Below are positions 1 through 64,000 of a DNA stretch of 64,000 bases, in pieces. How positions within the stretch are numbered: position 1 is the first letter of the stretch; the number at the start of each line of letters is the position of its first letter. The DNA comes from Lytechinus pictus (lineage: Eukaryota), in contig NC_087250.1 of NCBI RefSeq assembly GCF_037042905.1, forward strand, positions 7,938,001-8,002,000, in the 5' to 3' direction. The position numbers and the translations under genes were made by a program. Under the pieces are notes generated by a model. That model made no database searches, was not told the DNA's origin, and saw only the letters and a program-made list of their open reading frames with translations.

Positions 1-485
1 TATGTATTTTCATTCAGAAAGATCATATTTTTTTGTATGCATTTAGTTTTAATCTTGGACCATAATTTGATTTGTTTATCTTCCTTTGTGAAACACAAGT
101 GCTGAGATGTTAAAGGAAAAAGTAATTTTGTCACCCTCATAAGTGCTAAGAATGGGGTGGGGTAGGGTGTGTTTGGGCTGGGGTGGTGGGGGTGTTTTGG
201 GGTGGGGTGTTGGGGGCTTTGGGGTGGGGTGGTGGGGAGTCTTTTGGGGTGGCGGGGGACTTTTTGGGGTGGGGAAGGTGGGTCAAATTTGATTGTAGCA
301 ATGTTGTCTTACCTGGGGCCCATTGCAGAAAGAGTTGCAATCAACCGCAACTCTAAAAGTCACGCGCGCATTTGGGACTTGCGATTGATTTTTTGACTTG
401 CGATTGATTTTTTGACTTGCGTTTAAATGCAACTCTGTCTGCAACAAGCCCCAGATTGCAATTTAATATATATTGCAATTCACCA

Positions 486-737
486 GGGTTGCGGTTGATC
501 CGATCAATCGCAACTATGGAAAGCCAGCAAAGTCAACATATAAAATGCATGTTCCAGAAAATATCTAGATATGAATGTATATCTATAAATTCATTGATTT
601 CTAGACAATTTGGTGTGTTCTCCTTTGTTTACGTGGGAGATTTTGCAAATTTCCTGCAGAAAAAATTATGACCCTTATGGATTTCCATAGAGTTACGATT
701 GATTGGATCAATAATAACTCAAAAAGACGGGGCCCAG
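486..737. mobile_element. MITE family copy (relatives at 58193-60705 and ~56625-56680)
   Basis: Shared ttgatccgatcaatcgcaactatggaaagccagcaa and gatttccatagagttacgattgattggatc sequences. Confidence 0.65.
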
Positions 738-1037
738 AATTTGACAATGTAATTCTATTATGGAATATTTAAGTGTGGGCCTTGGCTTTGCATATTCTCC
801 TCCTATTTTGATTACATATTCCTATGTTTTTATTTTGGGAGCATTTCAAGAAAGAAATAGTTACTGAGTGTTTGTTATAAGCTACTGAAATCCTTGCATC
901 TGATTGGCTCAGAGCAAATTTGTCAGTGTAAATCCCTCTCTGAGGCATTTCATGGAACACCTGTACGTGTATATGCAAGCCGCCGAGGAGTCAAGGACCA
1001 AGCCAATTATTGTGGAGAAAAACATGCATGCTTACTA

Positions 1038-1203
1038 CACTTTAAAAAATGAAGTGCTAATTTAGCACTTACAGTGCTTGTATAGTGACTGCACTACGAT
1101 TGCTGAGTTTCTAGTTCAAATTTAAATTAGAAAATCAGCACTCGTAGTGCAGTCACTATACAAGCACTTTAAGTGCTAATTTTGCACTTCACTTTTTACA
1201 GTG
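1038..1203. mobile_element. Palindromic MITE with CAC..GTG ends flanked by TA
   Basis: CACTTTAAAAAATGAAGTGC / GCACTTCACTTTTTACAGTG inverted arms. Confidence 0.7.
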
Positions 1204-1863
1204 TACATGTACGATATTCACCTTTATTTCATGATGCTAGATTTAAAGAATTTGTTCTGCAACAAATAACTTGAAATATTAAGTCTGTAAGTCGTCGTTT
1301 CGATGCGAGAACGCCCCAGCGTAACACCACGCTTTCGTGCATCGCATGTGCGGAAAAAAGCCCTTGGCAGCACGCATATAAAGGGCATTGCATAATGGCG
1401 TTTCTGCACCGATGGGGTGCGCAAAAATGTTTTGCCAAGGGTGTTCTTGCATCGACACGACAAAGTTATGTTTATTTCTTTGTTTAATGAATTTGGTCGT
1501 GAAGGCCTATGTACTGTCACCATGTATTGAGGTAAGGTGATATATTTGTATAGTTTGAGAGTGTTAACAGCTTTAATGAATGATATGAAATATAGAAACA
1601 TATACATCGATATGCCTGATTTGTATTTTTTTGTTTTGTTATAGCTAGTGGAATTTAGTGGCATAAGCCTGTATTCTGAAATCTAGTTTAAGTTAATCCA
1701 TGGTCTAAATTTTGGCTAAAACCATGGAAAGCTGAAATATCAAAATTTGTTTACATTATGGCCTATATTCTCAAGATGATTCAAAATTGTACCATTGAAC
1801 AGAACCATGGATTGTACAAATTTCTCATATTATCCCGCTTCCCTTTAGCGCCCTTTGTCAAAG

Positions 1864-4800
1864 TGTAGCACGGGTCCGTTTTGGGTGGGGGAGGATCTTT
1901 TACTTTACAATAACAACAGCGCAGCGGAAGGATTTGAAACAAAGAATCCCCACCCTGTCCGTCTACGGAGGTAGAACTTAAATATAACTATATGGTTGTA
2001 ATTATTTTACTATGTAATAATCACACATCACATAATCAAACACCATCAATCAACAACATTCACACTATGTTATTAATTAATGTAAATAATAATACTCCAT
2101 AAAATAAACTAACATACACATAATATAAAGGATATATGTTCCTTTAATTCTACACTAATAAATGAACATTATATACATGATATTTACAAAGATAAAAGGT
2201 GATGTAACTCTTGGTTACATAATTATCCGAACGGGTATGAACATATAGTTCAAATGATACTTAGAATTTACTTAACTGGACATAACTTTTACAACAGTTG
2301 TCGAACAACTACTGATATTAAGACTACCATAACATTAAAACTATTAACATTGAGGGTCTCAGTGCAGAAATACATAAAACGTTGATGCCGTTCATGGTCA
2401 GACAACCAGTGACCTGAGAATCAGAAAAAAGAGAAGTTACATGATAGTAACTCTATGGAGGATGTTTCCTCTCCATCTCGAAAGTTGTGAGTTTAATCAA
2501 AATATGATTAATTATTTCTTATACTAAATATCAAATATCAAACTTCATCTCAATACTTTTATAACTAGGATCAGTAATCCATTTTACAATAACATATCAA
2601 ATCAATAATGAAATAGAATGGTTTAGCACAATGATATTCAGGAAAGTCTTTAATAAGATACATTAGAGTCCGCACAGTATTAACGCGGCAAGATAGGGAA
2701 CTCGGCCTATCTGCTTGACCAGAATAATACCGTTTAGTTGTTTTGGATTCGCGACTTGCTTAGAATTTGTAGTTCGCAAAGTTCAAAAGGCTCAACTATA
2801 TGAAACTCGCACCATGCTCGCGCTGCTAGACAATCATAAATAACAAGTGCTTTACCATGAACAATAATCATAGATGGTTAGAAACAATTATAAGAAATTC
2901 AAACATTCAATAAGATGTAGATTATAGAATAATATCTATCATCAGATATATAAAACTAAACTTTAGTATATTATTCAATCGAAGATTGATAATAAGCCAA
3001 ATGTGTAAAAGGCAATTTTGGAAAAGTAACTTAACATTAAAAAATAAATCTATAAGATCAGTTATCAAATTATCTTATAAACTGAAATATGGAAGGATGA
3101 CTTTGGATCTTACCTGAGAATCAGGAAAAAGAGAAGTTACATGATAGTAACTTTATGGAGGATGTTTCCTCTCCATCTCGAAAGTTGTGAAGAAGATGCC
3201 TCCAGAACTTCTATATAAAGGTATTTTCGACAGTACCATTATTTTTTAAAAGGGGTGTGTATATTTATAACTAGTAATACTTGTTGATCCTTAGTCATCT
3301 CTTTTAATAAACAAAAACCAGTAAACATTAATTGCTAACCCCTTTAGGGTAGCAAAGATGGAAGAGTCCATCAACATTTCCCCAAAATACTTCTACGTCA
3401 TTCATGTCATTCACGTCATTATTTCTGAGAATAATGACCACCAGACCCCTGACTCATACTACCCAGAACTGACCGCTGGCTCTCTCTTTCGCTCACTCTC
3501 TCTCAGTCTGTACAGAGGTCATAAAAACTCTCTGCTCTGACCATCCAGTTATGGATGTTCAATATCCATATCCATACAAGGGGGGGGGGGGGGTAATTAT
3601 TACAAGGTCTTTATCCTTTTCACTACATATAAAATATTATGTAGCACCAAAATATGAGGCGCCGAATGTACCATTATTATATAGAACAATTATTTGTTAT
3701 ATAATCATTATTTATTAAATAATAACTATATTATTTATATATAATTTACATTTTATTTGTAAATAACTACTATTATATAAAATATCATTTCTAATTATTT
3801 ATATATAATTCCAAGTAATGCTTCATTATTTGTAAATAATAATAGTTCGACATTCCATTATTTATAAATAATGATTATTTGTTTTTCATTATTTATAAAT
3901 AATGATTATTTGTTTTTCATTATTTATAAATAATGATTATTTGTTTTTCATTATTTATAAATAATGATTATTTGTTTTTCATTATTTATAAATAATGATT
4001 ATTTGTTTTTCATTATTTATAAATAATGATTATTTGTTTTTCATTATTTACAAATAATGATTATTTGTTTTTCATTATTTATAAATAATGATTATTTGTT
4101 TTTCATTATTTATAAATAATTTGTTGAGTTTTCCATTATTTATAAATAATGATTATTTGTTAAATAATGAAAACGTCTACTTCATTATTTATAAATAATT
4201 TTTTCGAGTGCACCATTATTCTCATTATTTATAAATAATCATTATTTAATGTTCGAGTTTTCCATTATTTATAAATAAAGATTATTTGTTAAATAATGAA
4301 ATATCTACTTCATTATTTATAAATAATAATTTTGTTTCAATATCCCATTATTTATAAATAATCATTATTTATAAACAATTTTTACAGTTTGCCATTATAT
4401 ACAAATAATCATTATTTATATACAAATAACCATTATTTATTAAATAATGCCATTATTTATTAAATAATGCCATTATTTATTAAATAATGCCATTATTTAT
4501 TAAATAATGCCATTATTTATTAAATAATGGAAAACTCGCTATAACATGCAAATGTGGGACCGCCCATGATATGAATATTCATGATGCGATTTCCTTTTTC
4601 GTGATTTTTCTTCACAAATTTTTGTCCATTTCCTCTTCATAATGACATTTCTTGAAGCAATTTTCTAGGGATATGGTCTGATTGTAATATTCTTCATTTT
4701 CTATATAACTTCGTCTTCGTAGAAATATCAAAAAGTGTAATTTTATACGATTTTTCCTACAGTTCACAATCCCCATAGGCGCGCGTGTACGGTAGGGACA

Positions 4801-7360
4801 ACCAGTGAATCGACGGAGTGCTCTTCATCGAAATACTACGTTGGTTGGTCCCCGGAAGTGGCGGGCGGAATTTAGCCCGAATCCTCGATGGAAGTCGATC
4901 AAGTGCATATGAGCTGAGAGAGTGAAATATCAGTGTACTTGTACAGGCCCTTCTACTTTTTATAAATATTTCTTGTTGCTTTTTTTGTTAAGTTAATTTT
5001 TCCTGGTGTAGAGATAAGTTTCAGTTCTAATAATGCACTTCAAATACATTTTGGAGTGTCTGTTTGAGGCGTTTGGGGCGATTTCACCCTGGCCCCAAAA
5101 TGCTCGCAACGACAATACGGGGGCATGATGACCCCTATATTTTTAAAAACTTATTTTTCTATTGAAAATTATCACAAAATTCACCATAAGTGTGCACGAA
5201 AGCCTTCGTATTTCACTTTTAAAACTCCGAAAAGTGCCCAAATGACAAGCTTGGTCGCTTCGCTGTGTCGCTTTCAACTTGAGAACGTTTACGCGTCTGC
5301 TCCCCCCCCCCCTCCTCCGAAAGAAATTCTGTATACGGCCATGCTCTAAAGAGCCTGGCACATTGATTTATGTATACTTTCATTTTCATTATTTTTATCT
5401 CATTATCAACATGGCCTTACGCAGAATTTTTACCGGGGGGGGGGGGGCAGCTAGGACGCGCGTAAAGTTTCTCAAAAAAATCTTGAAAGCGAGACAGCGA
5501 CGCGACCAAGCTCAAATGACAAGCTTGGTCGCTTCGCTTTCTCAAGATTTTTATGAGAAAGTTTACGCGCGTCCTGCTCCCCCCACCCCCCCCCCCCCGG
5601 AAAAAATTCTGCGTAAGGCCATGATGATAATGAGATAAAAATAATGAAAATGAAGTATACATAAATCAATGTGCCAGGCTCTTTAGAGCATGGCCGTATA
5701 CAGAATTTCTTTCGGAGGAGGGGGGGGGGGGGGGGGAAGCAGACGCGTAAACGTTCTCAAGTTGAAAGCGACACAGCGAAGCGACCAAGCTTGTCATTTG
5801 GGCACTTTTTGGAGTTTTAAAAGTGAAATACGAAGGCTTTCGTGCACACTTATGGTGAATTTTGTGATAATTTTCAATAGAAAAATAAGTTTTTAAAAAA
5901 TTAGGGGTCATCATGCCCCCGTATTGTCGTTGCGAGCATTTTGGTGCCAGGGTGAAATCGACCCAAACGCCTCAAACAGACACTCCAAAATGTATTTGAA
6001 GTGCATTATTAGAACTGAAACTTATTTCTACACCAGGAAAAATTAACTTAACAAAAAAAGCAACAAGAAATATTTATAAAAAGTAGAAGGGCCTGTACAA
6101 GTACACTGATATTTCACTCTCTCAGCTCATATGCACTTGATCGACTTCCATCGAGGATTCGGGCTAAATTCCGCCCGCCACTTCCGGGGACCAACCAACG
6201 TAGTATTTCGATGAAGAGCACTCCGTCGATTCACCGGTTGTCCCTACCGTACACGCGCGCCCATGGGGATTGTGAACTGTAGGAAAAATCGTATAAAATT
6301 ACACTTTTTGATATTTCTACGAAGACGAAGTTATATAGAAAATGAAGAATATTACAATCAGACCATATCCCTAGAAAATTGCTTCAAGAAATGTCATTAT
6401 GAAGAGGAAATGGACAAAAATTTGTGAAGAAAAATCACGAAAAAGGAAATCGCATCATGAATATTCATATCATGGGCGGTCCCACATTTGCATGTTATAG
6501 CGAGTTTTCCATTATTTAATAAATAATGGCATTATTTAATAAATAATGGCATTATTTAATAAATAATGGTTATTTGTATATAAATAATGATTATTTGTAT
6601 ATAATGGCAAACTGTAAAAATTGTTTATAAATAATGATTATTTATAAATAATGGGATATTGAAACAAAATTATTATTTATAAATAATGAAGTAGATATTT
6701 CATTATTTAACAAATAATCTTTATTTATAAATAATGGAAAACTCGAACATTAAATAATGATTATTTATAAATAATGAGAATAATGGTGCACTCGAAAAAA
6801 TTATTTATAAATAATGAAGTAGACGTTTTCATTATTTAACAAATAATCATTATTTATAAATAATGGAAAACTCAACAAATTATTTATAAATAATGAAAAA
6901 CAAATAATCATTATTTATAAATAATGAAAAACAAATAATCATTATTTGTAAATAATGAAAAACAAATAATCATTATTTATAAATAATGAAAAACAAATAA
7001 TCATTATTTATAAATAATGAAAAACAAATAATCATTATTTATAAATAATGAAAAACAAATAATCATTATTTATAAATAATGAAAAACAAATAATCATTAT
7101 TTATAAATAATGAAAAACAAATAATCATTATTTATAAATAATGGAATGTCGAACTATTATTATTTACAAATAATGAAGTATTACTTGGAATTATATATAA
7201 ATAATTAGAAATGATATTTTATATAATAGTAGTTATTTACAAATAAAATGTCAATTATATATAAATAATAGTTATTATTTAATAAATAATGATTATATAA
7301 CAAATAATTGTTCTATATAATATTGGTACATTCGGCGCCTCATACCAAAAGGGTGCTACA
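1864..7360. mobile_element. Possible LTR-like segment (TGTAGCAC...GTGCTACA) interrupted by the foldback element
   Basis: TG..CA inverted ends; internal ~80-bp direct repeat at ~2412 and ~3112; no TSD, PBS or coding sequence found. Confidence 0.35.
3653..7344. mobile_element. Non-autonomous foldback DNA transposon, IS3EU-like (~1.8-kb inverted arms)
   Basis: Termini TATGAGGCGCCGAATGTACC / GGTACATTCGGCGCCTCATA; 6-bp TSD CCAAAA (3647-3652, 7345-7350); nearly whole-length palindrome centred ~5515; 31-bp AT-rich subterminal arrays. Confidence 0.85.
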
Positions 7361-9765
7361 ACTGCATGCATTTAAGGACGTTCCACAGTTATGTTTGTGC
7401 GCATTATGATCTGCGCATAGTTTACACTCTGCGCGCTGACGTCACAATGGATGAACAGGTGATTAATTAACTGCGGGTATGAGCTGATTTTTCTCATCTT
7501 CTGCACTTTAACTGCAGATCCGATGCGTTATTTCATGAAGCTAAAAAATTGAATTATTCCATGGACCATTCAAAAAAATATTCTCTACAATTTTAAAATA
7601 CTTTACTCTGCAGTGCTGCCAAGATTCACGAATATTACCCCGAGTTTGAATAAATGGTAGAATGGTTTTTATTTTTTCTTCACATAGATACTACCCTTGT
7701 AAAAAAGTACTGCGATTACCGCGGTACTACTGCGGTACTACCACAGTACTACTGCGGTACAATTGAAGTACTTGTAGTACCGCGGTACTACCGCGGTACT
7801 ACCGTGGTACTTATGCAGTAGTACCGCAGTACAATTGAAGTACTTGTAGAACCGTGGTACTATCGTGGTACTACCGTGGTACTTATGCAGTAGTACCGCA
7901 GTACAATTGAAGTACTTGTAGAACCGTGGTACTATCGTGGTACTACCGTGGTACTTCCGTGGTACTTATGCAGTAGTACCGCAGTACAATTGAAGTACTT
8001 GTAGAACCGTGGTACTATCGTGGTACTACCGTGGTACTCTTGCAATAGTACCGCGGTACAATTGAAGTACTTGTAGAACCGTGGTACTATCGTGGTACTA
8101 CCGTGGTACTACCGTGGTACTCCTAATCACTAAATATGGCTCAGAATATGCTTATTATCTGTATCAACATCCATTTTTACTAAATAAACTGGTTTTTAAC
8201 ATTACAAATTGTGATAGCCAACAAATTCCTCATGTATTTCTTGGTTTTTAATTTCTTATGTATTTGTTTGATATTATATTTTTTTTGTTTTTCTTTTTAT
8301 GGAAAAAATGTTGAACATTATTCAACAACTTTTAGCCCCAAATCAAATGATTGCAGTGATGAAAAAGAAAAATAATGAGGGTTTTGACTATTCTTTGAAA
8401 AAAAAAACAATTCCCACAGGATTTGTACACAAATTTATATAGGCTAATTAATCTTTACATGCAATATGGACATTGAACAGTAAAATCATGCGATGTAATA
8501 TGTACGCGATTGTTTGACAATCGTGATCACCTGAAGGACGCATGCGCGTATCTCGAAAAATCACGTGACGCGCGTGCACCTTTTTTATTGGATCGTAGAA
8601 AGGCGCGCGCGATCGTCTATTTTTCATTCAAGATCTCAGCTTCACTATGCCGCCACCAGCTTCAGACGAGTTCTTCTGTCTTTTTGAATTTGAAAGCGAT
8701 GACAGCGTCGAAATTGGACCATTTTCTTGGATATTAGACACGGACAAGGATGTGGATCCTGAAAGCTATGTCGATCAAGCTGTTGAAGTTATGTGGGTCA
8801 GTGGCAGCAAAACGGAGAAGTATCGAGCAACAGTGTTGGCTGTAATTAGTAAGTCCGTACGTAGACAGCTGGCAGCCGTCTGTTTCGAGGAGTTTTAAAA
8901 CATTTTTTAAATTTTTTTTATTTCTCCTCATACACAGACGGCTCGCTATCGTGCAGCCACCATTAGGGGACTTACAATGCAAAATCCCCCCGTCGGGGCT
9001 CTTCAATTTTTGTCTTTAATGAATCAATTTTTTGAAAATTAACGCGACCGAAATGCAAATTAATATTCCCTCTTGGCATTAATTGCCAAAAAACGGGGAA
9101 AATCAAGTTAAAAGGAACAAAAACAGTGACTTACCTCGGCTGTCGCGCAACTTCACTGCCCTGTTTTATCCAAACTTAATACACATAAACATATGGCCAT
9201 TGAGTCCCCTGTACAGATCGCGCTAGAACTTCGGTCTCTGTATTTGGTGAGTGAAGCCAACGGAGTTCAGCTGAACAACCAACATAACAGAGACCGAAGC
9301 TTTTGGTCTAGTCCGTACGGTGTACCCATGCAACTCAGTCCCATGCATCATGCATGCATTACTATACGATAATTGTGGTCATACATATTTACAATGACGT
9401 ACATGTCAACGAATAATGTCAAAAATACATATTCTCTGCATAAAATCAAATTGAAAATTATATGATCGGCTGCACAATCTCATAATGAACACATCTGATG
9501 TCATACAATATTTAAGTCTAAAGAATTTAACGTAGGCCTACATATTTTTCTTCAAGTTCAAATCGACTTTCAATTAATAGATCTAAACCTTCCAAAAAGA
9601 AACTGCGTCTGCGAAGCCGAAGACAAACGTGTGCATGGCCATGGGAATGTAACATTATTGTTGACATGCTCACTCACTGCCACCATTCCTAATCCTATCT
9701 ATATATTCTTGTCATATGTGTAAAACACCTTGTGTATGTTAGTAGATCTACTTGTGACTCATTAA

Positions 9766-10466
9766 CCCATCAAGGACGAGAGCTATTTAAAGGCTAAAGG
9801 CCAAATTGATCATTGTTTTCCTCTACAAATTGGCAACTCGTATTTGTCGTAAATTTTGTTGGCCATTATTCGTTAAAATATCACTACCATCCCACAAATT
9901 AACCCAGAGAGCTCCCGCCCGCACAGCGGGCGGGAGCCCAGAAGCTTACCGTGTATTTTACCATTGTCACCGGACTAGGGTGATTTATGGTCTAAATATT
10001 TCTCCAAATGAATTGTGAAAACAGAAAGTATACAATTACCATGATTATATGGATGAAGGTCTAACGAGTGGCAGATTCCTGACATCTGGGCACAGTCTGG
10101 AACCTCAAAAAAACTAAAAGTTCTCTCCTTCTACCCCGTCTCGATCGGCCATTTTTGTTAAAAATCGTAACAAAATGGCCGATCGAGACTGGGTAGAAGG
10201 AGAGAACTTTTCGTTTTTTTGAGGTTCCAGACTGTGCCCAGATGTCAGGAATCTGCCACTCGTTAGACCTTCATCCATATAATCGTGGTAATTGTATACT
10301 TTCCGTTTTCACAATTCATTTGGAGAAATATTTAGACCATAAATCACCCTAGTCCGGTGACAATGGTAAAATACACGGTAAGCTTCTGGGCTCCCGCCCG
10401 CGTAGCGGGCGGGAGCTCTCTGGGTTACCCACAAATATGCGGGGCTTAGCCTTAGGCACTGATGGG
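9766..10466. mobile_element. piggyBac-like MITE (TTAA-CCCATCA...TGATGGG-TTAA) containing a nested foldback
   Basis: TTAA TSD and CCC..GGG termini. Confidence 0.6.
9900..10427. mobile_element. 528-bp palindromic MULE-like foldback MITE
   Basis: Near-perfect full-length inverted repeat; 9-bp TSD CCCACAAAT (9891-9899, 10428-10436). Confidence 0.85.
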
Positions 10467-10571
10467 TTAACAGTCAATTGACATGGTCCATTGACTTGTA
10501 CCACTACCAGTATTACAGTCAATGTACTATTAATTAGATCTATATTGATTCAAATTGTTATTTTGGTAAAA

Positions 10572-11123
10572 AAAGGTCTACAATTGCACACCCCCCTGGC
10601 ATTTCAACAAATATTTGGCCGATTGAAATTTGCACAAATTGATGCTCTAACTAATAATGATTGATATGTGACAAAAATTGCAAAGAAATTCGAAGGCGGG
10701 AACTCACGATATCGCCTTATCGGTGTCAACATGGCAATGGCTGCGATTGCGATGCCGATGGAGAGTAGTTGTTGCCTCCGATCGTACAACCAATTGTGAT
10801 GGATCACAAACAATTATAACGCTGTGAGTGTGATAACATTAACAAGACTTTTTACATTTTTTTCTGTTATTTTTTCCCTTATAATTTATATTCATAATGG
10901 AAAAAAGTTTATCACATGTTATGATCAGCGTTATTATTGTTTGGGATTGATCACAATTGGTTGTACGATCGGAGGCAACAACTACTCTCCATTGCGATCG
11001 CATTGGATGTCGATGCCGATATCGTAATGTATTAATCATTATTAGAGCATCAATTTGTGCAAATTTCATCTCAATCGGCCATACACTTTTGAAATGCCAG
11101 GGGGGTGTGCAATTGTAGACCTT
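10572..11123. mobile_element. Foldback MITE
   Basis: AAGGTCTACAATTGCACACCCCCCTGGCATTTC inverted termini with long internal inverted arms. Confidence 0.75.
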
Positions 11124-11359
11124 TAGGCTTTACCGTTATTTTTGTTAACTGAATTTGACTTTGTATTTGAATGTTCTACTAGCTACTCTTCTATATTATA
11201 AACATTGTCTGTGATTTATGTTCTGATGTTCGTACATTGCCATGATGTTGGTATATTGCAGTGAGTGCGATGTAAACAGTGGCACTGACCACATGATCAC
11301 GTAGTACTAGTAAATTTCCAAGACCAAGCCTCACATGCATTATCAACATGTCTGTTATT

Positions 11360-11821
11360 TAACTCCGGGCATCGCTAGCAGATTTTTTTTTTTTTTTTTT
11401 TTGAAATTATTTTAAAGCAGTTTTTTGCTGCGCATTACTCCCATTAGACATTTTTGGCTCCGGATCACTAGCGCTGTCGCGCTAGCGATCCCCGGAGTTA
11501 CATGTCTGTTAACTCCAAGGATTGCCACGCTGCGCGTGGCGATCCGAATCCACTCAAAAGTGAACAAAAAAAGTTCACATTTGTGCAGCTGAATTCAGCT
11601 TTAAAATAATAAAATCATGCAATACTTAATTACCACCAAAATATGACGCAATATGCTAGCTTTGCTGTGCCTCCATAAAAGAATCGGATTTCCCCCTCCA
11701 TTCGGCACAAATTCAGTCATTTAATGGCTTCCGAGACTTCCCTCCCGTGGCCAACTGCACAAATGTGAACTTTTTTAGTTTTTTGTTCACTTTTGAGTGG
11801 ATTCGGATCGCCCCAGAGTTA
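11360..11821. mobile_element. Two adjacent TAACTCC..GAGTTA MITEs
   Basis: Inverted termini; atgtctgt recurs at the junctions. Confidence 0.5.
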
Positions 11822-12993
11822 TGTCTGTATGTGTGGCGCTGACGAGCTGCATGAATGATGAGGTAGGTACTAGAAATTGACAATCTGACATAAACATGAT
11901 TATGTGCATGATTATTTTTTAGAAGTGCCCTAGCCTGTTAAAAAAAAATTTCGGGGTCTCCCTGATATGTTAAAGCAATTATCATGATTATGGAGACATT
12001 TGAAAAGTGATTTTTGTATTAATTATTTCCATAAACCAAACCAAATGAGGAGTGGGAAAGCTCCAAGTGAGTTTGTTTGAAATTGTATAGTTAATTTTTT
12101 AATTTGTTTCAAAATTGTTTAAAGGATCCAAGGATAATCTCATCAGAAAAAGGAACAAGATGTGTGACGGGCAATCAATGGAGACTGATAAGGAAACTGG
12201 GAGAGGGAAGAGAAAGAAGAAACCAACACGCACATACATGTATTCATCTTCTGAGTTGGAGACGGATGATGAGGAGCCTCAACCAAAAGAAACAAAGGTG
12301 TGTGTACATGTGTCATATGATATCCCAACACTGGAAGTAATTTTTGATGACTGACAGATTAACAAAATCTTTCTATCCAGTTATCATTTATAAACTCATC
12401 AACAAACATAGTCAATAAATCCTTTACAGTTTACAGAAATAACATTGTTGGCTTTGTTTCAATATTATGCAGCTCAATCATATTTATAAACAAATGTTCT
12501 GGTTAAAATGTATAAGGAGGGATATTTGTTTTCAATTTGTAGAAACAGAATAACATGTTTTTGCTCTTTTTTTAAATTTCTTGGGTGCTTAATACAGATG
12601 GTTCTAAGCGTCTACATATTGCTAAATTTTTCTTCATGAAGTAACTGCAATCGCCAATGGTTGTGTAACTTGTGTGCCTAGACAATTCCCAAGATGCTAA
12701 ACAGTACTATTTAAAAAAAATCATAAAATTGTTTTTACTTAAACTATCTTTTCCTTTTTCAGAAATCAAAATAAAAAATTTCACAGTGCAATGAGATGGC
12801 CAGGGATCTCAGGAAGCAAATGTTTGGTGCCAATGAAACGGTATGTGCAGCTATTTAAACACCTTGGAATTGCAACTTGCAAGCGTGATTAATCTAAGGT
12901 ACCTGTTGATGCATAGTAAGCTATAAGTTTGTTCACATATGCAAAGTGTCCTAAAATCACTGTTATATGACAATTAACTAAATGCTCAGTCCT

Positions 12994-14642
12994 GGGCAAG
13001 TCCAAGATAACGCGCGTGTTACGTATGGGACATTTCAGAGGCTTTTATTTCCAGAAAAATGGTGTAAAGGAACTTTGATTGCATTGAATTTAACCATGGT
13101 GATTGATATCCAGGAGAAGTGTATTCATGTAAAAAATTGTGAGAAATGACCTTGACAATGAGATTTTAGAAGAGAAAATGTGTGCTGTTACGTATGGGAC
13201 CAGAAGAAAAGAGATTTTTTTAATTTCTTTTTCAAGTTGAAATTGCTCAGAAAGTATTTCATTTAAAACCTTGAAACTCACTGTGATAAAAGTCACAGCA
13301 CTCAAGTTTACCAAGGATAAATTTCATGTAAAAAGGCAGAAAGCTCTAAGTACAGGCTCTGATTAAAGACAGATATGACGTGTTACGTATGGGACATTTT
13401 TCCCCCTATTCGTTTAGTGTGTGGAAAGCGTATATTGGATTTTTGGTCTGGTTACCAAAGTGAAATAAGCTGTAATTAATCAGATTTGTTTGCAAATTGT
13501 CAGGAAAATGAAATTCCAATAAAATTTACAACCATAATCATATTTGATTATATTTTTCATTTTTATCTATTTTGTTTCATACGGGCATGCTGCTAATCAA
13601 CCACTAACTGATTTGAACATGTATTTACTAGTGCTAATTATTATAGAAGTTTTGATGATATTTTTTTGTTTTTTTTATTTGGGGGTGGGGGCAATTTTTA
13701 TACATTCACTGGGCTTTTAAGTTGTATAATTAAACTGTGTGAAAATGCCTTTTCTATTGTTCAAGAAGAACCACTTGAGTAATACCAGCTATAGATCTAC
13801 AAACAAGTATGATCATTCTGTGCGAATATAATGAACCACCGTGCACCGTTCTTGGTCTATATTAGTGTATTTTCCCTAAATATGAAATGCCATGAAACAG
13901 TTGCATGATTTCTAAAATGAAAGCATACACACCCTTGCTTTTATCAAATACATCTTTACTACCTGTAGATTTAATCTTGAACAGGGGGGCCACAATATGA
14001 AATAATACACAGTTAAAATTCTTGATGTTGTCACAGTTTCTAACAAAACTTTTCTGAAAGGCTATTTTTTATGGGCATCTTCTGCATCATCACATAATTT
14101 TTGTAAAATTTGTTCTTTTTTTTGTTTTGTTATCCCTCTTCACTGTATTTATCTTACTCAGTAGCTACACTTTCCTCTGTAAAGATGTGAATTTCTTGAT
14201 TGGTAGTAACTGGTGGAGGTAAAAAAAAAAAATCTGTCTCTGGTTCATTAGCAAAGCTGAACTTTGTTTTGCAAGACTTGTTTTCTTCCTCATGATTCCG
14301 AGGCTGACAGTAATGGCATTAAAATCAATGATCTTACTTCAGTATTTTTAGTTATTTTCATTCCAGCTCCCAAAATAGTTAAATGGTTCCAACGCCCTCT
14401 CGCCCACTACTGATCTTCCTCTTTAAATAATAATGATTTTTTATATTTGTCCCATACGTAACACAGCATTTCTAATTTATGCAAATTAAGTCACTGAAAT
14501 TTGCATAAATTTGCATGATACAATTTATTCCTTCACAGAATTTTAAATTTCAACTATCATGCTTCAAAATGACACCAAACATTTCAATGTTGAGCAAAGA
14601 TGAAATTTTGTCTTCTCAGGGGACCTTATCTTGGACTTGCCC
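12994..14642. mobile_element. Sola2-like non-autonomous DNA transposon
   Basis: TIR GGGCAAGTCCAAGATAA, 4-bp TSD TCCT, internal TGTTACGTATGGGAC repeats. Confidence 0.75.
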
Positions 14643-15628
14643 TCCTATTGATTGCTACAATTTTAACACATTTGAATGAATCCTTTAAAATTTTCATTGA
14701 ACATATTTAGCTAAGTAATTCAACATTATAAATGTACAAAGTCAATATATTTAGTTAGATAAGTATGCTAATTGCCATGTAAAATCTTACAAATCCTAAT
14801 TCACAGTGAAACCTTGTTATTGGTCAAAATTAACTAAATCCTGTTATGACGAGGTAATTGCGCTGGTTCACATTCATAAACCATACTTTTTAACTAGTGT
14901 CCGATTTGTTATCATTCTTACAGAAAAAATCAAATGGACGTACGGCAACGGGAAGTGGAACAAGTGGTGAGATAATTGACCTGAAAAAGCAGTTGGAGAA
15001 ATCAAGGAGAGAGACTGAGGATCTGCAGGTGAAGCTGACTAAGGAGAAGGCAGTTAGGGAAAAGATACAGCAACAGCTGTTGTTTTTGCAAGGTACAGTA
15101 TTTCCTCCCATTATTTAGTATTCAAATGCTTGGACAATACCTCATAGTCATATACCTCACATATTCGTTAAACAAACCTTTAGTTTATGGTGCCCTTTTG
15201 AGCCCATTTAAATAATTCATGTTGAATAGTTGGTAAAAAAAAAAGTTGGAATGAGGGGACTTGTTCCATATGTTAACAACTCTGTATAAGCCTTCTGAAC
15301 TTTGTGAAATTCATGGAGTGGCTTCTTTTTCTGAGGTATCCCAATCTCTCAAAGAAGTTTTCTACTTTTTCTTATCTGTGTCATGATCTTATGTTTGTAT
15401 TAAATCTCCAGCTCTCTTCTCCATTCTAGAGTATTCAGCTTCGGTTTGGCAAATTTTTCTTCATATAATACCTTCATAGTTTTAAATAGTTCAATTTTTA
15501 GTGGTATGAATAAATATCTATGTTATTTTGTTTTTGTTCAAGGAGTGCCTAAATTCATCGAAACCTTTAAAGGGTTCATAGTGGATATGGAGGAGATGTC
15601 GAGACTCAAGGTATGTTGTGAATCTTAA

Positions 15629-16082
15629 GGGGTGGTCACACTGGACATGACTATACCCACGAATTTGCTGTATGCATGTGGTACGAACTAGTGCTCTATG
15701 TCTACTGTTCACATATTTGCCAATGCCATGAGAAAGCAGTAAGAATCCGATGACACTTCCATCAAGAATGGAGAAGAACCAGTACGATGTCTTGCGAACT
15801 CAGTATGATTGCAGTAAGAATGGTGGACAATACCTATGACATTCTTACTGCAATTGTACCAAGTGTGTAACCCTCGTACTGGTTCTTCTTTCTTGATGGA
15901 AGAGTATCGCATATTTACTGCTGTCTCACTGCATTCTTGTGGCATTCGCAAATATGCATACAGTATGCATTGAGCATATGTAGGTATGGTCGATACATGG
16001 CGAACTACGATCGTACAGGTTAATACCGCAGGCAAATGTGTACAGCATTTGTGGGTATAGTCATGACTGTGTGATCACTCCT
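15629..16082. mobile_element. MITE with GGGGTGGTCACAC inverted termini
   Basis: Imperfect TIRs extending over catgactatacccac; TTAA on the left. Confidence 0.6.
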
Positions 16083-16900
16083 TTAGGCAAAGCGATTCCA
16101 GGCCAGCGTGCATTTGTGTTTATGATGAATTACTCTGGATGGATCGTTATATTGTATAGGTCTATGAAAACTGAATCAGTGGGAATTAGTAACTATTTAG
16201 AAGTCATTTTTTAGAGGAGGAAACATGCATGCAAATCTCTTATGCTATTTGCTATTTTCTGTTTGCTTTTGTTTCCTTTGATTGCTTGACCTACTTTGCA
16301 GTAAAATCTTGGTAAATATTTGATGGTATGAAATATGGATTTTCGTTTTCATTGGCAGGCTGATCATGAAGAGATGAACTGTCCATCAGGAGGGTCATCT
16401 ACATCATCCTCGCCCGCTCGTTCCTCGCCCGTTCGTTCCTCCACCCAGTCCTCCACCCAATCCTCGCCATCATCAGCACGACCACAGGTAATTACTTCAT
16501 GTATAAATATTTTAGTTCGACTAAGTGGCCCAGATTCAAAAAGAAAATTTGTACATAACCATGATTAACATTGATTACTGCTCGTATACAAGATAACAAT
16601 TTCTAATTATATGATGGTTCGAGCTTGCAAATCGGCAAAATATTTCAGAAACATTTATTTGTTGCATTAAGTGTGTACTGTCAATATTGTTAACAGTATT
16701 TAGTCCTCACCAGGCCAGGTTAGTCTATAGCCCGCACCCCCCCCCCCCCCACAAGAAATCTCGGCCCCTTATAACGAGGTGTTTGGGACCATCGATTTTA
16801 CCTTGTCATAAGCGGTATCTCGTTATAAACGGCAGATTCAATAACACATATAGAAACACATTTACAATTGGGACCAAAGGATTCTCCTTGTTATAAGCGG

Positions 16901-17076
16901 TACAGGGAAACCCCGTTATAACGAACTCGCTTATAACGAGGGGAATCCTTTGGTCCCGATCGTAAATCTGTGTTTTATATGTATTATTAAATCTGCCGTT
17001 TATAACGAAGTACCGCTTAATATAACGAGGTAAATTTGATGGTCCCGACCACCTTGTTAAAACAGGGTTACCTGTA
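16901..17076. mobile_element. Tc1/pogo-like MITE (TACAG..CTGTA) nested in a related copy
   Basis: CAGGGAAACCCCGTTATAAC termini, repeated cgttataacga motifs, TA flanks. Confidence 0.6.
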
Positions 17077-19482
17077 CTTCATTATAAGCGAGCTCGTTAT
17101 AACAGGGTTTCCCAATATCATGATCACTTCTGACAGATGTACCCGTCCATTATGTAATTTTTACTCAGATTACAAAGCTACCAGCAATTTTGATTTGATA
17201 ATATTTTCTTCATTCATTGTTCGTTTATAGTGGAAAATGTGTGCCATCATGGACATTACATATTTGGGCAAATTATGTAATGGATCCTGATGGTACACAT
17301 TTTATGAAATAGCTGAACATTTGATGAGCCAAATGTTTGTAAACTTGTAGTGTATAAACTTGTTCATAGCTTTGTATTCAAAGTACAAGTTACATCCTTT
17401 AAATTGTGCGATAGCGGAAGCAGGATTTTTTATAGTTCGCAATCGAAGATCCATCTAGTTCATATTTGTAATGTCTTTGACTCTGGAATAGCCCGTATCA
17501 GCCTACTTATTATAAAAAGATATCACTGCCCAATCTATGCAGGGCTAGTGCTTAGCTTTTTATTTACAGGTGAACATAACACATTAAATATATTTGATCA
17601 TAGACTTGTGTGTTGTAGAACCTAACAAGTTTGTGGCTAATACAGAGCTTCTTTCTTATTTCTAGTGGCCAAATAAAATTTCAAGTGGCCATTGGCACCC
17701 AAGTCGTGCTATGATTCTCATTTACCTACCTTGACTATAATCTTTTTTTTTTTGTTTTTTACGTGTTCCTTTGCAGGTCATGTCAAGTCAAAGTTCCCAG
17801 GAGTGTCATCATCGGAAATCCGCATCGTTATGCGGAACAAAGTTGGCAACGAAATTAAGTTGGCCAAACGTAGATCTCAACCGAAAGAGAACCAAGCCAA
17901 AGAATTAAACCAAGAACCACAAGATGAGACCGAATGAAGCACTTTGTCAAGATGACTAATTAATTAATAATGAGCTAAGTCTTGTTACTTACTAATTATC
18001 CCCTGTTCACTGTCCAGAGGAGGCAAATTTGCGCGACCTGCCACATTCTTCGCACCATTCAGTGACGAGGTCAGTAACATGGGCCTGCCGAACACTGCCA
18101 GCATCAGAGGACTTAACAAGCACATGCATATTCTGTTCCAAATATAATTTAGTATGATCATCATGATGCGACCTATCCGAGTATGCCATGTTTGGTACGT
18201 TTCTGGCACTTCTGAATCGCCCGTCGCTCCTGTGTATTTTTTTGGTTGATTGGAATATGTTTTAGACCACAGGCATTGCTATAATGCTTGCTACAGACCA
18301 ACATTAAAAAAAATAATAATAATGTTTTAATAGGGGCCAGAATTATCCTTATCTGATATATTAAAGGTGCTCCTGCATCGTTTATCATACACACAGTGCC
18401 ATCTTGCGCACAAACTAGCCTAGTTCAAAATGGCGATCTGTAGCGTAGCATCCCAACGCTTGATGATCTTTAACATTTCACCTGTTTCTAAAGCTATTTT
18501 GATAAAAAGCTCTTCATGGGCCATCACATCAATTCTAGGCATGTATTGTGTTTTCCGTCCAGCTGGTACTAATATATTAAATTTTATGTTTTGGCATGTG
18601 GATATCAAATGACAGTGCGCACGCATCAATCAGTGTTCTTTGTTGGCACCCTTCTAAACAAATAAGTGTCAAGAACTTTCTTGTTGAGTAAATTTTGATC
18701 TGATAAGGAAACAATTTGAGATTTTTTTGTGCAAAAAATGGCATTTATATATGATCTACGGATAAAAGCCCAAATTCACCTTGAAGAATGGAATCAAATC
18801 AGACTAACAAGAAACTACGTCTCTTGGAAGACATCAAAATTTATATGGGGAACCTAAATTGCCTCAAACATGCATTGAAATTTGAGACATTTGGTATTGT
18901 TAATCTGGTCTTTAAACAAAAGCGAATGGAATTAAAATTGCTTTTGTTATGATTTTGAATGACGGGAATATACCAAATTATTTCATGTTCCGTACTCTAT
19001 TTGCCAAAGATATTGCTGAAATGTATTCATTGTGTGCTGAAAAATAACTTTGATAATGTGTATGCGTTTGACGCCATTTATTTAAGTGGCAAATTTCCTC
19101 TCGTCCTTTAAAAACTTTGCCTTGTGCCAAATAACAAAGTATGCTCATGTAACATTTTAAAGGCATTGTCTTCTATATGTGTACACAATATATTTACCCT
19201 ACTTATTTGTTGTGTAAGGTCACATTGATAAAGTGCTGTAACAAATATTGTTATATTATTGATAGATTATCTGTAGTAGTTATAAAAAAGTACTAAAGTA
19301 GAGATGTTAGATATCTTCATGTTTTTGTTGCAACTCAGTACAGATGTTTTTAACTACAGTTTTGAGATATTATTGATAGATTATCTGCTACAATTTCTAC
19401 ATATATGATTCATTTATTTATTTATGATTCATTATTTTAAATAATCATATTTTACTTCTATTTACTTACCTTGTCAAAGATT

Positions 19483-19932
19483 TTCTTTGCTCTTCATTAC
19501 CTATAATATATATTTATGTTCAGTTTAATTCTCCACTCAATTCAATCTTTATTTGGAAATAAAGATTGAATTGACTGTATTATTCGTGTTAATTATATAT
19601 TCAAAAAGCTGCATCACTTCGCCGTGATCCCTCGCATAGGCCTATAAAGTTGATTCTATCCTTTGGGTTTATGTCAGGTTTCTATAGCTTCTGACCATAC
19701 GAGCATTGAAAGTTAAGGGGTTTATGGGACGAATTATCGACTAGGGCCGTCCATAGCTCAGTCGGTAGAGCACCGGGCTAGCAATCCGGAGGTCTCGGGT
19801 TCGAATCCCGATGGAACCCCATTTTCTTTGCTCTTTATTACCTATAATATATATTTATGGTCAGTTTAATTCTCCGCTCAATTCAATCTTTATTTGGAAA
19901 TAAAGATTGAATTGACTGTATTATTCGTGTTA
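19483..19932 (+). mobile_element. 450-bp tRNA-containing retroposon-like insertion with ~110-bp direct terminal repeats
   Basis: 13-bp TSD CTTGTCAAAGATT (19470-19482, 19933-19945); the empty site is seen in the paralogous tandem unit near 20297; 341-bp period. Confidence 0.8.
19747..19819 (+). pseudogene. tRNA-Ala(AGC)-like sequence (SINE-type head or pseudo-tRNA)
   Basis: A box TAGCTCAGTCGG, B box GGTTCGAATCC, anticodon arm CCGGG-CTAGCAA-TCCGG, followed by TTTT; acceptor stem pairs only 4/7. Confidence 0.75.
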
Positions 19933-20729
19933 CTTGTCAAAGATTGGAAGGAACTTGATTGATGTATGTTTTTGTTCCAACTTGGATACAAGTACGTGTT
20001 TTACAACTCAACAGTTCTTGAAAATTTTATAGACTTTATATGAAGCGTAATCTCAACTTGCCTTTACCATAAACATTGTGCTCGAACCTAAAACTCGTTA
20101 GTTATAGTAGTTATAAAAAAGTACTAAAGTAGAGATGTTAGATATCTACATGTTTTTGTTGCAACTCAGTAGAGATGTTTTTAACTACAGTTTTGAGATA
20201 TTATTGATAGATTATCTGCTGCAATTTCTACATATATGATGCATGTGTTAAGTTTTAATGGTTTTAAATAATCATGTTTTACTTCTATTTACTTACCTTG
20301 TCAAAGATTGGAAGATTTATGTTTTTGTTGCAACTTTGATACAAGTACGTGGACAGTGTTTTACAACTCAACAGTTCTTGGAAATTGTATAGACTTTTTA
20401 TATGAAGCGTAATCTCAACTTGCCTTCACCACAAACATTGTGCGTGAACCTAAAACTCGTTAGTCATAGTTGTTATAAAAGTACTAAAGTAGAGATGTTA
20501 GATATCTTTGTTTTTGTTGCAACTCGAGTACAGATGATTTTCACTACAGTTTTTATCATGTAAAATATTAAGCATATAACTTTAACTTGCCTTTACTTCA
20601 ACCAACCATTCAGCCATTATGTGTGCTAAAACTTCAGGAATCCCGTTACCTCAACCAACCATTTAGCCATTGTGTGTGCCAAAACTTAGTCATGTTAGTA
20701 AGAAAGTACATGATTACAGATGTTAAAAC

Positions 20730-20761
<32 letters not shown>

Positions 20762-22367
20762 CTCAAAATAAACTTTTTATAATATTAATACTTTTGTAAT
20801 TTTCTTATTACTGTGATTAAGCTAAATGAAATTGTGATCGTTTTCATAAAGGTGTGCAAGTACCGCAGTAGCACCAGGGTAGTACCATGGTACAGGTACC
20901 ACGGTACTATCGCAGTACTATCGCAGTACAGGTTTACAGGTACAGCGGTACTACTGCGGTAGTACCGCAGTATAGGTACCGCGGTACTACCGCAGTACAG
21001 GTACCGCGGTACTACCGCAGTACAGGTACCGCGGTTCTACCGCAGTACCTGTACTGCGGTACTACCGCAGTATAGGTACCGCGGTACTACCGCAGTACAG
21101 GTACTGCGGTACTACGGCAGTACTACTGCGGTACTACCGCAGTATAGGTACCGCGGTACTACCGCAGTACAGGTACCGCAGTACAGGTACCGCAGTACAG
21201 GTACTGCGGTACTACTGCAGTACTACCGCAGTATAGGTACCGCGGTACTACTGCAGTACTACTGCGGTACTACCGCAGTATAGGTACCGCGGTACTACCG
21301 CAGTACAGGTACTGCGGTACTACCGCAGTACCTGTACTGCGGTACTACTGCAGTACTACCGCAGTATAGGTACCACGGTACTGCGGTACTACCGCAGTAC
21401 CTGTACTGCGGTACTACCGCGGTACTACCGCAGTAGTACCGACCAATTTACCACGAGTACTACCGCAGTACTTGTACTGCGGTAGTACTGCGGTACTTGT
21501 ACCGCAGTACTACCGCAGTACTTTTTTACAAGGGTAAGCATTCGGCCCATTTTTGGTGTTTTAAAAAGCACATTTGCTCTAATAAAAATGCTGATAGTTT
21601 AAAAACAAGCACATGAACCCCTATTTTTTAATGTTTCTACCTCTTAGGTATACCTTCCTCTACAACTCTGCAAATTTTGGTGAAAATGACATGGATTTTG
21701 AATAAAGTGCAGCATTTATTGTACGTTTGTATTTTGTTACTGAAATTTTACATTTTTCAGATTGGGATTTTGTTATCTTTTACGCCATTTTTAAGAACTG
21801 ACAGTGCTGTTAAACTTAAAATTGCAAACAAATAGCACTATTAATAGATTCTCCATTCCAACGATACAATTATTAACTCTCTTGCGAAATTTGATGACTT
21901 TTTCATGTATTTTGAATGAGTAATGGAGGTTTAAACTCATTGTAGTAATCTTAGGCGGTCTAAAAATGTCAAATTCTTTTGAATGCGCAATTCTTAAGAA
22001 CATCAATTTGGGTGAACTTTGAAGCTCTATAGCAAAAAATCAAGCACATGGACCTATGTTAATTTTTGCATATTTCGAATATTAAGGTTCTAAAGTATCT
22101 ATGTGCAAAGTTTGGTGAAAATGACATGGATTTCACTTTAACTGTGGAACGTCCTTAATTTGATTTTTTTTCATAGTGTATGCAGTAAAATAATATGTCT
22201 GCATAGTCCATAGTTTTATACCATGGTACATTTGGAACTTCTTGCAAGAATTTCTCTGTGTTTTTTTGTTTATTTAAAACCCTTCTTAAACAAAGGATGA
22301 GCTGAAAATGATATAATCCTTTTAGGTCGCTATCTATATCCAATTACTGAATTCGTAAAGTAAGTAG

Positions 22368-23260
22368 GCATTTGAGCGTGAGATGAATAAGGTTTAGGTG
22401 TTAAGTATAGTTTGGGTCAGTGTGGGTGAGTGGGATGATATGAGAGTATAGACATTTGAGTGTGAGATGAATAAGGTTTAGATGTTGAATTTAGTTTGAG
22501 TCAGGGTGGGTAGGTGTGGGATGATATGAAATAAGCTAGGTTGAATTTGAGTGTGAGGTGAATAAGGTTTAGGTGTTGAATGTAGATTGTGTCAGGATGA
22601 GTTGGAGTGGGATGATGTAAGTCTAGACAATTAGACATTTGAATGTGCGATGATTTTGGTTTAGGTGATTCCTTCTCATTCCCGAGCTGGCATTTTAAAG
22701 TGGGGGTTGGGGCAGGGTGTGTGTGTGATGATAATGAGAGAAGGCATTTGAGTGTGAGATGAATAAGGTGTAGGTGTTGAATGTAGTTTGCATGCTGGGT
22801 CAGGGTGAGTGAGTGGAAGTGGGATGATGTAAGCTAGACATTTGAGTGTGAGATGAATAAGGTGTTGAATGTAGTTTGGATCATGGTGGGTAGGTGTGGG
22901 ATGATATAAGAGTAGACATTTGAGTGTGAGATGAATAAGGTGTTGAATGTAGTTTGAGTCAGAATGAGTGGGTGTGGGATGATAATGAGAGAAGGAATTT
23001 GAGTGTGAGATGAATAAGGTGTAGGTGTTGAATGTTTGGGTCAGGGTGAGTTGGACTAGGATGATATGGTGTAGACATTTGAGTGTGAGATGAGTAAGGT
23101 TTAGGTGTTGAATGTAATTTGGGTCAGGATGAGTGGGTGTGGGATGATGTAAGCTAGACATTTGAGTGTGAGATGAATAAGGTGTTGAATGTAGTTTGGG
23201 TCAGGGTGGGTGGGTGTGGGATAATATGAGAGTATATATACAGGCATTTGAGTGTGAAAT
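22368..23260. repeat. ~60-70-bp minisatellite (catttgagtgtgagatgaataaggt...)
   Basis: About 13 degenerate tandem units. Confidence 0.85.
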
Positions 23261-23379
23261 GAATTAAGTTTAGGAATAAGGTGTACGTTGAATGTATATT
23301 CGTGTATTCATCCATTCTGCTCATAATATGATTTTATGTTTCGGTTTGTCATATATTAAGCATTTTTGGTGTGCTTAAA

Positions 23380-23619
23380 ATGGCAATCCATACCCCGGGC
23401 TGAATATAATGTGATTTGAATAGACCATAGAGATTCATCTCTGTAGATCAGAAAAAACTTCAAGTATCTTCCGAAGATGTATACAACGCGGTCGTCCGAT
23501 ATCGCCTGTCCCAGATGATGACGTCACGGTTTAGGAAGAAGTGAGTTAATGTTTACGAAGTCTCGGTGAAGTTAGGTGTCATTTGTTTGGGATCAGAACA
23601 TTTGTGAGCCATCACCACA
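23380..23619 (+). promoter_or_regulatory. Likely TBC1D9 promoter/5'UTR, with a palindromic CRE-like TGACGTCA near 23519
   Basis: Locally CpG-richer sequence directly upstream of the start codon; TSS not determined. Confidence 0.35.
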
Positions 23620-23663
23620 ATGTGGGTTCGTCCGGAAGAGGTTCTCATTGCGAATGCACTTTG
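23620..23663 (+). CDS. TBC1D9: TBC1D9 coding exon 1 ([15 protein letters not shown])
   Basis: ATG at 23620, donor gtgagt at 23664; family N-terminus. Confidence 0.9.
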
Positions 23664-26600
23664 GTGAGTAAAATAAACTTTTAATTTACTGCTTTGACTC
23701 TCTCATTACACCGGGAAAAGTTAGGCCGAAGAGGCAGATTAAAAGTAAAGCGTGTCCCATGCATATGTTTTGGTGTTGTGTTCTAGTATTGATCGAATCT
23801 TCTGCGTGGCGTGTATGCATGTGTTTGTGAGGTGTGTGTGTTGGGGGGGGGGGGGGGGGGGGCGTGTTTGAACCAAACATTAAACCTGTATTTCTTCAAT
23901 ATTCCACACAAATTTCATGTGATATTGTTCCTTATTATTATGAAGCTAAGCCTAAGGGTATTTATAAAATAAATCTCAAAGAAATGAGCAGAATTGTAAA
24001 TTTGTATTTTTTGGAAAAAACAAAACCAAAATGAACACTGCAATCATGGCAATTGAATTGCCAAAAAGGCAATTGGTGATTTCAAGTATGGTGTTGAAAT
24101 GTGGTGTTGGTGTGAGCCACAGCACCGTACTTGTCTTGAAATGATGCTGGTGTTAGGAATAGATTGACCTTGGAAAATATTAAGACGTATTTCTGGCAGA
24201 TTGTGTTGAGCGCTGGTGTTGAATGTCGTCTGCTGAATGGAACATCACACTTCACAGACACAGCACAGCGACAAATTGTGTACAACGGATAGCGGAGCGT
24301 TCAACGCTAGCGGTCGTGTACATTTTGCTTATTACATGACGTCATCCAGCCGGCAGCCTTTGCCGAGAGCCAATTTATGAATGAAAATATAGTAAGCATG
24401 CGTAGTGCAAGCCTTCCCTTTCCCCACACAGTATTCCACCAAAACATGTGTGCAATTCTCTATCACCTCGTACCTAAATCGACCTAGAATTTCACTTTCT
24501 TATATTCTATATGAATTATGAAAGGTATTCTCGGAGGATCTATTTTCTCACAGATACCGCACAGGTAAGCGAATTTCGATTACTTCTTGCTTTTCCGTCA
24601 AAATCTTACGAATTAGCGTCGATATGGCATCGTGTTCGTTGGAATTCGTAGAGTCTATCGCAACGTGCACAAAGTCAATTGGCTTCCAAGTTTCGGAGCG
24701 TCGCGTGAATATGCATGAAATCGCAGAGTTTCGATAATTTTCGATCGATATCGGAGCGATCCGATCACGAACCAAGACCATTTCCCGCGTACACAACGTG
24801 ACCGTACATCGTTATCGCTATCGATACTTCCGCACGCAGTCCGAAGGAATTATTTTGGCGACCACGTAGTCATGACGTGATCTGCTCGATTGACCAATCA
24901 GCGGTCTCCGAATCGCTGTGCGGAGACGATCTATCCGTTGTACACAGTCTATGGACGATTTGTCGTTGTGCACAGCTGGTGTAGCCAGGAGGCTCCAGCA
25001 GAGTAAAAATCATTCTACTAACGTGCGCTTACTCTCCACGGAGCCAGGTATCGCGTCCCATTCATGTGCGTGTACCGCGAAAAAATCTGAAACTTTCGCC
25101 CCCGAGATTTCTACTTTCCTTCTAAAAGATCTAGCCTGGCTAAATCATGTAAATGGGATACAACTTCATTTCTGACATTTCTACGATATTTAGTTCATTT
25201 TTAAACAAGAATTCATTAAAAAATCGAGAAAAATATTTATGAAAATATGGGAGAAACTTGCTTGATGTTTACGCCGCCATCTTGTTCTTATTTAGGGACA
25301 GTGATTTTCCGTTTTACCGGTAATTAAAACGGAAATTCCGTTTGGTTCTTATACTTTTCATGTTAAAATTCATGGAATTCACCTTTGCAAAACGGAATTC
25401 AGGTTTTTGCTGTGTACATAATCAGTGACAAGACGGAATTTCCATTTTTAGATCAAGTTGAAACGGAATTACAGATTTTCAGAAACGGAAAGGACCATTT
25501 TTTGAAACGGGAAATCACTGTCACAATAAGTTATTGTTCTTCGCCAATGTTACAGATGAACGTTGGGATAACCAGTCGTTCTTAAAGTCACTCTTTCATA
25601 AAGCTGTTTGTAAGTTACGACTGACTTTACAAACAACTGATGACCCTTTGAAACTTAACACCAATTGAAATCTGGTTTCATCATTTACCACAAGAGAGGA
25701 TCACCTGTCGGTTGCAAAGTCACTCGTAAATTACGAACAGAATTATGAAATACCCAACCGGAACTCTAGAAACCAGGTGGGTGTTTCATAAAGCTGCTCG
25801 TAAAGTTACGCAGAACTTTACGCATGACTGGAACATGTTCTTAGGTCATAAATGAATGACATAGGGATGTGTCATTTAGCACAAGAAGGGGTCACCAGTC
25901 GTGCGTAAAGTCATTCGTATCTTGCGAACAGCTTTATGAAACACCCACCTGGTGGTTGATTCATGAAGCTGAACGAGTGACTTTACGCACGACTGGTGAC
26001 CCTTTCTTGTGCTAAATAAGACATTCCTATTTGGTCAACTTTGCACCTAAGAACACATTCCAGATGGTCGTTTGTAAAGTCGTTCGTAACTTATGAAGAG
26101 TTTTATGAAACACCAAACCAGGGATGCTGTATATGTCTTGCCCTACATTACATCTGAATAATCAAATATACGATCGAGAAAGACCATATTTTCATTTTTA
26201 TGACAGGATCACGGAGCGAGCGAACCCGTATTTTGCCCTCCAGAGGCGGAAGGGACATGGAGGGGGTGGGTTGACTTCTCTTGTTATTGGAACTCTGGAC
26301 TCGGTCCTTGACAACAAGTCTGCTCCGTACCGTATCCTTCATCAGACGCCGCAATCGGAGCTTTACCATAGTAAGTACATGATGTAGATTGATGTTTATC
26401 ACAATACTGATAATGATGACGATGAAGGTGATGATGATGATGCTGATGGTGATGAATGATGATGATGATGGTTGCAAATGGTGATGGTAACAATGATGTT
26501 GGTGATGATGTTGAAGATAACAATGAGACTGGTGATTATGATGATGATGGGGCTGGTGGTGGTGATTATGATGATGATGATGACCGTGATGATGATGATG

Positions 26601-29600
26601 CTAGTGATAAAAGTGATAATGGTCATGGTGGTAGTGATGATTATGATGATGATGAGGATGATAGCAACAATGATGACGATGACGATAGTTACAATGATGA
26701 TGATAATGATATTTATGATGATGATGATTATGATGATGATTATGATGATGAGGATGATCATAGCAACAATGATGGTGATGCTGATGGTGATGAATGATGA
26801 AGATTATGGTTGCAAATGGTGATGGTAACAATGATGCTGGTGATGATGTTGTTGGTAGTGTCGGTGATGATGTTGAAGATAACAATGAGACTGGTGATTA
26901 TGATGATGATGGTGGTGGTGGTGGTGATTATGATGATGATGATGGTGATAATGATGGTAATCATGGTGATGATGAGGATGGTGATAAAAGTGACAATGAT
27001 AATGGTCATGATGATGATAGCGATGATTATGATATTGATGTTTGTGATAATGATGAGGATGATGATGATGCTAGTTATAATGATGATGATGCTAGTTATA
27101 ATGGTGATGATGATAGCGACAATGATGATGATAATGATGGTGATGATGATGCTAGTGACAGTGATGATGATGATGATAATGATGACGATATTGACAGTGA
27201 TGATGATGATGATGAAAATGATAGCGACAATAATGATGATGATGGTAATAGTGATGACCATGATAATGATGGTGATGAGGATGATAGTGTAGATGATGAT
27301 GAAGACAATGATGGTGGGGGTGATGATGATGATGATGGTGGAAGTGCGGGTGGTGATGATGATTGCGAAGATGATGATAACCATGATTACGATGACGATG
27401 ATAATCATGCTGGAGATGCTGATATTGAGGAGGACAATGATAATTAGTATGTTGAGGATGAATTTGATGTTGGTTGTGTTTATTAGTAGTGTTTGAGTTG
27501 AATTTGGAGGTAGTGTGGTTTTAATGTTGGTACTGTTGGTAATGGTGTGATCAGGGGATTGAATGGGTGGTTGTGGTAATGTTGATAGTGATGATGAAGA
27601 CAAGGAGATAAGGATTATGATGGCATGAATATTATAATTGAAAAGGAATGATGTAGGCGTTAAATAGGAATGAAGTAAAATAATCATGCAATATTAGGTG
27701 AGTTGCTAATGAAACTGATGGTGGAATTGATTAAGAAATTGTATTCTCCCTACAGCTATTGCAACAGCTCTTCACAAGAAAGACATCATTAAGCACTGGG
27801 AATGGATTGAACAGAATCTCATGGTTACTCTTGGTAAGATTTACTCTAAAGCAGCCTTCTCAATTACTTTTGTGAAAGCTCCATATTTCTTGTTGGGAAT
27901 CTGTTCTGCTCCACTAGCACGAAGGAGCGGCCTTTTATATGAAGAGGGGATTTAATCAATATATCAACAGAAGTGATACAGATGCAAACAAACTACACAA
28001 TCCATTTTTTTTAATGATAAGTGACTTTTCAAAACATATATTGGTGATACCACTAGTTCAGATATAGAGATCGAAGTGACATGTACTTGTTTTTGCTGCT
28101 AGGGCAGAAAATTATCTCACCTATCTATCTCATGTATCATTCATTATATGCGCGACTCCACGACAGACAATACATCGCAGCATGTCACTTTTACAACCTT
28201 GGATTTTGAATAATCGGTATCAGAAACAAAGTTTATGATTGTCAATACAGGTGTACGTCTAAAATTCCTTACTTCATTCCCGTATTATTTGATGGTTAAA
28301 ACTTAACCGACTTACATTTCGTGATGCTACAATAAAATGCAAATTAAGAACTTGATTTTATATCTGTATGCCACATTTTCCAATAAGATGTTCTTTGCCC
28401 GGAGCCCAAGTTATTAATCAAACTATGGCTTGCCATGTATAAGAGTTCTGTTCAATCATGGATTTATTTTCATCATTTCAAGTGCTGCATCTGAGCAATT
28501 CTACCAATTTTCAGTGTATAATCTGGAAATGCGAAATTACGAGCCGTAGAAATAGTTGAAAACGTGATACATGTAGATTTCAGATCACTTGTGATCATCT
28601 TTTAGAGATAATTTGCGTATCTCTATCATTGTGATGGCATGCACATACTCTTTGTTACGGTTGCACACACATACACCAAGCATAGAACAAATAAAAATAA
28701 AACCAATGAGGACTTAAGTTTCAAATATAACTCGGTTTTTGTTTTCCCTTTGTTATGAAATTATCATCAAAAATCGATTCCAGGTTACTAGTAGACCAAA
28801 CGTTCCCGCCATGTACATGTACAGGTGTATTTTTTTTCGTACCGGCTCTCAAGCGCCACTCCGCAAGGCTCGGTGCGCCACAAGTGGCGCGCGCCACCAT
28901 TTTAGAATCCCTGCTCTATTAAAGGAAAGAACTATAGGAGAGAAGGATTGAAAAAGAGGGAATGAAACCAGTTTACAGTTTCATTTCAAAGTTATATCCA
29001 AGAAACTGATCAATGGAAGTTTTTTGAGAAATGTTGAATAAAATAACAAAGTTATGATCCTTTCAATGGATGATCATAATTATTTTTGAACTCAATTTAA
29101 GAGTGTAACCATAACTGGCATAATTTAAAATGATTTATAGTATTAATAGGAGCATATCTACTCGTACATAATTTACAACTTACATAAAATGTAGCAATCT
29201 TAAAGGGCAAATCCACTCCAACAACAACAAAATTGGATGCAAAAAAGTCAAGCAAACATAACTCTGACAAATAATTAACAATTGATGTGAATTATTCTCA
29301 AATTTTACTAATTTTCACAAAACAGATTTATGAACATCTGATGACCTCCTCCACTCAGTATTTCTTTAGATTTTTTTTATTGTAGAAAGTGAAATATTTA
29401 AGTTTTCTCCTAAATATGAAAAACAAAATTTGATTCCTCTCTGAACTTTATATAGAATTGCCATTATTATAATTAATTATGATCAAATGAAGAGTGACCT
29501 TATTGCCAAATCTGCAAATTTCAAAACAATGAAATATAGTAAGAGGGAGTACAGTAGTGAGTGAGTGACATCACTGACTCTAATTAATTAGCCTTTCGCT

Positions 29601-32600
29601 GTGTTTTACATAAATGTTTATCTGTTTTGTGAAAAATCAGTGAAATTTCAAAATGTAAATAACTTTCTTATTTTACATAAGATTTTTAATGAAAATTTTG
29701 TGCATTAAATGCTTGTTTCATATTTTTTTCTCATTTTATCAGAAAACCAAATTTTTATTGGGTTGAACTTGCCCTTTAAACTGTGACGTGTTTGTACAAA
29801 CTGCAGTGAGTTTTTCCGTTTACATATATCATATTACGAGTGGTGATTAAAAGAGATCAAAGGAAATGACCTGTAGATTGCAGGAAGTTCAAGGGAGCAT
29901 TTCATGAACAAAGAGACTGTGATTTTTTAACTGATTACTGTTGTAAGCTACTAAAATCCTTGCATCTGGTTGGCTGAGAGTGAATTGGTCAGTGAATTGG
30001 CTGAATTGGCTGAGAGTGAATTGATCCTTTCGAAGAGGCGTGTCCTCAAGGGGTCAAAGTTGGGCATTGAGGAGGATCTAACCAGGCCCAACGCACAACT
30101 TCTATACAAAGTGAAAAACTGTCAAAAGGTTCTTGCTTCGTGGTCCGCTGACGGAAGGATTTTCGCGTTGCTCCCAGCCAGTGGCGGAAAAACAATAAAA
30201 CGTCTCATCACGCATGAAGGAGACTTGGACAATATTTGATCAGTTTGAAAATAAACTCAGTTGTACTTTGCTATGTATGCAATATTGTACTCTTTGAACT
30301 TTGGTGCATCCTGCTATTTTAGCTCTTGCCTGTTTGAACTTTGATTTTAATTTCATTCAGTAATTTATTTATTTGTTTGTTTATCTATTTTTTTTTCCGT
30401 TTCAATGGTCAGGGTTTTTTCTTGTGTTAGTTGTTCTAAACCTGTAAAACACAACCAAAAGGGAATACGTTGTACAATATGTCATAAATGGGTTCACATC
30501 GCATGTGTTGGAATTAGTATTGTTGATTATGATGATCCATTATGTGAATTTTTAGACTGGAAATGTCCCAAATGTTTGTTTCAATATTTGCCTAACTACA
30601 TATCTGATGAAGATAATGACAAGACTTGCTCATTCGTAGCATCCACACAATCTTCGTTCATTCAGTCTCATCCTGATAAACAGGGAGATAAAAATCTGAA
30701 ATTCAAAGAACTAAATCACCCAAAAGGTCTCATAGTGCTACATTTGAATGTTCGCAGTTTACTCCGCAATTTTTCAGAAATCAAGACTATATTGATAGAA
30801 AATAATGTGCATATTCTATCGTTAAATGAAACTTGGCTTGATGGCTCTGTTTTAGATAATGAAGTCCATGTAGATGGCTACCAATTAATACGGAAAGATA
30901 GAAATAGAAATGGTGGAGGTGTAGCAATTTTTGTAAAAAACAACCTACAATTTCAGCTGTTAAATCATAGTAGCTTAGAACATATCGAAGCCATTCCATT
31001 GTTGGTGGGTACCAACCACTCGAGATCTTTTATTCTAACAACATGGTACCGTCCTCCAAATAGTTCCATCAGAATTTTTAATTATTATGAAGAATTACTC
31101 TCTTTCCTTGATTCATTTGGTAAAAACATTGTTATTGTTGGTGATTTAAATTGTGACATTAAGAAACAGAATTCAAGTAATGAGACTAAACACTTAAACC
31201 AAATTCATAATATTTATTCTTTATCCCAGATTAACACCGAAGAATATACAAGGATATCAAAAGACTCATGCAGTCTTATTGATCATATGTTGACTAATTG
31301 TTTTGATATGGTTGCATCTCATGGTATTATACACTCTGGTATTTCTGACCATTCTATTTGTTTTCTAGTTTGGAAGCACCATATTACTAATTATGCACCT
31401 CTCACCATAACGTATAGAAAAATGAAAAACTTTGATCCTAACGCATATATTGAGGAATTAAAATTACAACCCTGGCAACTTGTCTCTGATAAAGATGATA
31501 TTGACGAAGCTGTGGAGGTATGGGAGAATCTCTTTTTTGAAGTTATTAACAAACACATGCCAATCCGTAAAAGACGTGTTAAAAACAATTCCTCTCCCTG
31601 GATGTGTCCTGATATTGTAAAGTTGATAAATGAGAGAGACAGATGTAAAGCAAAAGCTATGAAACTTAAATATAATTTGTTGAACGAAACAGTGGAATCT
31701 CAAAGAAAACTTTTGGAGAGGAAGTACGGTGAACTGTGGACCCGATATAAGAAATTGCGGAACTTGGTCACAAGTAGGATTAGAAAACGTAAACGATCTT
31801 TCTTTTTGAATAAAATATCGTCGACAAATACACAAAATGATGTGTGGACTATTCTTAAATCAGTGATGCCTAAAGACGTATCGAAATCCACTGATACAAC
31901 CAGAAAAGATAAACCCAGAGCTAATATATTCAATAGCTATTTTGCAAACATTGGTGCTGACCTTGCTGCTAATATACCTCCAACATTTCCCCATAATTCC
32001 TCTCATTGTGATTCTACCGATTCTTTTTTTTCGCTTCATACTGTAACTGAAGACGAGGTATTCAATATCATATGTGGTTTGAAAAACAAGAAATCTGTTG
32101 GAATCGATGGTATCTCAATGAATATGCTCAAATTGTCTGCCCCCATCGTTGTCCGTTCTCTTACTTACCTTATAAACAAATCATTGTCAGATGGTGTCGT
32201 ACCAATAAGATGGAAACAAGCTAAATTAATTCCCTTACATAAATCGGGTGACAAATCATCCCCTTCAAATTATCGTCCAATCGCTATACTCTCTCCTGTT
32301 TCCAAAATTATGGAGAAAGTAGTTCAAAAACAGTTAACCAAGTATCTACAAACTAATAATATACTTTCTATGGAACAGTCTGGTTTTAGGAAAAAACATT
32401 CGACCATAACGTCTCTTATTCGAGTTACGGATGATTGGCTACGCGCCACTGACTCTGGGTTATATACTGGAGCCGTTTTTATCGATATGAAAAAGGCTTT
32501 CGATACGGTCGAACATCATACTTTGTTGAAGAAACTTAAATCAATTGGAATATCTAATGATAGTCTCATATGGTTCGAAAGTTATCTGAGTAATCGTCAA

Positions 32601-35600
32601 ATCAGTACATTCATTAGCTCTACGCTATCTGATCCTTTGCTTGTGAGTTATGGAGTACCACAGGGCTCAATATTGGGCCCTATTTTATTTACTATATATA
32701 TAGATGACATAGTTAAACAAGTTAAGCACTGTGAAATCCATCTATACGCTGATGATTCTATTTTGTATTTTTCTGATAATGACGTAAATCTCATTGAAAG
32801 CAATTTAAATGCTGACCTAAAATGTATATACGAATGGATGTGTTTAAGTAAATTAAGTCTTAATATCGACAAAACTGAAAGTATGTTATTTGGGTCACGT
32901 CATATGTTGTCTGTGCACAAGTCTCTTAATGTCAGAATTTCAGGAAAATGTATTCAGTCTAAAGAATTTGTGAAATATTTGGGGGTCTTTATTGATCCAG
33001 AGTTAAAATGGAATTGCCACATTGATAAACTTTGTGCTAAAACCAGTAAATTAGTAAATTTCCTTGGTCGGCTTCGTTCATGTTTAAATGAGGATAGTCT
33101 GAAATTAATTTACCGTTCAGTAATTTTGCCATTGTTTGATTATGCTGATGTAGTCTTTGATTCATCAAATTTGAAATGTACCCAACAATTGCAAAAGATA
33201 CAAAATAGAGCTTGCAGAATAATACTCAAAATTAATCCGTATAAATATATATATCAAACCATACTGTTCATCAACTCTTAAACTGGGAGTCATTAAAATC
33301 AAGGCGTATAAAGCATACTCTTTTAATGGTGTATAAGAGTCTGAATGGTCTTAGTGCGCCTTACTTGAATAATATATTTCAGTTTTCTACTCATAAATAT
33401 TCTCTCCGTTCTGATAAAAATCTTTCTCTCCCTAAACCACGGACTGAATACTGTAGAAGAATGTTTTCATACAGGGGTACGACATATTTTAATGAATTGC
33501 CACGTGATGCTAAATGTTCTGTTTCTTATAATTCATTTAATAATGTAGTTAATAACCACATCTTAAATTGGGTCTGACTGTACATTATTCTCTGTTGCTT
33601 AATTCATATGCATTGAAATGTAGGGTGTGTTAACGTAGGGGGGGGGGGGGGGGTGGGGGCTAGATGTTATGACCGATTAGTTTTATTTCTTATTGTTTTG
33701 GTATGTTATTCTTATATTATGTATAATTTATATTAATATGTGTAATTTTGTTTTATGCTATATGAGGACCCCTCGGTAGACCAGCAGCACCATGATTGAT
33801 GCTGCTGAGTAGGGCCATCCTCCCGTTTTCTATTTACCAATTCATATGTATAATTTTATATGTATTGTTATCTGTTTTTTTTACGGAAATAAATTCAATC
33901 AATCAATCAATCAAGTAAAAATCATGAACTCTTTGGTTCATGAAAACACTCCCCAGGAGTAGTTCTTTAAAGGGATGGTCCGGGCTGAAAATATTTATAT
34001 CTAAATATTTAGAGTCAAATTCACAGAGCAAAATGCTGAAAATTTCTTCAAAATCGGATAACAAATAACGAAGTTATTGAATTTTAAATTTTATCAATAT
34101 TTTGTGAAAACAGCTATATGCACATCGTCATGAATATTCATTAGGTGGGTTGATGATGTCACATCTCCACTTTCCTTTTTCTTATGTTATTACATGAAAT
34201 CGTAATGTTTCATTTTTTCATAAATGATGTGTCTCCATTGTAATGAAATAAGTTGCGGCAATAAATAACTAATGCACTTATCAGTTGTCGATCCCATTGT
34301 TTTAGTTCTTGGTAGAAAAATTTTGAATAAACCTAATTTCAAATAATAAAATACAAAAGAATAAGTGGGGATATGACATCATCAGTCTACATACTGGATA
34401 TTTATAAAGACATGCCTAGAACTGTTTCACCGGAATAATGCAAATCTTTAAAATTCAATAACTTCGTTATTTGTTATCCGATTTTGATCAAATTTTCAGC
34501 ATTTTGCTTTGTGAATGTTACTCTATTGATTGAGATATAAATATTTCCAGCCTGGACTATCCCTTTAAGTCACTCATGAATAAATGCACTAGACTGGCTA
34601 TATACACAGATCTTGTTGTCAGCTATTGAAATCCCTGCATCTGATATTGAATTAGTCACTGAAAATCATGAACTATTTGCTTCTTGAAAAACTCGCTAGG
34701 AGAGGTTGCAGGTGAAAGTACTCCACTGACTATGTACATGTATACAGCACATTGGTCCATTTTCTGAACTTAATTTAAATCTGAATTCTGTTCTAAAGTT
34801 GTAATCGGAGTATGGATACCATTTGGCAGTTGTGACACAAATCTCTGATCAGTAGAGGCACATGTACAATTTGCTGACACATATGGTGCTTTTGTAATGC
34901 CAAAGCACTTGGGAATACTCGACTGCGTATTAATCAATAAGATTGCACGTTGCAAACCATATGTGCGTCAACATTTAAGCATGACTCTATGAAAGTAGTA
35001 TCTCATAAAGAAAAAAGCCCCCTGAAGTGTTAAAAAGAATGTAGTAGTAGTAGTAAAATGGTATTTATTGGCAAAAACAACACATCGCAGCCCAAGGGCT
35101 GAATTACATGAAGTTTACAATTGTAATGATACAAATTTGATTACACATTATTTTCACAATTCAATTAAATAATAATATAAAATAACTGCATCTTCAGACT
35201 AAGTACAACTTTTAACAGACTAAGGGTTGAAAGAATGGCACAAAGAAAGAGAGCAAGAGAGAAAGAAACATAGAAATGAAGGAGAGGGCTGAAATATATG
35301 GGATAAGAGAAAGGAAAACGGGGAGAGAGAAAGAGAGTAAGAGAAGGAGAGATGTTCAGAAAGAATAAATCATGGGGTGGAGAAGTGGAAGACCTGAATG
35401 AGTTGACAGAAAGAAGAAATGGGAAGAAAGATACAAAGTGGGAATAGGTAAGACAACAAAGAAAGAAAAAGTTTAACAGAGAACAGTAAGCTTGGTGATC
35501 GGAGAAAGGTAACGGAAATGAAAGAAATAAAGAAGAAATTCAAGCATACATGTGTGTAGGAAAACAAAATATACCAAAAAAAATGTAATAATTGCATTTC

Positions 35601-38600
35601 ATATAATATGTAAAACGTTTGCGTTATAACTCGAATTCACAATATAAAAATAACATAATGTCTTGCAAAGTAACATTAGAAGCACAGACAATATGATGGA
35701 GAACAGTTACAGGTCAAAAATGAGTGTAAAGATAAAAAGATAGAGAGAGGGGGGGAGAGATAGAGAGGGGGAAGACAAAGCATAAGAATATAATTAAAAA
35801 TCAAGAAACAAAAGTGGACTTGGATTAATTAATGGCCTGCTCGTCTAACTGGAAAACATGTGAAGGCACACAAATAAACATTGTAAATCACACAAACATA
35901 GGATTGTAAATTGAAAAGGATCATGAGAAGTATGATAAGTTTGGTAAATTCATTCGGTCAAGGTAGAAAAATCATACAAAACAAAACGAACGTAACAAAC
36001 CATATATTGAAATTACATTTTAATCTCGGCATATGGTGGGCTAAAACTGAAGTACATTATTACTTTATTATATTTAATGGAATCGTTTTGCTTAGGTTTC
36101 ATTTAGTAGATCGATAAGATAGGGCAGGGAACTATTACGATAGCGGTTTGTTTTGCATTTAAATTGTTGGAATTTGGGGGTGTTTCTTAACGTCATGTAA
36201 ACTTTCTTTTTAGGTGGTAACCAAGTGCAACAATGGGTGTTTTCTACCAGGGATTTGGCAAATTCGGTGCATAATTTTTTTCTTCTATATTCCAAGGTAT
36301 CAAGGTTACAAATTCGGCAAGCATCGGCATATGTAGTATACAATGATCCAAGCATAATTCTACAGACTCGTTTTTGAATTCGTTCGAGGTCAGTGACTTG
36401 TTTTTTAGTGAGAGATCCATTGAAGACAGGTACACAGTATTCCATGATTGGGCGAATATACCCCACATAAACTGTTTTCATATCAGATAAACAAAGACCA
36501 TATTTTTTTACCATCCTGAACATGTACAATTTCTGGTTACACTTTTTGAGAATTTCTGATATATGCAAATCCCATTTAAGACTAGATTGTATTGTGACAC
36601 CAAGGATCTTCATTGACTGGACATTCATAAGCACTGAGTCATTGATAGAAAGAATTGTTGAAGGATTGGGAGTTTTGAGGAACTGAACATCCATGGTGAG
36701 ACATTTTGTTGGATTTAGACTCATGTGGTTTTGAGCTGACCAGTTCTGAAGATCATCCAATACAACTTGCAACAATGAAGGATCTGAATGTTTACGGCAA
36801 TCCAACAAGGTTAGGTCGTCCACATACTTAAAATATGGTAACGTTACATTCATACAGGCATCATTTGCCATGACAAGGAATAAAATCGGTCCGAGTTTAG
36901 TGCCTTGGGGTACCCCGGCATTACTGGTCATATAATCGGATAGGATAGACTGGTATTTTACACATTGTTTTCGAGATTCTAAGAAGCTGATCACCCATTC
37001 AATGAGGCATGGCCTTACTCTAAGATCAATCAGTTTCCTAACCAGGATATTGTGATCGAGCCTATCAAAGGCCTTACTAAAGTCTGTGCACACAATCGTT
37101 GACAATGATTTTGGTTTGTCACTATTTTCGTACAGACTATGCAATAACTTGATTAAGTAATGTGCTGTGGATAGACCAGGGCGATTTCCGAATTGATTAG
37201 GATCAATATGAGACACAATATCTTCTAACAACCATTTGGAAATGAATGACTCTGCAATCTTTGCAAAACTATTTGTAAGAGCTATGGGTCGAAGTTTATC
37301 AATGACTGCAGGTCGGGACTTTGGGATAGGGGTTATTTGTGAGAGTTTCCATTGGGCGGGTACCACTCCTTGTTGAAAGGACGAGTTCATCAGATCAGTC
37401 AGTGGGAAGCAGAGCTCATAAGCAAATTCTTTAGCAATGCGGACAGGTAAATCGTTGGCAATTGTTGCTTTGCCACTGTTCATTTGTTCCAGTTTTTTAT
37501 TCACCTCGTAGGGCTGCACTAGAGGACACGCAACAGGGGAAGGTAAGGAAGCTGGTAAAGAGTGCTGATCTAGCGAAGGTAGGTCAGCAGCTACTCCAAG
37601 AAAATGCTGATTGATTACAGTCGCAACTTCTTTAAACTTCAGAGGGTCATTACTATCAATATCTGGTACTGTAATCGTCGGTGGAGCAATACTTCTTTTG
37701 GTAAGTATTTTTATTTGTTTGTACCAAGCAGCCGGATTTTCCACCTTAAGATTTTTAACCCGCGTGTTGTAATAATGCTGCTTTGCATCGGACAGGGCAC
37801 GGATAACTTTATTGCGGAGTTGACGCCACAGCTCTTTGTCACCTCTGTGGAAAGCATCCTGTCTTGCTCGTATATCACTTTTCAGTCGTGAAGTTATCCA
37901 GGGTTTATCACAGCTACCAACGCGAACCTCCTTTGTAGGTAAGTAAAGGTCTAAATTTGACATTACAGTGTTATAGATAAATTCATGTTTGTCTGTTGGA
38001 TCATTTAGTGAAGATATACATTCCCAATTATATTCAGTTATCCATTGACCAAATGATCGGAGTCCGCTATCTTTAAGAAGACGGACTGTTTTTCTCTTTA
38101 CAACATTTTTCGGTCTGACTTGTTGCCTAAAAGGTGACCACAATACGCAATTGTGGTCACTCATGCCAAGAGGGGAAATTACTTGAGTAGGTAAAAAGTA
38201 CTTATCGAAGTTGCTTACAATTTTATCTAATATGTTATTTCCTCTGGTAGGCTGGCTCACAACTTGCTTGAATCGGTCATTGACTAATAAAGGATAAATG
38301 TTTAAGTCATTCATGTCTCCAACAACTGCTATCCCTGCATCAGGATGCCGACTTAAAAGGTCATCAATCGTGATTGTTAAGTGATTGATGTACTCGTCAG
38401 CATATGGACTTTGAGGTGGAAAATATACAACGCATATAACAATGCAAGATAGTTCACGAGGGAGTCGTTTTGGTCTAAGCATTACCCATCTTGCTTCAAC
38501 ATTATCCGGAATATCCACTTGAAAAACTTTTGGTTTGAGCATTGGTTTCACGTAGAGGGCGACACCTCCCCCTTTTCTACCCATTCTTGATTTCGTGAAC

Positions 38601-41600
38601 ATTTCATAGCCAGGAATTTCCAATCATTCTGATGGTGTGTCTTGAGTAATCCATGTTTCAGTTAATGCAAGGACATCAGCATCTAAATCATAGGCAACAG
38701 TTTCCAATTCATCTATTTTATTATTAATAGATCGGAGGTTACTTAGGAACACAGAAGGGATATCGTAGGATATATGATCACTTAGCAATTCCACTTTCTT
38801 AAAGCAGGGATTCCTTTTAATGTTTACTCGCTGATCTCGTTGCCGAAGTAGTACAGGTATAGGGTTATTCAGGTTCATTGTAGATTCAGATTGCATGTGT
38901 TTTAGGGCAAAGTCAACCATCTTTGGGGGGATATTTCTTCCTTTCCCTTTGGTCCCCCGATGGGTTTTTCTCTTTCGAGCAATCCCAAGGTCATGAATTC
39001 GTTGCCATGTTTCATGATCTAATCGCGGAAGACACTCATGTCCGATTTTCCTAGAATGTGTGATACTATAAGATATTCGTGTACCTTCAATTGTGTGTTT
39101 GGGGATATGATATGTTCCTTTATCAGAATTCAAATTCTTATCAATGGTGGTTACGTTGCCGGGTCCAGGATTGGGGCTTATTACATCCCCACAAATCACC
39201 AAGGAAGCTTGAAAAGTAGCACAAGTGTTATCATAATATGGTATGTGAGTACCCATATATTTGCAAAGATATACTGCTGGCCACTTGACATTGTAGATGC
39301 ATGCAGGGTGTTTTATCTGGCCATCATGGCCATTGTTAAACAAACACAATAGAAGGGTGAACAGAATAAAAGATGTTCCACTTAGTGCCATTGTTAGTTT
39401 CAGGTTCCAGTAGTCATGAAAGGTGAGCAATAGAAACAGTTCTATTCATACCTGGTGGTAATCCACAGTAAGTCAAAAAGTCACTCCTTACAAGAAATCA
39501 CTATGGCAGTATGTAGTGATTTGAACACTCTACCTATGACAGGAGCAAAAGATCCATACTCAAATTCTCGTCATTCTCAAGATTAAAACTGAACAAACCA
39601 ATCCAGCGGTTTCCTGAAAACCTCCAAAAAGTTTTGACACAAAAATTCCTTAAAAATATGGAACTTAACTATCATTAAACTAGTCGTGTATAAGAGCACT
39701 CTGGAGGGGCAACCTTACAGGTGCGCATCACTCTCAATTTTTTATCATTTATTAATGTTCCATACTCAACCAGGCAGTCAAACCACTTTTGTATACCTAA
39801 ATTTAATTATGATTTTTTTTCTCTCATTCCATCTCATTCGCATGCTTGAGTCCTAAAGTGAATATGGTGTGACTGTGAAGAATATAAAGTAAAAACATGT
39901 TTTATTGGATAAATTGACCCATTTCACATTACAATTTATTGCATCGTCCATAATGATTTCTCACACTCTTCATGATTATTTTCACAATTGTATATAACTA
40001 TATTCACATTCTTGTAATGATATTCACACTGTTCATAACTGTATTCAACAGATAACTTTGAAGCTGATGATGACGTGACTGAGTTTGTAAAATGCAAGAT
40101 CGAGAGTTTAGTGGCCAATGTTGAAACGTCCTCACCAACAGAAACAAAAGAAGGTAAAATCAAAATAATTCTTAGGGGGTGTTGCAAGAAAATATTTGCA
40201 ATCGATTGCAAATATTCTGTTGCAATTTTACAGTTGATTGATCACTTTTAACTTTAGCATATCAGATTACACTCCTTGTTTCATGGAGCAGATTAGCAAT
40301 CAATCGCAAATTTGCAATTAATTGCATGGCATATGCTTGATTTCAGGAACGAAAATAGACTTGCAATTGATCGCAAGTTTCTTGCAACGCCCCATTAGTC
40401 TTACAAGGTTTTAGTTCTACGATTTTTGAATGGTGTTGATGTCATCAAAATGTGTCTTAAGTGCTTGACTTTTTCCATTTGTTTTGTTCACTTTGGATGA
40501 AAAGAACACCCACAATAAATTTGCGATCGGATTTTGGAAAATAGATTGTACTTAATAGCATGTGATATGGGCAATTCCATAGGTTGATGGACATGAGCTC
40601 AATGTGTCTGTGTACATATAGCCCATCTGAACCGTAACGTGAGTAACCACTTTATCTGCACCCCTAGTAAAAACCATGTGTTCTTTATTTTTTTAATTAT
40701 ATACAAATTTGTCTCCCTAATATACTTCTTTGAAATGGATATAATCAACTTTCATAAAAGCCTTGCATGAGGACACTTTTCACTTATGTCCACTTTTCAT
40801 TTTATGCATGTCCAAATCATGTAACATGAGTAACCGACACATTTCAAAGATTTGCCAGGAGCATAATGAAATTTCCCAAGTTTTGTTTTTATACAAAGGA
40901 TAGTCAGACTGCGTACTATGTTGTGATAAAGAGATGTTTAGTTCCTATCAATAATAATGGAGTTACAGCTCCAAGTATGAGTCAAGGTGTCTCCAAATGT
41001 AACGTGAGTAACCGTGGAATAGCCCATATGAACATTCTAACCTGCAAAATATTGAATTGAATAACTTTATTGTCCTCAATGAAAATTCTTCTCTCACTGG
41101 TTTACACACATGAAGATACAATGTATATACACAGAACAAAACAAATAGTATATACCTAATAACATGTCAACATAAGGAAATCATTTTATTCATGCAAAAT
41201 TACAAAAAGGATTTGCATAACAAGTCAAAGTCTGATATAAACAATCACAGTTCTAAATAATGGGATTGATTTTAAAAATCAAACTTCGAGGCTATGGCAA
41301 GCCTCCCTGTATGATTAGAGACACATTCAATTCCCATTGGTAAATGATATTTATTGGCTATTATTAGAAGCAGATTCGGACATAAATCTAACCACAAGAC
41401 TTGCAATAAAGCAGAATTTTTATTTTAGTATTCCAAGCATTCTGAAAAAAAAGAAGAAGTTAATTTCACTTTTTTAGCATCCATAAAGGGACCTACAGAC
41501 ACTGGCCCGTATTCTGAAGTCGGGTTTACATGTAAATTATGGGAAGCCAAACGTGTCAAAATTTTTATTATGTTGTATGTTTCTTATATTTACTTTGCTC

Positions 41601-44361
41601 TTTCCTGATTCTTCAATGGTGAAGACAATCATCTATTTGTACTTCCTAAACAATTATGAATGATTTAAGAGCCAAACTAGCTGAAATATGATATCTCTAC
41701 TGTTAATTATTTATGTAACAATTGGCTATCCATACTTAAACCACAACTTCAAACCTGAGTTTAAGTTAAACCCGACTTCAGAATACGGGCCCCCAGTCAG
41801 TAATCTTTGAGCATAGATTACACTTGATTCTACACTCGCTCCAGAACAAAGGAAATGGCTATTTTGGCTTGTTCATCCTATTGTTCTGTACCTGAGCGTG
41901 TATTTTTTAGTGTAAAATTACTTTCACACTCAAGATTACTGACTGCCACTGTATCTCACATAGAATACTTACATGTAATATTGACTGGCCTCGAGGGGAA
42001 CATAAAATATATTGCCCGCATTGAAATCATATTTGCCTGAGTCTTTAGACTAGGGCAATATGGTTCTCTTAAGGCCAATTGTTGTTTCCTGAAAGAAGCC
42101 AGTCAATATATTTATTATTATCCAAATCAGATATCTAGAGCAAAATTGTGTAAATTTAGATACGTATACCCTTTCAGAATGTGATTCTATTAATTCATGT
42201 TGAGCAGGCTGTGCCTCCAAGCTTTACCATGGTGACATATTTGAAATGTCGCAGTGTCCAGCGTTTGTCTCATTTTGTTTTACGTTATGACGTATATTAT
42301 GTTGCGCGGATCAATATGACGCGTATCTCTTTCTACATGTATGGATATGCACGGATGTGAGACCAGGGAAAATACAAAGGTATATTTTGCGTCGTCTCTG
42401 CATGCAAAGTCAGTACGCGCATTGAGACTGAGGAAAATACAAATAATATACCTATCCCTTCGCCATATTTATGAAATCTAGGGCAATATGGTCTGTAAAT
42501 TACCAGCTCAGATGTCTGATATATGGGTAATAATTGTCTTTATTGCTGATCTCTTTTCGTATGATTTTCTTCCTAACAATGGGCATCTGATTTGTTGAAT
42601 GCATAGATGAAGAGAGCAAGCATTTCAAGGCTGCATCTGATAAATGGAGACGACTCTTCACCATACAGGAAGATGAGAAGCTTGTCAACTGTAAGTCAAA
42701 CTTCTGGGAAATGTATGAATACCTTAGCATAGTTTTCGAGTAGTACAGCTTTTTCCGTATTTAGTACTGAAAAATTAGAAGAATACTGGTGGTTTATACA
42801 AAATACTGATTTTTAAAGCTCAGTTTTACGTGTTGTCCTATGGTATTTCTTTGAAAGTACTGATTTCCTCACCAAATTACTGATTTTCAGCTTTTAAAGT
42901 ACTGAAGTGTTTATGTTTAGGTTGGCTGCTCTGCCTTCGAGTAACCAACATGTACATGTACATTGAATTTACTATTTGGATACATGTATGTCAGATATTG
43001 ATTTTCTTGTTCTTGTCTTATTAATGTGAGTTTGAATGTTGAAACATGAATACAGTAAATAATATTACAGGGTTATAAAAAAAACAGCAACCCAGGTACG
43101 TGAAATATTTTCTTCATTTGGCCAAAGAATAAGTTAATCTTGCTTGACATTCATTGCTTAACACAGATTTGTTTATAAATGCATGCTTTTATTAATATAT
43201 TGACTAAATATATTTGCATTGCTCAATACACATATTTATTTTAAAGAAACGATAAAACTTTCCCTGTTCTGTTACTGAAGAGACAGCTTCTGTAGAAGGA
43301 GATTTTTTAATTGGTAAGCAGTATGGATTTTGTTTTTATTCAGGCTCTAAATCATCTAGGAAGGCAATAGTTTGTCCCGATGCCCATTAACCATTGATAA
43401 TCACTTATATGACATCAGAGCCACTCGTGCAATAATTTGTTATATTCAACCAATATTTATTCTTTTAGATTACTCCTGTAGCTACCCTCAGGGTTGGCTC
43501 TACTTCAGCGTGGAACATTTCAGTTTTTATTCTTTCCTGATGGGGACCGAGTCCAGGCTCCAAATCAGCTAGAAAGGCAATGGTTTGTCCCGATGCCCTA
43601 TTGGCAATGATTGCTTGATATCACAAGTACCCATGAACTAATTTGTTATATTCAACCGATGTTTATTCTCATAGATTACTCCTGCAGTTATTGGAAAGGG
43701 CGTGTACCTCGCCAGGGCTGGTTGTACCTCAGCGTGGATCATTTCTGTTTTTATTCTTTCCTCATGGGAAACGAGTCCAGGCTCCAAATCAGATGGACAG
43801 AAGTTACAGTAAGTAGAATATAATTCTATTATATAGTCTAACCTGTATTTAAAGGCCGCTCAAGGGGGACAAGAAAAGTGGTCCTCATGAGCAAGTGGTC
43901 TCTAATAATGCAGAGGTTCCTGTAATATGACTCATGGGGAAATCAAACTAAATGAAGTAATAAAATAGGTTTGACTATATCCTCTTCTTGTAAAGAACAT
44001 ATCAGCCAATATCTTTACACCCTTCAATCCATCATCATCATCACCATCATCATCACCACCATTCAACCACTACCACCACCATGATCATCATCATCACCAC
44101 AATTCAACCACCACCACCACCATGATCATCATTATTAACATCACCATCATCGTAATCACCATCATCTTCATCATCACAATCATCATCATTATCATTATCA
44201 TCATCATCACCATTATCATTGTCATCATTACCACCACCACCATCATGACCATCATCATCATGATGATCATGATGATCATGATCATCGTCGTCATCATCAT
44301 CATCATCATCACCATCATCATCAACATCATCACCATCGTCATCATCATCATCATCATTATT

Positions 44362-44393
<32 letters not shown>

Positions 44394-44402
44394 TATTATC
44401 AC

Positions 44403-44447
<45 letters not shown>

Positions 44448-44480
44448 TATTATTATCATCATCATCATCATTATTATCAC

Positions 44481-44537
<57 letters not shown>

Positions 44538-44571
44538 TATTATCACCATCATCATCATCATCATCATTATT

Positions 44572-44603
<32 letters not shown>

Positions 44604-44624
44604 TATTATCACCATCATCACCAA

Positions 44625-44675
<51 letters not shown>

Positions 44676-44709
44676 TATTATCACCATCATCATCATCATC
44701 ATCATTATT

Positions 44710-44744
<35 letters not shown>

Positions 44745-44748
44745 TATT

Positions 44749-44815
<67 letters not shown>

Positions 44816-44847
44816 CCACCACCATCACCATCATCATTACCACAACC

Positions 44848-44881
<34 letters not shown>

Positions 44882-45012
44882 CCATCATCACCACCATCAC
44901 CATCATCATTACCACAACCACCATCACCATCACCACCACCACTATCATCATCATCATCATCATCATCACCATCATCACCACCATCACCATCATCATTACC
45001 ACAACCACCATC

Positions 45013-45046
<34 letters not shown>

Positions 45047-48000
45047 TCATCACCACCATCACCATCACCATCATCACCACCATCACCATCATCATCATCA
45101 CCACCATCACCATCATCACCACCATCACCATCATCATCATCACCATCATCACCACCACCACCACTGCCACCATTATCACAACCACCACCGGTCCATACAA
45201 TCATCATCATCACTAAAGGTAATCTTGCTTTTCCTTCTTCCCTAGCACCTGGAAAGGAGCAACTCTGTTCTATTTCCCGAGAGTATACGAGTGACGACCC
45301 GAGAGGGGCGGTATTACTTCTCCATGTTCGTCCATCCCGAGGAAACATTCCAACTGATGGAGCAGCTTGCCAATCTAGCCATGCGCCAGCTCCTCTCCGA
45401 AGAAGGCTTCTCAGAAGATCGTAATCTGCCGGACAGATCAAAAGTCAAGTGAGGCAACAACTTCTTGACTTTTTCATAATGCTAGATTTGATAATATTTA
45501 TAGTACTTAGTAATAATAATATGCAACTTTTTACAGCTTTATTTCTTCTAAATCCTGGCTATAGCATGGCTACTCTGATTAAGGTCCCGCTTCATAAAGA
45601 CGTGTTCTTGTAACAAAGGCATGATTTCTGTAACAACTTTACCATTAGCCAATCAGATAGAAGAATTTCAGTAGCTTTTAACTGTTGTAGCAAATTTGTT
45701 ATAACAAGTTTTATGAAACAGGCCCCAGGTTCAAGCATTCAAGGAATTCATTCCTAACGGGTACCCTTTTACCCCAATTAATTGTTGTATGCAATTCCTA
45801 AACATTGTGTGGATCATTGGAATATATGACATTCAGTCTAGATAAATGTTAAATGTACGTATTTTATGTTTTTTCTTCAGGAAAAAAGCTCCCAAGAAGG
45901 TCTCGTCTCTCAAACGTGATTTGGACGCTCGAGCAAGGAGTGAAGCTTACAGGTAAGATTACATTCTGATTACTTTGTTCACGAATTTCATTTTTATGTT
46001 CTTTCCTTTATAACTTGATGTAGGGACAGTGATTTTCCGTTTCAAAAAGTTGCCTTTTCCGTTTCAGAAAATCTCAAATTCCGTTTCAGCATGTCAGAAA
46101 ACGGAAATTCCGTTTCCCCCATAGACTTTGTACACACGGAAAAGTGACAATTCCGTTTACACATTGAATACCGTACACTCGCACTGGTCAAAATTTGTAT
46201 CTGCTACTGTACCAACAACACAATAGAATCCGTTCTAATCGGATCTATGCGGGTGCATAAAATATTTTTCCAACCCCATTTAGCATGCATACATCCTCAC
46301 CTTTCACATTATTAGCATTATTTCATGGTGAAATGATATTTCATCGATAATTTTGGGGTTTTTTGGACATCGTTATCATCAGTCAACGGCTTTTGCCAAT
46401 CCGCCATCTTGGATTTTAAGACCACGATATCGTGCTGTTACATCTTCAAACGTAGAGGGCAGCAACACACGACCGTGCAGTGAACGATATGTGTGTGCAT
46501 GTGAAGCCCAACCCGGCGCCGGCGGCAGGGTACGGGTACGGTGCGGGGTACAATCAAGTGTGCTGATGTCGAGTGCAGTCACGATGTGTGAATTGTTATG
46601 AAAGTAGCGAAGTGAGATCGTGTTTTCTGGGGTTTTGTGGCCATTTAATATTCTCATTTTGTTATGATTTTGGCGTAATTTCTGTTGCTATTCTGTGTAT
46701 TTTGAGGGAAAATACGTTTTCCGTGATTTTCCGTTTGAAATGACACTTTCCGTTTCAAAACACCCTTTCCGTGAATTCCGTCCGTTTTCCGCGATCGCGG
46801 AAAATCACTGTCCCTATTGATGTATTCTAATTCAATAACAAGATCTAATATTCAAAATAAGTTCCCAATCTAACGTCACAAATGATAAACCTTCAATTCT
46901 TTTGAAATCTCTTGATTTTATAACATTTTGTATTATTTTATAGTTTTCCTTAAAACATAGACCAATATTTTGTGCTAATTTTCTGCTTGTTATGAAACCA
47001 AACTCGTAAGGGTGAACTTCCCATTCAAACATGTTTGAATCAGGAAATACTTTAACTCAGTAAATATGTCTGTAAACAAATTCTATTGATCTTTGCCTGC
47101 AGGCGAGTGTTCCGGTTACCTGTTGCGGAGAAGCTGGATGGTAACATCCCTTGTACGCTCTGGGCTCCGTATAGCAAATCACACGTCGGCGGTACCATGT
47201 ATCTCTCAAGGAATTATATCTGTTTTGCTAGCAGGGTAAGTGGATTGCATTTAGCTTTTTGTCATAATCATGGTAATATGCATTAATATAGCACCGTCTA
47301 CCTGAGAATATGGTATTCTGAGGTGCACAAGAAAAACAGAAAGTATAAGAGAGTTTGGATGAGTGTCTTTGACCAAGAACGGATAATTTTAGATAAGATA
47401 AGACTTCAGGTGGGTGTTTCTTAAAGCTGTCCGTAAGTTATGAGCAAGTTTACAAATGACTGGTGATCCTTTCTTGGGCGCTAAATTAGCATCAAAGAAA
47501 ATGTGATGAATATCATTTACCACAAGAGAGGATCACCAGTCATTCGTTAAGTCACTTGTAACATATAGACGGATTTATGAAACACCTACCACCAGTTTAG
47601 ATTTGAAAGTCTCAAATTATGTTTTAATTCGTAAATTTAGTGGCAAATTATTCCAAAGAGAAGGTGCTGCGGCAAAGTATGTCTGTTGACTCTCATAGAG
47701 ATATTTTATAGAATTGGATAACTTAGAATGGGATACCAGTAATATAGTCGTGCCCCCATTCACATATGGGAAGCCTTTCATGGAAAGTTTTGTCGGTGAT
47801 TTTCTCTCACAAATTTTTTTCTTATCCAATCAGATGCAAGGATTTGCAGTAGCTTATAACAATAATAAGAAAAATTTGTCAAATTTCAGTGCCTCATGTA
47901 AAAGGCCCAATACTGCACATGCAAATCATGCAGACCAAAATACTTGCACAGCTACAATAGCTTATTTCAGCATCCACTTCTCAGATGCTTTCTTCAACGT

Positions 48001-49604
48001 TCATAATTCTATTGAAAATGCCCTTCAAATCACAATGGACAGATTGGAGGTCATTGTCAGAAGTTGGTGGACCAGGGGCCCATTTTATAAAGAGTTACAA
48101 CTGTTGTTTTGCCATAATGGCAACTACCATGGCAACAGGGCTCAGCAGCCAATCAGAATCAAGGTTACCATGGTAGTTGCCATAATGGCAAAGTTACAAC
48201 AGTTGTAACTCTTTATGAAACGGGCCCCTGGAAAAGCACATTGTCTTAAGAATCGGTCCGGATGGAAAATTGCAATTACGCCGTTTGTCAGTGACGACAA
48301 GTGCTGCTGTTTTGATTCACCGATATTTGACAAAGGCTGCTTTTTTATGAAGAGCTTTTAACAAAAAATAATCAGCATTATAGAAAGCGTCTGCAAAGGG
48401 ATTGCTATAGTACCCTATTACTAATACAAACATTCATGAATGTTTCTTTCATGACTTTGGCATATATGTTTTAACAAAGATAATCAGCATTATAGAAAGC
48501 GTCTGCAAAGGGATTGCTAAAGTGCCCTATTACTAATATATATATTCATGAATGATTCTTTGGCATAATGTTTATTTTTCAGAAATACATTGGTGCTAAC
48601 AAGTTAGTTAACCCCACCAGTAAATGAACATATTTAGGAAGTGTTCAAGTTCCGCAATCTTTTAGATGTTTAGTTGTGAAGTCAGATGATAAAATATTAC
48701 ATTCAATTAAAGTTCGTTTCTCTGGGCTAACCGGACTTAGTAGTGTTGCGGGCTACATTCAACACTCAGCATGAAGGAGTGCATTTTCTGGTGGGGTTCA
48801 CAAACTTTTTAGCACCATTGTACATGCATGCTCGTGTATTGATATTGAATTTGTTTGTGTTTTTTTTGTGGTCAGATCAAGAATCTTGTTCAGGTGGTTA
48901 TACCGATGAGAGATGTAACGGTGGTGGAGAAGGTTGAGAATTCATCCCTCATCAACCAAGGGCTACATATATCAACAAGAGCTAAGGTAAGAGGATGGTG
49001 GTGGTGGTAGGAGTGGTGGTGATGGTGGTGATGATGATGGTGGTGATGATGACAATGAAGGTGATGATGATTGTGGTGATGATGATGATGATGATGATGA
49101 TGGTCGTGGTAGGAGTGGTGGTGGTGATGGTGATGATGATAATGATGATGATTGTGGTGATGATGATGATGGTGATAGTGGTGGTGATAGTGATGATGAT
49201 GATGGTGGTGATGATGGTGATGATGATGATGATGATGGTGATGATGATGGTGATGATGATGATGAAGATGACCATGATGGTGGGGATGATATGATGATGA
49301 TTGTGATGATAGTGATGTTGGTGGTGATGGTGGTGGTGATGATAATGATGATGGTGATGATGATGGTGATGATAATGATGAGGATGGTGATGGAAAAGGT
49401 TGAGAATTCATCCCTCATTAGCCAAGGGCTACATATATCAACTTGAGCTAAGGTAAGATGATGGTGGTATTGGTAGGAGTGGTGGTGGTGATGGTGATGA
49501 TGATGGTGATGATGGTGGTGATGATGATGATGATGATGATGATGGTGATGGTGATGATGTTGGTGATGGTGATGATGGTGGTGGTGGTGATGATTATGAT
49601 AATG

Positions 49605-49636
<32 letters not shown>

Positions 49637-52600
49637 GATGATGGCCCTAATGTTAATGACAATGATAATGAAGGCAGTGAAAAATGAAAATGAAAAAATA
49701 ATGATGTCATTAACAAATATGGGGATAGTTATCATGTTGTTACTGAAAATAATAGCAATGATAATGACTAATAATAATAAATATTTAATAGCTGATACTG
49801 GTTACTCGTGGTAATAGATTTACTTTACCTAGATGATCAAGTGTTCACAATATATTTTATTTTTTTTAATTTACAGATGACATTCCTCTTTGCACAGCTG
49901 ACTGACAGAGATTTTCTTGTTCAACATATATCTGATTTCCTTGCAAAAACAACCGAAAATGCCAGGTAATGCCTATGGCAAATCGAAAGCAGAATGAAAA
50001 CGACAGACCAATATATATATTGATAATATTGGTAATAATGGTAATGGTGAAGATAATTTATTGTAATAATAATGTTAATAATAATAATAACAATAAATTA
50101 TAATGCACCAAATCCACTCTGCAGAGTGCTCAAGGCGCAATGCCGGAAGGAAGAAAGAGAGAGAGAGAAAAGGAAGTTATACATACATGTATGCAGTGAC
50201 AAATGAGAGAACTTGAGGAGTTATTGACAATTAAGAGTAAGAATCATTAAATAGATGCATATTTAGCTAACGTTTATTGTGTCAACAGAAGTGCATTCAC
50301 AAAAAACCAAGGTAAGATCATTCTAGAGAACAAGATCAGCGGGAGCAAAAGCCTTTATTTCTTATTCTTAATTTTTATGAAGTCTTTCTTTATATAATGT
50401 TTATGTTAGGGTATCAATTCAGTTCAATGACTGTAATCATTCTTGTTTTCATTTACAGACCTACAGGAGACGGCATCTCCATAGCGTCGTCAAACGAGGG
50501 CAGTATAACACGCTCTACCGCTGATCCAATGCAAAGCTTACTAAGTTCAAGCTTCGGTAGCAACGAGAGTGGTAAGTAGGTTCCCTCTTTCTGAATATCT
50601 TACCGTCTGTCCGTGCAATATGAATTTTCATATCCCATCAATTCGGTGGATTCACGATACGGTGCGCCATCTATCCGTTGCAGCAAACAGGCCAAATTTC
50701 TAACTTCTACCTTCTTAACGTACAAAAAAAAAATTGTTTGGATTTTGTGGTACAAATAATAATGCTCTTAACTGTATCATGATGATCTTAAGAAAAGAGA
50801 TATATTTTGCCAAATTTTGAAAAGACATTTACCACAATTATGTCGGCTTTAAAACTTTATTATGAAATGGAAAAATGTTTATATGAAACAAATTTCAGAG
50901 CAAATAAGTTCAGAAAGAAACGGTTTTGTTTCAGAAACTGTTTCAAACAAGCTGGCAATCTGTCACCTTATCATACATAATTATTACCAATGTTTATTTC
51001 TTAGATATATGTATCAGATCTCTTATTTTTCTTGCCAAATTTGCTTTGGCTGTGACAACTTATTGATTGTATAATAGGTCAGTTTGACTATGTGTCTATG
51101 TATTAGGAATTATGTATATTTACTGTTTGTCTGAAAAATTTGTAAATGTTTATACAGTGTAATTATGCTTTTCGAAAATAAAGAACCTTGTGGAAGGGAG
51201 AATTTTTTTTTTCTAACTGCGGGGTCGACATGGCGCGGGTGCATGCAGCGTACAGTACTAGTATACTGTATTGTTACTGTGATGGTTCCAAAATGAAAAC
51301 CATATGGCAAGTATTCACCAAAAACAGTCTAGATTTCGCAAAGAAATAGGCGGGCAAATTTCTCTCCCACCTCCTGGACCCTAGTAAACAGCATACATGT
51401 ATCTGGTCGAGCCTCGTCAGCCAGGGAGAATAATCGTTGCATGCATGCACTTTATAGTACTAGCGCGTGCGCAACAGATTTGACTTTTTCCCGTGAGGCA
51501 TCGCGAATTTCGGCCCGTCTGCTGCAACCGCTAGATGGCGCATCGTATAGTAAATCCACCGAATTAATATCTGTCTCTATTTTTCTTTCGTTCTATATAT
51601 CATAATTACTTTTTTTCTTTGTGTGACGATGCCTGCAGGTTTGCTGTTAATGCTTTCTAATGCTAATATAATTTTAAACATTTTATGGAGACATTGTAGG
51701 TCAGCTTAGGGGCCCGTTTCATAAAGTACTTGCAACTGTTGTAACTTTTGCCATAATGGCAACTACCATGGTAACAGGGCTCAGCAGCCAATCATAATCA
51801 AGGTTACCATGGTAGTTGCCATAATGGCAAAGTTACAACAGTTGCAAGTTGATTTATGAAACAGGCGCCAGATCTTGGATATGAGTAATTATGCCAATAT
51901 TTCTTTTGCTTTTCATGCGAGTATACTTTACATTAAATTTTAAGGCTTTGTACAAATCAAATAGTAAATATCCCTCTTTGTGCATCGGTACAAGATTTTG
52001 CATTGTTGAGTTGAATAGATTATCTTTATTTCGCCTCCTGCGAAAAAAACCATTGCATGAAGAGCAATATTTGCTATTTTTACAATAGCCAATCAATAAC
52101 AATGTTGCATGCACTTTTTGTTCAATGAATTGATGAGGAGCCAATTAAAATTACTCTTTAATCACTCCACTGCCAAGTTTTTTATTACAACCCTCCTTTC
52201 TTCACTTTGGATTTGTTTTGATTAAAGGGAAACTTCACCCTGACAAAAAGTTTATTGTAAAAATAGCAGAAAAATAATAAAAAATATTTGGGAGGGTTTG
52301 AGGAAAATCCATTGAAGAATAAAAAAAATTATTACAATTTCAATTATTTGATTTGTGACGTCATATGCGAGCAGCTTTCCTACATATCAATGGTAAAAAA
52401 TCAATAAAATTTCATTATCTCAGAAAATTGAAAATGGTTTTCATTGTACCTTCAGTACATCAATACACAAATGATTTCACACCCGATCATAAAAGAAAAT
52501 AAAAAATTAGTCCTCACGAACCATCAAAAAATTATATTTATGCATTTTATATTACATCACAATATGGAGTGGCTGCTCGTTTATGACGTCACAAATCAAA

Positions 52601-55600
52601 AACTTGAAATTCGAATAGCTTTCTAAATCTTTAATGGATTTTCCTTAAATCTTCACCAATATATATTTTCTGTTATTTTTACAGCAAAGTTTTCATCAGG
52701 GTGAACTCCCCCTTTTATATGTTTGAGATAAATATTTCATAATTTTATTTTTTTCTTTTCATCAGATCCTAGCTCTAACTACTCATCCATGATGTATTAC
52801 TCTACAGTGTTAACAGACCTCAACGATTATGATAATAATGCATGTGAGTTCCATAGACATCAGTGGGCGTATTTACACTTTCACATTTTCCTTAGTCTTG
52901 TTAATCTACAGTGTTAACAGAAATTATGATAATGCATGTCAATTCCATTTACATGAGTGGGTGTATTCACATATTCACATTTTCATTGGTCTTTATTTCT
53001 CTTTTGTTGAACATGCCTCAACGATTATGATAATAATGCATGTGAGTTTCATAGGCATCAGTGGGTGTATTCATACATTCAAATTTTCCTTAGGCTTTAT
53101 TTACTCTAGAGTGTTAACAGACCTCCTTGATTATGGTAATAATACATGTGAGTTCAATAAACACCCGTGGGTGTATTCACATTTCAACATTTTCCTTAAG
53201 CCTTTCAATTTCTTTTTTTAAGTTAAAAAACTGAATGTAATTGATTCCACTTGTAGGTAATGATTTCGCTGCATAATTTTTAATATTTCCGAAAAGATGT
53301 TTTTCCTTTGTATGAAGGTCATTCAATTTTCATTTTATTTCATTCATCTTATTTATATTCCTCGATGCATGCTGCTTTCTGGCAGCAATATTTGTTTTCA
53401 TTTTTGCCCCTGAAACAAGCAGTAATTAACCCAATCACACCGTATTATTTATGTTCCAGCTCATCTGAGTGTTAAATATTCATGACTATCTATTGAATAT
53501 TCATTTTAGCCCCTGAAACAAGTAGTGAATCAGTGTCGCATTTCAGCTCCAACCTGCCTTACTGTAAGATATTCATGAAAATTGAATATTCATTTTAGTC
53601 CCTGAAACAAGCAGTGAGTTGCCCAATCACGGCGTAGCATTTCAGCTCCAACCTGCCTTAGTGTTTAATATTCATGACTCTATTGAATATTCATTTTAGC
53701 CACTGAAACAAGCAGTGAGTCACCCAATCACAGCGTAGCATTTCAGCTCCAACCTGTCTTAGTGTTTAATATTCATGACTATCGAATATTCATTTAGCCA
53801 CTGAAACAAGAAGTGAGTCGCCCAATCATGGTGTAGCATTTCAGCTCCAACCTGCCTTAGTGTTTTATTATTCATGACTATCTATTGAATATTCATTTTA
53901 GCCACTGAAACAAGCAGTGAGTCACCCAATCACAGCGTAGCATTTCAGCTCTAACCTGCCTTAGTGTTTTATTATTCATGACTATCTATTGAATATTCAT
54001 TTTAGCCCCTGAAACAAGCAGTGAGTCGCCCAATCACAGCGTAGCATTTCAGCTCCAACCTGCCTTAGTGAAGGTATTCAACAGAAGAGGATCAGATGAA
54101 ATACCGGCAAGAGAGACGGTGAAAGAGCATCTATGGAATATGCACTTCAAAGAGTATGGGAGGTGAGTAGAAAGAGATAGAGAGAGAGGAAGGGGGAGGA
54201 AGAGGAGACAGATGGGGAGAAGGAGAGGTGGAGAAAAATGGGGAGAGAGAAAAAAGAAAGCAAGATAGAGTGAAAGAACATCTGTGGAATATGCACTTCA
54301 TTGAAAATGGAAGGTTAGTGGCAAGAGAAAGATGGGTAGGGGGAGTGAGAAATGGGAAGAGGGGGTAGGGAAGGAGAGAACGAGGGAGGGGGGAGGGGAG
54401 AAAGGGAGTGGGGATAACTGAAGCAAGAGAAACAGTGAAAGAAAGAGAGATTGCAGGAGGAGGGAGAGAATGAAAGAGAAGGGGGGAGGGAGGGAGGGGG
54501 GGATAAAAACTTCAAGAAAGACATTGAAAGAACATCTAAGATGGAATATGCACTTCAAAGAGTATGGAAAGTTGGTAGAAAGAAAGAGAGAGAAGGGGAG
54601 GAGAGAGATGGAGGGGGGGGAAGAAGAAGAGGGAGAGAGAGAAGTGGGAGGGAGAGGGAGGAATGCAAAGCAGTGAGAGAGACGGCAAACGAACATCTAT
54701 GGAATATGCACTTAAAAGAGTATGGAAGGTTAGTAGATGCGAGGAGATAGAGAGAGAAAGGGGGAGGGGGAGGAAAGGAGGGGAGAGGGTGGGGGAGAAG
54801 GAGAGATGGAGAAAAATGGGGAGAGAAAGTGGGGGAAAAAGTGGAGGAGGGGGAATAAAAAAAAGAAAGCAAGATAGAGTGAAAGAACATCTATGGAATA
54901 TGCACTTCAGAGAGTATGGAAAGTTAGTAAAAGAGGTAGAGAGAGAGTGGGAGAAAATAAAAGATAGAGGGAGAGAGAGAGGCAGGTGGTGATGGAAAGA
55001 GAGGGGGATTAAAACATTTGTAGAATGAAAAAAATGACATGTCTAGGGTGGATTCAAATATTGTTTCACAGATGTATAATGAGGAGAAAATTAACACATT
55101 ATAATGAGCAGAAAGTTGTAAGTGCCTTGTCTAGTTTTGCTTGCAGGGGTGTATGTATGTACCGTACAGTTGAGATGCAACATCTAATTATTAAAGGGAG
55201 TCCACCTAATAAAAAGTTGATTGAATAAAAAAGAAAAGTCCAAGCAGTATAATGCTGAAAATGTCATCGAGATCAGATACAAAAGAAAGAAAGTCATGAC
55301 ATCTTATTTTTAAACCAGACCATGCGCATATTTTATAATATGAATTATCCAATATTTCAAGTTTTGCAGATTGGACAAGAAGGAGAATCTTCATCAAATC
55401 ACAGTAGGTTTAATACCAAAATGGCAATTCGATATGTGCAGGGAGGTATCAAACTTTGTTTCATGTTATTATGGGAGAAAATTAAAAGACCCTTGTCTTG
55501 TTTTGCTTGCAGGGGTGTATGCATGTATCGTACAGTTGAGACTCAGCATCTAATTATCAAAGGCCTTCCTGATAGCCTAAGAGGGGAGATGTGGATGCTG

Positions 55601-58402
55601 TACTCTGGCGCCATCAATGAGGTTAGTGCCCTTTGAAGATAAATGCCAGTTGGAATGATTTCGAAATAAGTTCATATCGAATCCAATAAAATGACCACCT
55701 AAGAATTCGGTGGAATCAAAATACGGTGTACCATCTATTCGTTGCAGCGAAAAAGCTGAAATTCGCAATGCATCATGGGAAAAAGTCAACATCTGTTGTG
55801 CATGCTGAGTGTGAATGCATGCATCCGATTATTCATCGCTGGCCGCCACGGCTCGACCGGATATGCTGTTTACTAGGTTTATTCTGTTTGCAGTGCTATT
55901 TCATTATGCCACGATGGTGAAGAAAACTGATTCAGTTAGTATTTCCAGGCAATAATGGATGACCTGAATGAGAGTTGAGCTTCAAAATTGAACCTGTACT
56001 TCTAAAAACTTGTTTCACAATTTGGCTTTCCATAGTTAAACCACAGCTTTAGACCAGAGTTTAAATTAAACCAGAGTTCAGAATATGGGCCTTTAGGTGG
56101 TATTCTGATGGCCATGGTTTAGTTAAACCCGGTTTAACTTAGACCACACTATTATGGAGTGCCACTTGTCAACTTTTATTCACAAATAATTATTCTTATC
56201 CTGTTGCAAAAAGTTGTCAAATAATAATAGAATCCTGAAATTGGAAGAATAGGAAAATACAAAAATATAATGAATTTTTATGAATTTATTGGTACGTAAT
56301 GATTTCCATGAATACGGAAGAAGTATTCTGAAGCCAGCATTCCATACAAGTGTGGTATAAAGTACTAGAGTGAGACCTATATGTAATTATCAAAATACCA
56401 CCAATTGTGTTCATATGAAAAGCATGATATTATAGTGGAATATTGTTATTGTTTATTGTAAAATTTGGTCTCATATTTCAGATGGCAACACAACCTGGGT
56501 ATTACCAATCATTAGTTGAACAGAGTCTGGGGAGAGAGACTATTGCTACCGATGAGATCGAGAGAGACCTTCATAGGTAATATATTGGTTTATATTCATC
56601 TGGGGAAAATATTATTACAATGATGGGGTTTCCATAGAATTGAGGTTGATCAGATCAATCGTAACTCTTTGTAAGACGGGACCTTGCTACATTTGTTTTA
56701 TATCCTACTTTAATAAGTTAGAATAATAGATATTGATAATCTAGTTCTTGTACTCATAGTTAATAAAAAAAAAAAAATCTGAACAAAATATAGGTAACGC
56801 GCTCTGCTGACTGACCTATTTCGGAACGCGGATTAGTGCCTGCGCCGTCCCTTCACGGGACTTGCCCGGTAGAGACACCTTGCTGACCGAGAGATTGCAT
56901 TATCTGTCACGGAATAGTCAATTTTCCTTAGTGGGCGTTTTGTTTTGACGGCATAACTAGAATATCCATGGTTACGTGATGCTATTTGAACCAATCACTA
57001 TACAGGATTTGATTTATGTAGGATATAATAAAAACTATTTGATTAAAACCCTGTTCTATTTAGATCACTACCCGAGCATCCTGCCTTCCAGTCCGAGCTC
57101 GGTATAGCAGCTTTGAGGAGAGTTCTTACAGCGTATGCCTACCGTAATCCAACCATTGGTAAGAACCTTAAGGTGGGTTAGGAGGGGGGGGTGAGGTAAG
57201 GTATAGCAGCGTTGAGGAGGGTCCTTACAGCGTATGCCTACTGTAACCCAACCATTGGTAAGAACCTTAGAGTGGGGTAGGAGGGGGGGGGGGGCAGTGG
57301 CGGACCGTGACCCGGAGGAGACAAAGCATTGGAGGGGCACAGCATTGTTCACAAACAATACAGTGCCCCTCCAATCATTTGTCTCCTTTGGGTCACCATC
57401 CGCCACTGGGGGGGGGGGGGTGAGTTGGGGTATAGGAGCGTTGAGGAGGGTTCTTATCGCGTATGCCTATCGTAACCCAACCATTGGTAAGAATCTCCGG
57501 GTGGGATAGGAGAGAGAGAGAGAGATAGATGAGATGATTGTGTATTATTATTGTGTCTTAATACGGAGTTCAGATTGAATTGAGAAATGTTCCTTTTCAG
57601 GACTACCCACATTCTGAGCTACTGTATGATTCTCTTTTGCGTTATGTAATTTTGTTTGATTCATTTGTCATTATTTGTCATTATTTTAACTGTCATGTTC
57701 ACATGTGCTAAAAAAATTGTAGTGTTTAATTTCTCATATGTATAAGCTAGTGGAGGAAACATTTCTATGTAATTTTTTTATTGAATATCATAGATGAATA
57801 AATCAAAATGAATTTAATTGAATAGGTATACATGTAGGATGTTATAGTAGAAGTATTAAAGACCATCAGCAAATTTCGATGGTTTTAATATTATACCCCG
57901 GCCTGTGACATAAAGCTCAGTGATTAATCATAGTGCTGAGTTTTGCAATTGATCATGCACATTAATCAATGGAATCAATCGTAGTAATCCGACCTACGAT
58001 CATTTTCTAAGCTTCATGTTACCGGGCCCAGTACATCAGTCCAACATAGCCTATATTTCTGGCAAAAAAAGAAAAGAAATTATTTTGGGGGGCTACTTTT
58101 CACAACATATTGTCTACATGTACATCTGCTACATTGGGTAAGCTTTAACACTGCAATGAATGGGAATTTTCCAGGGCTCCTTTTTGTGTTTTCTGGGCCG
58201 AGTCTTACAAAAAGTTACGATTGATCCGATCAATCACAACTATGGAAAGCCAGCAACGTCAGAGCGTGGATCCCCTAAGATAGTATCAGAGCTGCCAAGT
58301 AGTACGATTTTTCCGTATTTAATACGTTTTTGCAACCGAAATACGGCAGTACGTTTTTTCTTTAAAAAATATGTTTTTTGTATTTAAAAAAAAAAAAAAA
58401 TA

Positions 58403-58440
<38 letters not shown>

Positions 58441-61400
58441 ATCGAAATTTATTGAGAAAAATCATCTCTATATGTCTCTATTTCATAAAACGTACACAAA
58501 TATGGTTATTAGATCAATGTAATTTCAGGTAACTTGTTTTTTTTTTCAAATCATTTTGTAAAAACCAGGGTGAGATATACACAAGTTTCAATGATTTTTT
58601 TTTCAATCTGCAAGAGCAGTGCACATTTTAGCTTGCATGCAGCTTGAGCGCCGTGATGGGCGAGTGCGCCAAGCATTTTAATATGAAATACACTTTTTTT
58701 GGGAAAAATACAAAATATTTATCTCACACGGTAAAAATACTGATTTTTTTGTCAAAATACTGATTTTGGGGGATAAGAATACTGAAAATGCAAAATACAA
58801 CTTGGCAGCTCTGTAGTATATTAAACATTTGAAAAATGGGTCTCGTTCGCAAGTGTAAATACAATAAGTTAAAATAGAATATTGGAAATAATAAGATGGT
58901 GAGTAATAGCGAGAAATGATAAAAAGATGACAGAGATACGGGACGATACAAAAAAACTAAAAGGAAAACAAAGACATGACGAAGAATAGAGGGGAGAGAG
59001 AAGGAATTAAGTACTGAAAGGGGAGTGAGAGGGCAAAGATAAAGTGGGGGGAGAGAGACAGATAGAGAGGGAGGCACACACACACGCAGATTATGTGGAG
59101 AGAAAGGGTCAGAAGGAGAGAGGGGGGGGGGGAAAGAACGAGAGTGCAAACGTAGATCAAAGAGAGTGTGACTTAATAGCGTGCTTAGACAATACTAAAA
59201 ATATAAAACTAATTAATTACTTTGGTAAGACAGTAACATAAATATTTTTAGTTTTCTCTTAAAGGAGTGGATAGAGGGGGCCTGTTGAACATCTTTATGG
59301 AGTGAATTCCAAAATTTGGGGGCGGTGAAAATAAAAGTATTTTGCGCAAAACGAGTTCTTAAGATAGGTAGATGAAAGTTATCGGCTTGTCTGGTAGGAT
59401 ACCTATGAAAATTGTTATTTTGAGAAAACAAATCATGAAATGCAAAAGGAACCATATTGTTTTTATACATGTACATAAACTGTCCAAGCTGAAATTGGTA
59501 TAAGTCTTGAATCTTTAAAATTTTATAATCAAGGAAAAGCGGATCAGTGTGAGAACGGGGGTGTGAGAATGAAATAATACGAAGGGCTTTTTTTTGTAAT
59601 AATAATATTTTGTTAAGTAAACTTTGGTGGGTATTGCCCCAAACAAGGATCCCGTAGTTGATACATGTATATGGTAATATAAGAGGTGTGAGAATGAAAT
59701 AATACGAAGGGCTTTTTTTGTAATAATAATATTTTGTTAAGTAAGCTTTGGTGGGTATTGCCCCAAACAAGGATCCCGTAGTTGATATATGGTAATATAA
59801 GAGAAGAATATAATGTAAGTAGAGAAGTAACAGGAATAAACGTTTTCAACCTATTTATGATGCCTATATTTCGGGATATTGTTTTACAAATATTATCAAT
59901 ATGGCATTTCCAGCAGAGTTTGTTATCTACACGAACTCCCAAAAATTTAATTGAGGAGACACTTTCCAATTTAAAATCTTCAATAAAAATGTCAAAAGGT
60001 AAGGAATCTATGGTATTACTGAATAAAATGTATTTAGTTTTTTTAAGGTTAATTGATAATTTGTTAGCTCTGATCCAATTCAAAATATTAGTTAATTCAG
60101 AGTTTATTATGTTAACAAGTGTAAGCGGATCATTGTGAGAGAAGAATAGATTTGTGTCATCAGCAAAAATAATGAAAGATAAAATGTTAGATGCTCTGCA
60201 AAAATCATTTATATATAAAGTAAACAAGAGAGGTCCCAGAATACTTCCTTGTGGCACACCACAATTAATATTACACAAATTAGAGGAATGGTCATTGAGA
60301 AAAACAAATTGATTTCTGTTAAAGAGGTAATTCCTGAACCACTCCAAGGCCTTCCCACGTATGCCATAATGCGATAATTTATGAAGTAGGATGTCATGAT
60401 TAATAGTGTCGAAGGCCTTGGAGAAGTCCAGGAAAATACCGACCATGTGTGAGGATTTATCGACAGCATGAGCAACTTTTTCAACAAAGGATAATAAGGC
60501 GTGAATTGTACTGTGCTTTTCTCTAAATCCAAACTGGAAATTTGTATATTCATGCATTCTTTGTTTTATTGAAAATTCACCATGCCTCTCTTTGTTTACA
60601 AAGGGCATTTTTCAAATTTCCTGCAGAAAAAATTATGACACTGATGGATTTTCATAGAGTTATGATTGATTGGATCGCTCATAACTCTTTGTAAGACGGG
60701 GCCCAGGGCTATATCGAGCATGTCGGGGGCAAAATCGACTCGACCCTATGTAAACATTCCCCTGCTAATATTGATATTTTATCTATTAGGTTACTGCCAA
60801 GCAATGAATATAGTAACTTCAGTGCTGTTACTATATGCCAACGAAGAAGAAGCGTTCTGGCTACTGACGGCTGTATGTGAACGGCTCCTTCCCGACTACT
60901 ACAACACTAGGGTCATTGGAGCACTGGTGGATCAGGGTACGTACATCCAGTTATCTGATATGGGGCCCAATCTCACAATACTTTTACCAATATTTTATCA
61001 GTTCTTTATCAATACTCGTACAGGAAATAAAACAAGGACTTAAATGTTTACGAACTCCAACTTTCTTTAGAAAGTATCGATAATTCTTCTTTTAGCTACA
61101 CCTTTAATGTACAATCACTTTATGAGTTTCTTATTTCATTACATTCTTAAAGAGGTCCACTCCACTCCCCAATCCAGAATAAAAGTTATTAGAGTGGTCA
61201 AGGACTCGTTGTTGTTATAAAAAGGGTTCAGTTGAGAACTGCAGTCAGACTAGACTTAAATGATCACGACTTGACTTTCTAAATAAGATATCAGATTGCA
61301 GGTTTCAATTCAGTTTCAGTTTAGTTTATTTCACTTCCATTTTCTGATAATAAACATAACAAACATATATATACATATGTATAAATGTACAAAACAGAAT

Positions 61401-63746
61401 AAGTGTCATAAGAATACTTCAATAATCAATTAACAAATTCGTAGGAAATAGATGAAATGTATACAATTTTTGTTCAAGATACATTTTGATGGTTTCGACA
61501 TCGCAGTTTACAGAGCACTAATAGTATGCCCAGTCACATCCTTTGGATTGTGATGTCAAACATTGATCCAAAAAGATGTAAAATAACGCATTGTTGTAAC
61601 ATTAGGCATAGCTGAAACACTACCTGTTGTAACAGAGGCCTCTATTAGAGCATTTTTAGCGCTAAAAACGTGTCTGTGCGGCCGGTCGAGGGCTGTGCTT
61701 TCGTCAATATGATCCAATTCAGAGGGTATCATTATCAATGCCAATCAATATTGTATCAAGGCCACCGCACACCTTACGACCCGACGGGTCTACGACTGGC
61801 TTGCGACTGAGTGAGGGGAGATGTGACGTCACAGCACTTGTCAGCTTGAGTCGCGGACCGGTCAGAGACAAGTCGCAAGGAAAATCGTAAGGATTTGACA
61901 TGTCGAATCCTTATGACTGGATCGCAAGCTCAATCCAACTTCCAGCCAATCAGACAGCAAAGTTGCACAACGCATATATGATAAACAACGCGCATACGCA
62001 GTAGTAAGCGCATTTTCTCAGTTGCTATGGAAAAAGCAAAAAGCGCATGCGTGAGTCGCAGACAGCGTAGTAGTCGGATCGCAAGGTGTGCGGTGTCGAG
62101 GCTTATGACCACCTTGCGATTTCATCTCTACTCAGTCAGTCGCAAGCCAGTCGTAGACCAGTCGGGTCGTAAGGTGTGCGGTGGGTGGCCTTTAAATGAT
62201 AATATGTATCCTAATCAAATGATTAGCTAAAATCTGTCCGTGACCAGTCATTTACTTTAGCTAACTTGAAAAAGTTGCTAATGACTGGTGCGAATGACTA
62301 GTTAAATTGACCAATCATGGTTTTAAAATAAGGATTAAAACAAGGATCCTCACTATCACTATTTTTTTATAAAACATTTAAAACGTATAAATAAAACGTA
62401 TAAAACGTATAAATAAAACGTATAAATGATGCACGTCAATTATGTATAAAACGTATAAAACGTATAAATGATGCACGTCAATTTGTTTGGGAATTCGAAT
62501 CATTACACACTCTTGCTACCTTTGAATCTGTTCAAGTGCCCTCGGCTGAGCCTCGGGCATGTTAAAACTGTTCCAATGGTACCTTGTGCACCTAATTGTT
62601 CCTATTGCCTGTGATGATGTGCATTATTTTTGTATTATATGACACCTAGATGGATCCTTGTCATTTGATTGGTTGTGTGATATCGATCATTCAGCCCATT
62701 TTACAATGACGTCATCATCCGTGCAATTTTGGATCCATACGATTTTGTCCATTGCACGTGTGCATCGAGACCGCAGGGGCCACAAATAAAAACAGTGGTG
62801 TTTGCAGTGCGCATGTTGTGTGTAAGTGACAATCAACAGACAAGCTCACACCGCGTGAGCTTATCTTTGATCAAAATACATAAATCTCAAATGATAAAGG
62901 ATCTATTTTAGTTGTCATATACTAGTAAACCAAATAATGAATATTCTTTTCATTCTTGCAATGTAAAGAATACTTCATTCGGTGATAGATGAAATGAATG
63001 ATCCATTCTAAGAGGCATATCCGAGTTGATGGATCAATTCATCTTTCACCTCGTGAGGTATCCTGTCCATGGCACCCCTAAACATTCATTATTTGTATAC
63101 TGTATTACTCAGGTGTATTTGAAGCCCTTACCAAAGAAACCATGTCTGAGCTATACAAGTTTGAAACAGTTCACTTGCCCTCAGCTAATCCTTGGGCATA
63201 TTAGAACTTTTCCAATGGTACACGGTGCATATAATTCTTACTAATGCCCTTAATGGTGTGTTTTATTTGTATACTATCTTGCCCAGGTGTATTTGAAGCC
63301 CTAACCAAAGAAACCATGTCTGAGCTATACAAGTTTGAAACAGTTCACTTGCCCTCAGCTAATCCTTGGGCATATTAGAACTTTTCCAATGGTACACGGT
63401 GCATATAATTCTTACTAATGCCCTTAATGGTGTGTTTTATTTGTATACTATCTTGCCCAGGTGTATTTGAAGCCCTAACCAAGGAAACCATGTCTGAGCT
63501 ATACAAGTTTGAAACAGTTCACTTGCCCTCAGCTAATCCTTGGGCATATTAGAACTTTTCCAATGGTACACGGTGCATATAATTCTTACTAATGCCCTTA
63601 ATGGTGTGTTTTATATTTATACTATCTTGCCCAGGTGTATTTGAAGCCCTAACCAAGGAAACCATGTCAGAGCTATACATGAAGATGGAAGAACTAGGAA
63701 TGCTGAGTATGATCTCTCTATCTTGGTTCCTTACAGTCTTTCTAAG
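23620..63746 (+). CDS. TBC1D9: TBC1 domain family member 9-like Rab GTPase-activating protein (GRAM-GRAM-TBC); multi-exon, 3' end beyond window
   Basis: 18 GT-AG exons join in frame. The translation [32 protein letters not shown]...[16 protein letters not shown]...[19 protein letters not shown]...[16 protein letters not shown] matches the TBC1D8/9 family as I recall it, including the TBC IxxDxxR and YxQ catalytic fingers. Confidence 0.95.
25590..26112. mobile_element. Cluster of about three related MITEs (gtgtttcataaagctg..cagctttatgaaacac); another copy at ~47409-47590
   Basis: Repeated inverted termini, Harbinger-like size. Confidence 0.6.
26207..26370 (+). CDS. TBC1D9: TBC1D9 coding exon 2 ([35 protein letters not shown]...ELYH)
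   Basis: cag acceptor, gtaagt donor, phase compatible with exon 1. Confidence 0.92.
26405..27450. repeat. Degenerate (GAT)n microsatellite with an internal ~345-bp duplication
   Basis: Direct reading; ggttgcaaatggtgatggtaacaatgat at ~26470 and ~26808. Confidence 0.95.
27756..27833 (+). CDS. TBC1D9: TBC1D9 coding exon 3 ([26 protein letters not shown])
   Basis: tacag/gtaag, conserved HWEWxEQNL. Confidence 0.9.
29204..29775. mobile_element. Kolobok-like MITE
   Basis: TTAA-AGGGCAA...TTGCCCT-TTAA. Confidence 0.7.
30023..33913 (+). mobile_element. 5'-truncated CR1/L2-group LINE inserted in a MITE
   Basis: ORF1 C-terminal remnant ([17 protein letters not shown]), ORF2 with PHD-APE-RT, 3' stem-loop near 33765-33821, AATAAA plus (TCAA)n tail. 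Confidence 0.92.
30405..33577 (+). pseudogene. LINE ORF2: PHD finger, apurinic endonuclease, reverse transcriptase; frameshifted near 33250
   Basis: C4HC3 [31 protein letters not shown]; an (AT)n slip splits 30405-33281 from the C-terminal frame ending at 33577. Confidence 0.9.
33971..34564. mobile_element. Kolobok-like MITE
   Basis: TTAA-AGGGATGGTCCGGGCTG...CAGCCTGGACTATCCCT-TTAA. Confidence 0.8.
35041..39730 (-). mobile_element. Near full-length single-ORF CR1-group LINE (Daphne/Rex1-like), antisense in TBC1D9 intron 3
   Basis: APE+RT ORF, ~1-kb 3'UTR, AATAAA and (TAC)n tail at ~35041-35070; 5' boundary approximate. Confidence 0.88.
36092..39430 (-). pseudogene. LINE ORF: hydrophobic leader, 2A-like peptide, APE, RT; one in-frame TGA at 38624-38626
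   Basis: ORFs 38624-39430 and 36092-38623 abut in one frame; [37 protein letters not shown]. Confidence 0.9.
40052..40153 (+). CDS. TBC1D9: TBC1D9 coding exon 4 ([23 protein letters not shown]...)
   Basis: cag/gtaaaa, phase 1-1, FExxxDxTxFVxxKI. Confidence 0.85.
40569..41025. mobile_element. Sola2-like MITE
   Basis: GGGCAATTCCA / TGGAATAGCCC termini, 4-bp TSD ATAT, internal gtaacgtgagtaacc repeats. Confidence 0.7.
41504..41791. mobile_element. Harbinger-like MITE
   Basis: GGCCCGTATTCTGAAGTCGGGTTTA inverted termini; fragments at ~1668 and ~56060. Confidence 0.75.
42607..42690 (+). CDS. TBC1D9: TBC1D9 coding exon 5 ([28 protein letters not shown]), start of GRAM1
   Basis: tag/gtaagt, EKLVN motif. 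Confidence 0.9.
43675..43808 (+). CDS. TBC1D9: TBC1D9 coding exon 6 ([32 protein letters not shown]...), GRAM1
   Basis: atag/gtaagt, highly conserved GRAM sequence. Confidence 0.93.
44030..45213. repeat. (CAT/CAC)n microsatellite, ~1.2 kb
   Basis: Direct reading. Confidence 0.97.
45246..45448 (+). CDS. TBC1D9: TBC1D9 coding exon 7 ([16 protein letters not shown]...[14 protein letters not shown]...)
   Basis: ctag/gtgagg, MEQLANxAMRQLL motif. Confidence 0.92.
45881..45952 (+). CDS. TBC1D9: TBC1D9 coding exon 8 ([24 protein letters not shown])
   Basis: ttcag/gtaaga, LKRDLDARA motif. Confidence 0.92.
46021..46816. mobile_element. hAT-like MITE with 6-bp TSD; relative at ~25292-25522
   Basis: TIR TAGGGACAGTGATTTTCCG, TSD TTGATG, subterminal ttccgt repeats. 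Confidence 0.8.
47103..47235 (+). CDS. TBC1D9: TBC1D9 coding exon 9 ([13 protein letters not shown]...NYICFASR), GRAM2
   Basis: gcag/gtaagt, FRLPxxEKLDG and NYICF motifs. Confidence 0.92.
48075..48228. mobile_element. Palindromic Harbinger-like MITE; sister copy 51709-51869
   Basis: GGGGCCC..ATAAAG..CAACTGTTG arms, near-identical second copy. Confidence 0.75.
48876..48986 (+). CDS. TBC1D9: TBC1D9 coding exon 10 ([24 protein letters not shown]...)
   Basis: tcag/gtaaga, IPxRxVTxVEK motif. Confidence 0.9.
48990..49645. repeat. (GAT/GGT)n microsatellite in two blocks, part of the exon-10 duplication
   Basis: Direct reading. Confidence 0.92.
49877..49965 (+). CDS. TBC1D9: TBC1D9 coding exon 11 ([25 protein letters not shown]...)
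   Basis: tacag/gtaatg, FLFAxLxDRDFLV motif. Confidence 0.92.
50459..50571 (+). CDS. TBC1D9: TBC1D9 coding exon 12 (Ser-rich linker)
   Basis: tacag/gtaagt, open frame, phases fit exons 11 and 13; weak homology. Confidence 0.75.
50641..51564. mobile_element. MITE with ATTCGGTGGATT..GCGCCATCTA inverted termini; fragment at ~55704
   Basis: ~33-bp imperfect TIRs; TSD unresolved. Confidence 0.65.
52226..52713. mobile_element. Kolobok-like MITE
   Basis: TTAA-AGGGAAACTTCACCCTGA...TCAGGGTGAACTCCCCCT. Confidence 0.7.
52803..53200. repeat. ~100-bp degenerate tandem repeat (about 4 units)
   Basis: gtgttaacaga..ttatgataat..gtgggtgtattcaca recurs. Confidence 0.7.
53398..54068 (+). repeat. ~100-bp tandem array of the exon-13 acceptor and 5' half (7 units, the last is the live exon)
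   Basis: tattcattttagcc(c/a)ctgaaacaagcagtgagt..tttcagctccaacctgcctta repeated. Confidence 0.9.
54006..54162 (+). CDS. TBC1D9: TBC1D9 coding exon 13 (...[33 protein letters not shown])
   Basis: ttag/gtgagt, KExxWxxHFxEYG motif; several alternative upstream acceptors exist. Confidence 0.85.
55513..55621 (+). CDS. TBC1D9: TBC1D9 coding exon 14 ([36 protein letters not shown]), TBC start
   Basis: gcag/gttagt, GxPxxLRGExW motif. Confidence 0.92.
56482..56576 (+). CDS. TBC1D9: TBC1D9 coding exon 15 ([32 protein letters not shown])
   Basis: tcag/gtaata, arginine-finger IERDLHR. Confidence 0.93.
57064..57158 (+). CDS. TBC1D9: TBC1D9 coding exon 16 ([32 protein letters not shown])
   Basis: ttag/gtaaga, conserved TBC sequence. 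Confidence 0.93.
58287..58813. mobile_element. hAT-like MITE with 6-bp TSD TAGTAT
   Basis: TIR CAGAGCTGCCAAGT / ACTTGGCAGCTCTG. Confidence 0.75.
59213..60545 (-). mobile_element. 5'-truncated CR1/L2-group LINE RT fragment with a ~126-bp internal tandem duplication
   Basis: [26 protein letters not shown]; duplicated gtgtgagaatgaaataatacgaagggc at ~59561 and ~59687; splits a MITE (58193-58261 / 60546-60705). Confidence 0.88.
60790..60936 (+). CDS. TBC1D9: TBC1D9 coding exon 17 ([26 protein letters not shown]...GALVDQ)
   Basis: ttag/gtacgt, glutamine-finger YCQAM. Confidence 0.95.
61760..62190. mobile_element. Harbinger-like foldback MITE
   Basis: GGCCACCGCACACCTTACGACCCGAC inverted termini. 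Confidence 0.75.
63090..63678 (+). repeat. ~174-bp tandem array of the exon-18 acceptor and 5' part (4 units, the last is the live exon)
   Basis: caggtgtatttgaagccct..accatgtc.gagctatac at ~63111, 63284, 63458 and 63632. Confidence 0.92.
63635..63746 (+). CDS. TBC1D9: TBC1D9 coding exon 18 ([38 protein letters not shown])
   Basis: ccag/gtaagt, [12 protein letters not shown] motif. Confidence 0.92.
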
Positions 63747-64000
63747 GTAAGTTTGTTCAAATTTATTTTCCATTTCAGTTAAAGGGGAAAAAAATTGTTT
63801 TTCCTGCTTTGTTCGACTACAGTCAAATACAGCAGACTGCCAAGTTCTATTCACAATACAACCAGAGTGCATTAAGTCTTTTGTTCACACACATACACAA
63901 TAGTGATGTGTGCATCTCATTGACTGTGTACTCACAAAGCTTTTTTTTTACAATAAACCAATCAAAAGCTGTTGTAAGCTGAATTAGCATAATCCATATG

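Follow-up and report, generated by a model that had tools for sequence, protein, structure and literature searches.

Arrays of partial exon copies across splice junctions of a sea urchin TBC1D9B-like gene: probable minisatellites of the 'mirage' type

The analysed window (the whole stretch of 64,000 nucleotides) carries exons 1–19 of a TBC1D9B-like gene of Lytechinus pictus, and 7 of these 19 exons proved to be accompanied by eight arrays of partial exon copies (echoes), with 21 echo junctions in total. Four arrays are located on the acceptor side (exons 6, 14, 15 and 19) and four on the donor side (exons 10, 13, 14 and 17). In all eight the repeat unit extends across the exon-intron boundary, with the authentic junction as the terminal unit, and the echo-derived DNA amounts to ~3.0 kb within a span of 20.4 kb. 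The arrays are probably minisatellites of the 'mirage' type, i.e. tandem duplications with a junction-straddling unit, which would have been founded by slippage or unequal exchange and would be silent in splicing; most likely they are by-products of these two processes that are ignored by the splicing machinery. Mirages are a little-known kind of minisatellite, with descriptions so far confined to amphioxus, and their founding paper is said to be that of Canestro et al. from 2002.

Exons were placed by tblastn with protein P0001, followed by trimming to exact GT-AG junctions. The resulting spliced model of 19 exons and 706 amino acids contained no stops and had five mismatches to P0001, and its exons 4–19 (16 exons) were 100% identical to the L. 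pictus protein P0122 over 611 amino acids. The exon numbering of the original prediction was one too low beyond exon 12, due to the overlooked exon 13, so that its exons 13, 14, 16 and 18 correspond to exons 14, 15, 17 and 19 of the present map. Exon 13 is probably a cassette exon, judging from its absence from the L. variegatus isoform X2 (P0123). A Pfam scan of five open reading frames upstream of the gene (8.6–17.9 kb) and of one at the tandem duplication at 5246–5638 gave no family. The authentic exons with arrays, as located in the refined exon map, are the following:

43675..43808, + strand, authentic exon 6 (GRAM-domain region)
48876..48986, + strand, authentic exon 10
52766..52843, + strand, authentic exon 13 (78 nt, 26 amino acids)
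54006..54162, + strand, authentic exon 14, with arrays flanking both sides
55513..55621, + strand, authentic exon 15
57064..57158, + strand, authentic exon 17
63635..63746, + strand, authentic exon 19

At the DNA level, TRF (periods 99, 104/202, 106 and 174), the direct-repeat search (families D4–D13, D17, D18 and D20) and self-blastn all agreed on tandem arrays. The seven arrays of the original prediction were all recovered in the places and with the copy numbers it had given, while its count of six exons and seven duplications fell short by an eighth array on the donor side of exon 13. Six of the eight arrays are contiguous; a 268-nt spacer separates the exon 15 echo from its source, and the arrays of exons 17 and 19 contain inserted DNA. 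Alignment of the exons to their flanking DNA revealed no clear array at exons 1–5. The arrays are located as follows:

43341..43553, + strand, exon 6 acceptor-side echo (direct-repeat families D17 and D20; alignment to source)
49386..49670, + strand, exon 10 donor-side echo (self-blastn; alignment to source)
52891..53218, + strand, exon 13 donor-side array of 3 echo units (TRF period 106; direct-repeat family D8)
53397..53995, + strand, exon 14 acceptor-side array of 6 echo units (TRF period 104, 5.3 copies, 89% matches; families D5, D6, D9 and D10)
54258..55013, + strand, exon 14 donor-side array of 4 echoes (direct-repeat families D11 and D12)
55099..55197, + strand, exon 15 acceptor-side echo (direct-repeat family D18)
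57200..57527, + strand, exon 17 donor-side array of 2 echo units (TRF period 99; direct-repeat family D13)
62521..63505, + strand, exon 19 acceptor-side array (TRF period 174, 3.4 copies, 97%; families D4 and D7)

The exon 6 echo includes ~121 nt of the end of intron 5 and the first 126 of the 134 nt of the exon, with an internal deletion, and is 75% identical to its source (93/126 in the exon part and 97/128 in the intron part). Its junction is at 43469, with the AG intact at 43467–43468, and an additional partial copy of the exon end is present at 43341–43385. A protein search with the open reading frame of this echo produced no candidate, which is uninformative either way. At exon 10, 4 nt separate the donor from a (TGG/TGA)n microsatellite downstream of it, and the echo, lying 466 nt downstream of its source, is made up of the terminal 67 nt of the exon, its GT and the microsatellite (82% identity, 61/67 in the exon part, junction at 49452). 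The left breakpoint of this echo falls within the exon motif GGTGGTGGAG, which is similar to the intronic (TGG/TGA)n microsatellite; among all arrays, it is at exon 10 alone that the candidate breakpoint motif looks convincing.

The echo units of exon 13 are ~104–106 nt long and include the final ~38–47 exonic nt and a further ~60 intronic nt, with junctions at 52937, 53041 and 53147 and the donors GTCAAT, GTGAGT and GTGAGT, respectively. The authentic copy is the centroid of this array (84–85% identity to the echoes, which are 73–76% identical to each other), as expected from constraint acting on the authentic copy only. The acceptor-side units of exon 14 (~89–107 nt) combine ~40 nt of the intron end with 65 nt from the start of the exon; their junctions are at 53407, 53510, 53599, 53700, 53798 and 53902. 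AG is present in five of the six, the outermost unit having TG; the inner units are 88–96% alike and the outermost 70–81%. The motif TATTCA was considered as a microhomology for this array and was not counted, since it lies 4–5 nt off the breakpoint on both partners. On the donor side of exon 14, the echoes consist of the terminal ~51–58 exonic nt and GT within a GA-rich intron (junctions at 54313, 54570, 54728 and 54922), copies a and d being part of a ~610 nt higher-order repeat. The exon 15 echo (47 nt of intron and 51 nt of exon, AG intact, junction at 55147) is 85–86% identical to its source and, because of its spacer, is not strictly head-to-tail today.

The two units of exon 17 (57200–57298 and 57429–57527) are 99 nt long, comprising the terminal 58 exonic nt, GT and ~40 intronic nt; their junctions are at 57257 and 57486, their identities to the authentic unit are 91% and 86%, and a palindromic insert of 114 nt (57295–57408) is present between them. 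The exon 19 unit of 174 nt is composed of 129 nt of intron and the first 45 nt of the exon, with echo junctions at 63113, 63287 and 63461. This is the youngest array, with two full echoes that share 98% identity with the authentic unit and 99% with each other, its copy number being taken from one assembly. An older unit is apparently split into 62521–62638 (76%) and 63089–63157 (87%) by ~450 nt of other DNA. Within this array the inner units are 98–99% alike, the outer one 87–93%.

The copies are of different ages, identity to the authentic unit ranging from 61 to 98% across the arrays and reaching 99% between echo units. Decay was evident from the loss of 10 nt in b53500 and likewise in a52891, the gain of 3 nt in b54515 and, within the exon 14 array, stop codons in units a and f, so the echoes appear to decay as neutral non-coding DNA. 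This graded divergence, together with the indels, stops and inserted foreign DNA, identifies the arrays as old genomic features and not as assembly errors. An artefact from mis-assembled haplotypes or collapsed or expanded repeats might be suspected from the two full exon 19 echoes, whose 99% similarity is a level allowing copy-number mis-assembly, and from the fact that the arrays are unspanned by independent reads or a second DNA assembly. Most copies differ by 4–39%, however, with private indels and with foreign DNA inserted within arrays, and haplotype duplication does not yield head-to-tail units of 100 nt with graded divergence; an artefact is thus extremely improbable. None of the 21 echoes holds a complete exon with both splice sites, the largest one (exon 6) lacking the donor and the final 8 nt of its exon, which rules out whole-exon duplication. 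Capture of exon pieces by transposons was ruled out as well, since each copy is located next to the exon it derives from and agrees with it in register and orientation.

The higher-order repeats and the homogeneity of the inner copies indicate unequal exchange. Exchange may also reach the coding exon: at amino acid 470, where the window has P, a second L. pictus model (P0125) has T, and its T codon is matched exactly in the three exon-proximal echoes of the exon 14 acceptor-side array, a match resting on one nucleotide. The hint of such exchange between echoes and coding exon comes from this single allele difference.

The original prediction that many echoes keep an intact AG or GT was borne out by 20 of the 21, with GT in 10/10 donor echoes and AG in 10/11 acceptor echoes. 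From local divergence 16 would be expected, the P value of 0.017 assuming independent copies, which they are not; the count is inflated by shared ancestry. Such retention might be a sign of some constraint on the echoes, unpredicted by a pure by-product model. A related proposal would be that the echo sites are kept for a role in adjusting splicing, such as inclusion of the putative cassette exon 13, whose absence from isoform X2 fits with this role. Apart from the retained AG and GT, it is favored by the arrangement in intron 13, where three decoy donors downstream of exon 13 are followed by six decoy acceptors of exon 14, and by the echo-derived share of this intron (927 of 1162 nt; the corresponding value for intron 14 is 855 of 1350 nt, i.e. 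63–80% of the two introns). Furthermore, in every acceptor echo of exon 14 the AG is followed 15 nt on by a GTGAGT-like motif. On the other hand, the indels, stops and insertions resemble neutral decay, the retention count suffers from the common descent of the copies, and all four donor echoes of exon 14 have the weaker GTT at +1 to +3 against GTG in the authentic donor. Repeated sites have, moreover, been reported as silent in amphioxus (PMC3087553, PMC3902484) and in human F7 (PMC1557585).

Contigs X1, X16, X4 and X9 from public runs were compared with positions 52600–63800, where dispersed repeats dominated the matches and stretches devoid of cover, for example 53348–54095 in X4 and X9, were uninformative. 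The usable matches were those of two RNA-type contigs, X1 record 1 and X16 record 9, which covered 54006–54160 and then diverged from the DNA, ending 2 bases before the annotated end of exon 14 at 54162; this cover showed the authentic exon 14 block only, a further point against functional decoys. No array was bridged by any of the four contigs across 52600–63800. Each of the 24 public runs listed had less than 1/10 of the words of the window, and none was listed as RNA. In the annotated proteins the authentic junctions are the only ones used, so that the decoy role suggested in the original prediction was not substantiated, and functional decoys must be regarded as very doubtful. Its suggestion of a source for new exons or introns fared no better: no additional intron or new exon was found in the 19-exon model, and with no new intron position the existing introns are merely longer.

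Whether junctions are favored was addressed by a census based on self-blastn of the window that was blind to exons, with loci grouped by eye from 68 blast rows. It gave 21 local direct-duplication loci, 8 of which overlapped exons. Between 42.5 and 64 kb, 8 of 10 loci straddled a junction, against ~1.3 expected for randomly placed founding units and 3.8 for randomly placed whole arrays. Across the variants of the tests, the whole-array null gave 3.3–3.9 expected (P 0.005–0.03) and the founding-unit null 1.0–1.3 (P ~1e-6 to 4e-6), all of these being post hoc tests on 10–21 loci in one window chosen for this very pattern.

That selection leaves room for chance combined with recognition bias, whereby small tandem duplications would be equally common throughout introns and those bearing exon sequence would simply be noticed. 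Exon-free duplications do exist (5236–5791, 7717–8121, 19274–20553, 20854–21522, 22360–23274, 25681–26114, 48356–48561 and 59560–59803), and against the whole-array null the excess is merely about two-fold. Nevertheless, the census drew on the DNA alone, with the exon map left aside, one of the two non-junctional loci in the exon-dense part lies inside a retrotransposon open reading frame, and the founding-unit null expects 1.3 junctional loci there (P ~2e-6 to 4e-6). Detection sensitivity was not the limit, since intron-only duplications of 67–70% identity were picked up. The same association with junctions was also noted by independent authors in amphioxus (PMC3087553, PMC3902484). Chance with recognition bias is therefore quite unlikely.

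The original prediction of a junction-focused duplication or retention process was upheld as far as the arrays and their junction-straddling excess in the window are concerned, but cutting exactly at the junction was not supported. Exon sequence makes up between ~0.14 (exon 10, 67/466 nt) and ~0.6 (exon 14 acceptor side, 65/104 nt) of the unit, which means that the breakpoints are scattered, with no constant distance to the splice site. The excess could arise either because arrays survive longer when anchored on an exon copy under constraint or because mutation is regionally biased. Another proposal would make exon edges hot spots for breaks or fork stalls (caused, for example, by exon-positioned nucleosomes or co-transcriptional structures), the excess arising at birth and not through survival. 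It would agree with the four- to six-fold excess over the founding-unit null, the involvement of both sides of exon 14 and of the neighboring exons 13, 14 and 15, the units of 99–224 nt in six of the eight arrays, which may correspond to the nucleosome scale, and the recurrence of the phenomenon in a second phylum (PMC3087553, PMC3902484). However, the position of the breakpoints relative to the junction is variable, exons 1–5 are free of clear arrays, the sequence points to no specific enzyme or motif, and survival bias can supply part of the excess because the authentic copy evolves more slowly. A bias at birth is on balance unlikely.

Under the preferred explanation by slippage and unequal exchange, a segment of ~99–466 nt, reaching from a breakpoint in the exon to one in the adjoining intron, would have been duplicated head to tail when replication slipped, or exchange was unequal, at short motifs resembling each other. 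One exon would thereby stay complete, and the intron would receive an incomplete exon end together with the AG or GT belonging to it. The relationships among the copies indicate that further unequal exchange then enlarged and reshuffled the arrays, the echoes decaying as non-coding DNA. By analogy, echoes on the donor side would be ignored because the authentic site is met first in the 5'-to-3' direction, and on the acceptor side the last copy alone would be continuous with the remainder of the exon and its donor. Introns consequently lengthen, and echoes and the coding exon would occasionally exchange sequence.

A more general proposal, put forward tentatively and considered possible but not probable, is that in amphioxus and sea urchins, as highly polymorphic invertebrate deuterostomes, junction-straddling duplication is biased and systematic and not a set of scattered accidents. 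Exon edges would seed or preserve minisatellites, and these would be a principal driver of intron growth, supply repeated splice signals near alternative exons (such as exon 13) and return variants to the coding sequence by unequal exchange (compare P/T at amino acid 470). If the urchin arrays are indeed mirages, such repeats would be no oddity of amphioxus but would be present in an echinoderm too, and at high density, and well-assembled urchin genomes would allow genome-wide testing of whether exon edges are favored for tandem duplication or for its survival, what share of intron length stems from such duplications and whether arrays of silent splice sites affect site choice. A practical hazard is that echoes yield spurious tblastn matches and can mislead gene prediction. 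No echinoderm report of mirages was found in literature searches.

Several known systems share features with the urchin arrays. Tandem exon duplication, which leads to mutually exclusive exons, likewise acts locally within a gene and places exon-derived copies in introns, but it copies the whole exon, while the urchin echoes are all incomplete and carry frameshifts and stops. Internal gene duplication was reportedly the subject of work by Gao and Lynch in 2009. Intron gain by tandem genomic duplication (the Rogers AGGT model; Hellsten et al., 2011, PMC3265369) also involves local tandem duplication that copies splice signals and is proposed as raw material for introns. It needs, however, a duplication within an exon and a new intron spliced out between the two copied sites, whereas the urchin duplications all straddle pre-existing junctions and lengthen introns.

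In intron 7 of human F7, the first unit of a 37-bp minisatellite (VNTR) lies across the exon 7-IVS7 boundary, and choice of the first donor met in the 5'-to-3' direction was shown experimentally (Borensztajn et al., 2006, PMC1557585). Similarly to the four urchin donor-side arrays (exons 10, 13, 14 and 17), the authentic 5' splice site there is the most upstream one and pseudo-sites are repeated after it (PMC1557585). In contrast to the identical 37-bp units of F7, the urchin units are diverged and 99–466 nt long, their site choice is predicted, and the acceptor-side arrays have no counterpart in F7 (PMC1557585).

The closest comparison is offered by the amphioxus mirages, junction-spanning minisatellites in Adh3, the globin genes BflGb6/BflGb9, TnC and PGBD5 (Ebner et al., 2010, PMC3087553; Pavelitz et al., 2013, PMC3902484). 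Their units cross the exon-intron junction, 5' and 3' boundaries are both affected, and many units carry AG or GT, all as in the urchin; unit sizes also overlap (10–160 bp in amphioxus, 99–466 nt in the urchin). Regular splicing is apparently undisturbed in amphioxus and would be so in the urchin, whose gene models use the authentic junctions. Copy number of the mirages is unstable between haplotypes, and their inner units are homogenized and their boundary units more diverged, the latter pattern being shared by the urchin exon 14 acceptor-side and exon 19 arrays (PMC3087553, PMC3902484). Compared with amphioxus, the urchin belongs to a different phylum, the echinoderms, its arrays are much denser, with eight on 7 of the 19 exons of one gene, and many of its copies are old, decayed (down to 61–75%) and interrupted by insertions.

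The translated exon 45246-45449 matched TBC1 domain family member 9B-like sea urchin proteins; the exons were located by tblastn with the L. variegatus protein P0001 and then adjusted to exact GT-AG junctions. The gene consists of 19 exons on the forward strand (e1-e19, 23620-63746) encoding 706 aa with no stop codons, 5 of which differ in the L. variegatus proteins, while the L. pictus protein P0122 was 100% identical over 611 aa, which assigns the DNA to L. pictus. L. variegatus has two distinct models, P0001 and P0121, each 1396 aa long and located on one 47.8-Mb contig; both show the identical 5 differences and represent either a duplicated locus or redundant annotation. An older L. pictus annotation breaks the gene in two at intron 15: the model P0125 ignores the exon 15 donor, continuing into 55622-55633 and ending with ...NEVSAL, and P0124 begins from an ORF within intron 15 (about 55815-55955). 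Long ORFs of the non-LTR retrotransposon type are present in introns 3 and 17 at 30351-33281 (+), 36092-39445 (-) and 59613-60611 (-), the last matching Pfam RVT_1.

Repeats were detected at the DNA level by three independent tools (TRF, direct-repeat search and self-blastn), each exon with 250 nt per side was aligned with the 2.5 kb flanking it in both directions, and copies of each exon-intron junction were searched separately. This revealed 21 junctions in partial copies straddling an authentic junction (echoes), organized in 8 arrays at 7 of the 19 exons.

Echo arrays of the TBC1D9B-like gene
43469 (+), e6 acceptor echo, 1 copy
49452 (+), e10 donor echo, 1 copy
52937, 53041 and 53147 (+), e13 donor echoes, 3 units
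53407 to 53902 (+), e14 acceptor echoes, 6 copies
54313 to 54922 (+), e14 donor echoes, 4 copies
55147 (+), e15 acceptor echo, 1 copy
57257 and 57486 (+), e17 donor echoes, 2 copies
63113, 63287 and 63461 (+), e19 acceptor echoes, 3 copies

GT was kept by all 10 donor echoes and AG by 10 of the 11 acceptor echoes, and none of the 21 comprised an entire exon. In total, about 3.0 kb of the 20.4-kb span is derived from echoes, which occupy 80% of intron 13 (927 of 1162 nt) and 855 of the 1350 nt of intron 14. The original prediction had described such echoes at six exons, and exon alignment and junction search recovered all of its arrays, with the same positions and copy counts; its exon numbers hold up to 12 and run one too low from 13 on, because the 78-nt exon 13 (52766-52843) was missed. 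This overlooked exon carries its own three-unit donor-side array, and the observation is confirmed and enlarged. A 20-nt repeat at 39977-40057 (3.4 copies, 72% matches) reaches the exon 4 acceptor, the final unit seemingly extending through the AG to exon position 6 and the earlier units having no AG; it may be a ninth, short-unit case of a mirage, the amphioxus-type minisatellite whose repeat unit spans an exon-intron junction.

The association with junctions was evaluated by a self-blastn census blind to the exon map, in which 151 hits on the same strand, offset by no more than 3 kb, were reduced to 68 rows by removing those that were short, overlapped themselves or had low complexity (3-mer entropy ≤4.3), and merged by eye into 21 loci: 8 overlapping exons and 13 not.

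Among the 13 census loci outside exons
3.7-8.1, 19.3-23.3 and 25.7-27.5 kb, minisatellites
48356-48561, 113-nt duplication
59560-59803, 125-nt tandem duplication overlapping the reverse-transcriptase ORF 59613-60611

With whole arrays positioned randomly, 3.9 exon-overlapping loci were expected against 8 observed in the whole window (P 0.027), 3.3 in the gene span (P 0.005) and 3.8 in the dense part at 42.5-64 kb (P 0.006), all of these being post hoc values for a window selected by its pattern. When only the founding unit was positioned randomly (at least 15 nt in an exon required, whole exon disallowed, one microsatellite-like locus without definable unit omitted), the expectation fell to 1.3 of the 10 loci in the dense part (P about 2e-6) and to 1.0 of the 12 loci in the gene span (P about 7e-7), equally post hoc for this pattern-selected window. 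The true expectation is between the two models. The census also picked up duplications confined to introns at 67-70% identity, so limited sensitivity does not account for the excess. The position of the junction within the unit ranged from 14% to about 60%, and this scatter indicates a process that produces or retains segments in which the junction happens to lie, rather than one cutting at the splice site.

The left breakpoint of the e10 duplication lies within the exon motif GGTGGTGGAG, which resembles the (TGG/TGA)n microsatellite beginning 4 nt past the exon 10 donor (48986); mispairing of the two would produce exactly the observed 466-nt junction-straddling duplication. Long trinucleotide microsatellites adjoin exon edges at 26378-27483, 44030-45189 and 48990-49671: (TGA/TGG)n begins 8 nt downstream of the exon 2 donor (26370), and a 1.1-kb (CAT/CAC)n stops 56 nt upstream of exon 7. 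Elsewhere, AT-rich minisatellite blocks with 18-31-nt units (3672-4538 and 6501-7320), accompanied by mirrored ORFs (4612-4987 and 6052-6427), flank a 274-nt tandem duplication (5236-5791), a layout that looks like one large foldback-type element.

The copies were of different ages, with identities from 61% to 99%. The echoes are non-coding DNA in decay: units b53500 and a52891 have private 10-nt deletions, b54515 has a private insertion of 3 nt, and in the e14 array units a and f contain stop codons when read in the exon frame. At e13 the authentic copy was 84-85% identical to each echo and the echoes only 73-76% to one another, a star pattern expected if selection holds back the authentic copy only. 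The inner units were 88-96% alike in the e14 acceptor array (outermost 70-81%) and 98-99% in the e19 array (outer one 87-93%), whose apparent oldest unit is split by about 450 nt into 62521-62638 and 63089-63157. Units a and d of the e14 donor array are part of a higher-order repeat spanning about 610 nt, and all four echoes of this array have GTT against GTG at the authentic donor. They are surrounded by the purine-rich (GA/GGA) first ~850 nt of intron 14 (54168-55013; GC skew +0.46). Units 2 and 3 of the e17 array are separated by a 114-nt near-perfect palindrome (57295-57408) with G runs on its flanks and 55-nt arms that are 85% complementary; it resembles a small foldback or MITE-like insertion and had very high contig depth in all 4 public runs. 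Copy divergence, private indels and foreign DNA within the arrays exclude an assembly artefact, with the exception of how often the youngest e19 unit is repeated.

At aa 470, the second L. pictus model P0125 has T and the window P, and the T codon of P0125 is also present in the three echoes closest to exon 14 (CC|ACT vs CC|CCT). Because only some 3 of the 65 exon positions distinguish the authentic unit from these echoes, the coincidence suggests either that echo and exon have undergone unequal exchange or conversion, or that the polymorphism predates the most recent duplications. The e6 echo shares T at aa 190 with the L. variegatus proteins while the window's exon has N; therefore, this echo predates the substitution.

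The original interpretation is partly right: the junction-linked excess is present, while a role as decoy splice sites or in intron birth stays hypothetical. The gene models use authentic splice sites only, and two RNA-type contigs among the four public runs compared (X1 record 1 and X16 record 9) cover 54006-54160 and then diverge from the DNA, which fits authentic exon 14 splicing. Exon 13 (26 aa) is absent from the L. variegatus isoform X2 (P0123) and is therefore a probable cassette exon; that the most echo-filled intron, intron 13, sits directly behind it is a lead rather than a finding.

Full-text literature searches for mirages with intron and duplication terms led to papers that concerned amphioxus or used the word in an unrelated sense, and a sea urchin search on tandem duplication, exon-intron boundaries and minisatellites yielded no such report among the matches listed. 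According to Ebner et al. (PMC3087553), the amphioxus units are 150-160 bp long and affect both boundaries, AG/GT is kept in many of them with normal RT-PCR, two haplotypes have 6 and 3 units, and inner copies are likewise homogenised and edges diverged; earlier cases cited there include Adh3 and further loci, to which Pavelitz et al. (2013; PMC3902484) add PGBD5 and TnC. In the VNTR of human F7 intron 7 (PMC1557585), the exon-intron boundary falls within the first unit, the downstream pseudo-donors being silent because the most upstream site is chosen. The defining features of mirage minisatellites that could be checked are all present in the urchin arrays, which are filed with them, set apart from the amphioxus mirages by a new phylum and an unusual density.

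Follow-up and report, generated by a model that had tools for sequence, protein, structure and literature searches.

Partial copies of exon-intron junctions in a TBC1D9-like gene of Lytechinus pictus and the probable source of their silent differences from the live exons

The window, i.e. the whole stretch of DNA analysed here, covers 64,000 nucleotides of the Lytechinus pictus genome. The 1396-amino-acid 'TBC1 domain family member 9B-like' protein of L. variegatus (P0001) is 100% identical to an exon translated from the window, and the window holds a TBC1D9-like gene. P0001 departs from the window translation at five residues (H135, N190, G410, V492 and P502), and each of these is shared by the annotated L. 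pictus protein P0122, which places the gene in L. pictus. P0001 was used as a sister-species outgroup, at the protein level only.

Exons were placed using exact peptide anchors from P0001 together with GT/AG sites. Nineteen exons, all on the + strand, were thus located between 23620 and 63747 of the window, and 8 further exons downstream of the window on the same contig. The exon numbers of the original prediction, which was made from the letters of this stretch, are one lower than ours from its exon 14 on, i.e. its exons 14, 16 and 18 are exons 15, 17 and 19 here.

Each exon was compared with the window by BLASTN, and extra copies were found for seven of the 19 exons (6, 10, 13, 14, 15, 17 and 19). 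There are 21 such partial tandem copies, here called echoes, in eight arrays, where exon 14 carries an array on each side (Table 1). The echoes of the original prediction were recovered, by BLASTN and by alignment, at the places it had given. Every echo is partial and lies across one splice junction, carrying a single splice site and then a copy of intron; an echo of a whole exon with both acceptor and donor was found in none of the 21 cases in the window. The acceptor-side arrays (exons 6, 14, 15 and 19) repeat the end of the intron with its AG, followed by 45-126 nt from the 5' end of the exon, with the live unit standing last. In the donor-side arrays (exons 10, 13, 14 and 17) the repeat comprises 47-67 nt from the 3' end of the exon, followed by the GT and the start of the intron, with the live unit standing first. 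Array units measure 92-466 nt and are between about 75% and 99% identical to the live unit, the exon 19 array having a period of 174 nt and an identity of 96-99%. A ninth array is found just downstream of the window, where the final 88 nt of exon 22 and the donor are echoed 8 times at a period of about 92 nt. The junction is included in all eight window arrays and in the exon 22 array.

Table 1. Live exons, their echoes and an inserted element in the window. Positions are those of the window.
Feature	Position	Strand	Basis or content
Further partial unit of exon 6 array	43341-43409		
Exon 6 echo unit	43410..43615	+	Intron 3' end, AG and copy of the exon 5' part (about 43469-43576); 18-nt deletion, TAG stop
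Live exon 6 (part of GRAM domain)	43675..43808	+	Gene model fitted to P0001; equals P0122
Live exon 10	48876..48986	+	Gene model
Exon 10 echo	49386..49670	+	3' 67 nt of exon (49386-49452), donor GT and copy of the downstream (TGA)n-rich intron
Live exon 13	52766..52843	+	Gene model
Exon 13 echoes (n=3)	52891..53219	+	3' 47 nt of exon, donor and intron start; period about 100 nt
Exon 14 5' echoes (n=6)	53397..54005	+	Intron end, AG and first 65 nt; period about 98-104 nt, 202-nt higher order
Live exon 14	54006..54162	+	Gene model; echo arrays on both sides
Exon 14 3' echoes (n=4)	54235..54971	+	Last 55 nt and GT donor, within GA-rich intron sequence
Exon 15 echo	55099..55197	+	Intron end, AG and first 51 nt of exon
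Live exon 15 (14 in the original prediction)	55513..55621	+	Gene model
Live exon 17 (16 in the original prediction)	57064..57158	+	Gene model
Exon 17 echo 1	57200..57290	+	Last 58 nt, donor and intron start; period 99 nt
MITE-like palindromic element, about 114 bp	57294..57409	.	Between exon 17 echoes 1 and 2
Exon 17 echo 2	57410..57512	+	Exon part 57429-57486
Exon 19 echoes (n=3)	63089..63634	+	First 45 nt each, with upstream intron and AG; span also holds the intron part of the live unit
Live exon 19 (18 in the original prediction)	63635..63747	+	Gene model

The splice dinucleotide (AG or GT) has been retained in 20 of the 21 window echoes, including the GT in all 11 echoes of donor type. 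A stop codon or a frameshifting indel is present in 7 of the 21. The exon 10 echo carries AGA>TGA, which is a stop, and stops and frameshifts occur in two of the three exon 13 echoes; other echoes have indels of 10 nt and 1 nt. Two features were considered as signs of selection on the echoes and set aside. The 18-nt in-frame deletion of the exon 6 echo is a single event with a one-in-three chance of keeping the frame, and the retention of 20 splice dinucleotides is not clearly above the 16-18 or so estimated from overall divergence.

According to the annotated proteins and the gene model, the contiguous copy of the junction is the one used at each array, as both P0122 and P0001 follow the live exons only. 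No insertion derived from an echo was found in the annotated proteins of the two Lytechinus species. Exon 13 is skipped in isoform X2 of L. variegatus (P0123). The first 155 letters of one read contig (run X11) match 54006-54160, within live exon 14.

For the comparison of codons each distinct variant was counted once per array and classed against the background of the live codon, which gives small counts for the individual arrays. The original prediction had held that the echoes differ from the live exons mainly at synonymous sites, and had listed changes in four arrays. Three of these lists proved exact: CTA>CTT, AAG>AAA and TCA>TCT, all silent, for exon 19; silent GCT>GCG, AGA>AGG, GTT>GTC and AAT>AAC with the missense change CGT>TGT for exon 17 echo 1; and silent TGC>TGT, TAT>TAC, CAG>CAA and ATC>ATT with one missense codon, ACT>ATG, for exon 15. 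For exon 6 the approximately eight silent changes were confirmed as 8, while the four missense changes became 9 replacements, including the stop TGG>TAG, and the two in-frame deletions became one deletion of 18 nt in a MAFFT alignment.

Taken together, the four listed arrays hold 22 silent and 13 replacement variants, in agreement with the claim. The claim fails for four further arrays within the same coordinates that were not listed; these hold 21 silent and 51 replacement variants (silent/replacement 3/3 for exon 10, 2/15 for exon 13, 8/19 for the exon 14 5' array and 8/14 for the exon 14 3' array). Pooling all eight window arrays gives 43 silent and 64 replacement variants. The exon 22 array, outside the original selection, has 15 silent and 25 replacement variants, and the variants common to at least 6 of its echoes comprise 3 silent changes and no replacement. 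Echoes in another gene behave in a similar manner, with 12 silent and 13 replacement variants for a myosin exon (L058).

Silent differences between copies would also be expected if the assembly had written the second haplotype in tandem where diverged introns meet conserved exons, in which case both copies would be functional alleles. The species is highly polymorphic, the arrays do sit at exon-intron borders, and the youngest echoes differ from the exon at silent sites only. We nevertheless consider such an artefact highly improbable: an array may hold up to 8 copies, more than two haplotypes can supply; identities fall to about 75%, with stops and frameshifts; and the echoes end part-way through the exon with no continuation along a haplotype. 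Furthermore, the MITE-like element, which has 80 scored matches on both strands of its own genome (among 1307 first-look candidates), sits between the two echoes of exon 17, and the arrays are therefore old genomic features rather than stutter of the assembly.

Two null models were used for evaluating the silent bias. In the fully neutral null the type of each mutation was kept and its position within the same exon segment was randomised. The eight arrays have 43 silent variants against 27.5 expected under this null (P=0.0005). The silent excess over strict neutrality is real, but the description 'mainly synonymous' is true of only half the arrays.

In the second null, the dead-echo null, the echo drifts while the live exon takes silent changes and a fraction omega of the replacements, with omega set to 0.05-0.2. 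The expected silent share for one echo is then 2p/(2p+(1-p)(1+omega)), and it is lower with many independent echo branches. For the window this null predicts 33.0-40.8 silent variants of 107 against the 43 observed (P=0.018-0.36), and for all nine arrays 45.9-56.8 of 147 against 58 observed. The outcome for the nine arrays depends on the tree assumed for the echoes, P being 0.015 for a star tree (45.9 expected) and 0.44 if the echoes share one branch (k=1); the true tree lies between these two extremes. The four arrays of the original prediction do exceed the dead-echo null when taken alone (22 silent, 13.3-14.9 expected, P=0.0014-0.0087). They are, however, the silent-rich and favourable half of a heterogeneous set of eight, the other four being at or below expectation (21 silent observed, 20.2-25.9 expected). 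Goodness of fit across the nine arrays gives P=0.03-0.10.

Changes were assigned to branches by using the echoes of multi-echo arrays as outgroups for each other, together with outgroup proteins, over the nine arrays (eight in the window and that of exon 22). Variants found in a single echo comprise 21 silent and 61 replacement changes, where neutrality predicts 18.9 silent (P=0.33), and have a dN/dS of about 0.9; as the arrays are mosaic, such variants represent changes on the echo branch only approximately. Variants shared by 2 to k-1 echoes are silent-rich (13 silent, 15 replacement, 7.8 silent expected, P=0.02). Where every echo of a multi-echo array carries the variant, there are 8 silent changes and no replacement, while neutrality predicts 2.8 silent (P=0.00014). 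Such a gradient would arise if the deep differences mainly reflect substitutions in the live exon and the shallow ones reflect decay of the echo. Neutral echo branches, together with silent differences that separate an exon from its entire set of echoes, form the very pattern that the original prediction had named as speaking against it.

The proteins give the same direction. At 63 of 64 replacement variants the live residue is that of the L. variegatus ortholog, and usually also that of more distant echinoderms, and these replacements therefore arose on the echo branches. The lone exception is residue 190, which is N in the L. pictus exon and T in the echo, in L. variegatus and in 7 of 8 more distant outgroups (Branchiostoma has K). 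This distribution of residues indicates that N190 arose on the live branch and that the exon 6 echo keeps the ancestral T190. One reading offered by the original prediction, that the echoes are snapshots of earlier alleles, holds in the plain sense of the words, as the exon 6 echo shows.

The demonstrated branch assignment, neutral echo branches and disabling lesions lead us to the following explanation, which we consider likely: the echoes do not code for protein but are partial copies of exon-intron junctions in decay, and constraint on the live exon produces the silent bias. Local tandem duplication would have produced minisatellite-like arrays in which each unit of 92-466 nt combines one splice site with some exon sequence and some of the intron next to it. 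The working copy would be the unit contiguous with the rest of the exon, i.e. the last unit in an acceptor-side array and the first in a donor-side array, and the decoy splice sites of the other units are presumed to be silent. The echo branch is neutral and collects replacements, stops and frameshifts; on the live-exon branch purifying selection lets only silent changes pass. The sum of the two branches gives a pairwise dN/dS of approximately (1+omega)/2, about 0.5 rather than 1. In this plain sense each echo preserves, with decay, the state of the exon at the time of copying. Since the live-exon branch is constrained, the silent bias needs no selection on the echoes. The original prediction had reasoned that dead copies should show mostly non-synonymous differences, and in doing so overlooked the live-exon branch, which takes almost only silent changes.

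A coding role for the echoes, now or recently, as pieces of alternative or mutually exclusive exons under purifying selection, would produce low ratios as well. Pairwise pN/pS is indeed low in some echoes (0 for exon 19 and about 0.09 for exons 15 and 17), and almost all echoes have kept their splice dinucleotide, although most would do so by chance at the observed divergence according to the estimate given above. The echoes are however no complete exons, having one splice site and then a copy of intron; a third are disabled; the single-echo variants are neutral; and the annotated Lytechinus proteins of both species pass over them. Echo and live unit have diverged by 11.4% over their exon sequence and by 15.0% over their intron sequence, and this ratio of 0.76 may be compared with estimates of about 0.65 if the live exon alone is constrained and about 0.3 if both copies are. 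The coding alternative is already largely refuted and we regard it as extremely doubtful. The proposal that the echoes were recently under coding selection is likewise not borne out, given the stops and frameshifts in 7 of 21 and the lack of any echo equal to a whole exon.

Exchange of sequence is another matter. Units might swap with the live exon through unequal crossing-over or gene conversion, or some might have been copied from another, still functional allele in this very polymorphic species. In both cases part of the divergence between echo and exon would have built up in functional exons, which would add silent differences to those of the two-branch model. Four-gamete incompatibilities are seen at 6 of 10 site pairs in the exon 14 5' array, 18 of 36 in the exon 14 3' array and 15 of 45 in the exon 22 array, but such failures also result from recurrent mutation. 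A residual silent excess is present under the star-tree null and in the variants of intermediate frequency; the totals, on the other hand, fit without exchange if the echoes share history as in the k=1 null.

Variation within the species also bears on this alternative. Compared with the window, the older L. pictus model P0125 has the changes V3I, N467T, P470T and E500D, and its companion model P0124 has M685L. At residue 470, where P0125 has T and the window P, the three echoes nearest to exon 14 (e4-e6) carry ACT, which encodes T. P470T is one of two polymorphic residues in the segments covered by echoes, and with a chance of a match estimated at about 0.14 per site it is not significant; we treat this sequence match as a lead, not a result. 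Exon 11 shows five variants in its 89 nt in other individuals. The suggestion that echoes exchange sequence with the exon by conversion has circumstantial evidence on its side, namely mosaic arrays and one within-species polymorphism, P470T, that equals the echo state. We consider it rather unlikely that exchange or allelic copying adds to the bias; a modest extra silent component could come from either process.

The placement of the arrays was examined by a uniform self-comparison of 124 kb, i.e. the window and 60 kb downstream, which yielded 25 clusters of local direct repeats. Of the 11 local tandem arrays belonging to the gene, nine lie across a junction. Random placement of founder units of equal length predicts 1.7 junction arrays for the whole gene and 2.3 for its exon-dense part (P<=1.6e-5). 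Slower decay of units containing exon sequence would raise the expectation about 1.5-fold by our estimate, which is insufficient to account for 9 of 11.

For comparison with other genes, exon loci were taken from Pfam searches of the L. pictus genome. Echoes were found at 2 of 22 myosin-head exons and at 0 of 30 kinase loci, against 8 of the 27 exons of the TBC1D9-like gene; this gives a rough frequency for the genome, and the kinase loci, being long open frames, represent junctions poorly. By Fisher's test the difference has P=0.15 when the gene is set against the myosin exons only and P=0.002 when the two samples are combined.

A more far-reaching version of the exchange idea is that junctions are preferred substrates of local tandem duplication and unequal exchange in Lytechinus, and that the arrays serve as a reservoir of tolerated exon variants which enter the coding sequence, P470T being an example. 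A possible reason for the preference would be that very diverged haplotypes retain homology in their exons only. If true, this would cover both the at least roughly fourfold excess of junction arrays and the residual silent excess, but we rate it as quite improbable.

Some known systems resemble these arrays. When a dead copy is compared with its functional parent, Ka/Ks lies between the omega of the parent and 1. The echoes behave as a pseudogene does towards its parent, with one neutral and one constrained branch, a dN/dS of about 0.5, and replacements and stops on the dead copy; the copy branch has a dN/dS near 1 and the replacements are derived in the copy, as in a dead duplicate. Unlike a pseudogene, the echoes are fragments smaller than an exon, located in introns of the same gene and arrayed, so that they polarise each other.

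The closest layout is that of the 37-bp VNTR in intron 7 of human F7, whose first element lies across the boundary of exon 7 and intron 7 (Borensztajn et al. 2006, PMC1557585). In that array the authentic donor is in the first unit and is followed by pseudo-donors, which stay silent because the most upstream site is chosen (PMC1557585). The donor-side arrays of exons 10, 13, 14, 17 and 22 share this layout, and the L. pictus arrays as a whole have a tandem unit across an exon-intron boundary and repeated splice-site sequence, as F7 has. The likeness is one of sequence layout. The L. pictus units are longer, at 92-466 nt, of which 45-126 nt are coding, there are mirror-image arrays on the acceptor side (exons 6, 14, 15 and 19), and nine arrays occur in one gene.

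Partial tandem duplication of exon sequence is reportedly a source of new or shifted introns, as Hellsten et al. are said to have found (2011, PMC3265369). Introns are known to be gained, or to slide, when a partial tandem duplication involves an exon (Lehmann et al. 2010, PMC2891723). The echoes share with duplication-born introns a local tandem duplication that touches coding sequence and duplicates splice signals. In those cases, however, the duplicate is located within an exon and the stretch separating the two copies turns into an intron, whereas for the echoes the intron was there before, its position is unchanged relative to the proteins of other echinoderms, and the copies just decay in it.

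Tandemly duplicated, mutually exclusive exons are exemplified by exons 5a and 5b of SCN-alpha together with unannotated copies (PMC12772994). The likeness is in copies of an exon lying in the flanking intron on the same strand. The SCN-alpha copies, however, comprise the complete exon with acceptor, donor and open frame, whereas the echoes are fragments, a third of them disabled. With no whole-exon copy and no maintained frame they do not qualify as alternative or mutually exclusive exons.

The finding has an ordinary cause and points neither to hidden coding selection nor to a new kind of exon. It does illustrate a common trap, namely that a comparison of a dead copy with its live parent will always suggest selection, as half of the comparison runs along the live sequence. 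Arrays with several echoes polarise changes without an outgroup genome and show directly the silent substitutions that the live exon has fixed. With nine junction arrays this gene carries many intact decoy acceptors and donors beside its real splice sites, and the density and placement of such arrays merit a separate genome-wide look. If the concentration at junctions is general, it would bear on the choice of a splice site where identical sites lie next to it, and on the reshaping of exon borders by tandem duplication in very polymorphic genomes.

Nine of the 11 local tandem arrays within the TBC1D9-like gene (window 43341-63679 together with 66429-67222 in continued coordinates, on the window's own contig, G000:C6) span an exon-intron junction, and 8 of the 27 exons carry such an array. 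With founder units placed at random as the null, 1.7-2.3 junction-spanning arrays were expected (P<=1.6e-5). The ninth of these echo arrays, i.e. tandem partial copies of a junction, belongs to exon 22. It comprises 8 copies, each consisting of the last 88 nt of the exon and a GTAAGT donor, and the period is about 92 nt; the unit is almost entirely exon sequence. A longer 5' extent is common to echoes e5 and e8 and to the live unit, i.e. the working exon copy. Coordinates of this array and of other features are collected in the table.

Features discussed in the text (window numbering, continued downstream of the window for exon 22; G000:C5 coordinates for the myosin gene)
Feature	Coordinates	Strand	Description
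Exon-22 echo array (L009)	66354-67222		just downstream of window
Exon 13	52766-52843	+	78 nt, in frame
Palindromic element	57294-57409		~114 bp, inserted between exon-17 echoes 1 and 2
(CAT)n microsatellite	44030-45190		~1.1 kb, intronic
(TGA)n microsatellite	48990-49650		~0.65 kb, intronic
(TGA)n microsatellite	26408-27402		~1 kb, intronic
Long open frame	30351-33281	+	976 aa, LINE-like
Long open frames	36092-39445	-	843+273 aa, LINE-like
Long open frame	59213-60611	-	332 aa, LINE-like
Tandem duplication	59560-59791		124 bp
Mirror-image blocks	3822-4529; 6510-7177		opposite orientation
Palindrome-rich arrays	7717-8121; 20890-21522		upstream of gene
Myosin-head locus L058	G000:C5:8558095-8561325		two upstream copies, 76-80% identity
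Myosin-head locus L064	G000:C5:8583706-8586879		junction-spanning unit ~75 nt, 78% identity

Exon 13 is absent by skipping from L. variegatus isoform X2 (P0123), and a decoy-donor array follows it, as is the case after some other exons. The (TGA)n tract of about 0.65 kb was duplicated jointly with the exon-10 echo. The palindrome looks like a MITE; 80 scored matches to it were found genome-wide (from 1307 first-look candidates), on both strands and with an identity of up to 97%.

The long open frames, which are located in introns 3 and 17, look like LINE reverse transcriptases/endonucleases, and the 332-aa frame contains the 124-bp tandem duplication. The two mirror-image blocks share tandem repeats with periods of 31, 129 and 20 nt, are separated by about 2 kb, and resemble terminal inverted repeat arrays such as those of a foldback-type element. 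Two sites upstream of the gene contain arrays, with periods of 11, 25, 36, 72 and 155 nt, in which the repeated element is a short motif rich in palindromes, TACCGCGGTAC/TACTGCGGTAC.

Residue 470 is P in the window (codon at 54006-54011) and T in P0125, an older L. pictus protein model. In the three exon-proximal echoes (53700-53966) this codon is ACT, which specifies T. P0125 further differs from the window by V3I, N467T and E500D, and another L. pictus model, P0124, by M685L. The amino-acid variation within L. pictus is thus of roughly the same size as its divergence from L. variegatus, which amounts to 5 residues in 706.

Partial upstream copies are also present at two exons of one myosin gene elsewhere in the L. 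pictus genome (L058 and L064), and the echo phenomenon therefore extends beyond the TBC1D9-like gene.

Follow-up and report, generated by a model that had tools for sequence, protein, structure and literature searches.

The TBC1D9B-like gene of Lytechinus raises the question of why partial copies of its own splice junctions lie beside so many of its exons, and whether they reflect duplication directed at junctions, a role in splicing, or the ordinary turnover of intronic DNA. The window analyzed here is a stretch of 64,000 nucleotides from Lytechinus pictus (NC_087250.1, positions 7,938,001 to 8,002,000 of the forward strand), and coordinates refer to it unless stated otherwise. The first 19 coding exons of the gene, encoding amino acids 1-707 of the TBC1D9B-like protein, lie inside the window on the + strand (23620-63746). 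All 19 have exact GT-AG junctions, and the protein rebuilt from tblastn of P0001 differs from P0001 at 5 of 706 residues, each of the five being the residue present in the L. pictus protein P0221. Exons occupy 5.3% of the gene span, in agreement with the few percent given in the initial annotation, whose exon numbers are one too low from exon 13 on (its exons 13, 14, 16 and 18 are E14, E15, E17 and E19 here). The exons, each supported by tblastn of P0001 and GT-AG junctions, are as follows.

23620-23663, + strand, E1
26207-26370, + strand, E2
27756-27833, + strand, E3
40052-40153, + strand, E4
42607-42690, + strand, E5
43675-43808, + strand, E6
45246-45448, + strand, E7
45881-45952, + strand, E8
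47103-47235, + strand, E9
48876-48986, + strand, E10
49877-49965, + strand, E11
50459-50571, + strand, E12
52766-52843, + strand, E13
54006-54162, + strand, E14
55513-55621, + strand, E15
56482-56576, + strand, E16
57064-57158, + strand, E17
60790-60936, + strand, E18
63635-63746, + strand, E19

Copies were located by self-BLAST, TRF, tblastn and pairwise alignment, and they form eight local direct duplication loci at 7 of the 19 exons, each straddling exactly one splice junction. These are listed below together with one older piece of the E19 unit that holds intron sequence only.

43341-43576, + strand, E6 acceptor echo: one copy of unit 43554-43800 (~121 nt intron and 126 nt exon), offset 213
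49365-49486, + strand, E10 donor echo: one copy of 48893-49020, in which the final 94 nt of exon are followed by the donor and ~34 nt intron
52901-53218, + strand, E13 donor echoes: three copies of unit 52797-52899, period ~104 (TRF period 106)
53397-53965, + strand, E14 acceptor echoes: six copies, period 103-104, true exon start at 54006
54235-54992, + strand, E14 donor echoes: four copies that can be aligned, and a degenerate piece near 54399-54443
55099-55197, + strand, E15 acceptor echo: 47 nt intron and 51 nt exon, 85% identical to 55466-55563, AG at 55145-55146
57200-57290 and 57429-57512, + strand, E17 donor echoes: copies of unit 57101-57191, TRF period 99, 91%
62521-62638, + strand, older piece of the E19 unit: intron part only, no exon sequence, stopping ~10 bp before the acceptor position
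63089-63505, + strand, E19 acceptor echoes: three copies at period 174, with 87-98% identity to the true unit, which ends at 63679

The copies previously listed at E6, E10, E14 (both sides), E15, E17 and E19 are all recovered, and the duplications are independent of one another. The earlier count of seven duplications at six exons has to be revised, as the E13 donor array had been overlooked. At every locus the true exon is the terminal copy of the array, and the unit comprises the true junction with 45-126 nt of exon and 20-130 nt of intron (8/8); a whole exon is copied at none of the eight. Conservation of the echoed exons extends from Lytechinus to Branchiostoma, and the exon is thus the source of the copies. 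The arrays are head-to-tail direct repeats with TRF periods of 99-174, the self-BLAST offset equals the unit length at E6, E13, E14, E17 and E19, and the E15 copy and the third E17 copy become tandem once an inserted repeat is removed. Exon sequence accounts for anything from about 6% of a unit (22 of ~384 nt) to 80-90% (~116 of 145 nt), a spread expected from random breakpoints, and neither a breakpoint motif nor a fixed distance to the junction is seen among the loci.

The E6 echo (75% over 254 columns in self-BLAST) keeps its AG at 43467-43468 and carries one in-frame stop. The E14 acceptor unit consists of ~39 nt of intron, the AG and the opening 65 nt of E14, forms an array of 5.3 copies with 89% matches in TRF and has an exon-part identity of 92-97%; the AG is present in five of the six copies, the first having tg. 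Between the E15 echo and its true unit sits a dispersed 268-bp repeat (55198-55465) with 1295 first-look candidates genome-wide, one copy of which covers positions 3-266. The E19 unit (~129 nt intron and 45 nt exon; 3.4 copies at 97% in TRF) gives array copies that are 96-98% alike, all three with AG and two with a context identical to the true site, while the older piece matches 63160-63277, 63334-63451 and 63508-63625 at 76% over 118 columns in self-BLAST, the pairwise alignment falling short of the splice site. On the donor side, the E10 echo is embedded in a degenerate TGA microsatellite (49020-49671) and keeps GT at 49453-49454 together with indels of -1 and -5 and one stop. The E13 unit (the donor flanked by the final 47 nt of exon and ~56 nt of intron) has GT in all three copies, one of them in the degraded context gtcaat, and frame-breaking indels in two. 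The E14 donor unit runs across the donor from the final 53-56 nt of exon into 55-80 nt of purine-rich intron (68-81% in self-BLAST); GT is present in all four copies, each with T at +3 where the true donor has G. Both E17 copies read TTG|gtaaga like the true donor, in a unit that begins 58 nt before the exon end and continues through the donor into ~33 nt of intron, and they are separated by a palindromic repeat (57295-57408) recognized as an inverted self-match, with loose ends at 57295 in three sequencing runs. Intron 13, flanked by arrays on both sides, is ~85% echo DNA.

The splice dinucleotides are largely retained, 10 of the 11 acceptor copies having AG and all 10 donor copies GT, so that the earlier remark that many copies keep an intact AG or GT holds for 20 of 21. 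The surrounding contexts are identical or nearly so at E15, E17, E19 and E10, and those of the E14 donors and of one E13 copy are weakened. The copies diverge from the real unit by 2-25%, with indels, and 8 of 20 contain a stop or frameshift. Divergence is 0.095 in exon parts and 0.121 in intron parts, roughly as expected if only the true exon is constrained and the copies decay about neutrally. A crude count of differences between copies and exons is skewed to synonymous sites, with a pN/pS of 0.25 that is below the 0.4-0.55 we roughly estimate for neutrality and counts against a neutral reading. Purifying selection on the copies was considered on this basis and rejected, since the suggestive ratio is offset by the 8 broken copies of 20, the similar exon and intron divergence and the non-independence of copies within arrays. 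The copies at E15, E17, E19 and in the neighboring AATF gene have no stop or indel and few non-synonymous changes.

Three RNA-like contigs, which drop rare forms, and six annotated proteins of the cluster use true sites only, and none of the six proteins contains echo-derived residues. The contigs join E12-E13-E14 and bound E14 and E19 at their true sites, and in one of them (X16, record 9) exactly 79 nt lie between E12 and E14, which leaves no place for an extra microexon. These few contigs and gene models suggest that the echo splice sites may be silent. The term decoy splice sites, used in the initial annotation, accordingly describes the sequence rather than a demonstrated function. Two features bear on possible exceptions. 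In each E14 acceptor copy, as in the true exon, the AG is followed by 15 nt and then GTGAGT, and this arrangement could in principle define an in-frame 15-nt exon; the annotated L. variegatus isoform P0222 skips E13, an exon with echo-rich introns on either side.

The echoes are set in a region where small duplications abound. The surrounding 264 kb hold 78 local direct duplication loci covering 21.6% of bases, and the density within the gene is the same as in its surroundings. Junction echoes recur in the second half of the gene, where E22 has seven full and one partial donor copies, in the neighboring AATF gene (2 junction loci among 13 exons) and VCPIP1-like gene (4 among 12 mapped exons), and among kinase or myosin exon fragments elsewhere in the genome, 4 of 47 of which have a local copy; a neighboring ankyrin-repeat gene was left out, its homologue search being without match. 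With at least 15 loci on at least 6 contigs, the pattern is not special to the TBC1D9B-like gene. Read depth in run X4 exceeds 1000 in 22 of 30 bins of 49700-64000 and is at most 50 over exon and echo bins, as fits repeat-rich introns, and the bin over the E14 echo array (53516-53992), with a depth of 0-1 in four runs, is uninformative on copy number or presence. Long microsatellites also abut exon edges, lying 8 bp after E2, 23-34 bp after E10 and 30-57 bp before E7.

Against this background, junctions are straddled more often than uniform placement predicts. In the first half of the gene, 8 of 13 duplication loci straddle one junction versus 9-22% expected (p = 5e-6 to 2e-4) under a null in which one duplicated unit is dropped uniformly, the range being set by how much repeat DNA is collapsed. 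Collapsing arrays, microsatellites and recognized transposons brings the expectation to 15-22% and leaves p ~2e-4; ancestrally short introns as the full explanation are rejected on this ground. Out of sample, in the second half of the gene and two neighboring genes, 7 of 15 loci are junction-straddling versus 12% expected (p=0.001). This set comprised 17 loci, of which a match of acidic low-complexity sequence between AATF exons 3 and 4 (big-region 196885-197852) and the copies of an exon-internal 113-bp fragment in the VCPIP1-like gene were dropped. One AATF locus called inside exon automatically was recounted as junction-straddling on the basis of ~30 nt of intron similarity in the alignment, and without it the result is 6/15 (p=0.006). 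Adding the 47 exon windows from elsewhere gives 11 of 27 loci versus 3.7 expected (p=4e-4). These 47 windows alone show a ~2-fold difference (4 versus 1.9 expected) that is not significant under the event-based null (p=0.10), and no excess appears under a looser null that drops both copies on present-day sequence (4.6 exon contacts expected of 12, 4 observed). The event-based null is preferred because the looser one admits impossible layouts.

The size of the effect is more modest than first proposed. A threefold shift in odds makes the data unremarkable (P=0.20) and a factor of two gives P=0.036. Junction straddling is over-represented about 3-4-fold in odds; the claim that duplications favor exon boundaries is upheld in direction, and the 10-20-fold effect implied by exons being a few percent of the gene is not. 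The comparison with random windows proposed alongside that claim yields a weak, marginal excess, with a local copy at 7 of 19 exons and at 14-28% of random non-exon windows (p = 0.013 to 0.27). Median best-HSP identity is 79% for junction loci and 84% for intron-only loci (Mann-Whitney p=0.99), which gives no support to longer persistence of junction loci; they are not older. Four of 13 intron-only loci have an end no more than 35 bp away from an exon edge, a number that exceeds chance by our own estimate rather than by simulation.

We consider it likely that the echoes are ordinary small tandem duplications that are tolerated since one intact exon remains, and that then decay. Replication slippage or unequal exchange would be the likely source of the units (~90-470 bp), small duplications being very frequent in this genome. 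Selection would remove those that lie inside an exon or take in a whole one, since they alter the mRNA, and a duplication within an intron or over a single junction would leave one intact exon contiguous with the gene and be tolerated. The true exon therefore stands at the inner end of the array, with donor copies downstream and acceptor copies upstream. The extra copies would decay about neutrally, could amplify further or be split by transposon insertions, and together would lengthen the introns; their splice signals are largely intact because the copies are young. The spliceosome would keep the site attached to the complete exon, at donors by choosing the one furthest upstream, a behavior demonstrated by experiment for the human F7 intron-7 minisatellite, and at acceptors since the true site alone leads into a full exon with a donor. 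The 3-4-fold excess could stem from the selective filter, from slower decay of pairs that include a constrained exon and from the presence in introns of young repeat DNA that was absent as an earlier target, and these three causes may explain it without any junction-targeted process. The persistence of the excess through the corrections (8/13 versus 15-22%; 11/27 versus 3.7) speaks against this explanation.

That persistence is one argument for a different view, which we hold to be unlikely, namely that junctions are hot spots at which tandem duplications are born through a mutational bias tied to transcription, exon chromatin or fragile polypyrimidine/purine tracts. The excess is seen out of sample (7/15 versus 12%; 11/27 versus 3.7) and after repeats are collapsed, junction loci do not exceed intronic ones in age, 4 of 13 intron-only arrays stop at most 35 bp from an exon, long microsatellites abut the edges of E2, E10 and E7, and the E14 donor copies lie within a long purine-rich tract. 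However, the loci share neither a breakpoint motif nor a fixed junction distance, with exon shares running from ~6% to ~80-90%, the 47 windows from elsewhere show only a ~2-fold difference (p=0.10) that is gone under the looser null (4.6 expected), and survival effects giving a 3-fold shift in odds would suffice. We know of no mutational bias for tandem duplication at exon-intron junctions. Of the interpretation put forward in the initial annotation, the excess at exon edges holds, and a junction-targeted mutational process is compatible with that excess without being needed for it. It is similarly doubtful that Lytechinus junctions are true birth hot spots and that echoes form a main route of intron growth and a genome-wide pool of intact decoy sites which the spliceosome must ignore, a minority of them perhaps being microexons or regulators, with the 15-nt AG...GTGAGT units before E14 as a candidate.

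Retention of the copies by selection, as decoy sites or enhancers tuning exon inclusion, as steps in recursive splicing or as alternative (micro)exons, appears quite improbable. The 20 of 21 retained dinucleotides, the open and little-changed copies at E15, E17, E19 and AATF, the AG-15 nt-GTGAGT arrangement in each E14 acceptor copy and the skipping of E13 in isoform P0222 would fit such a role. Dinucleotide retention is expected at 2-25% divergence, however, and copies within an array are not independent; moreover, 8 of 20 copies have stops or frameshifts, no copy has both splice sites of an exon, exon and intron divergence are similar (0.095 versus 0.121), the weakened +3 T is common to all four E14 donor copies, the exact 79 nt between E12 and E14 leave no room for an extra microexon, and the six proteins have no echo-derived residues. 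An origin in the assembly, through falsely duplicated haplotypes or mis-assembled repeats, had also been named earlier and is scarcely credible. The E19 copies are 96-98% alike, which is within the range of allelic differences in sea urchins, but most copies differ by 5-25% with indels, up to seven stand in order at intervals of about 100 bp, transposons have entered between copies at E15 and E17, and the pattern is found at no fewer than 15 loci on no fewer than 6 contigs. The 2-25% divergence, broken frames and inserted repeats together indicate that the copies are neither assembly artefacts nor spare exons.

The TBC1D9B-like gene displays a known kind of event at unusual density. Its nine arrays hold ~28 false splice sites, nearly intact and adjacent to true ones, in a conserved gene, which makes it a ready-made test bed for splice-site choice, and short introns can be seen to grow from copies of their own ends, as in intron 13. 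Should the ~3-4-fold excess prove to be a bias of birth, it would reveal a property of mutation in transcribed DNA that is new; as a bias of survival, which is more likely, it is instructive but no more than a genome rich in duplications would ordinarily produce.

Several known systems resemble this pattern in part. Internal gene duplications including exon-intron boundaries, associated with Gao & Lynch (PNAS, 2009), are reportedly frequent in eukaryotes and a raw material for changes in gene structure. The urchin duplications are like these in being small, inside genes and composed of parts of exons and introns; that work is said to stress new introns, whereas urchin units carry a pre-existing intron and so lengthen introns rather than create them. 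In intron gain by tandem genomic duplication, as outlined for Rogers' AGGT model (Hellsten et al. 2011, PMC3265369; reviewed in PMC3443670), a tandem duplication likewise doubles a splice signal and need not change the mRNA. The model, however, duplicates an exonic segment and places a new intron between the copies, whereas every urchin unit includes flanking intron sequence, the intron therefore being older than the duplication; one breakpoint lies in the existing intron and no new intron results. Mutually exclusive exons are whole-exon copies with both splice sites and an open frame. Their origin by tandem exon duplication, as described for SCN alpha exon 5a/5b (bioRxiv 10.1101/2025.08.16.670673), resembles the urchin case in giving local copies of exon sequence within the same gene, and differs from it in that the urchin copies never include a whole exon and are broken in 8 cases of 20.

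To our knowledge there is no acceptor-side counterpart of the donor model provided by the human F7 gene. In the 37-bp VNTR of F7 intron 7, the first unit spans the exon-intron boundary, the pseudo-donors are silent and the most upstream site is chosen, according to the account by Borensztajn et al. (2006, PMC1557585). Unlike the 37-bp F7 repeat, the urchin units are 90-470 bp long with 20-126 nt of exon, they form acceptor-side arrays as well and occur at nine loci in one gene, and the silence of their pseudo-sites is suggested by contigs and gene models. The human F7 intron-7 minisatellite is nonetheless the closest precedent, as the urchin loci share with it the head-to-tail repeats, the terminal unit holding the true junction and part of the exon (8/8) and the pseudo splice sites, and the donor arrays at E13, E14, E17, E10 and E22, like that of F7, present a true donor followed by a row of near-identical pseudo-donors.

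The L. variegatus TBC1 domain family member 9B-like protein (P0001, 1396 aa) is matched at 100% identity by the exon at 45246-45449. Mapping this protein by tblastn, with the junctions then fixed by exact GT-AG matching, defines 19 exons of a TBC1D9B-like gene on the + strand at 23620-63746, a span that is 5.3% exon. Together these exons, E1 to E19, code for aa 1-707 and differ from P0001 at five amino acids. P0221, an L. pictus member of the 90% cluster to which P0001 belongs, has these five residues too, and L. pictus or a very close relative is therefore the most likely source of the window. The exon numbers of the initial annotation are too low by one from exon 13 on, its exons 13, 14, 16 and 18 being E14, E15, E17 and E19. 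An older L. pictus annotation cuts the one gene into two models (P0223 and P0224), one of which runs on beyond the donor of exon 15 into intron sequence and terminates in VSAL. A 0.9-kb tandem array with periods of 77-242 and 72-79% identity lies at 22360-23274, ~350 bp 5' of the exon 1 start codon.

Partial direct copies of an exon edge and its adjoining intron, here termed echoes, are present in the window at eight loci belonging to 7 of the 19 exons. TRF, self-BLAST with and without microsatellite masking, protein-level matches and pairwise alignments, used as four independent checks, are all concordant.

43341-43576 against 43554-43800, + strand, acceptor echo upstream of E6
49365-49486, + strand, donor echo downstream of E10, within a TGA microsatellite
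52901-53218, + strand, donor echoes downstream of E13, three copies
53397-53965, + strand, acceptor echoes upstream of E14, six copies, period 103-104
54235-54992, + strand, donor echoes downstream of E14, four alignable copies
55099-55197, + strand, acceptor echo upstream of E15
57200-57290 and 57429-57512, + strand, donor echoes downstream of E17
62521-62638, + strand, older 76% piece of the intron part only of the E19 unit, without acceptor (self-BLAST and pairwise alignment)
63089-63505, + strand, acceptor echoes upstream of E19, three copies, period 174

The exon-edge copies described in the initial annotation are confirmed and slightly extended, as the E13 donor array had not been listed there. 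Every unit contains one junction; its exon part is 45-126 nt long and its intron part 20-130 nt. The observation that many copies keep AG or GT holds for 10 of 11 acceptor copies, the first E14 copy having TG, and for all 10 donor copies, with some donor contexts altered (T at +3 in all four E14 donor copies, gtcaat in one E13 donor copy). No whole exon is contained in an echo unit at any of the eight loci, and 8 of 20 copies carry a stop or frame-breaking indel in a codon-by-codon comparison, which rules out a role as spare exons.

Copies diverge from the true units by 2-25%, with indels, and repeats have been inserted between them; on this basis the suggestion that the arrays could be assembly artefacts is ruled out. 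The 268 bp separating the E15 echo from its true unit are a dispersed repeat (1295 first-look candidates in the genome, one spanning positions 3-266), and a palindromic repeat, supported by an inverted self-match and by the loose ends that three runs show at 57295, lies at 57295-57408 between E17 copies 2 and 3. Summed divergence is 0.095 in the exon parts (1184 aligned bases) and 0.121 in the intron parts (1336 bases), roughly as expected for a constrained true exon and a drifting copy. A crude synonymous/non-synonymous count between copies and exons gives a pN/pS of 0.25, which is not taken as selection on the copies because half of the differences fall on the constrained exon lineage, transition bias is ignored and copies belonging to one array do not count as independent. 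Conservation of the echoed exons extends from sea urchins to Ptychodera, Patiria and Branchiostoma, indicating that the echoes derive from the exons.

Over-representation of junctions among local duplications was evaluated by placing one unit of the observed size uniformly, with intronic or one-junction positions as the tolerated outcomes. The expected straddling fraction is 9-14% in present-day coordinates, 11-19% with arrays and microsatellites collapsed, and 15-22% with recognisable transposons also removed, a removal that is certainly incomplete. In the window, 8 of 13 loci straddle a junction (8/10 in E5-E19; p 5e-6 to 2e-4). The comparison with random windows proposed in the initial annotation yields a weaker excess: a local direct copy is found for 7 of 19 exons with 20-bp flanks, and the figure for random non-exon windows is 14-18% within the gene span, 20-25% within 42-64 kb and 27-28% for the 23.6 kb upstream (tails 0.013 to 0.27). 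The two tests diverge since the arrays are long and cover much of the introns, while exons lie only at array edges.

As the window was picked for its striking look, sequence unseen in the initial annotation was examined, beginning with 100 kb on either side (264 kb in all). Local direct duplications occupy 21.6% of the bases in these 264 kb, at 78 loci or one per 3.4 kb, and are about as dense outside the gene as within it. The second half of TBC1D9B (8 exons) contains a further donor array, with a copied unit of the last ~77 nt of the exon, the donor and ~15-20 nt of intron:

L006 (sequence outside the window) 2348-2530, exon 22 (E22), followed by donor echoes in seven full copies and one partial copy, period ~90

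The AATF gene (13 exons, minus strand, mapped with proteins P0121 and P0122) has two junction loci, one a copy, at 93% identity, of an exon's last 116 nt and ~30 nt of intron, with a 312-bp spacer that starts with a high-copy repeat, the other a three-unit 384-bp array including the last 22 nt of another exon. A VCPIP1-like gene (12 exons, mapped with protein P0126) has four. It also contains four tandem copies, 99% identical with a period of 115, of a 113-bp exon-internal fragment (L017:4275-4757), ~130 bp upstream of their source at L017:4885-4997, 87-88% like the exon and without a splice junction. An automatic rule gives 17 loci in the three spans, of which 15 were used, leaving out an acidic low-complexity exon-versus-exon match and the exon-internal fragment. 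Seven of the 15 straddle a junction versus 12.1% expected (p=0.001), one AATF locus being assigned by manual alignment; without it the count is 6/15 (p=0.006), and with units doubled in length p=0.017.

Elsewhere in the genome, 47 windows of ~1.7 kb were taken around exon fragments matching Pfam kinase or myosin-head profiles without internal stop, in list order; kinase fragments were also filtered (match at most ~340 bp, open frame at most 200 aa), and myosin fragments were the top of the list. Among 12 local duplication loci the central fragment is involved in 4, versus 1.9 expected under an event-based null allowing for window edges (p=0.10) and 4.6 under a looser null placing both copies on present-day sequence, and the excess there is thus two-fold at most and non-significant. 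Eleven equal-score kinase-domain matches on one strand at G000:C7:28966763-29009091, mostly 4.0-4.3 kb apart and interspersed with a twelfth of slightly different score, suggest that near-identical single-exon kinase genes are arrayed there in tandem. All out-of-sample loci pooled give 11/27, where 3.7 are expected (p=4e-4); doubling the expected odds leaves P=0.036, and tripling them gives P=0.20. The over-representation of junctions is real and ~3-4-fold in odds.

The proposed origin of the echoes begins with small tandem duplications arising throughout the genome. Where breakpoints fall in an exon and the adjacent intron, the pair would keep an intact exon on its inner side and the mRNA can remain unchanged, and the copy with its splice signal would turn into intron. 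Further slippage could produce arrays, which mutation and transposons would erode as the intron lengthens. Echo DNA accounts for ~985 bp of intron 13, which is 1162 bp long, and adds ~2.8 kb to the in-window part of the gene, with ~680 bp more from the E22 array. Introns 3 and 17 also contain long open frames judged by eye to be non-LTR retrotransposon-like (endonuclease, reverse transcriptase):

30351-33281, + strand, non-LTR-like open frame
36092-39445, - strand, non-LTR-like open frame
59213-60611, - strand, non-LTR-like open frame

Short palindromic elements are found as inverted self-matches at 47409-47590, 48072-48231 and 51708-51869; two of these, 89% identical and in different introns, look like miniature inverted-repeat transposons.

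In donor arrays the true site is the most upstream, and in acceptor arrays only the true site precedes a complete exon and donor; we infer that exon definition may favour it over echo acceptors. Thin evidence on splicing comes from the RNA-like contigs X1 and X16: X16 record 9 has E12 to 50570 and E14 from 54006 with exactly 79 nt between (1 nt of E12 and 78 nt of E13), in X1 record 2 E14 runs from 54006 to 54160, and in X16 record 15 E19 runs from 63633 to 63746. All six annotated proteins of the cluster are free of echo-derived residues. The L. variegatus isoform P0222 (1370 aa) is without aa 443-469, which is exactly exon 13 (52766-52843); flanked by the two most echo-filled introns, this exon is a candidate and may be a cassette exon.

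The junction-focused process proposed in the initial annotation is only partly supported, by an excess at junctions, also out of sample, which we think three ordinary effects of assumed size can supply. Selection would purge intra-exon and whole-exon duplications, an effect already within the null; pairs with one constrained partner may decay ~1.3-2-fold more slowly than free intron pairs, by our estimate; and much of the present intron would be young repeat DNA, absent as a target when the duplications arose. Depth in sequencing run X4 (at least 90% likeness) exceeds 1000 in 22 of the 30 bins of 49700-64000 and is at most 50 in exon and echo bins. That junctions are themselves birth hot spots of tandem duplication is unlikely but retains some probability, as the ages of loci, the position of intron-only loci and the microsatellites abutting exons count against the three ordinary effects. 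Compared with intron-only loci, those at junctions are not older (median best identity 79% at junctions versus 84%, Mann-Whitney p=0.99). Four of 13 intron-only loci in the four gene spans end 8-33 bp from an exon edge, one occupying the entire intron between two VCPIP1-like exons, which by our estimate is more than chance would give:

window 26378, intron-only locus
L006:1512, intron-only locus
L008:8885-9571, intron-only locus
L016:4733-6078, intron-only locus

Three long degenerate trinucleotide microsatellites (0.65-1.2 kb), (CAT)n on the + strand and (TGA)n and mutual inverted matches, also adjoin exon edges at 8-57 bp:

26408-27402, after E2
44030-45189, before E7
49020-49671, after E10

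A duplication-rich genome combined with selection and differential survival is the most likely account of the echoes, and on this account they are a densely packed further case of a kind already known. The pattern invites a cheap genome-wide contrast of birth bias and survival bias, and the arrays offer a natural test bed for splice-site choice. In a limited literature search, no account came up of a single gene, or of a sea urchin, with many such arrays; one may nevertheless be in print. The echoes differ from mutually exclusive tandem exon duplication, as the copies never comprise a whole exon and are often broken, and from intron gain by exonic AGGT duplication, as every unit has older intron sequence. 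As a class they match internal gene duplications including exon-intron boundaries (Gao & Lynch 2009, as cited in PMC3443670). The donor-side arrays have the layout of the F7 IVS7 VNTR, with the true site most upstream; in F7 intron 7, experiments showed that 5'-to-3' scanning picks the most upstream donor and that identical pseudo-sites are silent (PMC1557585).
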